Shown here: positions 1 through 64,000 of the stretch, piece after piece
How positions within the stretch are numbered: the stretch's first letter is position 1
How the letters are laid out: each line of letters opens with the position of its first letter
DNA from: Lytechinus pictus
Taxonomy: Eukaryota
Assembly: GCF_037042905.1 (NCBI RefSeq)
Contig: NC_087247.1
Location: 38,378,001-38,442,000, forward strand
Direction of reading: 5' to 3'
Length of the DNA: 64,000 nt
Notes under the pieces: generated by a model
Database searches by the model: none
What the model saw: the letters and a program-made list of their open reading frames with translations, nothing else
Told to the model about the DNA's origin: nothing
Program-made: the position numbers and the translations under genes

Positions 1-517
1 CTTAAGGTAAGCTTAACTCACCGACAGTAGCGCTTTGTTTCCCTCCCTCCCTTATATATTTCAATCTTCGTAAGGGAATAATGATTATACTCCAGCCTAT
101 AATCCTTGCCATAGACACATACTCATGTACACTGTAAGCATGAAGTTCAACGTCATTCCAAAGGTCGTCAAGCGTGACCTCTTCCACATATCATTTCCTC
201 TGGGCCGATATTGTGAACTTTGACTCACTCAATATGATTCAAAATCAAATTCATTGTAACAACGAGCTTAGGTTGGCGTCTCTGAAGTATTTATGTACGT
301 ATGCATACCATGTATGAATGTATGATGTATGTATAACTGTGTATATTCTCATACTCCGAAAGGGGTCGACAGAATAAAGTTTCAGTTTCAGTTTTCGGCT
401 TTCACAATAGCTCTTGCGATCGTTAGCGATCATTTGGTTACAATATATGTTGCACAGAATCGCAACAGTTGTAAGCAGTCGCACCACCGATTGTGAAAGG
501 GGCTTAAATTAGGCAAC

Positions 518-847
518 ATGGCAGCGTCTTCTTCTAGTGAAGGTCCAGGTTCTCGCGATGGAAGTCGTACCATCATCTGGTGTGTACCCCGCACTGTCTC
601 TACGGCGCTTTTAAAGTGTCTCAGCTTTATTGAAGATATAGAAGTATGGTTGGAACCTTTTGGCAACTGCAGAAGTACCCAAGTGCACGTTAAACAAATG
701 TATGGATTTGAACTACCGAACAAATACGAAGGAAGTGAAGAGATGTTCAAGGATGTGGCCGATAAAATTAGAGCATTTGGATTGGGTACTATTACCAAAC
801 CAGAATATCTATCGTAAGTCAAAATACGCGTGGTGGTGGACTGGTGA

Positions 848-878
<31 letters not shown>

Positions 879-3800
879 TTACTGCATTTTTAATTGAAAA
901 TTCCACATTTTTTTTGTAAATTACCAGAATGTGCAGGAAAGGGGCAGATGGGTGGGCTAAAATTTTGGGAGGAGCGGCTTAGCCGGTATGATTTCAAATC
1001 ATAGACCAGGCAAAAGTCTGTGCACGATCTGTGTATTATAATGGATCGCACTTTGCGTCTGTATTATCATGATTATTGTGTTCAATCAAATATATTATCG
1101 CATTAGATATTGTATAAACAGTGCTTTAAATTGTGTAAACATGATATATTTTAGGAGATGTTTTTCATTTCCGCTAGAGTGCTTAATAGCTCATTTTCAA
1201 GTTTGCATATCAAACAATGTAGCTCACCCATCATTTCTTCAATGGTATAGTTCTCCTGCTCAAGAATTCAGAATGTGGTTGAGATGTCCATTTTCCGGTA
1301 TATTATCTAAAATTGGTTTGCGTTTCGGGGTTTCGTGCTACATACTTCGGTCGCATTTGCTCTACGGCGGGTGTACGGCGACCGTAGTTACCTGATTCGA
1401 GAGATTTCTGCGGCGGCCGCAGAAAATCTGCGGTGGCCACAGGGTCGACGTACGGTGGATTTTTTTACAGAGCGTAGGAGTGGCCGTAGAATTATGACGC
1501 GGAGTTATAACATTTTTTTTTCATTTCTACGCTCGCGAACGGTCTACGGCGGCCGTACGCCGAGCGTACGGTGGCCGTGCGGCTGCCCTGGTGTTCTTCT
1601 TCCCTACTTTCACCTTCTCCTTTGGTGTTCTCTGCTTGGGATGTATCAGGCGCGTATCCAGGATTTTGCACACCGGAGGGCCCGACCTAATTTTGGCGCC
1701 CCTGCGTACTTTTCGGGAAAAAAATGGCAGCCCATCCCTGTCAGGCAAATATAGGCGCCTAACATGCATGTTGAATAATCTTATTTCATAATTTCATAAT
1801 GAGAAAAGGACCACAGACCACTTTTTAATGATGTGTTCGTGAAAAGCAAAATATCCATAAATATGATGCAATACCACTTTTTAAAAGAATAAATGCGACC
1901 AGAAGCATACAATTTCAAATACGTTGGATTTAAATCAGTAGTTTGACTTCTCATCAGAGCAGGCCCTATTAGAATTATATAGGTGGGAGCTCTAATTTCT
2001 TTAGCAAGGGTGGATCTAGCTTTCGCCAATAAGGGGGGGGGGGTATTTTCATCCATATTTTCCCGATCGGGCGTGAAGGCGTCTTGGTCTCGTCTTTCAT
2101 CAGAGGGCCGTTGGTTCAAATCCAAGCCATGGCGTTTTTTCCTTCAGAAAGAAATTTACCCACGTTGTGGTGCACTCGACCCAGGTCAGGTGAATGGGTA
2201 CCCGGTAGGAAGAAATTCCTCGAACGCTCGAGCACCCGATCAATGTAGCCATGCTAAAGCCGGGGTAATAATAACATTATCGTGTTAGGCATGGCCCACT
2301 GGGAGAACAGTTGAACAGATGAAGCGGCTATCCTGGGTAAAAATATGATGTTATCATTATTGTTATTATTATTGTTATTGATATAATTATTTAATATTAT
2401 TATTATTACTATCATTATCTATATTATCGGGGGTTAAATGCTGATTTTTGTTGTTTTTTGAGGGTGTAGTCCTTACAAAAAACTAACGGGTTCATTAACA
2501 TCCTAGCTTTATTTATACAAACATGTTAAGGGATATTTATTTCGTAATTCCAAATAAATAATGCGAACGCTAAGCGATAGATATTGTTTGATAATTTTTG
2601 TACTTAAACCTGAAATGTTTTGTAAACATGAGCAGGATGGGTTTCTATCTAAACAAATGATGCGAGCGCGAAGCGCGAGCCGAACCTTTTTTATATACTG
2701 AACCGATATTTAGAAATTGTAATCACTATTGGTAATCATAATTAGGATGTGCATCTTACTATCATTTGATAAGAGCGCGAAGCGCGAGCTGAACATTTTT
2801 TATATTCCGATCCAAAACTGGACACTTTAAGCAATTTTGGTAATCATTAACAGGATGTCAATCTAACTAATCATTCGATGCGAGCACCAAACCCATGTGA
2901 AACATGAATTTGGAGCTTCCGGCCAATATTCAAACTGGCGCCCCAAAGGTCGAACATCAATTTAGCGCCCTTTGTTTCCGGTCAATTTGTCAATCAAACA
3001 TGACTTAAGCAACCCAAGTAAATCATCGAATTGGCAACCCAATAATAAAGGTCGAATATGAATTTGGCGCCTCCTCCCTAGGTCGAACATCAATTTGGCG
3101 CCCCCAGGTTAAAAATCAAATTGGCGCCCGAAATATAGAATATAAATTCCATGCCCCCTTCCTAGGTCGAACATCAATTTAATACTTTTTTCCTCTTTCT
3201 CTTCCCCTCTTCTTTCCTTTTCCCTTCTCTATTTTCCTTCTCTCTTTCTTTTCCCCCTTTTCTAGCACTTTCTCTTCTTTTCCCCTCCTTTTTTGATCTC
3301 CCTTTTCCTCTCTATCCTTCCTCTTTTCGGCGCCCCCTTTTTGCCTATCCGAGGGGGGCGGGCCCCGAAAGCCCCCCCCCCCCCACCAGCCCAAAGTGCG
3401 CGCATGGGCATGGTGCGACACTTTGGAAATTTTCTGAAATTAAATGTCTATTGTAAAAATCAGAATAATTTTGACAAGCAATTCATTGTATACTCATCGT
3501 TATAGTCCCCCTGTGGCCGCCGTGAGGGCGCCTTGCGGCCACCTTGCGTCTGCCGTAGTATTTATCAAAACCTACGGCCGGCGCAGGGTCGCCCGACGGC
3601 GACCGTACGTCATCATTTAAAGGACGTATGTCGTCCGCAGATTTTCTGTCTCTATATATGAATTAAAAAATACGCCGTGCGGCGACCCTAACATAATGGA
3701 CCGCTACATGGGAAATTCTGCGGCGACTGTAGAATTGCTACTCCCCGTAGAAGTTTTAGAATCTACGGCGGTCATAGCAAATGTGACCGAGGTATAAATG

Positions 3801-4991
3801 TTCATGTGACATGTGACTGATTACAGTCGCATTAAGATTTGTCTAGCATCACATTTCTAACCCTTCCTGCAACTTGTATTTTAATAATATTATGTTTTAT
3901 CATGATGTAGAATGATGACCCTCAGATTATAAAAAATACAAAATAATCAGTACTTTTCTATCAAATTGAAAAAAAATGTATTCCCATATATAAAACTTTT
4001 TGTATGGTTCGGATTATTCTATAAGGAGTTGCGTAAGACATATTGTTTTTACGCTGATTGTAATTCATTTTTGGATTTAAGAACGTCGAACTTCCATACG
4101 ATTTTTATCGAAAAATTTGTTTAAAATTTGATATAGAGTCAATGTAAGATTTTGGAAAATGTCCGCTTTTGCTTGGAATCACCCATATATATATACACAC
4201 ACACATATATATATATATGTGTGTGTGTGTATATAAAATCTGCTTCCATCATCTCAAATATATCCCCAATGAAATCGTGGATCCACCCCTGTTTGAAAAA
4301 AACCAATTTTAAAATCTTATCTTATTTAATCAACAGGTATGCGTCCATTGGTCATCAGCTGGAAGAATCAAGTAGCAGACACGTCTTGGTCAAAGATATG
4401 GCTCTCGCTGTTTCTCATGATCAGAAGAAGTTTATCCCAAAAGGCTTCAAGCATATCTTCTTGATACGCCATCCTCTCCGTGTGTTCAACTCAACACGAA
4501 AATCGACTTTCAACCAACTATCAGCTCTGGGTCTACTAACCGGGGAAGCTGCAGTCGAAGAAACATTCGACGTAGATTACGGCTACCCATATGGAAACGG
4601 ATCAGCTTCGATGATCTTCAAAGACCTCTACGATATGTTGAAGTATGTCCAAGAGGTGCTTGGTCAAGAAACGGTAATCTTCGACAGCGATGAATTGCTG
4701 TCTAATCCATCTGTGATGCTTCCGAAGATATGCCATGCAGCAGGCCTGCCGTATAATGAATCTCTCCTGAAATGGGATTCGTCTACCGAAGTGACAAAAA
4801 GCTGGAGGGTCCACGCCGATGGTTTCGTTGACAAGATCATACACTTCTACGAAACCGCTATTAAGAGCAGCGAATTTTTGCCTTCTAGCAAGATGCCATC
4901 ACGTGACGAGGTTAAGCCTGACGTCATTAAATGTACTGATCTGGCTATGAAATACTATAATGAAATGTACGAAGCGAGACTCAAGGTCTAG
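518..4991 (+). CDS. P-loop sulfotransferase-like protein (BCAT-like N-terminal domain type); exons 518-813 and 4337-4991, 316 aa
   Basis: ATG at 518; donor TC|gtaagt at 814; acceptor caacag|G at 4336/4337 restores the frame (TC+G=Ser); 951 nt ending in TAG. Motifs IIWCVPRTVSTALLKC (5'-PSB-like PRxxST) and HIFLIRHPLRVFNS (3'-PB-like RxPxxxxxS), plus DSDELLSNP..LPKICHAAGLPY..LLKW. Confidence 0.85.
2070..2420 (+). mobile_element. tRNA-derived SINE (diverged)
   Basis: B-box-like ggttcaaatcc; core gcactcgacccaggt..gaatgggtacc shared with the copy at 23891-24205; (ATT)n tail. Confidence 0.7.
2540..2890. repeat. gcgagcgcgaagcgcgagc tandem/interspersed repeat (~110-bp units)
   Basis: Motif recurs about 4 times; same family as 15770-16495. 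Confidence 0.65.
2905..3180. repeat. Degenerate minisatellite ggtcgaacatcaatttggcgccc
   Basis: About 7 degenerate copies. Confidence 0.65.
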
Positions 4992-5425
4992 TTTCTGATG
5001 ATGACCATTTGCAGCGGGAGAGCGGGGGCAAGGGACATCTCTCTAAACAAATTTTAAGAAAAAAATATTGAAAAAAAATGAAATGCAAAGTTGTTTTGAA
5101 GTTCACAAGGAGAGCGCACCAAAGCTCGATATCTTATAAAAATCTAAATTGTCCTCTCTAACATGTACAATTATGTTGCCCCCCCCCCCGAGAAAAAAAA
5201 CCGGCTGTACATGTATACGGCCACAATACAGGGTGCGAAGTTCTCCATTCCATCTGTCAATATACTTAATGTCATCAATTAAATTCCATATATTTTCACC
5301 CATCAAATACGAAGAAAAAAAAAACAATTTATAGGAAAAATGTAAGGACTAGAATGATTGTCTAATGATTGTTGTTAAATATTAGGATGACGAAGATGCT
5401 CATAATGGTGAGTAAGAATGATATG

Positions 5426-5780
5426 AATAGCAGTAGCAGCGACAGTAGTAGTAGTAGTAGAACAGNNNNNNNNNNNNNNNNNNNNNNNNNNNNNNNNNNN
5501 NNNNNNNNNNNNNNNNNNNNNNNNNNNNNNNNNNNNNNNNNNNNNNNNNNNNNNNNNNNNNNNNNNNNNNNNNNNNNNNNNNNNNNNNNNNNNNNNNNNN
5601 NNNNNNNNNNNNNNNNNNNNNNNNNNNNNNNNNNNNNNNNNNNNNNNNNNNNNNNNNNNNNNNNNNNNNNNNNNNNNNNNNNNNNNNNNNNNNNNNNNNN
5701 NNNAGTAGCAGCAGTAGTAGTAGAGGTAGAAGTATAAGTAGTAGTAGAAGAAGAAGTAGTAGTAGTACTAATAGTAGTAA

Positions 5781-5824
<44 letters not shown>

Positions 5825-5825
5825 T
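5426..5825. repeat. (AGT)n microsatellite spanning the assembly gap
   Basis: AGT runs on both sides of the N block. Confidence 0.9.
5466..5703. other. Assembly gap (238 N)
   Basis: Run of N. Confidence 1.
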
Positions 5826-6064
5826 AATTATTGCATCACTATCGCTGCTCAGAGGTGCGTTGCTGCGAATGAAGTTTTTTTTAATCAAAACATAATTCAT
5901 TGCAATGTGGTATATTTTCTGGAGGATTTGAAAAAGAAAATAGATGACAAGAGTTTGGTTCCAGAAAAAAATGGATTAGAAATAATAACAATAATAACAA
6001 TGGATTCTTGTAAAGCGTAAACGTCTGCCAGGCATGACGCTCATGGCGCTATGTACAATCATAC

Positions 6065-7125
6065 CAATACATCTTAATGTTAATAAAAGCATTTGCATGT
6101 TATTTGGGACTGGGACAATGCTATCTAAATGTAATACTTTAAATGTAACTTTATCTGGTAAACGTATTGATCAACGAAATACTGTTAAATATATGGGAAT
6201 GTACCTTGATCCAAAGTTGAAATGGAATATACATATTGACGAAATGTGCACTAAAATTAGTAAGGTAGTCAGTTTTCTGGCCCGTCTTAGACATTTTATA
6301 TCAGAATCCAATCTTAAGATAGTTTACAATTCTATTATCCTTCCACTTTTTGATTATGCAGATATTGTTTATGATTCGGCAAGCAAAAAATACACTGACC
6401 GTTTGCAAAAATCACAAAATAAGACCGGACGTCTCATTTTAAAAATAAATCCGTTTCAAACAATGATATTCATATAAAATTAGGATGGCAGTCTCTCAAA
6501 TCAAGGCGTAAATCACATTTAAACATAATGGTATACAAATCCCTTCATAACTTAGCCCCACCTTATTTAGAAGAGTCTTTCCAATATTGTAATTATTCGT
6601 ATTCTCTCCGATCGCAAGGAAATATTAAAATTCCCAAACCCAAGAGTAAATGCTGTCGAAGAACGTTTTTATATAGAGGATCACGAGAATATAATGATCT
6701 ACCATCTACAATAAAATTATCAAATAGCCTATTTACTTTTTATAAAAATCTAAATCAGATAATTCAGTCTTGCCCTGACCTTTAAAAGAAATACTAGCGA
6801 CAAGTGGGTGGGTGGGGGGGGGGGTCGCGTTAGGGTATATGTGTATTCTCTTGCATTGTTTTTCATTATTGTTTAGCTCAATTATTTCTAATGTATAATT
6901 CTATTTTATATCATGTACAGTAACTGTTATGTCATGTTATGTACAGTAACTGTTGTTACATATTCTCTGGACCCCAGGGAAGAACAGTTTTGTTATATTA
7001 ACAAAGCTGAGTGGGTTTATCCAGCCATCTCACTATACTTTTGATTTTATTATGTATACATACATTTACCTTGTATTGTTTTTTTAACATTGTGATATGG
7101 AAAATAAATACCAATACCAATAAGG
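6065..7125 (+). mobile_element. 5'-truncated L2/CR1-group LINE: C-terminus of RT ORF2, frameshifted, plus 3' UTR
   Basis: LNVNKS..VKYMGMYLDPKLKWNIHID..LKIVYNSIILPLFDYADIVY..LQK.QN..RLIL; LGWQSL..RR; MVYKSLHNLAPPYL; YNDLPSTIK; ends in aataaa(tacca)n. Confidence 0.88.
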
Positions 7126-7817
7126 AAATAAATAAAATGTTACATATTCATATAAATCACATTAAAAAGTAGATATATTAATATCAATATTACAACACAT
7201 GATACGGGAATATCCAATGAATGTAAGTTGAATTCGCCATAAAAATAAATTATGAGTTGAAGTCACTCAATCCTAAATAAAAAAAAAAGCTACAGTTATT
7301 GAAAGTTTATTCAATAGAATTTTTATCATCTAAATGTATGTTGTTAACATTGTATCAGAAAAAGTTTCACGATATTTAATTTCTTTCTCATTCGCTTGGG
7401 GTGTTCATTCTGCGAACTTTTCTTGTATGATAATCTGAATAAAGGTTACACACAAAAAAACTCGTCACGTGGAAGTAGTAAAATTATACAGACACGTTTT
7501 GGGAAATGAATGATTTGTATAGGCAGGCTATATTTTCAGACATCTTTGTCAATGGTTATTTTTGTAAGCTCCGCTTGTTCTTTTATAATACAACATTATA
7601 CATGTTTAAACACAACATTTCGTTTGATATATCACTTATTCATTTCTTGTGTTGGAAAAATGTTCTATTAATATTTGTGTACATCTTGCTCAAATACTGA
7701 AGGGGAATGATTGATAAGGTGTATCATAGATAGCATTCTAAATGTCTCACAAATGTTCCTTTAATCCAGCTACTTTTGGAAGTTATTGATTCAGAAGCCT
7801 GATGTTCGAGACCTGCT

Positions 7818-7849
7818 TCACATCTTTCTGACAATAATTTTCATGTTGT
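7818..7849 (-). CDS. Candidate short terminal coding exon of the lectin-kringle gene (DNMKIIVRKM*)
   Basis: Strong acceptor tgtttttcag| with the correct phase, an early TGA, an AT-rich tail and a minus-strand AATAAA near 7306-7311. No homology support. Confidence 0.35.
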
Positions 7850-8517
7850 CTGAAAAACACTAAATGATGTCTCATTTGTACATGTTTGTAACTGTCAAAT
7901 TACTCCTTTATATAGGAAACATGTATATCCTATAGTGTCAATTTATTCAATGTGTATTAAAAGAGCAGTACAGAGTAATATTTTTGCTCATGGTGCCAAT
8001 AAAAAAGGCGATCCCCGGACTTTCATGCGTCTATATTAGACCACTCGACCGCCGTGCCTCAACACACTCACACACAAACACGCACACCCTAGCTAGTACA
8101 CACCCACTCATTGTACAGGGGCGGCGCCGCGATAATTTGAAAGGGGGACAAGGAGACATAAACATGCTAAATGTCACATCATTATTTTTCTTTGTTAACA
8201 AAAGCAGGGGCAATTTAACGTTATGCAATAATTCATACCTCTCATTTTTATACTCCTCTTCCTTCTTTCTTCTCGGTTTTTTTCTTTGTTCTCTACTATT
8301 TCTCTTACTATTCTAAAATTGCCCCTGTCCCACCCCTGGACGTCACTCTGCATGCCTATAAACATCCTCTCACAAACTGTACTTCCCACCCTTTACTAAT
8401 ATACACCTCCTCTCTCATCATCATTCACGCACACATTATGTACTCTCTCTAACACACCCACAATACCCACATCACTCACCCACACACGCAATCATGAATT
8501 ACTACGTGCGATCATAC

Positions 8518-8694
8518 CTCTTGAAAGCAGACCGGCGATGTGCGTCATTTCGCCTTCACTATGTATGGTAGCAAGTTTAGCATCCAGCAAGTCGCAACTG
8601 GCTCGAGCCTTAGTCCATGAGACAAAGTCTCGCTGTACCAAGTAGCAATGAGAGCCGTAGCCTTCCCAATCCGTTGGACACAAAGATCCGGGAG
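8518..8694 (-). CDS. CTLD6, first-half exon
   Basis: [34 protein letters not shown]; no WIGL or WND exons found downstream. Confidence 0.85.
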
Positions 8695-11600
8695 CTGCAA
8701 TGTATATATTAAGACCCATGGAATACAAATGTCGTTCCCTGGATAATTTGAGGGTTTAGTTATCAAACAAGTTATTAAAAAATAAAATCAGACATGCAAA
8801 AACACGTAATTTCAGCTTCGATATATATATATATGCATCGGAAAGTTTGTGGCATCCTCAGAGCGAAAAAAAATACGCTGTAGAGTAACACAGAATTAAT
8901 GTGTAAATTATCTATTAATTATCCATTCTATGGTGAAGAAATAAGTCTCAAACCATACTATGCGGATAATAAGATACCTGAAGAAAACAACTCAAACTTA
9001 ATCATTTAAAAATAGGGCTTCCCCGGATAGACACGACACGGACAATTAAAAAGCAGCATATAATTACCTAGGGTTGTTGGTGCGACAGAAGAGCCAATGA
9101 CATTCTTGCCTGTGTACAAATGAAAAATCATACATTTTTTAAAAATGAAACCAAGAAAGCAGCATGGTTAAAATTACAATATTTACTTCTATTTGTAGGT
9201 TTGGTGATAGATTTTGGAAATGAGGCATTGGTCGCAATAAGCCTGTATTTCATTGTTTCCATGTTTACCAAGGTAAGGAGAGAACAGCAACATTAGGAGG
9301 GTGTGTGTGACAGGATAAATCATATTAACGTAAAATGCATGAGAGTGTGTGCGTGTGGTGTGTGTGTGAGTGGATGAATGTTTGCGTAAAATAGTATACA
9401 ATACAATTCATCGAGGATATTAGTAAAAATTTATCACACGAAGTACCCTTGGAACAGTTCTAAAACTATTACGAAGGTACCAGTAGTGAGTAACTATTTT
9501 CAAGTCCGACCAAAATGATGTATATTAAGTTTTCTATGAAGATAATGAAGTCGATCCTTGTTAATTGATAATCAATCCTCGTTTCAAAACCATGACCGGT
9601 CACTAGTAACCGTCATCAGCAAATTTGCGTGTATGCTAAAATAAATGACTCGTCATGTGACATATTTCTTCTAATCATTTAATCATATTAGTGTGGGTAT
9701 GAAGTAGGTCAAAGTCGAATCGACTTCATTCTATTTGCTCAATGATTTATATCGCATTTGACAGTTTGATAAAATATTATAATGGATATTCAAAATCTTA
9801 CTTCTTTTCTTGCAGATGTAAGGAAACGTAAGATCACACTTTTCGTCGGACCACATTCCGTTTCCTCTTGCCATATACACACATTCTTCAATCCCCTGAA
9901 GGTTATCTGGTTGACCTAGTTTAAAAAAATGACAACAGTAAACATAATTTAATAAAATAAATTTCATATTTTAGTTTGCAACTCGTCGTTATCAATGCAA
10001 CGTTGTAAACACGATAGTACAATGAAAGTATTTCCAACAAACTCTTTCTTACCTTCTAGTCATATTTGTGTAATCATGGTAATAGGCCTGTTACTCATCG
10101 TTTTTACTTCTTGAAACTATTACTTTCTTTATATAGATTATTATAAATAACGTGTAAAAATAAATTTGTCATTATATCAGACAATAACTGATTCATATTT
10201 CCCAATTTTCCCAATTAAAAAAATACTTTATAAAAAATCGAATTCACAATGATAGAGAAAACGGATCCTGTAATTACACCGAATATTTTCAAGGTAAGAA
10301 TATGAAACATGGGCCAATAAGATTTAGACCAAATGAAGACGGTTCTTCTAGAAATGGTATTATGTGATTGTAGACCAATCATAAACCTGTTTCCCCCAAT
10401 GTTTTGTAAAAATGGCAATCATTTATTTAGTGACGATGAAGGTACCTGGTTGCCAATTTAAGTAAGAGAAAGGACTTGCATCTGTCCATTCCCAGCCTGC
10501 CTCCTGAAATCGATCATTTGCTCCTATCCAGAAACCTTCTACTGGTGATAATGAGATCATTCCTATATTAAAAAAGATATTGAGTCATTTATGGATTACT
10601 TCATAGAATATCAGATTATTGATATACATTATTTAATTTGATACACTTGTACTGATTATTGATGATAAGGGTAAAATATAACAATGATGATAAAGTCACG
10701 ATGATATCGCGAAATAAAACAACGACGATGATAACAATTATGATAATATTAGAAATGTGGCCACAGCACAAGATAATCGTTAGACTAACCGACTATAAGA
10801 TTCGACTCCGCCTCGGATAAGATACTGAGGAGATTGGCATCTTCACCCTCACACGCTTGTTGTGCTTCATCGAAACTTAGCGTTGAATCCTGTTCTATCT
10901 TATAACACCATTCCTCAGATGGGTCAGCTCTCCATCCCTCGCCCCCACAAGCTTCTGCATCGTTTCAGGGAAAAATAAATATGAGAGTTAAATGCGTTTA
11001 GGTGATACGGTGGAAACGATTTAAAGTAAAATGGTATTTGAGTGCAACTATTGAATAAATTGATCAATGATTTGCTCCTAACGCATATATTATTCCACAG
11101 AATTGAGGAGGGCAATTATCAAACTGTGTGGATCCGAAATGGGTGTAAGAAAATTCTGTTTGCGGGGAAAAGGATTACATACGAAATATTGTCCTCTTTT
11201 GACAAACATTAATAAGGGCTACGGTTGAAAGAAAATGGCCGAGGGATGATGGGATGTCGGATATTTAATGAATAAAAAACAAATGACAAGCGATGGTAGT
11301 TATTGTTACTTTGGCTGCGTATAATTTGCGTACAGTGACAATTAAAAATCATTCGGGGACCACTTGTTTTAACATTAATGTATGCATCAATTTGCAAAGC
11401 ACAAGTCTATATTTTATGCTTCTCTCCACCTAGAATAAGTGGTAAGCTGGAATGTTCCCCTGAGAGTGGAGAATGTACATACATTTTATGAGGGGAAGCA
11501 CATTTCGAATTCAGTAACAGGGAACGTAATAATAATGCACTAACCATATTCATAAATAACAATATCACTATATTTTCATATGGATATCGATTGATATGCA

Positions 11601-14600
11601 TATATTCGAATGCTTATTAAACAACATAATTCATGAGTGGTGTATTATCTTCTGTTGGATCCCAGGAGATGGTTTACATCATAAGAAACATGTCTTACCT
11701 TGTACATTACACTGAGGGATGTCACATAACTCTCTCATGTACCCCTGTTCATTGTGAGCCGCTTTATACATACAGAATGGAGCATCCGCGATGAATACAG
11801 AAGGATTACGGCAGTAATTCTCATCCAAACCTTCCAGTATAAGATATAGAAGATCACAACATTAATTCAATGCTGCCAAGCACCAGCTTTTAGTCAGGAT
11901 TTGACGCCCTTGTGGCGTTTAGGTTAACATGCGTATATAGTCTATCAGTCAGACTGGAATCGCATATCACATTATCATTACCAAAAGAGGTTATATAACT
12001 CCACCCATTGTTAAAAAAAAAAAAATCATTATATTACATTTTATTTTCCCGACAATGCCCAGCCAGAACATGCAAGACAGATGTTCTGTGATGAAATAGC
12101 GATATTGGCTGAACCCCAGAGAGCACTCTGGCAAGCATTGCCAAATACTTTTAACCGAGTCTGGTGGCTTTAAATTGTAATTGACTCACCAAGAAATCGT
12201 AAGACAGAGAATGGTTGATATCTGAAATTGACATGAAATTATGAACTGAAACGGAGTCTTCATAAATGCCGCTAAGACACTTTCTCTATCATGGATCGAG
12301 CTTGTTACTTTGATGCAACAGAGCCGAGGTGTTGGACTTTATGAACAGAGATCACTGGGAACGTAAATCATGAAGTGAAAAAATCATTTCTTTTTATCAG
12401 CTTTTGAAAAGGTGTCCTAAAAGTGAGCATTTCAGCGATAATCTACAAACTTTCCAGCTCATATGCAGATAAAGATAATGGTTGTTGTACTCTTTAATAC
12501 AGATATTTAGTTCAAAAAGCTAAACCCAGATCGACGATGATAACAGGACAATAACGATTACAATCAGTCTCAAATAATGTGTATACTCGTATAAGTTTTA
12601 GCATGGAAATGGTCAATCATAAAAAAAAATCGTACAGGATAATGAGGATTTCGAGATTGATAATACTTTAACTTGTATTTCCTCTCTCACCTGCATTCGG
12701 ATAATTATCAGGAATCCAATAAGTGTCCTTCCATTCCACACAGATATGACCAGATGCTGTGGTGCGAGCTGGACCGCGGTAAGTAGTGCCTCGGACCCTC
12801 GGATCGTAGCATCCTACATCTTCAGCTGTTTGGTACAGAATCAGCGACATGAATAAAATGGAATGAATCAGCATTTTTAAATTGCTTTGACAAATATTTC
12901 AAGCAATAAAAACTACATAGAGCATGTAGGTGTAAATCTCTGGAAATCTGCCGCACTAGTTCATGTTCTTTTAATATAATTTCGTCAGATTCAAACTCTG
13001 TAATCACCTATTCCTAAATATCATAACCAATCAACACACCAATTAAATACGATCATTCGTTTCTTGAACCAATTAAGGAATAATACTAGCTTATGTATCA
13101 ACTTTTTCCATTTATTGATCTGTATAAACAATTTTGCTCATGTTTTTGTAGTCCATAAAAAGTGTCATGCTGTATTTTGCTCAAGATTACTTTCTATACA
13201 CCGCATTGAATTTTAATTATACATTACATTCAGATCTTTAGATGATGACACATTTGTGATGACATTCCGGCATTCTCGAATATGGTTAATCAGGCTTAGC
13301 ATTCAATGTTTTTTGTATTCCAGCACGAATGGAAGTATAATTTTGATGATAGACTTCTGATATCCCACAATCACATTACGTCCAGTCAGACGAAGCACAC
13401 TTACAACTGCATTCTATGACTAAATATTGTGACCAATCAGGACGAAGCATACTTACAACTGCATTCTAGCACTAAATATTGTGACCAATCAGGACGAAGC
13501 ATACTTACAGCTGCATTCTAGCACTAAATAGTGTGACCAATCAGGACTAAGCATACCTGTATTGTAGTACCGACATTGTGACCAATACGGAGAAATCTAC
13601 AACTGTATGCTGGCACCAGACATTGTGACCAATCAGGACGAAGCATACTTACAATTGCAGTCTGGCGCAAAATAGCGTGTTCAATCAGGAAGAGGCATAC
13701 ACCTGTACTTACTGCGTTTTAGTACCAAACACTGTGACCAATCAGGACGAAGTATACTCACGATTGCATTCTGGTACTGAACAATATGACCAGTCTGTTT
13801 GGTTGTGTATCGGATCCCAAAAGTAACACCATGGACCCATCGCTCCATTCGGATTTCGGCAATAATTCTCCTCCAGCCCTAAGAAGTGGTAAAAAATAAA
13901 AACCTCTGTACAGAATCCTCCATCTCATTTCTAAACAACTAGCTTCATATTCTGATTTTAGTATTTGTACATTATTCGTCTTGGCCAAGATGCCAGTCGA
14001 TTAAGTGAAAATTAATTACTCGATATGATTTGTCTTTGCAGATTTCGATTAAATTATTCGTAGAGTATATAGGGCCTTAATCATGCAAGTGTCACATGTG
14101 AAATATTTTTATTTTGTTAATGTCTTGTTCGGGGATCTTTTAAGTAGTTGTCCATTTAAATAATATCGAGAATAGGTGCCCATTCTATTGCTCTCTGTCA
14201 GTTTGTATTCTTCAAACAAAGTTGTGAACAATTTGATAACGGTAAAAAAAAATTGGTAGACCGACGCTGTTTAACATTTCTACTAGATAAACTTCTATTC
14301 TTTCTTTGATATATTTTTATTTCAATTTCACTATAGGCCTTTATCATGTGAATCTTGGGGATCTACCACCGTCAAAGATTACCAAAAATGGTGCTTCTGT
14401 TTTCCTGCTCACCATATGTTTGGTTTCTCTCATAATAGTCTTGTTCTGGGTCGTAGCCTAATTCCACATCTTTACTGTTCTTAGCGCTCAAGAGACAACG
14501 AGATCGGTCACTCCCGCCACTCGCCGTGTGGTAATTAAACGATTTGCAGAAGAAATCAGCTCGATGAAGACACTCATGGGCACACTCAGAGAGGCTGATA

Positions 14601-17600
14601 TCGCTGATACTTGGTGCCACTGGAAGGATGGATTTGAGCGGCTGCATCGTGAATTCGCTCAATGGCACTAAGACAAAGAAAAAAGGGTATTTTGCTATCC
14701 ATACCTTGGAAGAGGGTATATAGTTATTACAAACCTTATTTGTCCCTCTACAACCCTCAAAATGACCAAGATATGTAATAGGTAAGGCTCTGTACAGCTA
14801 AAGTGCATACACAGTTGAAAATTTCTCTGGGTTGAATTCTTAGTTGAACAATATATCATAGGCTCGAATTGATTTTAACTTGAGCTTTTTTGACAAACCC
14901 CCTACTAAATTCAAAGGTAAATCGTTCCACTCTAATATCACTCTTAGTGATATCCAGATTATACAATTAAAACTAAAAGAACTACAACATTAACTGGAAC
15001 GTGTGCACTTTGATTGTGTTCAGACATGACGGAATTGGAGATATCTTCATTGTAATGTAATAAAAAATTATCACCATTGGTAATACATTGTCAAATATTG
15101 CATACTTTATAATGATATTTTGGATGTGTAACAATTATAATAATCGATACTTTCGATTTCCGCTCAAAGATGGGTCTCCCAAAGTGTATATCATTCATGT
15201 GCAAAGAGAATGATTCTGGCAAATCAATATGCTTACCTGGGTAAAATTCATCGATGAAGTTGACCCAGTCAGAGCAGGTCCGTCCTAAAGAAATGTAATT
15301 TGCATGTCCGCGATACGACATCCCTTTCCCGACATAGCATCCAACTTCAACTGGGTAAGAGTAATATAATTTATTTGTCTTTAATTGCTATTCATTCATT
15401 ATATGTTAGCAACTGTGTGATTTATCATTGATCATTTCAATTAGCATTGTTTCATGATGCTTTTAATTATTTGAGTGAATGGGCTTTATGGCTTACTATA
15501 TTTTGATTCATTCTTTCAATAAGATCGACACTACATTGACATATAGTAATTTACAAAAAATATATAATCAATACTTACTGGTGCAATGTGGGACAAGACA
15601 TGGTTCCTGTACAAGGCCTTGGTTATCGTCTCTTACGTAACACCATGGCTCGTCGTCCTGGCTTGGATTGCGACAGTAATTATGATCCAATCCTGTCATT
15701 ATTATATGAAATTTGAATAGTTGTTGATATCATACTGACCTAATAGAGACATTTTAAGGAGAGTGCCATTAAACGGATATGTATCTTACTGATCAAATAA
15801 TGTGAGCGTGAAGCGCGAAAGTTTTTGATATTCAGACCTAAAAAGGGACATTATAAGTAAATGTTTGTTATCATGATACGTACCTGTCTTGCTTTAACAA
15901 ACAATACGAGCGCGGACATTTTAAGGACTATACTTTAGGAATCAATCAAGAGTATACATATATCTCACCATAGTCATCTAATGCGAGTGTCAAGCGATTG
16001 CTGATTTTGTTAGAATTACATCTAATCACACTTGTAGTCATTGTAATCATGATTAACATACGCATCTCACTAATCAAATATTGCGAGCGCGAAGCGCGAG
16101 CTTAAAATTTAGGAAATTCAGACCTGAAGAGGGGCATTTTAAGGCTTGTTTGCAGGAAATCACGAATATCATACGTATTTCACTAATCAAATGATGCAAG
16201 CGCTATGCGCGAGCTAAAATTTTTGTTGACTCCAAAACCATGAAAACAGGGATATTTTAAAAACTATTTTTAAGGAATTCATTAAGAGTATACATATCTC
16301 ACCATAGTCATCTAATGCGAGTGCCAAGAGCTTACTGATTTTGTTAGATTTGCATCTATAAACACAAGTCATGAAGCACTTTTTGTAGTCATTGTAATCA
16401 TGGTTATCATACGCATCTCAATAATCAAATTTTGCGAGCGCGAGCTGAAAATTTAAGAAATTTAGACCTGAAGAGGGGAATTCTAAGGCTTTGATACTGA
16501 TATTCTTCGTCACCAAAGGGGCGAGTACAGGTCTACTCTAGACTGACTCTAAAAGCAGACATACCAGCATTAGGATACGTGGTAGGGTTATATGGCCGAC
16601 TTGTCGCTTCTTCCCACTTTACGCACGTCTGTCCATTCTCTCCTTCATTCGCTGATCCTCTATAGTTGGCACCGTTTCCCTCATAGCAACCAGTAGCTGT
16701 GTGGGGGTAAGCGAAATCGACTCGTGCATGATTATTGTATCAATAATACTGATGTATCATGTATAATCTTCGATACACTGTAATGCAACAGTGAGAATAA
16801 TGACGTTGCTAATTAGGCCCAAGTTCTCGTTTTCAGATTTCTTCCTCCCAGATTCAATAAATAATTAAATAGGAGAAATATGTATCAACAAACAACACAT
16901 ATAATGGTTATGAATTTCTCCGAAGATGGAGTAAAAATCTAAAGCAGTTTTGGCAGTTTTACAGAAGTGCTATAAACAATATGTTCAGCATTCAAACGCC
17001 TAACAGCACAAACACTGAAACAATCAACAATTTTAGGACTTATGCATGCACTTCGATAATTGTTAACTGGATAATATTATTACAAAAATAAAAGAAAATA
17101 AAAATAAATCTTATATCGGCTATTTATCATACCACCTCATTTACACCACTTTCCCCACCTGTATACGATAATTCCTTTCTGCATTTACCATGATTTAAAA
17201 AAACAACTGCTTTCACAACCATCCTGTTTAAAAATACACATATCTGTAATGAACAAAATACTTACTATTGCACTTGGGGATTCCACAATAGGAGTATGCG
17301 TACCCTTCAGCTTTCTTGTTATAGTAACACCATGGACCATTTCCGGATCCAGCTGGGTTTCGACAGTAATTACCCTCCAGACCTATTCATTTAATTATTG
17401 AATTTCAGAATACTTTGATCTGAATGATAAATATGATCATTGTATTTATTATTGCTTTTTGTAAAGACGTTTGATTAAAATAACGTAAAAAATAATAATT
17501 TGTCAATGATTATTCAGATGGGTTTACATTTAGGGTAATGATATAGGATAACGATGTAGATACTTGTATATTTTCTTATAAGTCACCAGGCACCACGGTC

Positions 17601-20600
17601 ATCCTATTCTCTTTTAAGAACATGAAATGATTAATGATGTGAAACGGGAGGAGCTCACATGAAGTTCTTGTTATTTTCTAATCTGTAATGAAATTTTATA
17701 AAATGAGACATCCGCGAGCGTTGAAGCGAAACAAAAACTACGTTACTATGTTTTCTTTTCAGAGATGCATCGTCTAATATCTTAATGATATTGATAATTG
17801 ATAATGCAAGAGTGAATGTATACCCCTCAAATTAATATGAAACATAGAACGAAGGGGACGATATAACGTCGAGCAAACGAAAAGACAATACCTTCTTCTG
17901 GAAAGGATCGAGGGTTGAAGTAAGCCGAATCGTCGAGGGAAGCCCAAGGAAGACAGGTACTACCGTTTTCTGTCTTGTCATACTTTCCTCGGTACACGTA
18001 CCCATCACCTTCGTAACAGTCAACAGGAGCTGGGGTGGAAGATAAATTATGTATGAAATCCATTATGAGTAATGGTTTTATAAATAAGAAGGAACACTGA
18101 TCCCTATTGAAAAGTAAATATTGCAGTTTTAAAGCAATTAGTAATGATTTTGTTTCTTGGAAAAATATTGTGGTATTATTGTTGTCGATATTAGCACAAA
18201 AAAATTATCAGTTTGGTAAATAAATAAGATACACAAACAACATTTTAAAACCTGGGTAAGGACGAAAAAAGATGATGTGAGATTGCCAATTCTTAAATTT
18301 GCAACTTACCATTGCATTGAGGTACATCACAATCCTGGAAGCCAAACTCAATATAACACCAAGGCTTGGCAGCATTGTTTGGATTCCGACAGTAGTTCTC
18401 CGTTAAATCTAAAAATCAAAATTGCAGTTTGTAAAAAAAAAAAAAATATGAAAGAATGAGCTATATACAGCAATGTATGATTAAGAAGAGAAAATTTGAT
18501 AATAGGGAAAATTAGGGGGGAAAGCGTAGCATGCTTATTGTAGCGGCAGACCTAGAAAATCATCACTATGAATATTCGAATACATTCCAATGTATTCACT
18601 GACAACACGATAATGTTTTCCCTGTCCAGTCTTACACGATTTTGCAAAGTACAGTCAAGTTTGCTTGGTAAGTTGGTATTGAGTAAAATATTTTAAGTTT
18701 AGTAAAATGTTTTGGGCTAAATCTTATCAAGCTTCTCGAAAAGAAGGTGTTGCTCTTTTTCCTTCAGGGAAATTGGGGCTTGGATGTCTATTCTAAACTC
18801 TGAATATACTGTACCTTTATCGGGGTAGTCTATTGGATTATACTCTCGGTTCGCATCTTCCCAATTATAACATAGGTTTCCATCTACAGTCACTATTGCA
18901 TTCCCCTTATATTGCTGAAATGGTTCATAGCATCCAACATCAGCTGTATAAATTAAACAAAACACATTATCATGCAATAGAACAATTTATTTGGACATTT
19001 AATGTCACTGCCCATTTATCATTAGGAACCATCATGATTGATTGATTTAATTCGCCGTGTGTGATTTAACTAATGCAAATATAAGATATAAAGTATCAAA
19101 ATACCTCGACGAGATGTCTCATATCCAGAAGGGTCTTTACCTACGTCACTGAAGATGAACTTTCTCCCGAATGCTCGATTTTCACCAGAACCATTAAAAG
19201 GATGCTCCGGGCTGAAAATATTTATATCTCAATACATAGAGTAAAATTCACAGAGCAAAATGCTGAAAATTTGATCAAAATCGGATAACAAATAACGAAG
19301 TTGTTGAATTTTAAAGATTTGCTTACTTTCGGTTAAATAATTCTAGGCATGTCTTCATGAATATTCATTAGATGGGCTGATGATGTCATATCCCCGCTTA
19401 TTCTTTTGTATTTTACTATATGGAATTAGGTTTATTCGAAAATTTTCTACTAAGAACTTAAACAATTAGATTGATATCTGATTAAGTGCATTAGTTATTT
19501 CTTGCTGCAACTTATTTCATAATAATGGAGACACATCATTTACACATCTCTTGCTGCAACTTATCTCATAATAATGGAGACACATCATTTACACATTTAA
19601 ACAATCATGATTTCATGTAAAAACATAAGAAAAAGGAAAATGGGGATGTGACATCATCAGCCCACCTAATGAATATTCATAATGACATGCCAAGATCTGT
19701 TTCACCGGAATAAGGCAAATATTTATAATTCAATAACTTCGTTATTTGTTATCCGATTTTGAGGAAATTTTGAGCATTTTGCTTTGTGAATTTTACTCTA
19801 TTTATTCAGATATAAATATTTTCAGCCCGGAGCATCCCTTTAAGACATGAACGCAATTATTCTTCACCACAATTATTAGATGTAAACATGGTAAATACGT
19901 GGAAAACTCTCTCGAATGCTCCTTCTTCACGAGAACATTCGAACGTAAATTTCATTATCTGAATATGATCACACAGCAACAAACACACCCTCACACTGAC
20001 TCACCTTTGCGCACACCCACGTGCATTCACACACACACACCCTCACCCATAGATTCACGCACACGGAGGTTGTATGCGATTTAATTAGCCGACTGTATAG
20101 CGTGTGGAATATATAACATTTAGTATTATTACACATATATTAAATTTCCATTTAACATCTTCACATTGGGTACAATTACAGGATTGTCAAATTCTTTTTA
20201 TGCTGCTGTAGACAAATCAATATTGAATGTATAGAGGGTAAGGGTAAAATGTACTTACGTGGATTTGTGGGAGGAGGCGGGGTCGACTCATCTGTCAAGG
20301 AATGCAAAGAAGAGTTAACAAAATTATACGACAAACTTGTATTATGCTGTGTTAAAAAAATCAATCATCACAATAATTCATATCAACATTACAGAATCTA
20401 TCAACGAAGGCCCTAAACAAAAACGATAATTTTCATTTCAAATGTTTTGTAAAAGACATTAAAAAAAAAGAAGGGAATAATGTTTCTGTTTCTGGTAACT
20501 CCCGTAGGAACCATGCAGGACAGCGTTTCGCTGGTAAACGCCAAGCTGGTACATAACCAATTTTCTAAGAAATATGTGTTATCAAGTCGCAGAGTTTGAT

Positions 20601-23600
20601 AAAATAGCTTTGCAATAATTCTTTAACAACTTACTATTTTATGTCAAAATGTTCAATTACCTGCTTTTTTCTTGCAAATAGAAGCATATTTCCGATTACA
20701 TGAAACGTCATTCCACACTCCTGATGGGGTGGTATATGGCCCTCGTACATGAACACAATCTTCGTTGCTACCGGCGTTATTTGGTTCACCAATGTCCCAG
20801 TTGTGGTAATCAAACTGCAGGAGTAAAAATGATAATTTATTTATTTAAATGTTTTCATTCCTGTTTCTTAAACTAAATATTACCAATACAATATCGCTAA
20901 TAGTTAAATTTCTTATGGTAGACGGAAATTCATAAAAAATATTCTCTCCAACTAATTTCATACACTGTAAACAAATATTGGGTAAAAATTTAACCAGTAC
21001 GAGGGTAATAATGTGTCCAACCAATTTAGGGCAGTAGTTTACCCGATGTGGGAAGTATATTGTCAAGTAAAGTTAAAAAATAAGCAGCAATGACTTTAGA
21101 ATGGAAATAATTTTTAGAATGGGCAAAATTTTTATCAAATTGGATAAATAAAAATGCCCAATGTTGGTTGGACACATTATTACCCTCATATATCATTTTT
21201 ACCCAATATTTTTTTAGAGTGTAGGAGATAAATCTAGAAAACGGAATGATATTAAAAGGAAGCATTGTTTAATGCTTAGTCTCACCACTGCTTAGTTAGA
21301 ACACTAAGAAGAATTGCACAGAAATTATATCAATATATATAATATTTTTTCTGAAAAAATGAATCGAGGCTTGGTTAATAGGGAATTATAATCTCGACCT
21401 GGAATGATTTGATATCTATTTCAAACATCTTTTTCCTCAGGATAATCACATCGTTCTATTAATCATGACTTATTATCATCCGTTTTTTTCCATTCAGGAT
21501 AGCATAGAAAAGTTTTAGCTCAGTTTTACATGTTGTATATGCTGTGGTGTTGTTGCTTATTTCAGGCATTTTATAAAATTCATCATCATCTGCATAAGCT
21601 GGAAGAGAGGTGGAATGGTAAAAAAAATACTTTTTTAAGAAGTGTGAACCTGGGAAACGTTTCAGCAATGTTTTTGTCCAACAAGACAACTTTCCTTGAT
21701 TTGGATTGGCTGTAAAGCGCTGTTACGATGGCAACTGTCGGATAAAACGGGACTTGCCAGATAAAACGTCCGACAAGTCATTTCATGAAACGCTCCAATG
21801 ATCTCCCAAATTGTAAAGATTTACAAAGTAGTTTATGGAATTATGAGGGACATACCTGAGTTCCGTCAGTCCATTGGAAATCGTTTATTCCAGCACCTTT
21901 TCTTTCAAGTCCAACATAGTAGTCATTTGCTTGAAGATGTACTACAAAAAAATATTTAACAATAAAGTAAAAACATACCTATTATGATTATGATGGTAGA
22001 GAAGTACATGTAGTTTATTGCGATATCATATAGTTTTATATCAAAATATATAATAGCTACATAATAGAGCATACAGTATGGAATATAGTTTAATAGTCAA
22101 TGATATGGGCATACATGTACATGAAATAAATATCAGTGGAAATGTCTATTACTCAATATTAATATACGGCTTGCTCCAAAACTTCTTGAAATAGAAATCA
22201 AAATGTGTATATCAGTAGCTCCAACACTTCTTAAAATAAAAATTAAAATGTGTATATCAGTCGCTCCAGACCGCTCCAAAACTTCTTAGAATAAAAAAAA
22301 ACAGTTGTCCTGCTTCTAAAAATAACTTTACAAAAATTGTTTCAGGGACTGGAAAAGTTAATTAGGTTATTAGACCTTTGACTTTCCTGCACATGTTAAC
22401 AATTTGAGAGACTGTTTGCAAACTTAACTATAATAAACGACAAAATGTATGTTTATTTTATGAGAAATTACGCCGAATCAGAATAACTAACTCCAAATTC
22501 AAAAAAACAATGCAACAGTTGTTTAAAATACTGGCCTATCAAGCCTATAGCTTTAGCTTTGTTTTTGTTTTTTAAAAGGCAAACCAGAATTTTTATTTCG
22601 TAAGCATTTTGGTCCGAAAAATAGATAAAATCACATATTCGATCCAATTACTTACATTCTATGAATGACATTTCTTCTGTCGTATGGATGCTTGCCAGTT
22701 TGCCTCCCTTATCATTACAGTTTTGTTGTGCATCAGTATAAGTTACTCCCGTTTCTTCCATAAAGTAGCAGTGGTCATTGTAGATATACCAGTCAGCTGG
22801 ACAGTAGCCCGTTGCTGGAATGAAATGTTATGGTCAAAGTGTTAAGTGTCTAATAACATAGAATATATAAGAAATATATCATGATGATAGAATGATCAAA
22901 ATCGTCTGTAATAAAAAGAATTAATATATTCTGTCATTGTTGATTTTACACAGAAATCTGTAATATCACGTCAATATAATTATGTACTCACGTCGATCAG
23001 GATCCACTGGAGTAATAGGTGCTCCTGGAAAGAAATAATGATATCATTAAACAATAGTTAAATTTAAGAGCGTTATTAAAATTAACTGATGATTATAAAG
23101 TTTTCATAAAACAACTGTTCCTTAAACATCACTTCTTATTCTACAATATATATACATGTAGCTCTATATTTTGCTCCTTTTAAATCCCTCCTCTCTTGTC
23201 CATGTTCATCATGTTCATCATGTTTATTTTAAAACATGTTTATATACCATGGTTATCGTGTCCGCTGCAGTCTTTATTTTTCTCCATTATACATGTTGCC
23301 TTGTCTTTCTCCTACATAATTTGCTAACCCTTTTTTCTTTTATTTTCACTGTCATTGTTATGATAGAACGACACTATAAATCTCTTAGTATCCAAGAAAC
23401 ATGATGAAAATGTGTAATCATGTAATAGAGTAATTGAAATTTGTTCAGTTCTAAAATTCGCGAAACATATATTGATGTATTTGATCACGGGAATATCCAA
23501 ACTTTCTCCAGACTGTATAAGCGATAGTTTACTTCGTTCTTGGGGAGGTTTTACTTTCAAAATGTTTATTGTTTGATGCATGAACTGAACATTACCTTCT

Positions 23601-26600
23601 CGAATCTTACAGGTGTAGTCAAAGAGATTAAAACAATCACCATAGTCCCATTGCCCAACTGAAGAACCTGTGGAGAAAAATAATCATATTCGCATTTTAA
23701 AAATAAAGTACACGTATTACAGAGACATAATCCGCCATCTTGCAAGCTCAATATGAACCGTATACGTACTCCGTAAATCAATTATTATGTTGATACCTCT
23801 GGGGTGGTATTCTGAGGTCATTTTATCTTTAAAATATCTTATTTTATCTCTTAATATGAAATTGGATATTGCTTCAAAAATAGGTGTTCTTATAATAATA
23901 ATAATAATAATAAACAGTTCTTGTATAGCGCATATCACGATTATGAATAATGTCTCTATGCGCTTCCAAAGGACTTGGATATTATTACCCCAGCTGTAGC
24001 TTGGCAGCCGTAATTACTAAGATTACAGCGCACACGCATTTCAAGGAATAAATTCCTGCCAGGTACCCATTCACCTCACCTGGGTTGAGTGCAGCACAAT
24101 GTGGATAAATTTCTTGCCGAAGGAAATTACGCCATGGCTGGGATTCGAACCCACAACCCTCTGTTTAAAAGTCCGGAGACTAATCCACTGGGCCACAACG
24201 CTCCACATAGAGATAAAATGAAGATGAAATGGTTCTCAGACCAATTCGAAGAGATTTAAAGGTATTTTATCTCACTGATTTTAACGGAGATAAAATAGTT
24301 TATCTTATCTGCATAAAATGGATCTCAGAATACAGACCATTATTACATTGGTTCGTATACGGGTATATGTTTCACATGTATTTGGAGAGTATGTCTAATA
24401 GTCAAATTTTTATACATGATTTTGCTGTCTTGGCTTTCTTTAGGTGAGACTGCATTAGATCAATCGCAAGGCACGCATTGGAATTTGTGAACAATTTTAC
24501 GGGTTTTTTTTTTTCAATTGAAGTAGCCCTAAAAACGGTATCAAAATCATTGAATAATTGTATTGTAAAATATAAAATGATTAAATATAATAAACTGTCA
24601 CAGTGTATGTGCTTTACAATCGAAAGGAAATGAAAATCGTAAAAAGGGCCAAGGTAAAAAAAATCCTACCTGAGACAAAACATTACAAAGGTAAAACCAT
24701 TTTTTTTTTACATGGTGATATCATTTTAAAAGATTTATACGTTTACAGTCCCTGCATGCTGTCATTATCTTCGTTAAATAAGTTTATTAGTGGCTATCTA
24801 TAATTTCAGTCAGATATGGAGAAACAAGCTTTGGTACCGGTATAAATAGATCCACATTGTTGTTCGCCTTCTCTGTTAGCTGGTTTGTTACCAGCAGGCC
24901 AGTTCTGGTATGCTGAATCGTCGTAAGCTGTACCGTCGGTCCATTTCATTTCTCCGTCTTTCAACGTATCTAAAACAAAACGCAACTAGAATTTTAGTTT
25001 AGACGATATCATACAGAAAGCATTCTTGAAGGAGAGCATTGGAATTCATTTAGTTAAAATAAGATGGTGTTGTGTGATTCGTTTAAAAAAGATTGACAAT
25101 GAAGGTATCGAATAATTTGCTAACATAAAAATTGTTTTCAAACTAAAAAAAATAATAATAATGGGCGCTGTTTTGCTTTGTTCAGTTTTGTTCTTCTGTT
25201 CATTTTGAAGTTTGCTCTTAATACAAGTGGGAAAATTTCAAAAATACTGCATGAAAAGAAAAACGATTTATATCAGATAAGAGATATAAAACTTCTGATA
25301 AAAAATGTGATAGTTTTGGAGTTCATAGGGAGAGAGAGAACAACTAACTTCCAAGTATTTGCAAGTGATTTTTTTATACAACGAGCCACCCTCCCAAGTA
25401 TACCTATATTATAGCTGACGATGTTTGATGTTGCTAGATAAATCTTACTCACCAGAGATGCCAAGCCAGATACTCGGGATTCCATTTTGCCACAGGACAG
25501 GAAGCTGTTCATTGATGAATTCTTGCTCTTTTTCACTGTACAAATTGATGCAATAATGGGTAAATATCAGGGATGTTTCCGTTTTATCCTGTGGCAATTT
25601 ATTCATTTGTTTGATATCTATTTATGTTTTGATTTATTCATTCATAATTCAAACATTTACTAAATTATTTATTCATTTCTTTGTTTATTCATTTATTCAC
25701 TCATTCATTTATTTATTTACTTTTTTTTCTTTCTATATCACGAATTATTCATATGTATATTTATTATTCTTTCGACCATATTTGCCCCTTCCATAGTTTA
25801 TTTCACGATTGTGATGTACTTTGAGGATGGGATAATAGTTACGTTTTAGATTGCATGGAGTGTATGTTTATTGTAGATTTTGCAAATTAAGGAGCAATTG
25901 TCGCAAAATCAATTGTGTCAAAATATCCCGGTGTCTTTTCAGTCATCGTAAAATGTATGGGGAAAAAAGAAGATTTGTTTGAAAGTGCAATACATGTCGT
26001 TAAGGGCTTACTTTTTGATAGTGAGCAATGTGCTTCCCTGCGCTTCACACTTATCTTTAGCATCATCCCACGTGGTAGGTGAGGAGGATACCAGTTGATA
26101 GCAGTAACCATCATGTATCCTCCAACCTGGATAACACATACCTGGTAGCATGCAAAATACATAAATAAATAAGGCTTTGGTTCATCAAGGCAAATATTTG
26201 AAAAGAACTTAGGCCTATTCTATTGTCGAGATGGACATGAAAATTTAGACGATGGACAGTTTCACATCTGACATGTCCGACGCCTTTTTACCTGCTCTTG
26301 GTAGCGAGATCAGATCTTACTAAAAAAATTGTCCACCGTAGCAGCCGTCGAGTTTCAATGCTTAGATATTATTTAGATAGCCAGAAAACTATGTGAAAAC
26401 AATATGGATAAATGGGTCAACAATAAAAATGGAGGTGATAGAGAAGGAGAACGAGGAGCAAACTGTGGCAATGGATGGTTATAACCACACAAAGCTTATG
26501 AGGGGCCAGGCCATCTATTATATCAGTGTATAGTGTGTTAACATTGGTTCAACCTTCTAAGCTTCACACACAATGACAACGTTCCGTCGCCAGTAAGATC

Positions 26601-29600
26601 AGACGAATCAGGCATAGAGATGTCGGAAGAGGCTGTATATGAATGCAAACCTTTTTTTTAGTAATACAAATCAGAATGTTTCATAATAAAAATATGACTT
26701 TAGATATCTTCTGAATAATTGCAAAAAGAACTTTTCGACTATATACTGCATCCTATGTTACCAATGAATGACAAAGGCAATAACAGTTTGCACAGTTTCA
26801 CCAATTCTTTTTATCCCCGAGACATGATAATTAGTATTTGTTTTATACAATATGTAGCTGGATTACCATTGCTTAGTTTGGACATGGAGGGTCCATAGTT
26901 TGAAGCATGGCTTGACCGCGTCTGACGGTGGAATCACGCAACCCAAACTTTTGTGACAACATGCCACTTTATTTGAGAAGGACCGTGTCCACCATTTGGG
27001 GAAAACATACCCCATGAACAGACTAAAGGTCGAGACTATTACCCGAACATCTTGAAAAAAAAAAAGAACTGGAAAACAGTATATTAAATATAAATAATGT
27101 TACGCAATTGCCGTTTTACCAGTTGGTTTCTCGCAAATGAATTTCCTTCCCCAAAAACAGTCTGCTGTCGACCAGTTACCAGTTGACGTGCTCTGATAGA
27201 TCACCTGAGTGCATTCCTCATCTGAGCTAGACAGCCGGTGAATATAGGAAATTCGGCAGAAAAGGGAGAATGAGAAATGGAAAGAGAGAAGGGTAAGAAA
27301 GGAGGGGGTGAGGGTGGCCAGGAAGGGATATAGGTGGATAGATAGATGAATAGATAGATAGATAGATGAGAGGGAGTAAGGGATATAGGTGGATAGATAG
27401 ATGAATAGATAGATAGATGAGAGGGAGTAAGGGACATAGTAGTAAGAGCAGGGAGAGTATAAGAAATAAGATGTTATAAAAAGAGCGATAAAGATAAATG
27501 TAAGAATGGTGAATAATGAAGTGGAAATAACAATAATAACAATGGCGTTATTTGTTAATACACACCCCTATGTTAAATGTACATCGTTTCTAATTTGGTA
27601 ATACTAAAGGTGGGGCCTAACCCCCCCCCCCAAAAAAAAAAAAAAATAATAATGATACTCATATTGATAAGATTAACTACAAAATAATATGGAAGAATAA
27701 AACAATGCTGTCCAACCTCTAGAAGGCAATATCAGTATATAATATCATCAATAATTATTACTTATGAACTAAGAACACAATGTTTTTTTATAAAGATCAA
27801 AGAAAAATGAACTTCTATTAGTTCTTCGTGAATTTCAAATTTCGAATTAATATTCTTTGGGTTTTTTTCCTTTTCTCTTCTCTTTTTTTTCAGATAGAAG
27901 TTACATCTAGGTCACTTACTCCATGCTTGGTTCATTAGTTCCCCAGTGTTCATAACCCGTTCCATGTCCAGATGTCCACCTGAAATCATCCAGTCCACCC
28001 TTTCAGAAAGAACAAATAGTCAAAACAATGTGTTAAAATAGTCAAAATAACTAACTATTTTAATACAACGTGACCACAATGTAGACACTGCGTGCGTGAT
28101 GCGTATACCACTCAATAATGACCAAGCCCCCCCCCCCTTCCTCTATCTTTACGCCAGTGATACCTACCACACTTTTGTATCCAATCCAAAAGGAACCCCT
28201 TGCTTCCTGTACCAACTCTGATAGAAACATCTGTTCTTCTTCATCGACTACATCCATGAGGTTACCATCATAACGTGTACAGTATTCCTGGGTAAGGAGC
28301 AATGAGAAGCAAGCGAGGTATTATTAACTTTATAACAATTATTAGGGTATATTGTATGTCGGACATGTACATACTACAAATAAGCTATTATTTGAGAAAT
28401 TTCGATGCAAATTACAATGTTGAAGAAACCATAGTAATTATAAGCAAAAATTACAATACCAGTTAAAGGACATATTTAATGGGGCTCTGGAAGTCTCCAA
28501 AATTACTCGACACAAAAAACTCAATGGACAAGGTACCGCGCAACATAACGATGACATACGAGGACAATATATCTTTTGTCTTTCCATACACCATTTAGGT
28601 TGTGCTTCTTTGTATCCTCATGTGTCTCTTGTTTTGTCTCAAAAAGTAATTAGATAAAAATGCAGCAAATATGTCTCACTTTGTCAAAGACGGTCTTCCA
28701 TGGGGACAATAAGATACATTTATACACCAATGGACAAAACAAGGGTGGGCAAAGTCCATTGAAGTCATCCATCTTTTTCACGTCGAAAAAAAAATATTCC
28801 AATTGTTCCATTTGAAGTATCCCTGTAACTCTAACTAGCTTAGCCGGAGTATAGTACGTGCGCTATATAAATCGTATATTATTCACATTTATTAATATTT
28901 TCTTAATTGCGTTATTGAGCTTCAAACTCGTGGTTTATCAAATCAGGGAACAACCAATCGTCTTCGCTAACCAGTAAAATTAGCACACTTGTACCAATGA
29001 TACAAATCAGCATGAACATACACAAGATCAACACCAAAGATAAAATGACTTAAGAAAATATTGAGACGGTGTAACGATTGCGTTTAATTTTTGAAGAAAA
29101 AAGAAGGTTTGAGAACTACTCAGATTTCACAGTGTAAAATGAATCGTAATACTACATGTTTGCTGACCTGAGCGTCGTCAAAAGTCATCCAGTTTGTTGA
29201 AGTATAATAACAATTCTGGAATTGCTCTGTCCATCCATTTGACTCGTCACAGCGAACTGGTTGAGCTGTACTCAAAAAGAAGGGCATTTATTCTGGATTT
29301 TGGTTAACATTTTGTTATATTTCAGAACAGCACTGACTAATATAAGTAAGAATATTTATTGATTATTATTTTAATTTTGGCAGTATATATACATTATATC
29401 AAACTATTATAATAGCTAAACAAAGGATTCTGGCTATACTTTGAAAGAAGAATGACATTGTGCCCGGAAACATTACTCGAGAGTGTTAGTAAGAAGGAAC
29501 TTATGGAACTTATACTAGATTGACATTTTGAGAGAAATCATGGTGTTTTTTATTTGGTTTAAACCTCTATCCTGTCGAATTTATAAAAAAAAATCAACGT

Positions 29601-32600
29601 ATTTCGGATTAATACAGGCATACATATTCTGATATTTGTCAGGAAGAATAATTATGAAAATCCATTATCCTAAACAAAGGATTCTGGCTATACTTTGAAA
29701 GAAGAATGACATTGTGCCCGGAAACATTACTCGAGAGTGTTAGTAAGAAGGAACTTATAGAACTTATACTATGATTGACATTTTGAGAGAAATCATGGTG
29801 TTTTTTATTTGGTTTAAACCTCTATCCTGTCGTATTTCCGATTAATACAGGCATGCATATTCTGATATTTGTCAAGAAGAATGATTATGAAAATCCATTA
29901 TCCTGTGAGTATGGCAAACTAACGTGACTAAAACCAATTTAAAAATCATTTGAAATTATCCTGCTTTTGTTAAAACAAATATTGTGTTTATGGTAGGATA
30001 GATGACGGTGTATAACCAGAGTATGTAGTTGTGGTTCGGGAGAGTGTGTTTGTGTGTGAACGCGTGCGTTGTGTGTGTGTTTGTGTGTAGATGAGAGAGA
30101 TATATACACTGTTAAAAACCCGTGATTTTATAGAAAAAACAGATTTTACAGAAAGCAATTACAGAATCATTCTGTAAATTCATAAAACAGGAATTTTTCT
30201 GCAATTTAACAGAACAATTCTATTTAAAAAGGGGAAAAGGGTGTTTTATTTCAAGGACAAGTCCACCTCAACCAAAAATGTATTTGAATAAAAAGAGAAA
30301 AATCCAACAAGCATAACACTGAAAATTTCATCAAAATGGTTGTAAAATAAGAAAGTTATGACATTTTAAAGTTTCGCTTAATTTCACAAAACAGATATAT
30401 GCACATCCTGGTCGGTATGCAAATGAGGAGACTGATGATGTCATCCACTCACTATTTCTTTTGTATTTTATTATGTGAAATATGAAATATTAAAATTTTC
30501 TCCTCATTGCCAATATTAAGTGAAACAACGATTAATTCCTCCCTGAACGCGTGGAATTAGCATTGTTTAATATTATATGGTTCAGTCAAGTTCGTCCGTA
30601 TTGTCGAATTTGTAAGAAATGAAATAGTGTATAATTCAAACAATAAAAAACAAAAGAAATAGTGAGTGATGGACATCATCGACTGACTCATTTGCATGTC
30701 ACTAAGTTGTGCATACTACTCTTTTGTGAAAAATAAGCGAAACTTTAAAATGCCATAACTTTCTTATTTTACATCCGATTTTGATGAAATTGTAAGCGTT
30801 ATGCTAGTTTGATTTTTCTCTATTTATTCAAATCAACATTTTCTGGGGTGGACTTGACCTTTAAGGAAATTTGTAAGCTTCCATACACCAAATACCAATT
30901 TCCTGTAATTTTACATGATAAAATGTAAGATTACGCAATCTGGTAAGATTACAGGTGTTCTCGAGACTCTGCTGCAGGAACTTCTTTTATTTTAAGGATA
31001 AATTTTCTAACAGTGTATACAGAGAGACAGAGACAGGTAGAGAAAGAGAGCACGAGAGAGGGCAAGGGAGGGAATGAGAGGGAGAGGGAGGGGGAGAGAG
31101 AGACGGATGAAGCGAGAAATTTAATGTTACGTTAAATAGTTTTTAAAAAAGATGATATAAATATGAAAATAAAACCTGGGTTAGTATCTAAAACACTTAC
31201 TGAGAGTTCTGTGGCATACATATCCTTTCCTAGAACCACAATCCTCATCGATCCAGTACCAGTTCTGATTATAGCCCATTGCTACACAAGCCTTAGTACC
31301 CTTACTGTGACTAGGACGATTACTAGCCCAGTTCCTGTAAAAAAAACAGGGCATTTTATTAGCAAAGACAAAAATGTGCCTACCTTTAATTTCTTAACTC
31401 GCCCAAGAGCAGCCCAACATTTGCTGTGAAGCTGTTTTGAAGTTGATTAGAGGCCTTTACAAACATATAACTTATCTGTTACCATAATTATTCATACCAG
31501 GTGCTTTGAAAATAAATTATAAGATGAGGTAATTAAAAGCAGATGCTGTGATTGTTTCTCAAACTTTCCATATCTAAACGTCAAGTGGGACGCCTCTGGC
31601 AGTCTCGCCTGTATTATGCAATTCGATATAGCAGCAGTGCTGCCTTTGACAAAAGCTAATGAATAATTATTCACAGAAGAAAATACTATGTCCATTGACC
31701 CAAAATGATATTTGACCATGATCATGTGACCTAAGACATGTGCAAAACAATCATTCATACTTGATTACCCTTATGTCGACAATGATCGATGTTTCATGAG
31801 CTACATCCATAAACTGTTTAAGTTATGAATCCAATCCAAAACATACTCCCAACACAGCCAGAGTTCATTGACCTTTAAATGACCTTTGATCTTGACCATG
31901 TTCCTGAAACACGCACAGGGTATTCAGGGATACATTACTGCTCTTATGTCCTAGTTTCATGAACTAGATCCATAAACTATCAAAGTTATGATGACATTTT
32001 CTCAAATACCCCCATCATGGCCAAAGTTCGTTGACTCTAAGTGACCTTTGACCTTCTTCATGTGACCTGAAACTCAAGTAGGATCTTTAATGATACACCA
32101 TTACCCTTATGCCTAAGTTTTATGAACTAGGTCCACATAATTTCCAAGTTATGACAACATTTCATAAACTTAACCTTGGTTAAGATTTTGATATTCATTC
32201 CCCTAACATGGGCTAAGTTCATTGACCCTAAATGACCTTTTGACCTTGGCCCTGTGATCTGAAACTCAAGCAGGATATTCAGTAATACTTGATTACCCTT
32301 ATGTTCAAGTTTTATGAACTAGGTATATATACTTTTCAAGCTATGATGACATTTCAAAAACTTAACGTTGGTTAAGATTTCAATGTTGACGACACCGCCG
32401 CCGCCTCCGTCGGAAAAGCGGCGCCTATAGTCTCGCTCTGCTATGCAGGCGAGACATAAAGTAAGTAGGGAAATTACATACGGGATGAAAATCATATACA
32501 TGCGTGGACTCTATATAATAACCACATTTCTAATGGGCGCTTCCACCCCAAGGATTGCCCAAGGCGCCTATACCAATTTATTGAGACATTAATGATGCAA

Positions 32601-35600
32601 ATTAAGACTTTCTCAGTTAACAATATGATCCATGCTTCGTGGATGATGTGAGCTGCACTTTTGAAACTCAAAATCAAAATGAATATACAAGTTGTAGCCA
32701 ATTTGGTTTGTAGGAAGCGATAGAAAAATAATTTACACTTGGAATTAGATTAAAATTTTCTTGATCTGTTTAACATACTTACGATAAATTTGGATCATAT
32801 ATTGATCCATCACTCCATACATAAGCCAGGTTACCATTGGGATCACTTAATCCAATCCAGAAATCCTCACTAAACCCACCGAGCTGAGCTTTCAGCCATT
32901 CCTGACAAAATGACAAAGGGATAGAGAGGAAGGTTGAAGTGAGAGAGATGGGGAAATATAAGAAGGAGGGGTGGATGGGAGTGAAGGAAGGGGAATTGGA
33001 TAGGAAGGGGAGGGGTGGGGCAAGGGGATGAGAGGGATGTGGAAGGGTGGGCAGGGAAGTAGAGGAAGGTTTGAGATAGAGAGGTGTGATCATTGAACAT
33101 AATTACAGATATTACAAAAATGACAAATTCAACAAGATAAATCAAGACAGACATTTTCAATCAAATGAGAAGAAAATCCTAAGCATTATAATTATCAGTA
33201 TCATCATTATTGTCATTATTATTTTTATTTGATTTGATTTATTTATTATCATCAATATTCACATGTTTACAGGTGATGAAACAAATTACATAACAGTTAC
33301 ACATGTATAAAAATACTATGGTAAATGAGACCAGAAAATAGCAAAAGTGCTAATCGAGCCTGGCCCCACAAATATTACAAAATGCACATTTAAGAATTAA
33401 AAAAAAAATTAAATTGCAATATGATGGTGTGAATTTATGGAAACAAATAACTTTAGAGAATTCCTAAAACTTTTTCTTGATTTTTTTCAATTTGATTTCA
33501 ACTGGTACTTTATTCCAGAGCTTGCTACCTAGAAAAGAAAGTGAAAATTGGCCTTGAGTTGTTTTTAGTCTTAGAAGGTTTACTTGTTGGTCTTTCTTCT
33601 GTCTAGTAGACAGCAATAATCTGCTAAGGAGTGAGGTAGGTTATTATTACGCAGATCATATCATTATCATCACAATGTCTGATCATTATTATCGAACACT
33701 AAAGTTTGTTAATGATATTAGGTAGATGATTACATTTTCTCCAGCTTTGTCTAGTGAGGTAAGATCTCCTTCTATGGCGTGGCAGTTAGCCCTTGCCTGA
33801 TCCCATGTTGTGAGGTCTGATTTGATCTGGTAACAGTCGTACGTCCCCTGTCGCTGCATCCAACCATTCGGACACGATAGGCAGCAACCTGACTCAGATT
33901 TAAAAAAAAAATCGAGTAGACCAGATATGTTTTAGTTAGAGATTCGACGAGATATAATCAATTCAAAATTGATTAGATATCATTATGTAAAATCAAATCG
34001 AATGAATTAGAATAGATTAACTTTGATCAAAATAAACTCTTTTATTATATTTTATTAAACTAAGGTGATATGAAACAAAATAAGGAAGATTACATTCTTA
34101 GAACAGTGCGACGCCATGCCATTTGTTTGGGGGTAAAATTACCACAAGATGTTTTGATTTGTAATTTGAATTTAGAAAGGACTATTGTATGGCTGAATGA
34201 CCAACCCAAAATTCACAAATCAATATGAGAATACCCCGGTCATGTGGATCATAATTTTTCTGCATGTACTCTTAAAATAGTTGGGCAAAAATGCCCAACT
34301 TTTAACCAACCCTGGGCAACATACTGTCCACACAATTATTGGTTAAAATTTGTCCAAATTGGGTAATAAAAACTAATAATTGGGAGATAAATTTGTTCAA
34401 TTGGGAAATAATTGACAAGAATATGTATATTCTTTTACCAACATACATTACCCAACACAGTGGACAATATGTTGCCCAGCATTTCAATTGTATGTGATAA
34501 TGAAACTTGATTAATAACTATGTAACATTCTTCACTTTCCTGAAAACAGATGCCCTTACAAAAAAAAACCTACGTATTTCTAGGGAGATTTCTGTGAGAT
34601 TCCGTTCAAACATTTGAGGTTAATTATTGACTTTAAAAAATATAAGTTTTCGATCATTTCGTTCGAGTTGGTACCTACATTTTTCAGATATAACATATTT
34701 CAATAGTGTGATGAAAAATGAACCCTTTTTCCTTTCTGCTCAATTGCTTCAATAAAGAATATTTATGAGATAAATTGAGACATAATATATTATTCAAATA
34801 GCTGCGATAGAAAAGACCTGTAACCTTTGGTTTTATCCTTGACTGATTTGTGTCTTAGTAAACAGAGCATTATCACGAGGATCTATAAAACATTTCTATT
34901 TAATCTTTGTGAACGTGTTTACCATGTATATCATCGAGTATAAAAAATATAACTAAATAGTTCAATTATGGCTTTAGTACCACCGTGCTACTGGTTAATA
35001 AAAGGTTTTATTGCCAAGCAAGTACTGTAAATCTCGGCAATGCAGTATTGGAAATGGTTCGAAATTTTACAGGTATCATTTTGTTTTAAGCACTAGCTTC
35101 ATTTATTCATAAAGATGATATCAAAATGTATAGAAATAGCATTTTGCTTAACGTCATTATTGTGCCTTGGCGTTAACATATAACTCCAGTAAATCTATTT
35201 CAGCACTGATTTGAGAGCGTTGAAGTGTTTGTTTCTTCTGCTAATATCCTGATATACAACCCCTAAATTTATTTATTATTGATACGACTGAATTGTCATT
35301 TGCTCGGGCAATCACCCTCTCCCCGTCCAATTCCTTCTCCAACTCGAACAACGCTTGAGATTCTAAAATTATACACTCTTAAAAATGTTGGGCAACATAC
35401 GGTCCACACAACAATTGGTTAAAACTTTATCCAATTCTGGGTAGTTTTACACCAATAATGTGTGCTTTGGGTGAAAACTACACAGTATTGGTGTAAAACT
35501 ACCCAGAATTGGATAAAGTTTTAACCAATTGTTGTGTGGACCGTATGTTGCCCAACATTTTTAAGAGTGTAAACTGGGGATATATTCAAACGGTAACCCA

Positions 35601-35863
35601 CTATACTAAAAGGCAGCTATTAAAGTGAAAAGGAACAGAAAGCGAAAAAAACTACTCTGTTATTTTGCACAACATAATTAGGTCATAAGCTTAATTAACA
35701 TGGAGTCAATGAAGGAAATGTTATTCTAACCCCAAACTATTCCCCCTCTTAATTCAATATTGTTATCAAACCTGACAAATTAGTACGAATTACCTTCGTG
35801 TATAAACAGCATCGATATCGTGAGCATAAGAAGGGGTTTTGAGAGTGGGACAAAAGCCATCAT
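8518..35863 (-). CDS. Secreted C-type lectin/kringle/PAN mosaic protein (SP-CTLD x4-K1-K2-K3-K4a[PAN]K4b-K5-CTLD5-partial CTLD6), at least 33 exons, about 1290 aa; 3' end uncertain
   Basis: Exons in transcript order, all AG/GT-flanked with consistent phases, 3862 nt without a stop: 35794-35863, 33734-33888, 32783-32901, 31201-31334, 29168-29265, 28168-28287, 27920-27999, 27120-27226, 26012-26141, 25453-25535, 24838-24969, 23596-23667, 22992-23024, 22656-22814, 21856-21941, 20661-20814, 20259-20291, 18815-18943, 18310-18408, 17892-18029, 17266-17382, 16565-16696, 15579-15692, 15237-15350, 14413-14667, 13762-13878, 12691-12825, 11699-11830, 10790-10954, 10446-10562, 9802-9915, 9068-9109, 8518-8694. 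Confidence 0.88.
9802..10954 (-). CDS. CTLD5 with QPD/WSD motifs (3 exons)
   Basis: [25 protein letters not shown] / [21 protein letters not shown] / [23 protein letters not shown]. Confidence 0.92.
11699..12825 (-). CDS. Kringle 5 (2 exons)
   Basis: [29 protein letters not shown] / [21 protein letters not shown]. Confidence 0.9.
13382..13795. repeat. ~52-bp minisatellite (8 units) derived from the kringle-4b exon end and splice donor
   Basis: ccaatcaggacgaagcatacttacaactgcattctagcactaaatattgtga units start near 13382, 13433, 13485, 13537, 13582, 13629, 13681 and 13738; the last unit overlaps the exon. Confidence 0.9.
13762..13878 (-). CDS. Kringle 4, second-half exon
   Basis: [39 protein letters not shown]; cttag| and C|gtgagt junctions. 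Not in the ORF track. Confidence 0.9.
14413..14667 (-). CDS. PAN/apple domain exon (255 nt, phase 1-1)
   Basis: [19 protein letters not shown]...CLLS...DYYER, the 4-Cys PAN_1 signature; cttag| and G|gtgagc junctions. Confidence 0.88.
15237..15350 (-). CDS. Kringle 4, first-half exon
   Basis: [37 protein letters not shown]; cccag| and G|gtaagc junctions. Confidence 0.88.
15579..18943 (-). CDS. Kringles 1-3 (two phase-1 exons each)
   Basis: CY..Y(K/R)G..C..W first halves and L..NYCRNP..PWCY..C.(V/I)P.C second halves, at 18815-18943/18310-18408, 17892-18029/17266-17382 and 16565-16696/15579-15692. Confidence 0.92.
15770..16495. repeat. gcgagcgcgaagcgcgagc repeat array with an internal ~350-bp duplication
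   Basis: agagtatacata..tctcaccatagtcatctaatgcgagtg occurs near 15950 and 16285. Confidence 0.7.
19198..19839. mobile_element. MITE with long TIRs and TTAA TSD (Kolobok-type ends)
   Basis: ttaa|aaggatgctccgggctgaaaatatt ... aatattttcagcccggagcatccct|ttaa; about 200 bp of inverted arms; internal 47-bp duplication at 19501-19596. Confidence 0.85.
20661..22814 (-). CDS. CTLD4 with EPN/WND motifs (3 exons)
   Basis: CPADW..HCYF..AQQNC..GGKLASI / YYVGL..FQWTDGT / [30 protein letters not shown]. Confidence 0.92.
20963..21221. mobile_element. TA-flanked CACT...AGTG palindromic MITE
   Basis: ta|cactgtaaacaaatattgggtaaaaat ... atttttacccaatatttttttagagtg|ta. Confidence 0.75.
21650..21797. mobile_element. 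Short MITE, inverted copy of the 55009-55167 family
   Basis: Shares ttgtcggacgttttat..cagtt.ccat.gtaacag..cagccaatc in reverse orientation. Confidence 0.7.
22172..22295. repeat. ~45-bp tandem repeat, 3 copies
   Basis: gctccaaaacttctt.aaata.aaat.aaaatgtgtatatcagt. Confidence 0.7.
23596..26141 (-). CDS. CTLD3 (4 exons)
   Basis: [18 protein letters not shown] / IWLGISD / KWTDGT..YQNWP..QQCGSI / [12 protein letters not shown]. Confidence 0.9.
23891..24205 (-). mobile_element. Full-length tRNA-derived SINE
   Basis: Reverse strand: A box TGGCCCAGTGG, B box GGTTCGAATCC, core gcactcaacccaggtg..aatgggtacc, (TTA)n tail. Confidence 0.85.
27120..29265 (-). CDS. CTLD2 (4 exons)
   Basis: CDESNGW..CYY...MTFDDAQ / EYC..GNL..FWIGY / [14 protein letters not shown] / [20 protein letters not shown]. 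Confidence 0.9.
27320..27435. repeat. (TAGA)n-containing duplicated purine-rich repeat
   Basis: agggatataggtggatagatagatgaatagatagat...gagagggagtaa occurs twice. Confidence 0.75.
29416..29903. repeat. Recent direct tandem duplication (254 bp plus ~234 bp)
   Basis: ctaaacaaaggattctggctatactttgaaag... starts at 29416 and 29670; near-identical except for a ~20-bp indel. Confidence 0.9.
30107..31015. mobile_element. TA-flanked cactgtta...taacagtg MITE (outer element of a nested pair)
   Basis: ta|cactgttaaaaa ... ttttctaacagtg|ta, inserted in a (GT)n/(GA)n tract. Confidence 0.7.
30254..30860. mobile_element. Kolobok-type MITE nested in the element above
   Basis: ttca|aggacaagtccacc ... ggtggacttgacct|ttaa; long inverted arms resembling 19198-19839. 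Confidence 0.8.
31201..33888 (-). CDS. CTLD1 (3 exons)
   Basis: CPNGW..CYQI....TWDQARANC...GDLTSL / FWIGLSD...YVWSDGS / [20 protein letters not shown]...GYVC. Confidence 0.9.
31575..32460. mobile_element. Helentron/HINE-like element with an internal ~185-bp tandem array (tgacctttgacctt family)
   Basis: Subterminal inverted repeat gtctcgcctg (31602) / caggcgagac (32446); 3' hairpin 32430-32455; four internal units ttacccttatg..aagtttcatgaactag. Confidence 0.6.
33225..33615 (-). mobile_element. 3' remnant of an L2/CR1-group LINE
   Basis: Minus-strand [32 protein letters not shown] followed by a UTR and an aataaa(tcaaa)n tail. Confidence 0.65.
34268..34492. mobile_element. Degraded relative of the 35374 MITE
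   Basis: gggcaacatactgtccacac ... gtggacaatatgttgccca. Confidence 0.65.
35374..35569. mobile_element. Young palindromic MITE with TA TSD
   Basis: About 83-bp perfect inverted arms cactcttaaaaatgttgggc...caccaata. Confidence 0.88.
35794..35863 (-). CDS. First coding exon (signal peptide) of the lectin-kringle gene
   Basis: [24 protein letters not shown] has a hydrophobic core; the phase-1 donor G|gtaatt joins in frame to [10 protein letters not shown] of exon 33734-33888. Confidence 0.75.
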
Positions 35864-37834
35864 CAAACGCCTCTCCTCTGCTGGTGTGGAAACGTATTTT
35901 TCGCTTATTATGAAGTTATTCCAAATCGAAAATCCAATCCAGGAAAGAATATAAGATAAGGGGTCTTCATTCAACGTTGTCCATTGGTGAAAAGTTGGGC
36001 CGGATTAAGATGAACAAATGATTTGTAATGTTTCCACTCGCCACTCCGCTCAAAAAATTAATCTTGATCGCAAAGTGCTAGTTTTAAGTCAACAACCTGT
36101 ATAACGACAGCTTACCTACGATACGAATATAAGACGATATCATAATAATCTTGTCTTATGCATGGCGATACAAACATTTTATACGTCCTTATACAGATAC
36201 AAGGGCTAAAGTACACCCAAATAATTTATGAGTATACATGTACCTGTACGGCATTCTGAATAACCATAATCATTCACCAAACACCAAGTAATTTATTTAT
36301 TATTACGTGTACATGTTAAGGGTATGGTTGAATGATGATCGTAGGCAAAAGTTTAACTAAAATTAAAACCAAAGCCAAACCCCATAAAGACAACAATCTC
36401 AAGCCAAACAATTTTTTTTTTACAATAAGAGGGCGATTAATTCGTAAAGATAATAATAAAAAGTGTTTGTGTTTGTTTCAGAAAGATACAATGTGTAAAC
36501 AAATATCTTAACTGTTTAAACTGTTTATCTGCATGTTGTATTCAAGATGACTGAGATTTGTAAAAAATATTATTTCCTTTCAGATGATTATGAATGATTT
36601 CATAGTACCTTCATGGTTCGATATCAGTGGGTAAAATATGATAATGGAGCCCGGGACATTTTTAATATTTTGGGTATTATTTTAAAACAAACAATGGTTT
36701 TATTATTTTGTCCAGTATTTATTACTCAAATCCTTCAATGCTAAAAAAATATTGATAAGAAATACTAAGACATGGTTAGATATATGATCAACTTTTGTTG
36801 TGCAAATATTTACAAATACAGTGTTTTCAGATGGAATGATTAGCTAAGCACTACATGACGGCAAGAAGTGATATCACTACCGAAATGTTATTAGTGTTCT
36901 TGACAGGGTTGGTTACTCTTTTGCAGATTGATTCTGGATTGAACAGTATACGTGATCCAAAAGAGACCCAATTTTCCTCACCAATTCTTAGCAATCCCCT
37001 GCCCCCCCCCCCCACAAAAGGTAAAAATTTATCCACACGTTCAAATTTTCGTCTAAAAAGAAGTTCGCCACCTTCTAATCACCCCTTTCAGTGTATATTA
37101 TGACTATACATGGTACGCAGTGATACATGTGAGGGGCGGAATATGTTTGATCAGTAAACTAATTTGCTTTAACTCTGATCTTTCCTCTCTGTGACCCCCA
37201 GTTGTAATATTATCGACATTAACATAAAAACATGCAAATATCTTTATATTCATGATAGTGACAGTTGGCGCACTGTGGACAGCTCATAGAGACTTATACA
37301 ATGTGCCCCCCCCCAAAAAAAAAAAAGTCAAAGAAACCGAGGACGATCGTTGTTATTTTCATAGATAGTATTGTCAAGCATAGATCCCCCTCTTGAATCT
37401 GATGCAACCTATATTGAAATTAATAATTCACGCATTGTTGGGTAAAACCAATTTTAAGAGAGTGTTCCAAGAAAGTACTTTGGTATGCGATATCTGAATT
37501 TGAGCGAAAGGGGAACATTTCTAAAAATTTAATGTTTTGCCTTCTAGTGTGACACCTCAAATCAGGCCAAATGAGAGAGGAATACAAGATGATTTGTGTA
37601 TTTTTTTGTAAATGCAAGCGCTACTTTAAACAAGTAGTGTTTTGACATTTATATACATGTACAATTTTCATTGATGTGGGTGTTATAAAGGGGAGAAGAA
37701 ACTTTATGGAAATGTCATTTATTATTCAGCCATGGTTCATGAGAAAATTTCCGTCATATCAATTATTATGTACCCTCTTTCGAATCGTGACTTTCTAATA
37801 CGTGAGGTTATCATTTTTATTTAGAGCGAATGTG

Positions 37835-38065
37835 TAAGAGAGCCAGAGAGAGGGTGGAAGAGAGAATGAGAGATGGAGAGAGAGAGAAGAAGAAGGAGGA
37901 GGAGAAGAAGAAGAAGAAGAAGAAGAAAAAGAAGAAGGGGAGAGAGGGTGGCAGAAAGTGAGAGAGTTATTATGGAGACGCTGTGAGAGGTGAAGAGAGG
38001 GGATAAAGATTGATGGAGAACGAACTACGGAAGACATACGGAAGCTAAGAAGAAAAATAGATGGG
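37835..38065. repeat. (GA)n/(GAA)n purine-rich microsatellite
   Basis: Seen directly. Confidence 0.8.
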
Positions 38066-39652
38066 GCGGTGTAGGAAATCGAATTTTAAAGACGTGCACA
38101 ATCAGTAGAAATCAAAAAGAAGAATTGGTTTACAAATTTATAAAATTTCACAATTTCACTCCATGTACTTAAAAAAACCCCTTAAAACACATCTTTTCCA
38201 TTAACGCTTGCCAGCGTTGGTCTTTCAATGTTCTTTAATTTTTTATTTACATTTATGTTTATGTTTTGTTTCATTGTAAATTATTTATATGCAATGCGCT
38301 TTGTACATTTCCAAGAAAAGACGCTATAGAAATATTATTATTATTATTATACAAAAACAGCAACAAAAGAACAACAACCATCACATTAGTTAATACACAT
38401 TCTCACAAAATGCGTTTTTATTTCATTTCATCATGAAAAGCGAGTGTACAAAAAAAGTATTACACAGAACAATTTGCAATGTTAAAAATTACACACGAAT
38501 ATTTGTCGTAAATGTTACACACAATTCGAGGACCGTGGTCTAATATTCCAGCACCATATTTCACAAAACGGACTGATAAATAAGTTTGATTGAAGCAGTT
38601 ATTTCGATTTACTAAATCATAATTGTACCGATTTACAAAATTAATAATAGTTGTAGTTGAATTAGTAACATTATGCAGAAATAGCAGCATTAACAATAAT
38701 ACTGAAATGATATCAGAGAAGGAAAAAGACACTTCTTGTTTGTCTCTTTTAAAAAGAGCTCGTAATGAGTACAGCCAAATTACTACTAAAATAAAAACTT
38801 GTGAACAAATTGTTAAAAATAAAAGATGAGCTAAAGTATAAAACAAATTATAATTTTGAATAAACGAACCATAAACATCCAGTTTATTATTTGATTCCTA
38901 ACAATAACACCAACTTTATACATATATAATCTACGATAGCCTTCCATCAGCAATCTAACATATTTTGTATGATCTAAGTAGTATTATATGTAATATTCAA
39001 CCTCTATATGATATACTGTAAATTATAATCAATCATTAACAAACACAGTAGTTGAAGTTTACTATAAAGTTCAGGTAATTACAGGAAATTGGACCCACCT
39101 GTTCTGTTTTAGTAAGGAGGGTGAAGAAATGATATGTTTCAGCCTAATTCAAATAATAGTATTCGATTTTATAATGTAAGTCTGATTATAGTATGATCAG
39201 ATTATTTCACATGATAAAAATAATCAACTCTCGTCATAGTCATTACACTAGTTTTGCATAGTGATATTAAACCCAAATCTGTTGATTTAAAGTAGCTCAC
39301 ATAAATTGCGCCATAATCAGATAATACTAGTAGTCAGAATTTGAATGATGCATGATTATACAGAAAAAGTAGCAAAAATTTTCAATGAAAGTAAAAATGT
39401 TGAAATTGATTTTCCTATTAAGATTGGGAGGAATTTGCAAACACAATCTCTAATTTGAACTGTATTCCAATTCATTACATATTTCTTCTAGATATGCCAT
39501 AAAAATCTACGTCTTTTGAGTTATCAACGCTCCCATGGCCAAGATCATGGGCCGAAACCCAAAGACCCCGGTCGGTACAAGTGGCTCTATAGCCTAATTT
39601 TATCAAAAGCTACAAACTGTGTGATTTCTCTTGTTTAATTTCTGCTACACCT

Positions 39653-39787
39653 GGGGCCCGTTGCATAAAACTTTTGCCATAAAAAACTCTGGCAAACATA
39701 ATTATGCCATTGAAAATTACGCATTAAAAAACTCTGGCAAAGGTTGCCAAAAGTTTTTTATGGCAACAGTTTTATGCAATAGGCCCC
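39653..39787. mobile_element. Short Harbinger-like MITE
   Basis: ggggcccgttgcataaaact ... agttttatgcaataggcccc. Confidence 0.7.
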
Positions 39788-41041
39788 TGCAGGCACAGTA
39801 CAGGCATAAATTACAGCTTTATAAAATAAAACTAAACATGGCCACTTTGAAAGAAACAAATTGAAAAATAACATATATTATAAAATTATAAACAAGTCTT
39901 AAGAAAGGGCAGAAATAAATACGTAAAAAGTAATTTATCTAGTGTGGATTGACACTCTGATTACATATTTCTCTTATGAAATGATCACTACAAATTCTAA
40001 AAATCACATACAGTATACAATAACAATAATATTATATTCACATACTATATAGAGTGACGTACTGATGTGATAATTGGCATGCTTATAGTCAACATGAATT
40101 AAACCCTTAATATAATTTATATTAATCTAAATACAAATTACATAATTAGTTCAATTCAAATATCTTTGAAACTGTAAATTAAGTATTAGTTTGCCTCAAT
40201 TCGTAGTCCTTAGAATGCTTGATTAAATGCGAATTATACACATTCAACACAGAATTCCCCTCCCAATATTTAATTTGATATCAGCATGAAAACATACTTG
40301 TAATCATTATGTTATTATTTATCTATTTATTTGGCCTGCTCAGTTTTATGAGCGAAATATAATAAAATTAATACGATACACCAAGGATACTGTACTTCGT
40401 TGTTGACGTAAAACATATTGAAATCAAAACTTAGCCCACTGGAATGAAGAATGAAAAAAAAATGATATACGTATGCTCTGTCTGAATTAAAATTAGAGAC
40501 GAACATGCACCAATATCTATCTCAATCTTCAATTATCTTCGCATTTTGATGGGTTTTTGAAAGTTCCCAATATGAATATCGCCCATGTGACCCGACCAAT
40601 TGCATTATGGTTAGACATTTGGTAAGAAATATGTAACATTTCAGATTTATTACATGTAATACAGACCATTTCGAGAAAAGGAAACACCATAGTTAAACAC
40701 ATTTCTGGTATTAGTAAGACGTCGATTATCATTTTCACAATTCATATTACCGACAACAAAAATGTAATGTTTTGCATAGATATCGGGATAGGTTATATCC
40801 CGTCCGTCTTCAGTACAAGAGTTGAAAATATTCACAAAATACAATATAAATATAAAAACGAGCACCATTTTTAGTTAGAGTCAGTTCATGAATGTTAGTC
40901 ATCAGTTCAACTATGTAGGACCACATCAACAGTCACCAAGTTGATAGAACTGTAATCGGCAAGATCACAAGAGACCGAAGAGATGTCAGTAATTATATCT
41001 CGAGACCACCAGACTTTCAATTATAAAACTTCCCATTTTGT

Positions 41042-41728
41042 TCAACCGTAGGGGGCGCATCTATAAGCAGTCCTTCGACTTTGTCGGTAACCAACTTGAT
41101 ATATTATCCTGTATGAAAACAAGAAGATAGATCGAAGAGATGAAATGAAACTGATAACATGGATATAATATGATGTTTTAACTGCTCGCTCATTTCAAAT
41201 TTCCGTCATTCTGCTTGCATTGATTTTACCCAGGATACTCTATTCAAGGGCCTATAAATGCAAGATAGAATAGAATGGGAGTGGGAAAGACGGATGTATA
41301 ATGAAAAAATGAAATGAAAATCCATATTTCATTGTTCGAAATACTCCGAAAATTTGCTTTGCCCGATTGATCGTGGGCCCTGCAGCCGCTGTGCAGCACC
41401 AGATCGACGAGGCTCTATCCCTTTAATCGTTGAACGTCAAACAGGGTAGCAGCAATTCCCATCTTTTAACGTCTTTTGGGAATCATTTGGGAATCAATTT
41501 AGAATCATTCCCCTAATACAACAGCCCTTTTTCAGGACTAATCACACGGTGAACCGTAAACAATTTTCATTATTTAATTTTGTATATAAAGACTATAGAG
41601 CTCACCTTGATGATTCACATGTTTGTAATCCATATGCTCCACATCTAACTCTGTATTTCTGTATAGCTGGTTTGATGTATGTTAGAGTATACATCTCAAC
41701 ATAAGACTGTAATGGACACCATTGTCTC
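41042..41728 (-). CDS. C-terminal EMI-like domain (2 exons)
   Basis: WCPLQSYVEMYTLTYIKPAIQKYRVRCGAYGLQTCESSRIIYQVGYRQSRRTAYRCAPYG*. Confidence 0.7.
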
Positions 41729-44700
41729 CTGTCCAAATAATAAAAAAAATAGTCCATTGTTTTTACTTTTATCATGGTTAAGTTTTTTGTTTTTTAAAGT
41801 TTATTTTACATAGTATAACATAAATTCTTCTTGAAGAGTTTGGAGTCTATAAGTGGTGAACATTTGTATCTTTGATAATGAAATAAGGTTGGTCTTACTT
41901 TTTAATTTATCCGTTTAGCGTGGCCGTTGGCCTAGATAGCAATATAACACTATCATCTATGGAAAGCCGACAACACCATCATCTACGTAGGCCTAAAATG
42001 CCCAACGATGAATACGTGCCCTCGTCATGTTTTGGCCAATAATAATGCTTTTCTATAGTCGGTAAATGCTACTCCTAGACCGAGAATGATGACATACATC
42101 AGAAGCTTGCCTTGGTCATGTTGGTAGTGAAGGTTTATTGGATAATCACATTTTTTGTGTGAGACAGGGGCTTGAAGGTCCGTCATAACTACCATCAATG
42201 TTTGCATGTTTGTTTATAATAGCAGTCTCAGTGAAATTCAATACTCTTTCGTACGCGACACAATGATAGATAGGAGGAAAGATGTTCAAATGCAAATCAA
42301 ACGTAAGTCCCCAAATCAAGAGCAAGACCTTTTATTAATTTTGATTGCATTTAATTGCGCCACTTGACTTTCTTGCGATTTTTGGACTTACCTCCATTTG
42401 CAATTGAACGTTCTTATAGCTCTCTATATATGCGGATTCTTAAAGATAAAAAGAGTCACAGATAGGCCCTACCGGAGACTTCCCCGTCCCTACTGTAATA
42501 AAGTGCAAATACATGCAATATTTATGATTTAATGATGTAACTCTTTACCTACCTGTTTGTTGATGTTGATGATGACACCACATGACGTCCATAAGATGAA
42601 CATTTGTTAGGACCAATACATTGTGAATAGCCTGGACAACCATCTGGGCATTTAGCTAGAAAATATAGTAAATCAGATAAATTCATTCATTAATATTAAT
42701 ATGGTATATCATTATCTGCACTCACAGAATTCTACTTTTAAAAAGATTTTCAGTCCTGCATGCATGTTATGTACGCATTCAGCTATTCCTTCATATTCAA
42801 GGCATATTAACAAGCCTGCGACTGCATATGAAACCAAGAGCCCAAGTCTAACTAGTGTATATCCCTTAACCGGATGGGTATTATACTGAATGGGTTTACT
42901 ATAATAATTCGAGACTGATATATCAGTTCTTGCGAGATTTGATTCTCACTTATCACCACAAACTGGATTTCCATAAAGTTTGAAAATAGACGCATGGTGA
43001 AAGTAAAATAAGGCTGGAAAAGTTTGAAAAAAAGACTCATAATGAAACAGAAAGACTATGCATATTGAGGCGTGAAAACTTGAGGCAAACGAATAATACA
43101 AGTTTCGGTGATTAATATAATACTTACATTGTTGACATAAAGAACCAGTATACCCTCTTGGACATGTACATGTATCAGGCCCTGAACATCTCCCGCCATT
43201 TAAACATGATCGTCTGCAATAACCTGAAAGATAGTATAAATATTACTCTGCAATAAATGAATTGGATAACCTATGATATAATAAATGTATTCACATAAAA
43301 CATTTATAATGTTTGTTTTTTGTTTATGTTGGTGTGCCTTCATCAAGCGTTGATATAATTTTAGAAAGGCATGCCATGTAAATGACCCGCAATTTAGTAC
43401 AAAAATCAAACAGGGCTTTTTTTTCTCGTCGGCGGGAGTCAAGTCAAGTAAAGGAGAGAATATAATTATGTGCTGATTATAGAAAGAGAGGGACCTTCGC
43501 TCTCCGGAGGATTTATCCCAGATATTCTCAGAGAATGTAGTCAAGTTAAAATCGCTTTCAAATTTATGTGTTGTTAGAAAGCAGTATAATTTCCATTACT
43601 TTAAAACGATTATATATTTTTTTTCAAATTAAGATATGCTTACCGATTTGACACTGCATTCCTCTGTAACCTGTTTGACATTTACAGAATCCTGCTCGTA
43701 AACAAACCCCACCGTTCTCGCACGGCGGACTACATTCAGCTGAAAGAAAATAAAAATAAAAGAAAATCTTTGACATTTCAATTTTGATACAAATTAAACG
43801 ATGATATCAAATATTCTTAAACATTTAAAGAACACTTTATCAGCTTGTTTTGATCGTCATAAAACCATCATTTTTGAGAAGCATGAATGGCATAAAAAAT
43901 GAAGATTATTCTTCAAATTATTTGTATGGCTCATCATAATGTGTATCCGGACTGTTTTACAATGTCTTTCACACATCAGACCGAATTGAATTGAATTGAA
44001 CTGATCAGGTGTTCGTTTCTTATTTTTCTCAGGTTCATTTTCGAAAGTGTTTGTTGGCTTATTTGTTTTACGTGATGATATCTATATACACTGTACTTTG
44101 AGGAGCAATTAGTTTGAGTAAATACTATAATACGCATATCGTAAAAGTTCCTTCTGATTTTAATACATCAAAGTAGGCTAGTCATTTATGTTGAAACATA
44201 GAAAGTATGGCCTTGCATGTCTTAACTCAGACCAAGATCACTTAATTGAAATATGTCATCCCACATAGGATAATATTTAAAAATCTTCTCGATACAATGG
44301 CAGATCTACAGGAGAGTGGCGAATTGGAGCAAACTTCTCCCTTAGGTCAGATGATACTTGATAATCTTATTCCTCATATATCAAGACTGCATCTCGTCCC
44401 ATTGACGACGTTAACTTTAATTTTGTTTGATCATAAAGGTGTCTGGTCCTCCCATGAAGACACCTTCGTTGTCATCCTCACATCAGTTACCTAGGGTAAT
44501 CCTTAAGTGAACCTTCTGACCCATGACGCTTTTTAGGAGGAGTTGTTTACTACTCTATTCACCAAATATAGTGGAAAACTTCAAAACTTAGTTTTTACAT
44601 CAAATAAAAAAATTGAAATGAAAAAATAGATGAAATTAATTTCAATTGATTATTTGAGACATTGTGATTGTTATATCCGGAATATAAAACCTGACAGTCC

Positions 44701-47700
44701 ATATCAAGTAAAACTATCCTTCGGGCTAACTTGGGAGAAAAGCCCCTCTGTGTCAGCCTCTGCTTACGTTTACTGCAGTCTGATCCCGAGTACCCGGTAC
44801 GACAGTGACATCGATCTGGCGCGATGCACTCACCACCATTCTTACATCCATCCTCACAAATAGCTGTATAGATTGAAATATAACAGAGAAAAGTTGACAG
44901 ATACTTGATGAAAACCTAAAACCTTTAAAAAATGCTTAATTGTTCAAACTTACAGAATAATCTTTCAATAATCTCTTTCATTAAAATTAATCTCATAAAG
45001 TACTCTACTGGTGTCATTCTGTGTTAAGTTTGTAACCAAATTAATATGAAATGCATTAATCGGAAAATGCATATATATTAATTTGAAAGAAAAAACACAC
45101 ACAAACACACACAAATGAAAATTATAACAGACTAAACAAAAAAAAACGAAAGTTTTGTACATGTTCACGTGACACAAAAATAATTTAGCAATAATGGTTT
45201 TACTTCGCATAAAAATACAAATAGCACATTCAGCTTTAGATATACTGTTACAATCGAACGTAAAAACAAATCATAAATGTTATGATTGAGTTTAACGTCA
45301 AATGTGTGTGCCTTAATTGAAATTACTGATTTGTGATCAGAATACTTAGTTATTAGAACAAAGTTATGATATGAAAGAGGAGAAAATAAACTAAAAGGAG
45401 TGATGTTGCAGTCATCAATGAAACATACTTGAGACCGATCTAGGTATTACGTTATATTCAATGATATACAGTCGATGTTTCATTGGTGTAATTGTGACAT
45501 GAAATAGGGGCACTGGAAGGCTCTGATCACACACCCACACCCTTTCCCACCCACACACACACCCACACCCACTCACAGGAGGGGCAAGCTATTGTGAGTT
45601 AAAATTTCGTGTCCCTGTAGTGATCCGTGTGCTAAAAGCAACCAGGCGCCGCTGAAACAAAAAGTAACCTACGTTTACTGCATGCAGGACCGGTATATCC
45701 TTTCGGACAGATACATCTCCCTGGATGAATACATCGACCATTATTCTGACACGGAGGATTGCAAAGAGCTGTTCAGATAAAAAAAATAGGAGAAATTTGA
45801 TCAATAAAAGTGTGAATACATTTAAAAACATTACGAAGATCGTCTGTTTTGCAAAAACATCTGGAATATCTTTATATTATACCCTAGGCACCTGCGCTCA
45901 TATTTATGATTGAAAGGGAATTTTAAATAATGATTGAGGCAAGATTTCTCTTCGTGTTCAACAAGCCAAAGACTGAAAACATTATGCACTCATAATTTCT
46001 TCTATTTGGTTAAAAGATTGGGTTTGTTTCATTGTGGATTTCTCTGTAATACTTGTCATTTTTTTCTAATATGTTAATTCTCTCCATACTGCTGTTACAG
46101 AATTCATCATTCTATATATACGTTACAAAGCATTTAATTGAAATTTAAGTTTTCAAAATTGTCTCAGGTGTTGAAAATGGCATACAAATCTATTTTCATT
46201 TAAACATATAAATATATGTCCCTCACGTGGGTTCTAACTTGTCTTCGTCTTAATGATGTACTTTTCACCAATATATTTGTTTAATAAGTGTGCTTAATTA
46301 AGCATTATATTCACTTGAAACTTGGTTCGGTGCCGGAGGAATTAACAAGTGTTTTTACTGTCAACTTACGCTCACAAAACGGGGGTAAATGACCGTATGG
46401 ACAGAGGCATTGGTCCTTTCCAACACATCTTCCACCGTTCTTACATGAATGTTGACAAAGCTCTGATGACAAAAAATGAATAAATAAACATGCAGCAAAA
46501 TCATAATAAAATGAATTGAAAACAAATTGAAATAAAACAATAAATTCTATTTCAAAGGTAATGTAAAAAATATTCAAAGTAGTATGGGATTCGGAAGTAT
46601 TCTAAGACAGAGAGAATGTTTACTTAAGAAAATGGAGATTATGACCTTTGCTATTGATGTGATGAAGATGATAAATAATAAATAAATAAGTATCTAATCA
46701 ATAATGATTAAGCATCATCTCCACCATTTAAAAAAATGATAATACAGTTCGTCATCGTCGTCATCACTTTCGTTGTAGTAGTGGTTGTGATGGACAGCAG
46801 AGTATATAGAAGCAATACTATTTTAGCGATGAGTATCATAGATATAACAAATATAATAATTGTGAGACATATATGAGTTAGAAAATGATACCAGAGGATG
46901 GGGGGAGAGACATTATCTTACCTCTCTCGCACATTCTCCCTTCATACCCAGAAGGACAATGGCATACACCTTCTGGCATGCAGGTTCCTCCATTTAGACA
47001 TCCACCTATACAGTAATCTGGATTCATACAAAAAGAAGAATAATTCTTAATTTCATAATCACCAAGCTATAAGTTCATATACCAACCGAACATTGTGCTC
47101 TTCAATATTTAACGAATAGAATATAAAAATTAGCTCAAAGGAAAATCTTTTAGACGCAATTGATCTTCATACAGGGGTGTCGATCAGGGGTGGGGGCAGG
47201 GGGCGATCATCTAAATGAAAATGTTAGTGGACGAACATATCGATTAATTCCAATTTTGCCCCCCCCCCAAAAAAAAAAAAAAAAAAAAAAAAAAAACATG
47301 GATAGACGCATAAGTGTGCATGACACTGAGAAAATTTTGTACAAGAATGTTGAAATTCATGCAGCCTAGGTGTAATATTTTTATTTAAAATTGTTAAGAT
47401 TTTTAGTTGAGGCTGTGGTTTTGGACATGATGATGAGGAGGAGGAGTAGGATGATGATGTTGATGATGATGGTGATGATAGTGAATGTGCCAAATATATT
47501 AACAAAAGTGATAATTACTTACGTGGACATTCCGAAAGCCCTTCACACATCCTTCTCTCGACCATTAATTGACCGACCTTGGTACAGTTCTCATGAGAAT
47601 CGATGTCTCTACAGATAGCCACCCGGGTCTCGAACCCTGAACCACAAGTACGCGTGCACGAACCCCATTCGCTCCATCGAAGAACACCTAGTATTACAGC

Positions 47701-50700
47701 AAATGGGGGAAATTATTCTAATCAAGTACATTTTTATAAGCCATGAAGTATTATTATCCAATATTTATTATACAGAGGATGATTTGACGATGCTGATGAG
47801 AGAATGTGTTTTACATTTTTAGTATTGCTTTTAACACAACGGGGGGGGGGGGGGGTAGAGCTTTTCTTTTGGTTTTTCAAGTACGATATTGTTGATGAAG
47901 ACAGCGCACTCGGAATGTACGAGATTACAAATGAATATTAAAGATTGTAATATGGGGAAAATCTAAAAGTAAAATATGACATCATAACTTACACGAAGAA
48001 CACGAAGAAAACACTTTCAGCTCAGCATTCACCTATCTACCTATGGGTGGCCCCATGTTATTTTTATAGGGAGCAATATGATAGAAAAATTACGTTTTTT
48101 TTCAATTTACGTTACATGACCGAGACCTTTCTTTTTAGCACCTACACGCATCTCCCTTTCTTCTTTTTTTCCTTGCTTATTTTCTTATTTCTCATCTTTA
48201 AAAGAGATTGTTTGTTAAAACCTTGAAAATATTAGAGGTGCATCCTTTACCATGGAATGAAAACGAACCTTTGCAATCATTATTGTGTCGACAAGATTTG
48301 TGTTGTGCTGCAATACCTCGTCCATTCAAGCAATCAGGGAGGTTCGAATCCTTGCTGCATACTGAGAATCTGTATCGGGTACCAGTACCACACGTCCTAC
48401 TACATGTACTCCATGTCGACCAGTTTGAATTTTCTAGAAAATGAATATTTAAATAACATGAATAATTGAATGAAATGAATTACAACAATATATTTCGTTT
48501 TTTTTTATGTATCTTGCCTCTCTCTAAATTTGTTCTGATATTGTTTTATAAGCCTTTCTTAACAAGCTGCCCCTTATATGTTCTTCTTATTCAACAGTCA
48601 ATTAATTTCATTTAGGCCCTATTTCATTTACTTGCACAGTAAAAAATAGCACATTGTTTAAGCATGTCACTCTAACAACAAGATGTTTAATCTTTTTTGT
48701 AATTGTTTAAACTTTTTTATTGTTTAAAAAAGTTTAAACAGTTGTTTAAAGGTTTAAACAGATGTTTAAAAAGTTTAAACAATAGTTGCTAGATTGACGG
48801 GCTTAAACAACGTGCATAAAATTTTAAACAGCGTTTTTACAGTGTGGGTAAAGCGTCAGGGAAATAATTTTACGGTTTATATGTTTATACATTTATATTT
48901 CAATGTTTGTATCCTGATCTAATTGTCTTTTAATTTTTTTTGTATCGGCCTTACAGGCATTTAAGGGTTTATCATACAGTTTCTATTTCCTGTGAAACTT
49001 GTTGCTACTTTTATATATATCCATATCGGTTTAAAAATACAAAATGCATTGATTTGCGATATTACATACCATCGATTGGTCTACCGTGTTGGTAGATAGA
49101 AGGGCGTTGAACAGTGGCCGGAGCAACGGGTGAGAGAGCATCGCCAGGGGGAGCTGGGATCAGCCCATCATTTAAAGGTCTTTCACTGTTATTATCAACC
49201 TCTACATCACCTAGAATGTCATTCATCTCCGACGTCGACTTCATAGACATAGTTGAAGTCGTCGACAACGTTGTGGTTATAGTTCTTGTTGATGACTTGG
49301 ACACTGAAGTGATTGTGGCTTTATTAGTGGTGGTGGATGGTGGCTTTGTCGTTGCAGGAGTTGTCGTTCTTGTGGTAGTAGCTTTCGTCGTTGAAGGGAC
49401 AGTGGTTGGTTTCCTGGTCGTTGTTGGTGTCGTCATAGCACGTGTTGGTGGCTCCGTGATCGTTGTCGGGAGGACCTTTACCTGCGAGTAGGCACTCGGA
49501 CCTCGCTTGGACGTCGGCGTCGTCGGCGTTATCGTCCAGTACTTCGAGTTATTCGCCCTATTTATGGTGGCGTCTGAACGACTAGGAATAGTTCGATCAC
49601 CGTCATCAGACACGGGTTCGACTGTTGCATGATTGTTGTCCTCGAAGTACACAAACGATACAGATTCAGGCTCCATGATGTCGTGGATGACATCGCTGTT
49701 AGACTGATTGATCTCAAATGCTCCATTGTCCAGCTTGACAGTCAGTTTTGTCAATGCTGGAGTTGATGTCCTTGGTCTTTGAGTCATGATCTGCGGTTTT
49801 AAGAATATATTTTAAAATTATGCTTTGTGTAGAATGTATATTTCCATCATAATCATACTATTAAATAATTCTAGCTCATATTTGGCTCATGTTTTCTATA
49901 GGTTCTGTATGATTTTCATAATTATAAAAGACAAAAGATTTATACTCCTGATATCACTGTCCTTAAATATGATTTACTTTATCATATTACGATTCTAATA
50001 CCATTGCAGAACAAAATATTCACAATTGTTTTCTTTATATTTAATAGAATGATGTGAGTTCACCTTTTGAGTGACCTTCTGAGTTGTCGTAGGCGTTGAT
50101 GTCGGTGATACACTCGCCCCATCCATCTCATCTTCAGTGACTTCCATCTCTGAGAACGAAGGAAACGTCGTGTCCATCGGCATTGACGTTGTCGTTTCTG
50201 GGTCCATAAAGAGGAATGGATCGAAGAGGTTGTCGTACACGAGCCCGATGTCGATAGATGCATCCATACCATTCACTGAACTCGAGGGCGGCGCGGTGGA
50301 TGCAATGTTTAACAGATCGGGAAACTAGAAGAAAATAAGGAAACTAGGTTGAAATCCGCAACCATATTGTTGATCGGATGTTGATCGGACATTTTTCAGT
50401 CAAGACCTATTCTTTTGCATTCATAGAGACCCATCGATGATCCGAGTTGTGGAAACATTAAAGTTAACAAGAATTTACCTCCTGACGAGGTAAAGTACGT
50501 TCACAATCCTATATCATTTCAGATGGGTCATTATACTGACGAATATGAAAATACAGGGTCTTGTTCTGCTAGCAGTTTTTTTCTAATTTTATTGTAAAAA
50601 ATCACTATGGTTGGGAAATATGAAATAAAGGGTTAGGGAGAATAAAAATGAGAGAATATAAAATACAGACGGGTCTAATGGTGGTTGGATTGATAAATTA

Positions 50701-53700
50701 GATAGATAAATACCTATATACATAAATAGACTCTCAGATGCATGTATAGAAATATATATAGATATAGATGGACGGATAGATAGATAAATAATTGAGATAC
50801 ATACGTGAAGAGAGAAGAGAGAGGTTGACAGAGCAAGGAGTATACTTACACGTCTTTCTTGTGGTAGACACTGTAACTCAGCTATAGATGTGTCATTCAC
50901 GATGATCAGTTGATCAATATCACCCTATACCCCAGGATGAGAAATTTCAATGAAAAAAAAAACCATCGTTTTTTTTATATTCAAATTAGTTTCAAGATAA
51001 ATACAGTAATAAAACAAGGTTTGTTTAGGTCGAGGACTCGTATTCCACCCATCGACACAATTTTCGTTTGACAACATGTTTTTGGGGCACCATCGATTAA
51101 TTTTGAACTTCAATTTTTAATTAATCAACATTTTTTCAACTAATGGTTAGTATGTATATACAATGTATTAAATGATTCAATTATACGATGGTATGGATAA
51201 TGATTTCAGAATTATAATTACTTGATAGTGATATTTTCAAGATAAATACAGTAATAAAACTCTTAATAATACTATCAAAGATTCCCCAAGTCTAAATTCT
51301 TTTAAATTTAAGTTCAAAAAGTTTCTCCAAGATACTCGTTAGTTTGTTTAACTCTTCATCACTCATACATTATATTTTTCATATATACTTAGCACTACTA
51401 AGTGTGAAATATGATATTTTTCGTTTTCCTGTTGATCCGTAATATTCGCTGTGAGTGCCGGGGCAAGAATCTGGAGACTATTGATCTCGTTTTTTCTCTC
51501 ATTTTCTATTTCTTTCTTTTTTTCTTTTTTTCTTTTAAATTATTCATTTAAATAGATTTAAGCTCAACTTTTACATGTTGTATTTCTGTTTTGTTTACAT
51601 TGTTCATACAAATATGTAATAGGAGGCTGCATTCTACAAGCTTCGCTTTTTTAGCAGCCTCCTCCGTTTCCGACCTGTTATCTTAATTATTACATATAAT
51701 AAGTTTCTTTGTTTTATTGATTATATCAACATGTATGTAACAAAACTTATTGTAAATGATTGTTGGAAATGGAAAAATAAATGAAATGAAATATTTCATT
51801 CAACTACCTTCCAATATGATCTTATAACATTGTATATTTAATATTGCTTGTTCCTTGATATTTCAGAAATATATTTTTACAAATTATATAATACATATCA
51901 TAAAAACAGAAATATATATAAAACAAAGGAAAATTACAAGGAAAATGTATGTACCTCAAAATATGCATAATTAACTGATCGATATCCACTACCGATTGAA
52001 GTCGTACCCGTTGCATCAATCATTGCTCGATCACTTCTATCTATATTGAGTGTGAACACCTCCTTACAATTTGCAATCAACGTGACTGTATGTTTGTTCA
52101 CACTAAAAGCCATGTAGTGCCAGCTTCTATCCAAAACATAATCAGTGAAATTGAGTTCTTTGTGAGTCCCATCCAATTGGCTGTAGACGATCGAAGGAGT
52201 CTTGGCGAGTTTGATCCCAAATTGAATGCTGCCATCAGCGTCAGTGAAGAGCAAGGCGTATGGGACTCCGCGGTTTTTTCGGAGCGTCACTTTTGGTTTG
52301 ACGGTGAGGAGGACGGCGAACTGATGCGGGAAGCTCTTCCCATAGATGCTACTGGTCGGAGCACGAATCGTTCTGGCTTGATGGGTGATCCTATAAGCTG
52401 TCCACCGGCTAGGAGCTCGTCGAACACCAGGAGGAAAGTCATCAAGATGGAGAATCTTCTTCATGTCTTTCTCATCTGGAAAGCAAGACAAAAAATGGAA
52501 AAAGATAATGTGGTGAACGCACAGAAAACTAAATATTGTACGAAAAGAATAAACACAAATTCAAGTGTGAATATAACTGAAAGCTAATTATGATATTTCA
52601 AATGACAAAGTTTAAGGATTTGATGTTCGCTTATTACATGATGTCTTGTTTTCATTTACACATTTTTTGAAAAAATAAATAGCATTGAAATCAACACGAC
52701 AAACTGAAACAAAATAATGTCCAAAATCCTTTATTTTAACCCTTTCCTAACAATGGAATACAATTTTTGCAAGAGGGCTTCCGGCCAATAGAACTCTATT
52801 GTAGGCCCTTAATTTGCTCTCTAAGTCTGTTGGCTCTTTTATAGTTGTTTGATTTAATAATAACAATTGTTAAAGTAATGCTTTTATAAAGACAGAGACC
52901 CTCAAACTAATATAACTTTTTAGACCATTATAATGGGTGCCAAACAGACGCGATTCAATCAATTAGCGAGTGAAGCAGCAAAGATTGTCGGATAAAATAT
53001 GATTTTAACATACAACAAAAGCAAAACTACATTCTATTAATCTCTATTTTTCAGCTGTTCAAAGTTTTGAGCATCTTCCAGAGATTCGATGATCATAAAA
53101 GGCGTCTACGATTTTCCGAAGAGATAGCCCATATAATTATGTTGGAATAATTTGGGTAAATGCCAATAAATTCAATCAGGAATGGCAAGTCGACAACATT
53201 ATTGTATAGGGCCTAATTAAATAATTCGAATCTATCAGTGTTGACTTTTTATACACTGAAAAAACTCCGGTGTTGATTTAACACCAGCCCGGTATCTATA
53301 TATGTCCACACCAGACAAGTATTAAACAAATCCAGTTTCGTTTTGGTCTAACACCAGAAAGGTGTTTATACAACACCAATTAGTATTAAAACAGCAACGG
53401 TTTGATTCCAAACTGGTGTTGTTTTAATACTTCTCTGGTGTGGACATATATAGATTCCGGGCTGGTGTTAATTCAACACCGGAGATTTTGCAGTGTATCA
53501 TGTTTGGAGTTTAGAAAGTAACATTTAAGCTCAAGTAGACTACATTTTCAGCAAAAAGTGAAAGAGGAAGTCAGCTCCAATAGCATTGATTACCCGTGTT
53601 TGTATATATCCGCGCCCAGTCTTGCCTGTATTTTTCTCATGTTCGATTTTAATGTGTTTGTTGTTAAACTCTTACAAGATCTTTAGGAACTTCACGAGGA

Positions 53701-56700
53701 AGCATACACTCAACACCAATGCAACGAATTGAAACAAATTTATCAATTACTTATTTCCACCTGGTCTGTTCATCACGCAATTTTATGTAGCGATCGAGGT
53801 AAATGAGCTTAGAAAGTTCGCATAGTGGTTGATTGAACTTTTAGGTGTGGGAAAGATACATTTCCAATAACAATCGCGAAGTTGTTATTTTGGGGATCTT
53901 TGACTTGACTGATTTCATGAGGTTAAATGGAGGGGAAAGTAAACAAGTAATGGTAAATAGCAAATATTTCAATTCTAATAATGTTTTGAGACCCCGTGGC
54001 ATGTCAGAATTATTGCGAATTTTCGAAATTCCCCAAAACGTTACTTTTTTAAAAGAATTTCAATCTCTTTCATTATATTCTATAAAATTAGCTTAAGAAT
54101 GGAGTCCCCTTTTAGACAGGATCAATAGGAAGAATAGAAAAACATTTCCAATACAAGTATTATTTTCTTTTATCCTATAGGTATTCTCTGATATATCTAT
54201 CCTAAAGATGATTTTGATATTGAGTGTATTGATTTATATCGCTTTTTAATTTTGTTTAACTTGAATTAACAAACAACTAAATCAAGCATCAATAGCGGCG
54301 CACTAAGCTAAACATCAACTAATTTGATTTCAACATAATATTTCGGGTCGTGCAAATTGATAAAATAGGCAGCATAATTCATAGTGAATTCCCTGTTGAT
54401 TATTTTCAGCATGGCGTAAGCCCGAGCCCCCCCCCCCCGGCCCTCCCCCAACTTCTTCATGCTTTTTTTTAAATGACTTGTACTTTGTGTGATCATTACT
54501 CCGTCTCCATCCTCAAAACAGGTTCACGGAGTTCAGAGTCTAGCCCAAAACTTGACACATTCAGTTCCACTCGAGAGGGTTGTCAATCAGTAAGAATCAC
54601 CAAATTGACATCATTTGAGGTGAAAATGTTTATTCCAACAGATACCCATGAGTAACGTTATTTCAACTGTTCATGCAGAGTGTCTGGAAGACGAAAGTTC
54701 ATTTTGGGGTTATGACGTGCCGTGAAAAAAAAAAGAACTATGAAGCTTCTTTCTCAAGGGTGTAATGATTTCGGATTAATCCTTCTCAAATAAAATGAGT
54801 GTAACATTGGAGGTCAAAGGCACAAGGTGGTTGGTGGTAAAGTGGCGGCAATGACGGTAGTGGTAATAGGGGCAGTATATAGAAAAAGCGTTAGAGATGG
54901 CGTCAATGTTGAAGTTGGTCATGGTGGCGATGGTGATGGTGGTGGTGATCGATGCCCGCTGTATGGGTAGTAGTGATGTTGGCTGTGGTGATGGATGGTA
55001 TATGGTCTGGGGGGCGTTTCATGAAAGGGCTTGTCGGACGTTTTATCCGACAAGTCCCATTTTATCCGACAGTTACCATAGTAACAGTACCTCTCAGCCA
55101 ATCAACATCAGAGAAAGATGTCAGATCTGACAACTTGTCGGATGAAAATGTTGATGAAACACTCCCCAGAAGTGTGAAAATGGTCGTGGCGATGGAAGTG
55201 GTAGAGGAAACAGTGATGTCACGGTATTGGAGGGGCTAATGATGCTGGTGGACTGTGGTGAAGCGATATTCCGACAGACAACATTGTTGATGAGGGCGGT
55301 GACGGTGGTGGTATGGACAATATTGGTGTTTGTGGTGGTAGGGTAAGAAGTTATTTAAGAGTGCTGGCTTAAACTGCAATTTCAAACTATGAAACTCTTT
55401 CGGAAGATTTCGTAGATACAAATATCAAATCTCAGTAAGAAAGGTAACAATACAATGGAGTGACTGAGGCGGAGAAGGGGGGGGGGGTGCTTTTTTGCAT
55501 CGGTTGTTGAATTAAAGGGAGCTTTGGACAATATTTGGGAGGGGGAATTTGTCCCCTGTCCTGCATCCAACCCCCCCCCCCCAAAAAAAAAAAATAATAT
55601 AAACTTCTACGCTACTCGAGTTGGATAAATTGGAAGTCACGATCATATCGGTCATGTCTTTGCATCCATGCATTGATCTACCAGGTCCATGATCCATGTA
55701 AGTGGTCTATGACCATGATGATACGCCATTCAACCCATATCGCTATCTGGTTCAACTTCTCGCAATGTTTGTAGAGGACATACATGGAACGCACAGCTTC
55801 CGAAATCAACACCACCGCCTATACAACCATATCGTCTTACTGAGAGCGGGTAGGAATGCCTTATGATGACGATGATGAGCTGGTCGATGATGGTCGGTGG
55901 TATCACAGAGGGGCATAACATGGACAGATTGTGGTGATGAAAGAGACAGCGATACGGTTGACTGAACTTGACAGTTTTTACAGTGACACCATACTCCCGA
56001 TATAAAAAGAGCATCACAGACATGTATATGTCATGCTGTTTCTTCTTACAATAATGCAATTGCCAGCAATTTATACAAAGAAAATCTCTCAAAATCAATG
56101 ACATTAAGAAGAGGGTGGAAAACTGATCAAGATGACGTAAATGAAGGATACGGTACATAGACAATTTGAATATATCAATATCATTTTCAAACTTGAACAA
56201 TATATTCTTCATGTTCTTGTAAGCTGCTATTTTCGCCATCATATTGTGTCTCACTTCCTTAGGAGGAAAGGGGAGCCGACAAGAATATCATTCCATATTA
56301 TTTGAAATCAATATTCGAAACCAAAAAGCCAATGCTTTCTTTGGGGTAAAAATATAGCTCCTGAGTATAACATCGATTACATCCGTTCCGTAGACTTTTC
56401 ACAATCATGGTTTAGGTATTACCACGGGAAACGAATAGGGAAGACACATCATCTTACTACTTCCAGTATTTACATGTACGATTTAGGGAACTTATGTATG
56501 ATTTAGGGTACTTAATTTGAAACATTGTTTGATTATTGAGTTGATAGATTTTCGTTGACATTGTAAAGTCTTTATTTGACTATATTTATATTTAGCATGA
56601 AAATTTGTATGTATGTTTTACATTTCAGAAATTTTTAATGCTCTCATGTGTTTACATGAAAGTGTAAATATCAAAATATATATATTTACACAGACACGGG

Positions 56701-56875
56701 AGAGAGTAATTATTTGTAAACCCACCTGAACAATCGAAAACGTTGCATCTTCTCTTCTGTTTAGCGTCTCCCTCGCATGCATTAGGAACATCTCGAACAC
56801 ACACTCGACGTCGAGTCTGATGTCCACCACCACATTCCTTCGAGCACGACGACCACGATGCCCACGGTCGCCAAC
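41042..56875 (-). CDS. Extracellular mosaic protein TSP1-TSPN(LamG)-mucin-TSP1 x2-EGF x6.5-EMI-like; 5' partial, 16 exons, about 974 aa
   Basis: Exons: 56726-56875 (TSP1), 51955-52475 and 50850-50924 (TSPN), 50064-50324 and 49070-49790 (S/T-rich), 48269-48433 and 47523-47687 (TSP1), EGFs at 46922-47017, 46370-46462, 45673-45768, 44768-44863, 43644-43739, 43128-43223, partial EGF 42553-42655, then 41606-41728 and 41042-41108 (TGA). All AG/GT-flanked with consistent phases. Confidence 0.85.
42553..47017 (-). CDS. Six short EGF exons (93-96 nt) plus one half EGF
   Basis: C...C.N(G/N)G.C.....C.C..G.....C repeated (e.g. CSPPCENGGVCLRAGFCKCQTGYRGMQC); all six full EGF exons are phase 1-1. Confidence 0.92.
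47523..48433 (-). CDS. TSP1 repeats 2 and 3 (165 nt each)
   Basis: NWSTWSTCSRTCGTGTRYR..C and RWSEWGSCTRTCGSGFETR..C. Neither is in the ORF track. Confidence 0.9.
48635..48844. mobile_element. CAC...GTG MITE with internal gtttaaac repeats
   Basis: cacagtaaaaaa ... tttttacagtg with degenerate inverted arms. Confidence 0.6.
49070..50324 (-). CDS. Ser/Thr/Pro-rich mucin-like stalk (2 exons)
   Basis: Long open frames rich in T/S/P (TTPTTTRKPTTVPSTTKATTTRTTT); phase 0-0 and 0-1 junctions. Confidence 0.85.
50850..52475 (-). CDS. TSPN/laminin-G-like domain (2 exons)
   Basis: AYRI...APTSSIY..FPHQFAVLLTVK...WHYMAFSV..VTLIANC...FEGDIDQLIIV....AELQC, the collagen N-propeptide/thrombospondin N-terminal pattern. 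Confidence 0.88.
51545..51795 (+). mobile_element. Probable LINE 3' UTR remnant
   Basis: Hairpin aggaggctgc..gcagcctcct and an aataaa(tgaaa)n tail. Confidence 0.4.
53254..53495. mobile_element. TA-flanked palindromic MITE
   Basis: ta|cactgaaaaaactccggtgttga ... tcaacaccggagattttgcagtg|ta. Confidence 0.85.
55009..55167. mobile_element. Short Harbinger-like MITE
   Basis: ggggggcgtttcatgaa ... ttgatgaaacactcccc; second copy at 21650-21797. Confidence 0.7.
56726..56875 (-). CDS. TSP1 repeat exon 1
   Basis: GWRPWASWSSCSKECGGGHQTRRRVC...CEG..KQKRRCNVFDC. Confidence 0.9.
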
Positions 56876-59800
56876 CTAGGCGAAAAATAGACGATACAAT
56901 ATGCAAATAGGATCATTCAAACAAAAACAAATCAAACAGATTATATCAAACATGAAAAGAAAACCTCACCATGATCTTACTTGTTACGTTTCATTCATTG
57001 TTTCTTACAACATCACAACATACAGTATATTTTTGGTACTTATTTTTTATTCACCCTGTTTCGTAATTCATATTCATATTTGCTTTTTTCATTTGCTCTA
57101 ATAAGACGGACTTGCTGAAAAGTAGCATTTTCGTCCGATGTGAATATTGTGCAAATGAGATAAATTTATTCAGTCGATCAAAATAATAATCAATATCACT
57201 AAATGGTTAATGAACGTGTCAATCATCATGATTAAAGTTATACTTCCCAGAAAAATATTTATTGTTTGTGTTTATTTCATCTTTATTGTCACATTATGGT
57301 CTATATCAAATACAATTAGAGTCATAAACAAACCTACAAAATAGATACTGACATTCAACTATATAAAGAGCGTTGGGAATTCATTAAAGGGACTACAATG
57401 AAATATTTTTTCTACAGATGTGTATGTTGTGAAGTCCCTAAGAAATAACAGTTCAAAGAAAATGAATAAAAATACACATTTATTACGTGAAGAACTAGTT
57501 TTCTAAATACTAAAGGAAGAAAACAAATATTTCCCTTCCGTTTTTCCCTATATTCATCCATTATGTTGAACAGTCATAGTTATCTTGTACCACTTATGAA
57601 TAATTTCTAAAAGATGAATTGATGCCCATGCAGAGCTTGAAAAAAAATAATTGATGCCTCCTTTCCCCTTTAAACGGTATTTCCCAAGCCTTCGGTGAGC
57701 GTTCAAACATTTCCTGCCAAAACCAACTCCTGGGCATTTTAGAAAGATCACTGTCAATGAGTTTAAAGAGAAAATTCATGCGAGTATTTCCACTTCATAT
57801 CAGTTTTCCACATCTCTCATCAAACTGAACCGTTAGTCACTGACAAAGATATATCCCTAAGCGTGGATGAAAAGATAAACATATTTCAATACCTTATTCC
57901 ATTGTCACTATAAACATGCTATATGAAATTCCAAAGTTAAAACGTGCCATTTCTGGTATTATGAGCGATAATGGTTCGATCTTGTTTTGTGTACATGGTC
58001 ATTCTGGTGAAAAGAAATACGGACAAATCGTGATGTTCGAAACGAGACCGATGTCGTTCACTTCACCTAGACGTGAGGTCTTATCTTTATCTTTATTAAT
58101 TATAAAGACATATTTATTGATCGGTATGCCATAGAAATAACAAACATATTCATGAATCAATTAATATGTAGGCCTTTACCTTGACTCACATTCAGGAATG
58201 GGGTCTCGAAGATTAATATCATTTTAAATGGGGATGTCATTTTTTTAACTGCGTCGCCCTTTAAATCGTAAAGGGGTCCTTGTGATATATGGTTCGTTCA
58301 CCATGTTCACTTGACTCTTAGGCTAAAAGGTCGGGGTTTAAAATGAATAAATCCTTAGGCGGTACAGATAAGTCACATACATGTACATTTACAACCCTCC
58401 GTCCAGGTCATGTTGGCAATATTGGTAATAACCGCACTTCGCCTCTGGAAAAAAACATTGACAAATACTGACAAAAGTTTTGTAGGTGATTATACTGATC
58501 AATATCATTTCATTAGGTTAAATAAATCTCCAATTTCAATCATTAACTATGTCATTCGGGTTTAAATGACATTGTTGTAGGAAGGCTGATGACTAGATCG
58601 TATGTTAACGTCACATAACATGACCTCTTTCTCACTTTGACCTTAGCCTCCCTGGTGAATAAGCCTCGATACGAATGCTCTGACCGTCTGACATGACTGA
58701 CGCATGATGGACCGAGAGAGAATATAATAAAAGGTTGTGGTTTGTGAAATCCCTTCTTCATTAATTGGTTCCGCGAATCTTCTTATAATATAAGACATGA
58801 TAATCGTACTAAACTAAGCCAGATCTGCACTGAAATAAAATAATAGGCGTAATAACACAACCCTAACATGATTACATAGTGACCGTGTTTTTATGTTTAA
58901 TTGACACAAGTTCAAAGCATTTCTTGTTTTTTTTCATAGTTTCTTTCTAAAACACAAATTACCTTCCTTCGAGCAGGGTGAGCTGTCTCTCTAATGAAAA
59001 ATATATACTTCGTTATATTAAAGATATTCTGTCTAAATCATACCATAGAGGTCGTCCAATTTTCGAAAATAGCCTTAATCACTTTCCATGTTAGGCCTAC
59101 ATCGTACCCTGAACATGCTGAAGTCTGTGTTTCGCTCCCCGGGGCAGTGAACCTCCAAAACCGGATCGGAAATTGCCAATACTACTCCATTCATAAAAAG
59201 AATCAACATGTCATTTATAACCATGGATATAATATAGAAGAAAAATAGATCTAAACATACACAAATAGCTGGACCTTGATAGCGAGAGAGCGCACCACGG
59301 TGGCCGATGTTTTGCTATCAGCATGTGTTGTTTGTACATGTATGCATCCTACTTCAGGTGCTTGGAGCTTGAAAGTTTTGAATTGCAGTGTGGGGTCGAT
59401 TACTTGCAAGTCAACATGGTCAGAGGCTGGAAACATAAAGTCTATTTTCATATCGTACCCTCCTTATTGTCAGCCCCGAGATGGAGGCCATTGTAGGTTG
59501 GTGTAGGTTCCAAAAGACAAGAACGATGCCGAAGGGCCACAGCCACAGGTCTAAAAAGAATTTCATACAGGCCTATGAGATTTGGAGGCCATTAAGGAGC
59601 CATATGAATACAGGGACATGGCAATGTGTTTCTCCTTTTAAAAGGAAACATGAACGAATGCAAAGAATACTGTAAATGTTTGCACTATCAGTGAGCCTGG
59701 TAAGAGGACAGAATGGAAAGTCGTAAACAGACAATTTTCTCCCTACACTACAAAAAAAGTTAAAATGTTCAAGAAAGCATTACTAAGAATGACAGATTAC

Positions 59801-62800
59801 ACAAATTATACTAATGAAAGATGCCTCCAAAAATGAATATTAGATTAATCTAAATTAATAACTGAGAATTACAACAGGTTGCAGATAAGCATCAACATAA
59901 ATCATCGCTTTATACATTTCATGAATATTGGTATACGGAATCAATTAACAATAGCACTGGTAAAGTATCATAATGTGGAAATATACTTCATGTACTAGAA
60001 ATCTTAATTCTTGACCACATTACTTCAATATAAGAATACCGATCTCTGTAAGTTAAATATTAATTCATAAACAAAGACTCATCAGAAATAGCATCACAAT
60101 CTGAATGCCAGTTTAAGTGATCCTCTATCTAAAATCGAATAGTTATTCAAATCATTTGCCATTCATCAAATAATTTACATTTCGTACAGTTTTATTGCCA
60201 TTGCAAACACTTCTTTGTTTGCTCTCTGTAATCAGATATCAATTTGACGACTCAATCATATTCAAAATTAGAGTACGGTCTTCAATTCTTTAAAGATAGG
60301 ATCTGATAAATCTGTAAATCCATATGGCATGGCAAAACCTGTTCAATTCTAGTTGATCCAATAGGGGTTCCAATATCTTAATATCTCGAAGCAAAGTTCG
60401 TTATGCAAGTGTCCCCTATGAATAATACTACGAAATGTTCAATTAACTTCTTAGAAAGTCGTATTGGAATAAAATGCACCACTAATCTAAGAGAAATAAA
60501 GAACATGTACAACAATCAGAAAGTGATTAGTACGTTTCTTGAAAATTTGGAGATTGATGCATCGAGACAATGAAAGCAAACATTTCGATTTTTGAAAGTA
60601 ATTGATCCTGGTCAATTAGAGACATATATTTCTTTTTTAATAGCAAGCATTTTATCATCAAACTCATTATGCATTAACATTGCTTGTTTTGACGGCGACT
60701 CCTTCCTACCTGAAAAGCGTTTATACTCATTAGAAGAAAAAAAATATGTTTAGTTTTCCGCCAAATTCATATTTCTCACAATAGTGTTTACCACTGATGG
60801 AGCCAATAATGATATCATTACGTTTTAAAAATTATGATGGTCATAATGATAATAATAATGATGATAATAACAACAATGATAATAAATTACAATAATAACA
60901 ATAATAATGATTTTATAGCATTTGAATCTACTTCTTGTAATTTCAATACCATCTCGGAGGGGATGGGAATATGGGGTAGTTAAATGGGAGGGGGTGCATT
61001 TTACCCTGAACCTCCCATGAATCGTATATGCATGACCATACCACTTCTCCCGCAGAGTTTCTCGTTTACATTACCCACACCATGATCATCCCGTTATCAT
61101 GATAAGAGAGGTGCAAAGATTGAAATACTGAATATTCTTCTTGTCTCTTAGACAATAGTAGATCTATCTCTGTATTGTATTTACTCTCGAGTGAATACCC
61201 CCATATCGCAGACAATAGTTTAAACTAACAATTAGCCAAGTGTTACATTACATATAATTTATAGTTGTATTTGTACAACCCCGAACTTTCTTTGATATAC
61301 GTGTATGATACAAAAAGCTTGAATGTAGCATGTGAATGACATGGAAATGCGATAAACAACATATTGTCGTTTTTGTTTCTTTCAAATTCAAAGGCACGAA
61401 TATGTGTGAAAATAATGAAATACAGTGCGGTTAATTCCCGAATTAAAAGGGGGGGGGGGTGAAAGAAAAATTACATCTTATTTTCATTTATTTTTTAAAT
61501 GAAAGATGATAACATAACCTTACACGTTTATCTTCTGTAATAGAGGAATAGGTTTACATGTAATTTATAATAAGGGCTTCCTCTGTAAAATACAGTTGTA
61601 TATATTAATTGAATTAACGCTTATTATAGAGCAATCCATCCGTCTTTTTACTGATATTTTCTTGGTAATCATTAATGTACCGAATTGTTGTTTTTAATTG
61701 ACAAAATGAATGAAAAAAAAGCATATAAGGAATAGAATTATCGTAAAGATAAAATAATATTAGTTGTAGCATAATATTTTCTTTTCTTTCATGAATATGA
61801 AATTTTCTAGCTCAAGTTTGTCTCAAGGCTCTCATTTCTCTGATGTATGTCTTGCTGCACGCAAAACGGTCTAGTGTAACCCCATTTTAACGATGACCCA
61901 AGGCCTGAAGCTCTTGACACCACGATGACCCAGGCTTTCCTCGGCAAGAACACATTTTGAGCACCATGTTAGCAATCATCATTGTCAGTTTATCTGTCTT
62001 TGTCACTTGAGCTTATCAACAATGATCTAAATATTTATCAAAGTTTGAAAATTCCACGCTCCTATGAAGTGTGTATAGTGTCTACATCAGATGCTGAATT
62101 ATCATCGAAAGCTGGTGATGGTTTCTTTTCGATGTTTATTTCGGAGGTCATGCAGCAAATATCGTGGTTCTGTAAAATATCTAATGACGTGTTTCAGGGA
62201 TGACTACATCCCATGATGTCCTATTAAAAAAAAATTTATTTGAAAGTAGTTTATTTATGGAAAAGACCTACAAGTAGGTCACTGTCCTTTCGAGAACTAT
62301 ATGATTAAGGATAGGGTATTTCTTTTCTTGTTGTTCCTATCATCATTTTTGCCTTTGAGTTTGCACTGAACTCCAGCTCAACATCACATTAGACCATTGA
62401 TTTATTTATGTAATAGTAACTTCTTTTAGGAAAACACAATTCAGATTAGTTAAGGAAGGTATGTCGATGTATAATAAGCATCGGTTCTATCTTCAGTTTT
62501 CTGTTTAAGATAATTAATTATCCCATTAACATAACAAAATCAACAATAATAAAGTCATTAGCAATAGAGGCCTACAGATAATTATAACCACGCAAGAAAT
62601 AAAATCGAATAAAGTATGTCCTTCCTTTTTTTTTAATCTAGATATTTTGGCGTACGAAACAATAACATTGTCTAACGATGTGGCCTGCATATCGAAAATA
62701 CCGCCATGTTCTTTAAAAAAATGTAAAATGTATGTAAGTGAGAGGAATTGCTAGATAGTCTCCCGATATAATTCACTCAAAATTCTTTCTTGAATGACGT

Positions 62801-64000
62801 TCTTCAGTCACATGTATTTTTTAGATGTCCATCTGAACATAAGTCATGCCACGTACATTATGAAGAAAAAAAATACTTCCATAAATTATCAACATCCGTT
62901 AAGAAATAAATATGTCGATGTCCCACAGAATAATGACATCAATTTTTTGAATGTCCATTTGTCTTATTCGCTCTTCAAATTTTAGCAAAATTTTGTCTTG
63001 TTTCGAATGTATGGCAATGTTTACATGCTTCTAAAATCTGTCACATAATGTGAACGATTTATGTGTGTTAGCTCAGCAATGTAGCACAACTAGCCCTATT
63101 CACACTAGCTCCCTTATAAACCCTTTCAATATACCTTAAAGCGATAATTTCTCTCCTTCGAATTTCTGTTATTGGTATTACTCTGTTCGTTCGTGGTATT
63201 TGCTTATTTGCGGAGTATCACTGTGACCATCATTGTTTCTAATATTAATCATTGAATATCAAATTGACCAAGCAAAATTTCTAGGATTCCCAGCCCCGCA
63301 GTCTGACTACCATAATATACCTAATCGGTTTCTTAGAAAGCACACTTTATCCTTCCAACTGTATTTCTTCCACTTATCTCTCTCCCTTTCTTTCTATCTA
63401 TCTCTACTCTATCTTTTTTTTCTTTCTTTCTTTTCCTCTCTTCCTTCTCTTCGTCTCTTTTCTCTATGTCCTCTCTACTCTTCCTCTCTTCCATCCCAGT
63501 CTCTCCATTGCTGATGGCAGCGTTTCTCCCTACAGACCAATTGACTCAAAGTCTGACAAAAAGAAACCCGGCAAATCGACATGAAAAATGATTTTCTTTT
63601 TTGTTTTTGGAAAAATAAACAATTTTGAGTGGTATTGTGAAGAAATATTTCAGAGTTGTGCATTTTCCTGGCCTCTGTCATCACGTTGACGGCAAGAAAA
63701 ACATCATTAATAACTCAACACTACATTTTTCCCCCATTCCGGATAATTGCGTTGCAGAACAGATAAATCGTTTTATACTATTGCACTTTGTATTGCTATC
63801 AAAAAATGGAAAACAAAATGTTTTGTTCCCTAACAGAATTACTTTTTTTAGTGGTGTAATGTGGCTAGCTTTGATACGTTTAGAAAAGGTAAAAAGGATA
63901 GAAAGTGTGCAATATAACTTTGTAAATTTCATGATATTTCCGGTATATTCCAGCTTTATTATGAACTTCAATTATTCTGAAACGAAAAGAATCGAAAGCA

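What the first reader, a model, noticed from the sequence alone, without database searches (positions are those of the whole stretch)
8518..35863. Secreted lectin-kringle mosaic: four CTLDs, five kringles with a PAN, more CTLDs, and no protease or membrane anchor
Seen: a continuous ~1290-aa spliced frame with a signal peptide and no transmembrane, fibronectin-II or trypsin domain in the window. Established: tandem CTLD arrays typify the mannose-receptor family, and PAN plus five kringles is the non-catalytic part of plasminogen. Inference: a lineage-specific pattern-recognition or matrix scaffold that automated pipelines would probably label 'macrophage mannose receptor-like' or 'plasminogen-like'. 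Every junction from CTLD4 onward is phase 1, so modules can be skipped combinatorially.
Basis: partly seen in the sequence, partly recalled or inferred. Interest (0 to 1): 0.7.

Follow-up and report, generated by a model that had tools for sequence, protein, structure and literature searches.

The report
Membrane lectin-kringle receptor, cut by window
The lectin-kringle gene is real and expressed, but it runs past the window edge: it encodes a roughly 2,640-residue membrane-anchored receptor found in four echinoderm classes, not a secreted protein, and the sea urchin annotation cuts it into two gene models.

Summary
The window comes from Lytechinus pictus. They match RefSeq XP_063953055.1 (1295 aa, "macrophage mannose receptor 1-like") exactly: signal peptide, 4 CTLDs, 5 kringles with a PAN exon inside the kringle-4 intron, CTLD5, and the first exon of CTLD6.

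"Secreted, no membrane anchor" is an effect of the window edge and of a truncated gene model. RNA contigs splice the donor at 8518 to an exon 10.8 kb downstream, outside the window. [quoted passage not shown]

The merged gene has 60 exons, spans 64 kb and encodes 2642 aa. Single sea-cucumber models (2627 and 2623 aa) align to it end to end with the same domain order. Crinoid and Diadema models are colinear with it.

It belongs to an ambulacrarian family of CTLD+PAN membrane receptors and has gained a kringle array. It lacks the ricin-type and FNII domains and the FxNxxY motif of vertebrate mannose receptors. Its function has not been characterised. CTLD4 and CTLD12 (EPN/WND) and CTLD6 (QPD/WND) keep sugar-site motifs. 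I found no evidence of exon skipping.

The parts
35794..35863 (-). Exon 1: start codon and signal peptide. It ends in phase 1.
   Evidence: P0085 maps exactly. Orthologues begin the same way, with a signal peptide followed directly by CTLD1.
31201..33888 (-). CTLD1, three exons (33888..33734, 32901..32783, 31334..31201).
   Evidence: Exon map. Local CTLD profile matches aa 28-158. Pfam Lectin_C hits on exon pieces.
27120..29265 (-). CTLD2, four exons (29265..29168, 28287..28168, 27999..27920, 27226..27120).
23596..26141 (-). CTLD3, four exons (26141..26012, 25535..25453, 24969..24838, 23667..23596).
   Evidence: The older model P0001 uses an earlier donor here and so loses the last Cys of the domain.
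22992..23024 (-). 33-nt linker exon (phase 1-1) between CTLD3 and CTLD4.
   Evidence: It is absent from the older RefSeq model P0001.
20661..22814 (-). CTLD4, three exons. It carries the EPN ... WND motifs of a mannose-type Ca2+/sugar site.
20259..20291 (-). 33-nt Pro-rich linker exon (phase 1-1).
18310..18943 (-). Kringle 1, two exons (18943..18815, 18408..18310) split by a phase-1 intron.
17266..18029 (-). Kringle 2, two exons.
15579..16696 (-). Kringle 3, two exons.
15237..15350 (-). Kringle 4, first half (K4a). Donor CCAG|GTAAGC, phase 1.
14413..14667 (-). PAN/apple exon: 255 nt, phase 1-1, 4 Cys, lying inside the kringle-4 intron.
   Evidence: Pfam PAN_1. The RNA joint 14413|13878 has depth 29. 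The same K3b-K4a-PAN-K4b order is found on a genomic contig of another urchin and in sea-cucumber proteins.
13762..13878 (-). Kringle 4, second half (K4b).
11699..12825 (-). Kringle 5, two exons (12825..12691, 11830..11699).
   Evidence: RNA joints 13762|12825, 12691|11830 and 11699|10954. Exon map.
9802..10954 (-). CTLD5, three exons, with QPD ... WSD motifs.
   Evidence: RNA joints 10790|10562 and 10446|9915..
9068..9109 (-). 42-nt linker exon (phase 1-1).
   Evidence: RNA joints 9802|9109 and 9068|8694..
8518..8694 (-). First exon of CTLD6. It ends at a phase-1 donor (GAG|GTATGA).
   Evidence: An RNA contig ends its match at 8518 and runs on for 255 nt. The first 30 of those map outside the window to the acceptor of the next CTLD6 exon.
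8495..8517 (-). Intron sequence that the RefSeq model reads through to a stop, giving the last 8 residues of the 1295-aa model.
   Evidence: The listed RNA contig ends exactly at 8518 (table 8); read-through was not seen in the rows shown.
1..8517 (-). In-window part of the 10.8-kb intron that splits CTLD6. It contains an N gap at 5466-5703.
123..189 (-). First exon of the downstream RefSeq model P0210 (22 residues, ATG at 189). It is spliced to the same acceptor as the 8518 donor. Its reality was not tested.

Best explanation
The finding is the 5' half of one large Lytechinus pictus gene: 60 exons over about 64 kb, from window 35863 on the minus strand to about 28.3 kb beyond the window's left edge. 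The gene encodes a type I membrane protein of about 2642 residues.

The domain order is: signal peptide; CTLD1-4; kringles 1-3; kringle 4 with a PAN/apple domain encoded by a phase 1-1 exon in its internal intron; kringle 5; CTLD5-14; one transmembrane helix; a 46-residue cytoplasmic tail.

The NCBI annotation cuts this gene in the middle of CTLD6 into two models. One looks 'secreted' and ends by intron read-through. [quoted passage not shown]

The gene is the echinoderm kringle-bearing branch of an ambulacrarian family of multi-CTLD plus PAN membrane receptors.

Inferred mechanism. It is a cell-surface multivalent lectin receptor. CTLD4 and CTLD12 (EPN/WND) and CTLD6 (QPD/WND) would bind mannose-type and galactose-type glycans with Ca2+. 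The kringle-PAN block would act as a protein-binding or spacer module. The conserved tail motifs (YFRS near the membrane, GSFDDAML(R/S)VN at the C-terminus) would direct trafficking or signalling.

Shown: gene structure, transcription, splice junctions in the laid region, conservation. Inferred: ligand binding, tail function, cell type.
For: Exact mapping of P0085 on 33 exons.

RNA contigs at depth 29-49, against about 2 for unspliced pieces, carry 8 predicted junctions. One contig runs from 8518 into 255 nt that are not in the laid stretch. Its first 30 nt are absent from the window and occur once in the genome, at the acceptor of the next CTLD6 exon.

I chained 25 downstream exons by splice score alone. 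They gave an open frame with 14 complete CTLD matches, a TM and a stop. RefSeq P0210, on the same contig, is identical to that chain apart from its own first exon and two extra 45-48-nt linker exons.

Models from other species cross the CTLD6 break: P0091 (72% identity, to aa 2027), Diadema P0104 (56%, to aa 2286), and Holothuria P0280 and Apostichopus P0281 (43% identity over aa 9-2641 in one alignment, same domain order, TM, and the same C-terminal motif).

The crinoid models P0097 (5' part) and P0238 (3' part, with TM) are colinear.

Kringles group by position across echinoderm classes.

Sugar-site motifs were read from the alignment of the 14 CTLDs.
Against: I could lay reads on only 6 kb of one run. 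The junctions downstream of the first out-of-window exon, and those upstream of 14449, rest on RefSeq models and homology, not on reads I saw.

One RNA contig stops exactly at 8518 (table 8). A branch there could mean a second form, either read-through or another splice. So a minor truncated soluble isoform, or a downstream-promoter isoform starting at 189..123, is not excluded.

The ligand-binding and trafficking roles are inferred from motifs only. No kringle has the Asp55/Asp57 pair of lysine-binding kringles, and the tail lacks FxNxxY.
Confidence: 0.85

Rival explanations
1. Two separate genes, as RefSeq annotates them. The upstream gene would make a secreted 1295-aa lectin-kringle protein ending just after 8518. 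The downstream gene would start at window 189 and make a 1377-aa membrane multi-CTLD protein.
For: Both models are in RefSeq. One RNA contig ends exactly at 8518, which may mark a branch point. The 22-residue start of P0210 has basic residues followed by a moderately hydrophobic stretch, so a weak signal peptide is conceivable (sequence).
Against: The cut falls inside CTLD6. The upstream model keeps only the first third of the domain and the downstream model starts with the remaining two thirds. An RNA contig joins the two halves. Five models from other echinoderms cross the break, two of them full length. The last 8 residues of P0085 are intron read-through.
Confidence: 0.07
2. One gene with regulated isoforms. 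A full-length membrane receptor would be made alongside a soluble form, by intronic polyadenylation after 8518, and cassette exons (PAN, linkers, kringle halves) would be skipped in some tissues.
For: All junctions from 20291 to 8518 are phase 1, so any exon there can be dropped in frame. The older RefSeq model P0001 omits the linker exon 23024..22992 and uses another donor in CTLD3. There is a contig break at 8518.
Against: No skip joint and no loose end at any internal acceptor appeared in the 6 kb laid, though contigs drop rare variants. Skipping a half-kringle would unpair its cysteines. The PAN exon is kept in the Strongylocentrotus, sea-cucumber and crinoid models. Phase 1-1 is the general signature of shuffled modules and is not evidence of skipping (PMC8001218).
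Confidence: 0.2
3. A plasminogen-like haemostatic or fibrinolytic factor: the non-catalytic part of a plasminogen relative fused to lectins.
For: The best solved-structure match of the kringle block is plasminogen (E 4e-73). The PAN exon aligns weakly to the plasminogen PAN.
Against: No trypsin domain appears in either RefSeq half or in the full-length orthologues. PAN is inside kringle 4, not N-terminal. None of the five kringles has the Asp55/Asp57 pair. The paralogues and the hemichordate relative have PAN but no kringles, so PAN came with the lectin receptor, not with the kringles. The kringle tree does not resolve any tie to plasminogen.
Confidence: 0.03

Closest known systems
Vertebrate mannose receptor family (MRC1, MRC2/Endo180, PLA2R1, LY75/DEC-205)
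   Same: A type I membrane protein with a long tandem array of CTLDs, one TM helix and a short tail. Only a minority of the CTLDs keep sugar-site motifs, and one of them is CTLD4, as in MRC1 (from knowledge). Automatic annotation gives it these names.
   Different: It has no N-terminal ricin-type Cys-rich domain and no FNII domain. It has 14 CTLDs rather than 8-10. Five kringles and a PAN interrupt the array. The tail has FDDAML where the paralogues have FDNALY.
Ambulacrarian CTLD+PAN membrane receptors (for example L. pictus P0221, S. purpuratus XP_011682128.1, Ptychodera P0165, Holothuria P0211), all uncharacterised 'macrophage mannose receptor 1-like' models
   Same: A signal peptide followed directly by four colinear CTLDs (33-35% identity), a PAN domain in the middle, a colinear C-terminal CTLD array, and a TM.
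   Different: These have a free-standing PAN (some also a FAMeT-type domain), no kringles, and a GFDNALY tail motif of the FxNxxY type. The gene here has five kringles around the PAN and a different tail.
Sea-cucumber orthologues: Holothuria leucospilota 'Macrophage mannose receptor 1' (P0280, 2627 aa) and an Apostichopus japonicus uncharacterised protein (P0281, 2623 aa)
   Same: The same domains in the same order from end to end, PAN inside kringle 4, a TM, and the C-terminal GSFDDAML(R/S)VN motif. Identity is 43% over the whole length.
   Different: They are annotated as single models, whereas the L. pictus gene is split in two. Neither has been characterised in the papers I could search.
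Plasminogen / HGF kringle proteins
   Same: A tandem kringle array plus a PAN domain. Plasminogen is the best structural-database sequence match.
   Different: There is no serine-protease domain. PAN is nested in kringle 4 instead of being N-terminal. There is no Asp55/Asp57 lysine-site pair. The protein is membrane-anchored and dominated by lectin domains.
Ciona intestinalis 'macrophage mannose receptor 1 isoform X2' (P0250)
   Same: A multi-CTLD type I membrane protein that also contains a kringle.
   Different: It has a single kringle between CTLD1 and CTLD2, has an fn2 hit and has no PAN. Only 27% identity in the CTLD array, so the kringle was probably acquired independently.

Membership tests
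Mannose receptor family (MRC1/MRC2/PLA2R1/LY75) | N-terminal ricin B-type cysteine-rich domain | tested here: not met
   The Pfam scan of P0085 shows no ricin-type family. CTLD1 starts at residue 28, right after the signal peptide.
Mannose receptor family (MRC1/MRC2/PLA2R1/LY75) | Fibronectin type II domain before the CTLDs | tested here: not met
   No PF00040 hit in P0085. It is not listed for P0210, P0280 or P0281 either.
Mannose receptor family (MRC1/MRC2/PLA2R1/LY75) | Uninterrupted array of 8-10 CTLDs | tested here: not met
   There are 14 CTLDs in blocks of 4 and 10, separated by five kringles and a PAN.
Mannose receptor family (MRC1/MRC2/PLA2R1/LY75) | Single transmembrane helix and short cytoplasmic tail | tested here: met
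   The last exon translates to a hydrophobic stretch of about 28 residues, then RRQKR, 41 further residues and a stop. It is present in P0210 and in the orthologues.
Mannose receptor family (MRC1/MRC2/PLA2R1/LY75) | FxNxxY internalisation motif in the tail | tested here: not met
   The tail has GSFDDAML at the position where the paralogues have GFDNALY.
Plasminogen / HGF family | Trypsin-like serine protease (or pseudo-protease) domain after the kringles | tested here: not met
   No PF00089 hit in P0085. The precomputed Pfam lists of P0210, P0280 and P0281 lack it.
Plasminogen / HGF family | N-terminal PAN domain followed by tandem kringles | tested here: not met
   The kringles are present (5 Pfam stretches), but PAN lies inside kringle 4 and four CTLDs precede the block.
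Ambulacrarian CTLD+PAN membrane receptor family (unnamed) | Signal peptide, colinear N-terminal four CTLDs, central PAN, colinear C-terminal CTLD array and TM | tested here: met
   P0165 aligns at 7-564 and 1004-2004 to both ends of the model, including the TM region. P0213 and P0221 behave the same way.
Echinoderm CTLD-kringle receptor orthogroup (P0280, P0281, P0092, P0104, P0097+P0238) | End-to-end colinearity with the same domain order, PAN between the halves of kringle 4, and a conserved C-terminal motif | tested here: met
   One alignment over aa 9-2641 at 43% identity, with identical domain strings. Position-wise kringle clades. In the crinoid model the K4a half is not in the predicted protein.

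The most novel reading that the evidence does not exclude
The PAN domain nested in a surface loop of kringle 4 may be a constitutive domain-in-domain insertion, kept since before crinoids and eleutherozoans split. It would form a composite ligand-binding unit that lets one receptor couple Ca2+-dependent glycan recognition (CTLD4, 6, 12) with recognition of a protein ligand. That would be a receptor type with no vertebrate counterpart, and it would also be a preserved example of exon shuffling into an intra-domain phase-1 intron.
Probability: 0.3. Interest if true: 0.6.

Novelty: new variant of a known kind. Interest (0 to 1): 0.45.

Why it matters
There are three reasons.

1. It corrects an annotation. 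In L. pictus a single receptor gene of about 2640 residues is filed as two genes cut inside a lectin domain. The Strongylocentrotus, Diadema and crinoid models found for it are also partial. Anyone counting "secreted lectins" or immune receptors in urchins would be misled.

2. It defines a conserved but unstudied echinoderm receptor. The protein combines the multi-CTLD plan of mannose receptors with a five-kringle array and a PAN domain nested in a kringle. It lacks the ricin, FNII and FxNxxY features that define the vertebrate family.

3. It is testable. L. pictus is a laboratory urchin, so localisation, knock-out and glycan-binding experiments are feasible. A 2026 review notes that mannose-receptor-like genes induced by LPS in sea-cucumber coelomocytes remain uncharacterised (PMC13673367).

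Tried and rejected
- Pfam on single exons gave weak or no hits because each domain is split over 2-4 exons. I used the RefSeq proteins and local profiles instead.
- My first hand-built model missed four small exons and misplaced the kringle-4a donor. Exact mapping of P0085 corrected this.
- The look-up of encoding contigs found no record for P0001.
- AlphaFold2 on kringle 4 plus PAN with a 4-row alignment failed (mean pLDDT 37). There is therefore no structural statement on how PAN sits in the kringle, and I ran no fold search.
- The only run offered (X1) is not on record as RNA. I treat it as RNA because its contigs carry GT-AG joints at about 20 times the depth of the unspliced pieces.
- Reads could be laid on 6 kb only, so the 5' exons, the downstream exons and the exon at 189..123 were not checked against reads.
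- The kringle tree (84 columns) does not resolve any relation to plasminogen or HGF. ROR and Kremen sequences were not in hand.
- Literature searches for a CTLD-kringle receptor in echinoderms or other invertebrates found nothing specific.
- I considered and set aside the idea that the tail carries a classical dileucine or YxxPhi signal; the spacing does not fit.
Full report
**What is in the window**

The window is G000:C3:38378001-38442000 of an 812-Mb genome. The cluster look-up identifies the organism as Lytechinus pictus.

On the minus strand, stop-to-stop frames between 35863 and 8495 carry the Cys/Trp patterns of C-type lectin domains (CTLDs), kringles and one PAN domain. I chained them with GT-AG sites into an open frame.

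A search with the PAN exon returned a 100%-identical protein, P0001. Its cluster holds RefSeq XP_054749960.1 (984 aa) and XP_063953055.1 (P0085, 1295 aa). Both are named "macrophage mannose receptor 1-like [Lytechinus pictus]".

P0085 maps with 100% identity onto 33 exons from 35863 to 8495. Pfam finds 5 Lectin_C stretches, 5 Kringle stretches and 1 PAN_1 in it, and no fn2, ricin or Trypsin domain.

The PAN exon (14667..14413, 255 nt) is phase 1-1. It lies in the phase-1 intron that splits kringle 4 (K4a 15350..15237, K4b 13878..13762). All junctions from exon 20291 to 8518 are phase 1.

**Transcription**

The single run offered (X1) is not labelled as RNA. Its contigs nevertheless carry GT-AG joints at depths of 29-49, while unspliced pieces have a depth of about 2. 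I therefore treat it as RNA.

On window 8450-14449 it shows these joints: 14413|13878 (PAN to K4b), 13762|12825, 12691|11830, 11699|10954, 10790|10562, 10446|9915, 9802|9109 and 9068|8694. All eight equal the predicted junctions, and two of them define a 42-nt linker exon.

No skip joint appeared, and there was no loose end at any internal acceptor. PAN is therefore included in the assembled form. Contigs can hide rare variants, so skipping at a low level is not excluded.

**The gene does not end at 8518**

Position 8518 is a phase-1 donor (GAG|GTATGA). The last 8 residues of P0085 are translated intron.

One RNA contig continues from 8518 into 255 nt that are not in the laid stretch. Its first 30 nt are absent from the window. 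They occur once in the genome, at C3:38375695-38375724, which is 2.3 kb beyond the window's left edge and sits at a good acceptor.

I fetched 60 kb to the left. A CTLD profile built from P0085 found CTLD exon pieces down to 27 kb beyond the edge. Further on there is an exon encoding a hydrophobic stretch of about 28 residues, then RRQKR, a further 41 residues and a stop.

Taking the best-scoring compatible GT-AG pair at each of 25 steps gave an uninterrupted frame with 14 complete CTLD matches.

[quoted passage not shown] It is identical to my downstream chain apart from two extra linker exons of 45 and 48 nt and its own 22-residue first exon at window 189..123, which is spliced to the same acceptor.

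The annotation therefore cuts CTLD6 in two. The upstream model keeps the first third of the domain and the downstream model begins with the remaining two thirds. The merged model has 60 exons, spans 64,151 bp and encodes 2642 residues.

**Independent support from other species**

Several models from other echinoderms cross the CTLD6 break:

- Urchin model P0091: 72% identity in one alignment up to residue 2027 of the first chained model.
- Diadema antillarum P0104: 56% identity, residues 953-2286 of that model.
- Holothuria leucospilota P0280 (2627 aa) and Apostichopus japonicus P0281 (2623 aa): these align over residues 9-2641 at 43% identity. They have the same domain string, PAN between the halves of kringle 4, a TM, and the same C-terminus, GSFDDAML(R/S)VN.

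The crinoid Anneissia model P0097 is colinear over residues 12-1699. The Antedon model P0238 matches the 3' half, including the TM, better than it matches the L. pictus paralogue.

A genomic contig of another urchin carries K3b, K4a, PAN and K4b in the same order. Its kringle halves are 82-92% identical and its PAN exon 58% identical.

In a kringle tree, K1, K2, K4 and K5 each group urchin with sea cucumber, and for K1 and K2 also with the crinoid. The five-kringle array therefore predates the living echinoderm classes. Any relation to plasminogen is unresolved.

In the L. pictus genome this is the only locus with these kringles. Other kringle matches are at most 43% identical and are not split at the same position.

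**Family context**

Echinoderms and hemichordates have paralogues with a signal peptide, 4-5 CTLDs, a free PAN, 7-8 further CTLDs and a TM. Some also have a FAMeT-type domain. None has kringles. Examples are L. pictus P0221 and Ptychodera P0165.

These paralogues align to both ends of the present protein at about 33% identity. Their tails share GFDNALY, an FxNxxY motif like that of vertebrate mannose receptors (motif identity from knowledge). The kringle branch has GSFDDAML at that place, plus a conserved juxtamembrane YFRS.

PAN thus belongs to the ancestral lectin receptor, and the kringles were added around it. This is consistent with shuffling of class 1-1 modules into phase-1 introns (PMC8001218), but that origin is an inference.

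A Ciona multi-CTLD membrane protein has a single kringle in a different position, probably gained independently.

**Likely function (inferred)**

An alignment of the 14 CTLDs shows these motif pairs:

- EPN/WND in CTLD4 and CTLD12.
- QPD/WND in CTLD6.
- Partial motifs in CTLD5 (QPD/WSD), CTLD7 (EPN/WYD) and CTLD14 (EPS/WND).
- Degenerate sites in the remaining CTLDs. CTLD10 also lacks two conserved cysteines.

None of the five kringles has the Asp55/Asp57 pair of lysine-binding kringles; kringle 3 has Asp at position 57 only (alignments; residue roles from knowledge).

The most likely reading is a cell-surface multivalent glycan receptor with a kringle-PAN module for protein contacts or spacing. 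Its trafficking signal would differ from that of its FxNxxY paralogues.

**Comparison with known families, and novelty**

It works like a mannose-receptor-family protein but fails four of the five defining features tested: ricin-type domain, FNII domain, uninterrupted array of 8-10 CTLDs, and FxNxxY motif. It is not a plasminogen relative in any functional sense, since it has no protease domain.

The protein models exist in public databases under automatic names. I found no paper describing this architecture. A 2026 review states that mannose-receptor-like genes of sea cucumbers remain uncharacterised.

I file it as a new variant of a known kind, with moderate interest.

**Limits**

Only 6 kb could be laid against reads. 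The exon at 189..123 and a possible read-through isoform were not tested. The structure prediction of kringle 4 plus PAN failed.

My checks agree with both observations.

Noticed in passing
window 13382-13772: A minisatellite of period 52 with 7.7 copies starts right after the kringle-4b donor. Its units resemble the exon-end/intron-start sequence.
   Followed up: partly
L005:156-424 (about 9.6-9.8 kb left of the window): A tandem duplication of period 138 (2 copies, 96% identical) repeats the 3' end of the exon encoding the start of CTLD10 together with its donor region. Translated copies of the '...GGWE.FGSYCYLVG' exon end are visible in the frames. This is the same kind of exon-junction duplication as the array at 13382-13772.
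   Followed up: partly
L002:2600-5182 (intron between the first two exons of CTLD11): An 861-residue open frame on the gene's strand has reverse-transcriptase motifs (YADD) and an endonuclease-like N-terminal part. It looks like a LINE-type retrotransposon and explains the 6.5-kb intron.
   Followed up: no
window 23596-23667 and 22992-23024: The older RefSeq model XP_054749960.1 (P0001) uses an earlier donor in the last exon of CTLD3, which removes the final conserved Cys, and it omits the 33-nt linker exon. This is either a predicted or a real alternative form. P0001 also differs from the window by a few residues, presumably polymorphisms.
   Followed up: no
window 5466-5703: An assembly gap (238 N) flanked by low-complexity sequence lies inside the 10.8-kb intron. 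It was left untouched.
   Followed up: no
L007:7796-8110 (about 42 kb left of the window, minus strand): An open frame resembling the ligand-binding domain of a Cys-loop ligand-gated ion channel. It is probably the next gene downstream.
   Followed up: no
merged protein residues 1819-1962 (CTLD10, outside the window): CTLD10 lacks two of the conserved cysteines and all sugar-site motifs, so it is a degenerate domain within the array.
   Followed up: no

What the first reader, a model, noticed from the sequence alone, without database searches (positions are those of the whole stretch)
13762..15350. A whole PAN/apple domain is inserted inside kringle 4 as a skippable symmetric exon
Seen: each of the other four kringles has adjacent a and b half-exons. 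In kringle 4 the order is K4a (15237-15350), PAN exon (14413-14667), K4b (13762-13878). I found no NYCRNP exon between K4a and PAN and no first-half exon between PAN and K4b. The PAN exon is 255 nt and phase 1-1. Skipping it gives an intact kringle (..[16 protein letters not shown]..); including it places 85 aa in the loop between kringle Cys2 and Cys3. Established: in plasminogen, HGF and MSP the PAN domain precedes the kringles in tandem, and exon shuffling normally inserts modules between domains. Inference: this is a domain-in-domain insertion through the kringle's internal phase-1 intron, possibly a splice switch between a plain kringle and a PAN-bearing kringle. I know of no described example, but I could not search.
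Basis: partly seen in the sequence, partly recalled or inferred. Interest (0 to 1): 0.9.

Follow-up and report, generated by a model that had tools for sequence, protein, structure and literature searches.

The report
PAN domain nested inside a kringle
In a sea urchin lectin-receptor gene, one exon places a whole PAN domain in the middle of a kringle domain; the layout is real and shared by sea urchins and sea cucumbers, but nothing shows it is switched on and off by splicing.

Summary
On the minus strand, K4a (15350-15237), a 255-nt PAN exon (14667-14413) and K4b (13878-13762) lie in that order. All three are phase 1-1 with good splice sites. The two short introns contain no gaps and no other half-kringle exon.

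The window is Lytechinus pictus, from a gene named "macrophage mannose receptor 1-like". The same K4a-PAN-K4b exon order is in the genomic DNA of a Strongylocentrotus relative, Diadema antillarum and the sea cucumber Apostichopus japonicus. Protein models of five species include the exon. An intronless 8.9-kb Holothuria mRNA contig carries K4a, PAN and K4b in one reading frame. A crinoid has the PAN and K4b exons with the same boundaries, but I found no K4a there.

Between two urchins, only the three exons align. The PAN exon is under purifying selection (omega about 0.2). Joined K4a+K4b still scores as a normal kringle.

So this is an ancient, translated domain-in-domain insertion, most simply made by a 1-1 exon landing in the kringle's internal phase-1 intron. 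I found no skipped isoform and no conserved flanking intron sequence, so the "splice switch" has no support. AlphaFold modelled the PAN confidently but not the kringle, so closure of the kringle around the insert is not shown.

The parts
15237..15350 (-). Kringle 4 first-half exon (K4a). 114 nt, phase 1-1, carries kringle Cys1 and Cys2 and ends ..DEFYP.
   Evidence: for sequence and splice sites. Pfam Kringle profile positions 1-27. 86% amino-acid identity to L001.
14668..15236 (-). Intron between K4a and the PAN exon. 569 nt, no N, no kringle-like ORF.
   Evidence: Not alignable to the strongylocentrotid or Diadema intron.
14413..14667 (-). PAN exon. 255 nt, phase 1-1, encodes 85 aa with four core Cys.
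   Evidence: PAN_1 at 37.7 bits. The Cys align with the plasminogen N-terminal domain. AlphaFold pLDDT 85-96. Foldseek match to the HGF N domain 3hmr, TMt 0.71. Omega about 0.2.
13879..14412 (-). Intron between the PAN exon and K4b. 534 nt, no N, no kringle-like ORF.
13762..13878 (-). Kringle 4 second-half exon (K4b). 117 nt, phase 1-1, carries NYCRNP and Cys3 to Cys6.
   Evidence: Pfam Kringle at 41.1 bits on positions 46-79. 92% amino-acid identity to L001.
18815..18943 (-). K1a exon (boundaries read from the splice sites).
18310..18408 (-). K1b exon.
17892..18029 (-). K2a exon.
17266..17382 (-). K2b exon.
16565..16696 (-). K3a exon.
15579..15692 (-). K3b exon.
12691..12825 (-). K5a exon.
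11699..11830 (-). K5b exon.
8495..35863 (-). Extent of the host gene as far as the L. pictus model XP_063953055.1 maps. In order: signal-peptide exon at 35863-35792, C-type lectin exons, K1 to K5, then more C-type lectin exons.
   Evidence: tblastn of P0147 on the window. Names and accessions.

Best explanation
The 255-nt exon is an ordinary, translated coding exon. As far as the evidence goes it is included constitutively. The host gene is an echinoderm multi-C-type-lectin receptor, which in sea cucumbers is a type I membrane protein with 14 lectin domains and 5 kringles. The exon encodes a four-cysteine PAN module of the HGF/plasminogen type. It sits in the loop between Cys2 and Cys3 of kringle 4, exactly at the position of the intron that splits every kringle of this gene.

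The most likely origin (inferred) is classical exon shuffling. A class 1-1 PAN exon landed in the phase-1 intron inside K4. Because the phases matched, the frame was kept, and the insertion was fixed before sea urchins and sea cucumbers diverged, probably before crinoids split off.

The most likely way it works (inferred, not shown) is as follows. The PAN folds on its own two disulfides with its two ends close together, so the two kringle halves can still pair their three disulfides around it. K4 would then act as a scaffold that permanently displays a PAN binding module next to the kringle. This would be a nested version of the tandem PAN-kringle pair of HGF and plasminogen.
For: Shown:
- Exon coordinates, phases and splice sites.
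- PAN_1 and Kringle assignments.
- The same K4a-PAN-K4b exon order in L001, a Strongylocentrotus relative; in Diadema antillarum L002; and in Apostichopus japonicus L005.
- The same PAN and K4b exon boundaries and phases in the crinoid L003.
- Protein models of L. pictus, S. purpuratus, D. setosum, A. japonicus and H. leucospilota all read K4a|PAN|K4b.
- The intronless Logan contig L004 (8944 nt, 2627-aa ORF) is 99.7% identical to the H. leucospilota protein, whose gene spans 149 kb. It has the three parts contiguous in one frame.
- Between L. pictus and L001 only the three exons align; the introns do not.
- For the PAN exon, dN is 0.33 and dS 1.65, so omega is about 0.2. Omega is 0.04 for K4a and 0.02 for K4b.
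- Joined K4a+K4b scores 62-66 bits on an HMM built from 324 non-echinoderm kringles. That is within the 63-88 bit range of K1, K2, K3 and K5.
- The PAN is modelled at pLDDT 85-96 and matches the HGF N domain and plasminogen.
Against: - Closure of the kringle around the insert is not demonstrated. In both AlphaFold runs K4a has pLDDT below 50, and K4b reaches only about 50-58.
- The crinoid assembly has no detectable K4a between K3b and the PAN exon, so a PAN followed by a half-kringle can apparently persist.
- The PAN evolves about 5-10 times faster in dN than the kringle halves.
- I could not examine sea-urchin RNA-seq junctions, so 'constitutive' rests on gene models and one holothurian transcript.
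- No sea star, brittle star or outgroup orthologue was obtained. The time and direction of the event are therefore inferred.
Confidence: 0.8

Rival explanations
1. The PAN exon is a cassette exon. Regulated skipping switches K4 between a plain kringle and a PAN-bearing kringle.
For: - The exon is 255 nt and symmetric 1-1, so skipping keeps the frame and restores the canonical ..P-G-LE.NYCRNP junction seen in the other kringles.
- The PAN has a higher omega (0.2) than its kringle flanks (0.02-0.04). Relaxed constraint of that kind is often seen in alternative exons.
Against: - No skipped product appeared in any cluster or model examined. These included two L. pictus, three S. purpuratus and three A. 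japonicus RefSeq proteins, plus the holothurian mRNA contig.
- The acceptor has a long pyrimidine tract and the donor is GTGAGC.
- The flanking introns are not conserved beyond about 10-20 nt, unlike typical regulated cassette exons.
- A search for short spliced fragments found nothing either way.
Confidence: 0.12
2. K4a and K4b are remnants of two different kringles that once flanked a tandem PAN (Kx-PAN-Ky). The Kx b-half exon and the Ky a-half exon were then lost. On this view the arrangement is exon loss, not insertion.
For: - Tandem PAN-kringle and kringle-PAN orders exist in related mosaic proteins, for example P0003.
- The crinoid shows that a half-kringle exon can go missing next to this PAN.
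Against: - This needs two separate deletions on either side of the PAN exon, against one insertion.
- Every species with data has exactly five kringle equivalents with the PAN at the same internal junction.
- Joined K4a+K4b scores as one normal kringle.
- Both halves are under very strong purifying selection, as expected if they form one fold.
Confidence: 0.05
3. The arrangement is an assembly or annotation artefact, or the PAN ORF is a non-coding pseudo-exon in the intron.
For: - The D. antillarum annotation breaks the gene exactly here.
- An old S. purpuratus model (P0088) skips K4a, which shows that gene models at this locus are fragile.
Against: - Four independent genome assemblies show the same exon order (and the window).
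- A spliced mRNA contig contains it.
- The ORF, the four Cys and the splice sites are kept, although synonymous sites are saturated and the introns cannot be aligned.
Confidence: 0.02

Closest known systems
The PAN-kringle pair of plasminogen, HGF (NK1) and MSP
   Same: - The same two module types occur together.
- The insert has the four-Cys PAN pattern of the plasminogen N-terminal domain.
- Its model matches the HGF N domain (3hmr, TMt 0.71). The best Foldseek hits overall are plasminogen and HGF NK1.
- In this gene the kringles are split by an internal intron just before ..L-x-x-N-Y-C-R-N-P.
   Different: - In those proteins the PAN precedes the first kringle in tandem. Here it is nested between Cys2 and Cys3 of the fourth kringle.
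- The host protein has no protease domain. It is a membrane multi-lectin receptor.
Fibronectin type II modules inserted inside the catalytic domain of MMP-2 and MMP-9
   Same: Class 1-1 modules were inserted internally into another domain by exon shuffling, and the host domain stays functional. The insertion is stated in PMC3927616. That the host stays functional is my own knowledge.
   Different: There the host is a large enzyme domain. Here the host is itself a small, triple-disulfide mobile module of about 80 residues, and the insertion used that module's own internal intron.
Mannose receptor family (MRC1, MRC2, PLA2R1, LY75)
   Same: - The database name of the host gene is 'macrophage mannose receptor 1-like'.
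- The sea cucumber orthologue has a signal peptide, 14 C-type lectin domains, one transmembrane helix and a short tail.
   Different: - Pfam found no ricin-type or fibronectin type II domain.
- Instead, five kringles sit in the middle of the lectin array. That is not a feature of the vertebrate family (own knowledge).
Other nested (discontinuous) domains, for example the split PH domain of PLC-gamma or the integrin I domain within the beta-propeller
   Same: One domain is inserted into a loop of another, with the two ends of the insert close together. This comparison rests on my own knowledge and was not tested here.
   Different: Those are cytoplasmic or large domains. I know of no described case in which a kringle is the host, and the literature searches found none.

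Membership tests
PAN/apple superfamily (Pfam PF00024 PAN_1) | Profile match above the curated cut-off | tested here: met
   37.7 bits against a cut-off of 21.4, E 1.9e-9, profile positions 17-74. The holothurian orthologue matches positions 3-74.
PAN/apple superfamily (Pfam PF00024 PAN_1) | Four core cysteines forming the two inner disulfides | tested here: met
   C-x3-C ... C ... C is invariant in all orthologues. It aligns with the four Cys of the plasminogen N-terminal domain. The bonds themselves were not observed.
PAN/apple superfamily (Pfam PF00024 PAN_1) | PAN fold (a helix packed on a beta-sheet) | tested here: met
   AlphaFold pLDDT 85-96 over residues of about 40-125. Foldseek match to the HGF N domain 3hmr/3hms, TMt 0.71-0.72, rmsd 2.7-3.0. 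This is a prediction, not a solved structure.
Apple subtype (prekallikrein / factor XI) | A third, outer disulfide joining the first and last Cys of the module | tested here: not met
   The exon has only four Cys. It is the HGF/plasminogen subtype, not the apple subtype.
Kringle (Pfam PF00051), for K4 | Six cysteines and the NYCRNP core, scoring as a full kringle | tested here: met
   Cys1 and Cys2 are in K4a; Cys3 to Cys6 and NYCRNP are in K4b. Pfam places the halves on profile positions 1-27 and 46-79. The joined halves score 62-66 bits on my HMM, against 63-88 for K1, K2, K3 and K5.
Kringle (Pfam PF00051), for K4 | A closed fold with 1-6, 2-4 and 3-5 disulfides | tested here: inconclusive
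   In AlphaFold, K4a has pLDDT below 50 and K4b about 50-58, in both runs. A deeper alignment could not be built because MAFFT misaligned the a-halves onto the insert.
Class 1-1 exon-shuffled module | The module is encoded by a single exon flanked by phase-1 introns | tested here: met
   L. pictus, the strongylocentrotid L001, D. antillarum, the crinoid and A. japonicus.
Regulated cassette exon | Transcripts observed both with and without the exon | tested here: not met
   Only inclusion was seen. Raw RNA-seq could not be examined, so absence of skipping is not proven.
Regulated cassette exon | Conserved intronic sequence flanking the exon | tested here: not met
   The alignment extends only 9 nt upstream and 20 nt downstream of the exon between L. 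pictus and L001.
Mannose receptor family | Type I membrane protein with tandem C-type lectin domains | tested here: met
   H. leucospilota has 14 Lectin_C stretches, a signal peptide and a hydrophobic stretch at about 2549-2573. The window itself holds only part of the L. pictus gene.
Mannose receptor family | N-terminal ricin-type cysteine-rich domain followed by a fibronectin type II domain | tested here: not met
   No such Pfam hits in P0104 or P0147.

The most novel reading that the evidence does not exclude
Kringle 4 really does fold, with its three native disulfides, around a complete PAN module. That would make it the first documented case of one small disulfide-rich mobile module being inserted inside another through the host module's own internal phase-1 intron, and then kept for roughly the whole history of crown echinoderms. 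A bolder version, which the evidence does not exclude, adds that exon skipping toggles the insert in some tissues.
Probability: 0.55. Interest if true: 0.6.

Novelty: new variant of a known kind. Interest (0 to 1): 0.45.

Why it matters
Exon-shuffling theory says that phase-compatible modules are inserted between domains, and that insertions inside a small folded module should be lost. Here a 1-1 module sits inside another 1-1 module, and the arrangement has been kept under selection across echinoderm classes.

This gives a natural test of how tolerant the kringle Cys2-Cys3 loop is. It is also a ready-made example for protein engineers who want to use kringles as display scaffolds. It warns that domain-architecture pipelines will read such a protein as 'Kringle-PAN-Kringle' and count a kringle too many. 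The gene models at this locus are indeed often broken. It does not open a major unsolved question.

Tried and rejected
- A search for short spliced protein fragments covering K4 (P0001:505-700 as its own query) returned nothing. It therefore gave no transcript evidence for or against skipping.
- Exact look-ups of P0001, P0087 and P0102 found no contig. The H. leucospilota gene is too long to fetch.
- I tried four ways to deepen the AlphaFold alignment: whole paralogous kringles, a-half fragments, shortened a-halves, and kringle-plus-half-kringle rows. In each case MAFFT put the a-halves on the PAN or on K4b, or paired K3a with K4b. Those alignments were discarded. Only orthologues, b-halves and PAN rows were used (A2).
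- An HMM-based scan for split kringles in all fetched proteins did not even recover the orthologues and was dropped.
- Two regex hits for 'long' kringles (P0032, P0089) were ordinary kringles with variant motifs.
- Five literature searches found no description of a PAN inside a kringle or of this gene.
- I considered that the TSP1 and EGF exons at 42-57 kb belong to the same gene. I rejected this because the signal-peptide exon of the lectin/kringle gene maps to 35863-35792.
Full report
**1. What is in the window**

The gene lies on the minus strand. Reading it directly gives three exons: K4a at 15350-15237 (114 nt), a PAN exon at 14667-14413 (255 nt) and K4b at 13878-13762 (117 nt). Each exon begins with two bases of a split codon and ends with one, so all three are phase 1-1.

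The acceptors have pyrimidine tracts and the donors are GTAAGC, GTGAGC and GTGAGT. Including the PAN exon reads ..DEFYP-V-PLSEF...[16 protein letters not shown]... Skipping it reads ..[15 protein letters not shown]...

Pfam assigns the middle exon to PAN_1 (37.7 bits, cut-off 21.4). It places K4a on Kringle profile positions 1-27 and K4b on positions 46-79.

A word-size-2 tblastn found exactly five first halves and five second halves of kringles in the window. Four of the five pairs are adjacent.

**2. Whose gene it is**

An exhaustive HMMER search with the 84-aa PAN peptide returned a 984-aa protein that is 100% identical over the exon. Its source name is 'macrophage mannose receptor 1-like [Lytechinus pictus]', XP_054749960.1. 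A newer model, XP_063953055.1, has 1295 aa. The newer model maps to window positions 35863 (signal-peptide exon) down to 8495.

The TSP1 and EGF exons further upstream belong to another gene.

The full-length orthologue in Holothuria leucospilota has 2627 aa. It has a signal peptide, 14 C-type lectin domains, five kringles, one PAN, a transmembrane stretch near residue 2550 and a short tail. Pfam found no ricin-type or fibronectin type II domain, so the protein resembles the mannose receptor only through its lectin array.

**3. The arrangement is shared and old**

The K4a, PAN, K4b exon order, with the same exon boundaries, is present in genomic DNA from:
- a Logan contig from a close relative of S. 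purpuratus (L001: K4a 12-122, PAN 498-746, K4b from 1381);
- Diadema antillarum (L002: K4a about 9179-9265, PAN 9758-10009, K4b 11336-11452);
- the sea cucumber Apostichopus japonicus (L005: K4a 21212-21325, PAN about 22013-22257, K4b 22663-22785).

Protein models of S. purpuratus (three), D. setosum, A. japonicus (four) and H. leucospilota all read K4a|PAN|K4b.

In the crinoid Anneissia japonica, the PAN and K4b exons are present at the same place with the same phase 1-1 boundaries. I could not find a K4a exon in the 2 kb between K3b and the PAN exon. That stretch has no N but does contain a long microsatellite.

From my own knowledge, sea urchins and sea cucumbers diverged well over 400 million years ago, and crinoids split off earlier still. 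So the PAN-K4b junction is as old as crown echinoderms, and the full nested form is at least as old as Echinozoa.

I obtained no sea star, brittle star or outgroup orthologue. The protein searches only return candidates within a set length range of the query.

**4. The exon is expressed and under selection**

One cluster member, P0156, comes from a Logan assembly. Its contig (L004, run SRR29838373) is 8944 nt long and carries an uninterrupted ORF of 2627 codons, with 104 nt upstream and about 930 nt downstream. The ORF is 99.7% identical to the H. leucospilota protein, whose gene spans 149 kb. The contig is therefore a spliced mRNA, and in it K4a, PAN and K4b are contiguous. This is direct evidence that the exon is included.

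Between L. pictus and L001, blastn aligns only the three exons. K4a and K4b each align at 83% and the PAN exon at 67%, with at most 9-20 nt of flank. The introns do not align at all.

Nei-Gojobori estimates:

| Exon | dN | dS | omega |
|---|---|---|---|
| PAN | 0.33 | 1.65 | about 0.2 |
| K4a | 0.06 | 1.37 | 0.04 |
| K4b | 0.05 | 2.49 | 0.02 |

Synonymous sites are saturated, so these ratios are rough. Even so, an 83-85 codon frame with four invariant cysteines kept open in at least six lineages is not a pseudo-exon. The PAN is clearly less constrained than the kringle halves.

**5. Is K4 still a kringle?**

By sequence, yes. On an HMM that I built from 324 non-echinoderm kringles, the joined K4a+K4b of five species scores 62-66 bits. 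The uninterrupted K1, K2, K3 and K5 of the same proteins score 63-88 bits. The very low omega of both halves points the same way.

By structure, I could not show it. With five orthologous rows, AlphaFold modelled the PAN at pLDDT 78-91 and both kringle halves below 50. With 85 rows (orthologues, kringle second halves and PAN modules; alignment checked), the PAN rose to 85-96. K4b rose to about 50-58 with the expected beta-hairpin. K4a stayed below 50.

Foldseek placed the model on plasminogen and HGF NK1. The PAN alone matched the HGF N domain (3hmr, TMt 0.71, rmsd 2.7). The K4b piece matched tPA kringle 2 over 36 columns.

I could not add first-half paralogues, because MAFFT would not open the 85-residue gap. 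The idea that the two ends of the PAN lie close together, as they must for a nested domain, rests on established knowledge: in apple domains the first and last cysteines are disulfide-bonded. It was not measured here.

**6. How it most likely arose and works**

- Shown: a single 1-1 exon lies in an intron that is itself phase 1 and that splits all five kringles at the same position.
- Inferred: a PAN exon was shuffled into that intron, and the frame was preserved because the phases match. The nearest PAN modules outside the orthologues (39% identity) are in mosaic proteins that also carry kringles, such as P0003 with PAN-PAN-kringle, LDLa, SRCR and trypsin domains. Genes of that kind are plausible donors.
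- Inferred: the PAN folds independently on its two disulfides and hangs from the Cys2-Cys3 loop of K4. This would give the receptor a fixed PAN-kringle unit, topologically different from the tandem unit of HGF NK1 and plasminogen.

**7. Rivals**

- *Splice switch.* The frame arithmetic allows it, and the faster evolution of the PAN is compatible with it. But I saw no skipped product, the splice sites are strong, and there is no conserved flanking intron sequence. I give it about 0.12.
- *Loss of two half-exons from an ancestral K-PAN-K.* This needs two deletions and is not suggested by any species seen. I give it about 0.05.
- *Artefact.* Excluded by four assemblies and one mRNA.

**8. Comparison with what is known, and novelty**

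Nested domains are a known class. Patthy's group lists fibronectin type II modules inserted internally in MMP-2 as an exon-shuffling event (PMC3927616). I found no paper that mentions a PAN inside a kringle, or this gene at all. The proteins have nevertheless been in RefSeq for years under a generic name.

I therefore rate it a new variant of a known kind: a real and neat case for people who study module evolution, but not a new principle. I score the finding 0.45.

Noticed in passing
window 13382-13772: A 52-bp minisatellite (7.7 copies, 73% matches) starts inside the last codons of K4b. Its unit is the exon's 3' end (..[11 protein letters not shown]) plus the splice donor and about 20 nt of intron. 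As a result, several donor-like GTAAGT/GTGAGT copies follow the real donor.
   Followed up: partly
window 42552-56912, minus strand: Exons for at least three TSP1 repeats (56655-56912, 48201-48479, 47518-47712), about seven EGF-like repeats (46881 down to 42552) and a 249-aa cysteine-free, Thr/Pro-rich ORF (49065-49811). They lie upstream of the signal-peptide exon of the lectin/kringle gene, so they should belong to a separate neighbouring gene.
   Followed up: no
window 1-8494: The L. pictus RefSeq models end by reading into the intron after 8495 (..[10 protein letters not shown]). The many further lectin exons and the transmembrane exon seen in S. purpuratus and sea cucumber orthologues did not map below 8495. 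This stretch holds the N gap (5466-5703) and an ORF that looks like a non-LTR retrotransposon reverse-transcriptase fragment, judged by eye and not searched (about 5998-6782, plus strand).
   Followed up: partly
L002 about 9150-9170 (Diadema antillarum): K4a has a 1-nt frame shift in a run of G, relative to the intact D. setosum protein (..GCYVGRGSTYRG..). The D. antillarum annotation splits the gene into two models here, and the second model starts at a Met inside the end of the PAN exon. This is probably a homopolymer assembly error.
   Followed up: partly
L003 18341-20335 (Anneissia japonica): No K4a exon was detected between K3b and the PAN exon. The interval starts with about 430 nt of microsatellite. 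The gene model fills it with two non-kringle exons (19038-19118, 19951-20085). This is either real loss of a half-kringle or an assembly or annotation problem.
   Followed up: partly
protein P0004 (1185 aa): Among the best PAN matches is a protein with Pro/Ala-rich linkers and five tandem PAN repeats (39% identity to the urchin PAN, with the same DxYxR tail). Its composition looks bacterial. Its source is unknown.
   Followed up: no
window 1983-2285 and 23988-24235: Similar translated motifs (..EIYP.C.AL.PG.VNGY..) appear in the ORF lists at these two places, one of them inside an intron of the lectin gene. This suggests a dispersed repeat family.
   Followed up: no
protein P0088 (old S. purpuratus model): This model omits K2b and K4a, so its PAN appears to follow K3 directly. 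It shows how the nested layout misleads gene predictors.
   Followed up: yes

What the first reader, a model, noticed from the sequence alone, without database searches (positions are those of the whole stretch)
13382..13795. A minisatellite copied from the kringle-4b exon/intron junction forms an array of extra splice donors behind an in-frame stop
Seen: on the minus strand the exon end plus donor reads GACTGGTCATATTGTTCAGTACCAGAATGCAATC|gtgagtatacttcgtcct (52 nt). The intron continues with about 7 diverged copies (gattggtcacaatatttagtgctagaatgcagttGTAAGTatgcttcgtcct). Five carry a consensus GTAAGT (plus-strand acttac at 13399, 13451, 13503, 13647, 13707). Reading past the true donor gives ..[12 protein letters not shown] (13742-13744). 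Inference: use of any repeat donor would give an NMD substrate or a protein ending right after kringle 4, without K5 and the QPD lectin domain. Copy number could then tune expression or isoform ratio. It lies next to the unusual nested PAN exon.
Basis: partly seen in the sequence, partly recalled or inferred. Interest (0 to 1): 0.72.

Follow-up and report, generated by a model that had tools for sequence, protein, structure and literature searches.

The report
Intron minisatellite repeating a splice donor
The intron after a kringle exon of a sea-urchin (Lytechinus pictus) mannose-receptor-like gene starts with eight tandem copies of the exon end plus its splice donor. This is a known kind of repeat (as in human F7 and IFI6), and in the one RNA data set only the first, true donor is seen in use, though this intron is also the only one left partly unspliced.

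Summary
A 52-nt unit (34 nt of exon end plus 18 nt of intron) is repeated about 8 times at 13382-13795 on the minus strand. It is unique in the 812-Mb genome. Six good pseudo-donors all lie behind an in-frame TGA.

The functional reading is not supported. Spliced contigs of one RNA-derived run join only the true donor (13762) to acceptor 12825. Contig depths leave roughly 3% or less for any other donor.

The structure belongs to a described class: minisatellites whose first monomer spans an exon/intron boundary (human F7, IFI6, CBS, LMNB2, PDGFA; PMC1557585). In that class the most upstream donor normally wins. The scan has already found the same kind twice elsewhere on this chromosome (VPS13, R3H genes). 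I re-checked both arrays.

New facts:
- This is the only one of six assessable introns left unspliced, at about a quarter of the depth. That yields the predicted stop by retention, not by alternative donors.
- S. purpuratus has its own array at the same junction: 83 bp, 8 copies on one scaffold and 4 on another. Diadema has none.
- Intron positions +9 to +28 (with CTGATTGG) are conserved between the two urchins far better than in six neighbouring introns.

Most likely this is a near-neutral, long-lived, exon-anchored minisatellite.

The parts
13762..13878 (-). Kringle-4 second-half exon (117 nt, phase 1 at both ends)
   Evidence: Spliced contig joints 13877/8->14412/3 and 12825->13762. Pfam Kringle E 2e-10. 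Frame.
13754..13764 (-). Authentic donor ATC|GTGAGTAT (GT at 13761-13760)
   Evidence: It is the only donor seen joined to 12825. U1 match 7/11. Scores 5.2 bits on a 23-site echinoid donor matrix, in the lower quartile.
13744..13795 (-). Repeat unit 1: last 34 nt of the exon plus first 18 nt of the intron
   Evidence: Unit alignment
13742..13744 (-). In-frame TGA reached by read-through. It lies inside the conserved CTGATTGG motif.
   Evidence: Translation. The same stop occurs at the same relative place in S. purpuratus.
13687..13743 (-). Unit 2 (57 nt, rearranged). Pseudo-donor GCA|GTAAGT with GT at 13712.
   Evidence: 6.9 bits
13635..13686 (-). Unit 3. Pseudo-donor ATT|GTAAGTAT with GT at 13652.
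   Evidence: 8.6 bits
13588..13634 (-). Unit 4 (47 nt). Its donor has decayed to GTAGAT (GT at 13600).
   Evidence: -0.5 bits
13543..13587 (-). Unit 5 (45 nt, deletion). New site CAG|GTATGC with GT at 13556.
   Evidence: 7.6 bits
13388..13542 (-). Units 6-8, the young distal end (88-96% identical). Pseudo-donors with GT at 13508, 13456 and 13404.
   Evidence: 8.4-8.6 bits
13380..13387 (-). GACTGGAC just after the last unit. It is a short direct repeat of the unit start (GACTGGTC in the exon) and a likely seed for slippage.
   Evidence: Sequence; the role is inferred
12826..13761 (-). The whole K4b/K5a intron (936 nt), partly retained in RNA
   Evidence: Contigs 12796-13448 (depth 10.7) and 13625-13791 (depth 10.9) run from the intron into both flanking exons. 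Five other introns have zero depth. The non-repeat part is unique in the genome.
12691..12825 (-). Kringle-5 first-half exon and the shared acceptor (AG at 12827-12826)
   Evidence: Joints; exon table
13431..13744 (+). Five GACCAATCA motifs (an inverted CCAAT or Y-box type, CTGATTGG on the gene strand) at 13431, 13483, 13535, 13627 and 13736, one per unit boundary
   Evidence: Pattern search. This is the most conserved block of the unit and is conserved in S. purpuratus.

Best explanation
This is a junction-spanning intronic minisatellite, most likely a near-neutral by-product of DNA slippage or unequal exchange.

Origin (inferred): a short direct repeat, GAYTGGTCA in the exon and again about 52 nt later in the intron, let the exon end plus donor duplicate in tandem. 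The first copy is held intact by selection on the kringle and on the donor. Downstream copies decay (units 2-5) and are re-amplified from time to time (units 6-8).

Splicing: the spliceosome uses the first, authentic donor. The six pseudo-donors score as well or better as motifs but stay essentially silent, as in human F7, LMNB2 and PDGFA.

History: the locus is old and dynamic. S. purpuratus carries decayed junction copies plus a young 83-bp array at the same junction, with 8 versus 4 copies on two haplotype-level scaffolds.

Shown here: the array, its origin from the junction, use of the true donor, partial retention of this intron, and the array and copy-number difference in S. purpuratus.

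Inferred: neutrality, the slippage seed, and that the arrays of the two species descend from one ancestral array.
For: Array and register. Unique in the genome.

RNA: the true donor is joined to 12825 at depth 30.6 and no pseudo-donor joint is listed. 30.6 spliced plus 10.7 unspliced comes close to the 42.6 depth of the next exon.

Motif strength: pseudo-donors score 6.9-8.6 bits against 5.2 for the true donor, and still go unused. Borensztajn et al. 2006 showed the same behaviour for F7 and list further cases (PMC1557585).

No sign that the donors are maintained: pairwise identity is 0.61-0.66 in the intron-derived (donor) part and 0.66-0.70 in the exon-derived part. One donor is decayed and one deleted.

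No special RNA structure (z 0.24).

Same kind of array elsewhere on this chromosome: 136 bp x 13.7 with CAG|GTGAGT in every unit, and 178 bp x 3.4.

Comparative: Diadema has the same exon end and intron position with no array. S. purpuratus has an 83-bp array, 8.0 and 4.0 copies on scaffolds that are 94-98% identical, plus decayed copies beyond it (local score 27 against a maximum of 23 in 300 shuffles).
Against: The array-bearing intron is the only one of six assessable introns that stays unspliced, at about 26% of the depth. This would fit an effect of the array on splicing efficiency.

Intron positions +9 to +28 are 14-15/20 identical between L. pictus and S. purpuratus, against 5-10/20 in six other introns of the gene. 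Something next to the donor therefore seems constrained, and both species' arrays multiply it.

Arrays at the same junction in two urchin families, with different unit lengths, are not expected from rare random events unless the locus is a hot spot or the array is kept.

The RNA evidence is one run of assembled contigs. Contigs drop rare variants, and five weaker joints were not shown.
Confidence: 0.65

Rival explanations
1. The array acts on splicing efficiency rather than on donor choice. Several U1-binding pseudo-donors just inside the intron slow or block its removal, making it a detained or retained intron. A set fraction of transcripts then carries the TGA and is degraded or gives a protein ending after kringle 4. 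Copy number would set that fraction.
For: Only this intron is retained, at about a quarter of the depth. Six pseudo-donors score at or above the true, weak donor. Copy number varies 8 versus 4 in S. purpuratus. Decoy splice sites are known to promote intron retention in human erythroblast genes (PMC6097662, PMC7373989; titles and abstracts seen).
Against: It rests on one intron in one run, so it is a correlation without a control. The weak true donor (ATC|GT, forced by the codons and also present in Diadema) could explain slow splicing by itself. No effect on retention is stated in what I read of the paper that lists the human junction minisatellites (abstract, introduction, discussion). The pseudo-donors show no extra conservation.
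Confidence: 0.2
2. One reading: the pseudo-donors are really used in some tissue, stage or immune state. They would give decay substrates or a truncated K1-K4 protein, with copy number tuning the ratio.
For: All pseudo-donors lie behind the stop and score well. In IFI6 and CBS the first two pseudo-sites are used (PMC1557585). Decay of such RNAs would hide them from steady-state data.
Against: No such joint is listed, and the depths leave about 3% at most. In F7, pseudo-sites much stronger than the true site still do not compete.
Confidence: 0.07
3. What matters is the conserved element next to the donor (CTGATTGG, read on the other strand as CCAATCAG, a Y-box or CCAAT-box type site), not the donors. 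The arrays multiply a transcription-factor site or an intronic splicing enhancer, making a copy-number-variable cis-regulatory block.
For: The element is 11/11 identical between L. pictus and one S. purpuratus scaffold, and +9 to +28 is conserved well above six control introns. It is the best conserved block of the L. pictus unit. It occurs 5 times in the L. pictus array and 7 times in the S. purpuratus one.
Against: The motif was picked after the fact. It is also what an old copy of the ancestral exon (Asp-Trp-Ser codons) would look like. It is missing in Diadema. It is altered in some S. purpuratus units, one of which reads CCAATCGG. No binding or expression data exist.
Confidence: 0.08

Closest known systems
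Human F7 intron 7 minisatellite (37 bp, 5-9 copies; Borensztajn et al. 2006, PMC1557585)
   Same: The first monomer spans the exon/intron boundary and the donor is repeated in every unit. Only the most upstream donor is used, although the pseudo-sites are functional motifs. Copy number is polymorphic, which is seen here only in the S. purpuratus orthologue.
   Different: F7 repeats only 4 nt of exon and its units are identical. The L. pictus unit carries 34 nt of exon, its units are old and diverged (62-96%), and several pseudo-donors score higher than the true one. In F7 some pseudo-sites would keep the frame; here all lie behind a stop.
Human IFI6 (6-16) intron 2 and CBS intron 13 minisatellites (Turri et al. 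1995; Lievers et al. 2001; both as cited in PMC1557585)
   Same: Junction-spanning arrays that provide repeated donors.
   Different: In those genes the first two pseudo-sites are used constitutively. Here no pseudo-site use was detected.
Human LMNB2 (100 bp x 10-15) and PDGFA (81 bp x 16-18) junction repeats (as cited in PMC1557585)
   Same: Longer units that repeat the exon/intron junction; only the authentic donor is used.
   Different: They are human genes, and PMC1557585 mentions no comparison across species for them. Here the same junction carries arrays in two urchin families.
Decoy-exon model of intron retention (Parra et al. 2018, PMC6097662; 2020, PMC7373989)
   Same: Unproductive splice sites lie inside an intron that is retained in part of the transcripts.
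   Different: Decoy exons have both a 3' and a 5' site and are usually conserved single elements in long introns. Here there is a tandem array of 5' sites only, and no link to the retention has been shown.
Other junction arrays in the same L. pictus chromosome (earlier scan findings s1-294483 VPS13, s1-320037 R3H gene)
   Same: Tandem copies of an exon end plus its donor at the start of the intron. I re-saw 136 bp x 13.7 with CAG|GTGAGT in each unit, and 178 bp x 3.4.
   Different: Those arrays are younger (93-97% matches) and have longer units. No orthologue or RNA data were examined for them here.

Membership tests
Junction-spanning intronic minisatellite with repeated 5' pseudo-splice sites (F7 / IFI6 / CBS / LMNB2 / PDGFA type) | Head-to-tail array of a unit of tens of bases inside an intron | tested here: met
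   Period 52, 7.7 copies; eight units in register
Junction-spanning intronic minisatellite with repeated 5' pseudo-splice sites (F7 / IFI6 / CBS / LMNB2 / PDGFA type) | The first monomer spans the exon/intron boundary | tested here: met
   Unit 1 is 34 nt of exon plus 18 nt of intron. The boundary is fixed by the spliced contig joint 12825->13762.
Junction-spanning intronic minisatellite with repeated 5' pseudo-splice sites (F7 / IFI6 / CBS / LMNB2 / PDGFA type) | The donor motif is repeated in the following units | tested here: met
   Six of seven intronic units carry a site scoring 6.9-8.6 bits, against 5.2 for the true donor
Junction-spanning intronic minisatellite with repeated 5' pseudo-splice sites (F7 / IFI6 / CBS / LMNB2 / PDGFA type) | The most upstream (authentic) donor is the one used, or pseudo-site use is limited to the first one or two | tested here: met
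   Only 13762->12825 is listed, and the depth balance leaves about 3%. This is one contig-level run, so rare use is not excluded.
Junction-spanning intronic minisatellite with repeated 5' pseudo-splice sites (F7 / IFI6 / CBS / LMNB2 / PDGFA type) | Copy number varies between individuals (VNTR) | tested here: inconclusive
   It could not be tested in L. pictus: there is one assembly and the contigs break inside the array. In the S. purpuratus orthologue, 8.0 versus 4.0 copies sit on two scaffolds that are 94-98% identical.
Decoy-exon / decoy-splice-site intron retention | The host intron is retained in a sizeable share of transcripts | tested here: met
   The intron is covered at depth 10.7-10.9 and is contiguous with both exons. 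Five other introns have zero depth.
Decoy-exon / decoy-splice-site intron retention | The decoy has paired 3' and 5' sites (a cryptic exon) seen at low level in RNA | tested here: not met
   No joint into or out of the array is listed. The units hold only weak AG and pyrimidine contexts, judged by eye.
Decoy-exon / decoy-splice-site intron retention | Removing or blocking the decoy lowers retention | not testable with these tools
   This needs a minigene, antisense or genome-edit experiment.

The most novel reading that the evidence does not exclude
The array could be an evolutionarily maintained, copy-number-variable control block at the kringle-4/kringle-5 boundary of an echinoid mannose-receptor-like gene. 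By multiplying a conserved element next to the donor (CTGATTGG) together with U1-binding pseudo-donors, it would set how often this one intron is retained. That in turn would set the ratio of full-length receptor to a degraded or kringle-4-terminated form. It would have been kept and renewed in at least two sea-urchin families.
Probability: 0.12. Interest if true: 0.6.

Novelty: new member of a known kind. Interest (0 to 1): 0.35.

Why it matters
As it stands, this is an invertebrate example of a class so far described mainly in a handful of human genes. It behaves the same way: the first donor is used even though stronger copies follow. That supports the generality of the rule that the most upstream site wins.

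Two things make it a little more than a curiosity. First, the same junction carries arrays in L. pictus and S. purpuratus, with a copy-number difference in the latter and an unusually conserved 20-nt stretch beside the donor. Second, the array-bearing intron is selectively retained.

L. pictus can be bred and edited in the laboratory, so the locus could serve as a natural test bed. It could show whether tandem pseudo-donors influence splicing efficiency in vivo, which the human cases have left open.

Tried and rejected
1. L. variegatus orthologue. The locus fetched through XP_041460872.1 (L002) stops about 3 kb short of the intron. The 2270-aa neighbour protein could not be retrieved by three protein searches, and its genome is not in the genome search. 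Whether the sister species shares the array is unknown.

2. Exact-ORF look-up of a window ORF across the junction found nothing on record.

3. Logan contigs L003-L005 come from an unnamed urchin; the K4b exon of L004 is identical to that of S. purpuratus scaffold L012. They end inside or one base after the K4b exon, so they show no intron. In hindsight the break fits the S. purpuratus array.

4. A profile of the L. pictus intronic units gave only weak hits in the S. purpuratus post-array region (E 0.26-0.39). A local-alignment test against shuffles was clearer.

5. Selection on the pseudo-donors: no excess conservation. Rejected.

6. RNA structure masking the pseudo-donors: z 0.24. Rejected.

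7. A dispersed repeat or transposon as the origin: the array, the unit and the rest of the intron are single-copy. Rejected.

8. Genomic DNA contamination as the source of intron coverage: five other introns have zero depth. Rejected.

9. A Pfam check of the exon in front of the 136-bp array found no family.

10. Turri et al. 1995 (PMC306954) is not held in the library. It is cited only through PMC1557585.

Full report
**What is there.** On the minus strand, the window holds part of a multi-domain gene of the painted sea urchin Lytechinus pictus. NCBI annotates it as 'macrophage mannose receptor 1-like' (XP_063953055.1, 1295 aa; XP_054749960.1, 984 aa). The protein has C-type lectin domains, five kringles each split into two exons, a PAN domain encoded by one exon inside kringle 4, and further lectin domains including one with a QPD motif.

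Spliced contigs of one public run fix seven exons between 11699 and 17400. All are phase 1 and multiples of three. The exon of interest is 13762-13878, the second half of kringle 4 (Pfam Kringle, E 2e-10). Its intron runs 13761-12826, and the next exon (first half of kringle 5) starts at 12825.

- Tandem Repeats Finder reports a 52-nt period, 7.7 copies and 73% matches at 13382-13772.
- In register, unit 1 is the last 34 nt of the exon plus the first 18 nt of the intron, and seven intronic units follow.
- Unit 1 is 64-79% identical to the others. Units 2-5 are old and carry indels. Units 6-8 at the distal end are 88-96% identical, so they are recent duplicates.
- Read-through of the true donor gives ...ECNREYTSS and TGA at 13744-13742. 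Every pseudo-donor therefore lies behind a stop.
- The array, its consensus unit and the rest of the intron are single-copy in the 812-Mb assembly, so this is not a dispersed repeat.
- The direction of copying is clear. The exon part encodes the conserved kringle end (Cys-x-Val-Pro-x-Cys). Diadema antillarum has the same exon end, the same intron position and no repeat.
- GACTGGAC directly after the last unit repeats the unit start. Such a short direct repeat 52 nt apart is a plausible seed for slippage (inference).

**Strength of the donors.** The true donor ATC|GTGAGTAT matches the U1 5' end at 7 of 11 positions. The pseudo-donors match at 7-8 of 11, with similar duplex energies.

A small matrix built from 23 other echinoid donors gives the true donor 5.2 bits, in the lower quartile. 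Those 23 donors were either RNA-verified here or mapped from the annotated L. pictus and Diadema proteins. The six pseudo-donors score 6.9-8.6 bits, at or above the median. The matrix is small, so these values are rough. The ranking agrees with the U1 count: as motifs, the copies are at least as good as the original.

**What the RNA shows.** The look-up of sequencing runs returned one run (X1). Its kind is not on record, but its contigs are spliced at GT..AG across seven introns, so it derives from RNA. Three results matter.

1. The joint 12825->13762 is present at depth 30.6. No joint from any pseudo-donor is listed. Five weaker joints were not shown. Most of the odd joints that are listed sit in a high-copy element at 15700-16500.
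2. A 653-nt contig (12796-13448, depth 10.7) and a 167-nt contig (13625-13791, depth 10.9) run from the intron into both flanking exons by the expected 30-nt overlap. Unspliced RNA of this intron therefore exists.
3. After subtracting the exon parts of the depth bins, the K5a/K5b, PAN/K4b, K4a/PAN and K3b/K4a introns and the one at 16838-17225 have zero depth. A sixth other intron is masked by a repeat. This rules out genomic DNA contamination and shows that retention is specific to the array-bearing intron, at about 10.7/(10.7+30.6) = 26% of the depth.

The next exon's contig has depth 42.6, close to 30.6 + 10.7. That leaves roughly 3% at most for any other route into acceptor 12825.

All of this is contig-level evidence from one run. 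Contig depths are means, and contigs drop rare variants. The result is 'the true donor dominates and no pseudo-donor use is detected', not 'never used'.

**No sign that the pseudo-donors are maintained.** Mean pairwise identity of the donor-bearing, intron-derived part of the unit is 0.61-0.66. For the exon-derived part it is 0.66-0.70. One donor has decayed to GTAGAT and one is deleted. The pre-mRNA of the array folds no better than shuffles (z 0.24).

**It is a known kind.** Borensztajn et al. [quoted passage not shown]
- Human F7 intron 7: 37 bp, 5-9 copies, only the most upstream donor used.
- IFI6/6-16 intron 2: 25 pseudo-sites, the first two used.
- CBS intron 13: 15-20 repeats, two pseudo-sites used, and copy number linked to enzyme activity in a cited study.
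- LMNB2 (100 bp) and PDGFA (81 bp): only the authentic donor used.

[quoted passage not shown] The L. pictus array meets each structural criterion of this class and shows the same splicing outcome.

The scan itself has noted two more such arrays on the same chromosome. I re-saw both.
- The first has a period of 136 bp and 13.7 copies at 97% matches, with CAG|GTGAGT at the end of an exon-like open frame in every unit. Pfam did not name that exon.
- The second has a period of 178 bp and 3.4 copies.

Recurrence in one genome argues for a mutational, not a designed, origin.

**What is new: the same junction in another urchin family.** The S. purpuratus orthologue (XP_030855792.1; locus L011) has the K4b exon at about 10522-10638 and K5a from 11899. 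Between them lies an 83-bp array, 8.0 copies, 92% matches.

Its unit is the last 56 nt of the exon plus the first 27 nt of the intron. The authentic donor is followed by seven copies, six with the identical GTAAGT context. Read-through again hits TGA after nine codons.

A second S. purpuratus scaffold (L012, XP_030853998.1) is colinear and 94-98% identical over about 5 kb. It is either the other haplotype or a very recent duplicate. It has only 4.0 copies, so copy number is variable there.

Beyond the young 83-bp array lie decayed junction copies. The best local alignment to the 52-nt junction segment scores 27, against a maximum of 23 in 300 shuffles and 13-18 in four other introns. The profile search was weaker.

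Junction duplication at this exon has therefore happened more than once and probably predates the split of the two families. Diadema lacks it. I could not reach the L. variegatus intron.

**An unexpectedly conserved stretch.** Between L. pictus and S. purpuratus the bulk of the intron does not align. Yet positions +9 to +28 after the donor are 14-15/20 identical without gaps, including CTGATTGGT. The same positions in six other introns of the gene score 5-10/20. By my own estimate the binomial chance at the background rate is about 1e-4, or about 1e-3 after allowing for seven introns.

On the other strand the motif reads CCAATCAG, a CCAAT-box or Y-box type site (from my own knowledge, not tested). 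It holds the in-frame TGA, is the best conserved block of the L. pictus unit, and is multiplied in both species' arrays.

It also looks like an old copy of the ancestral exon codons Asp-Trp-Ser. S. purpuratus has since changed Trp to Ser in the exon but not in the intron copies. I cannot say whether it is a constrained splicing or transcription element or a lucky fossil.

**Most likely mechanism.** This is a long-lived, exon-anchored minisatellite. Slippage or unequal exchange between the exon end and exon-like sequence just inside the intron creates copies of the junction. Selection keeps only the first copy. The rest decay and are re-expanded from time to time. The first donor is chosen, as in the human cases. 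I put this at about 0.65.

The main rival (about 0.2) is that the pseudo-donor array lowers the efficiency of removal of this intron, which is the only one retained. Copy number would then modulate output. The weak, codon-constrained true donor is an equally good explanation of the retention, and nothing here separates the two.

Actual use of the pseudo-donors in other conditions (about 0.07) and a function of the conserved CTGATTGG element (about 0.08) remain open.

**Verdict.** This is a new member of a known kind. Interest is moderate to low (0.35), raised above a plain neutral repeat by three things: the array at the same junction in S. purpuratus with variable copy number, the conserved element beside the donor, and the selective retention. 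All three can be tested in a tractable organism.

Noticed in passing
window 14413-14667 (-); L006 761-1009; L011 9429-9668: The PAN exon (255 nt, phase 1 at both ends) sits between the two half-exons of kringle 4 and is included in the 2098-nt spliced contig. The same order (K4a, PAN, K4b) is present in Diadema antillarum and S. purpuratus, so the PAN-inside-kringle arrangement is old in echinoids. This is the subject of another first-stage note (s1-294471).
   Followed up: partly
window 15350 (-): The RNA contig has G where the reference has T at the first base of the K4a exon, changing Ile to Ser in ...HCT-I/S-EVGC. Four further differences lie in the retained intron (12915, 13129, 13349, 13694). 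These are probably ordinary polymorphisms between the RNA donor and the reference animal.
   Followed up: no
window 15700-16500: The intron between the K3a and K3b exons holds a high-copy, highly expressed repeat. Contig depths run from hundreds to about 5000, with many odd joints and loose ends. It is presumably a transposable element transcribed from many loci.
   Followed up: no
L011 12459-15622 versus L012 20984-20989: The two S. purpuratus scaffolds differ by a 3.1-kb insertion in the K5a/K5b intron. It contains a 123/243-bp tandem array (L011 13469-15303).
   Followed up: no
L006 (Diadema antillarum JBFRCO010000135.1), 154-1009: The annotated Diadema gene model starts at L006 position 1001. 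The K4a exon and nearly all of the PAN exon of the same gene lie upstream of that start, so the model appears to be cut at its 5' end.
   Followed up: no
window 8492-8728 (-) and below: The L. pictus model XP_063953055.1 ends by reading into an intron (...GMIARSNS). The S. purpuratus and L. variegatus models continue with many more lectin domains (2149 and 2270 aa), so the L. pictus model is probably truncated at its 3' end. An N gap lies at about 5470-5700.
   Followed up: no
L009 3217-5084 (G000:C3:14871216-14873083) and L010 4244-4856 (G000:C3:32599243-32599855): Two further exon-end-plus-donor arrays lie on the same chromosome: 136 bp x 13.7 at 97% matches, and 178 bp x 3.4 at 93%. Such arrays may be fairly common in this genome, and a genome-wide count against annotated exon ends would be easy.
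   Followed up: partly
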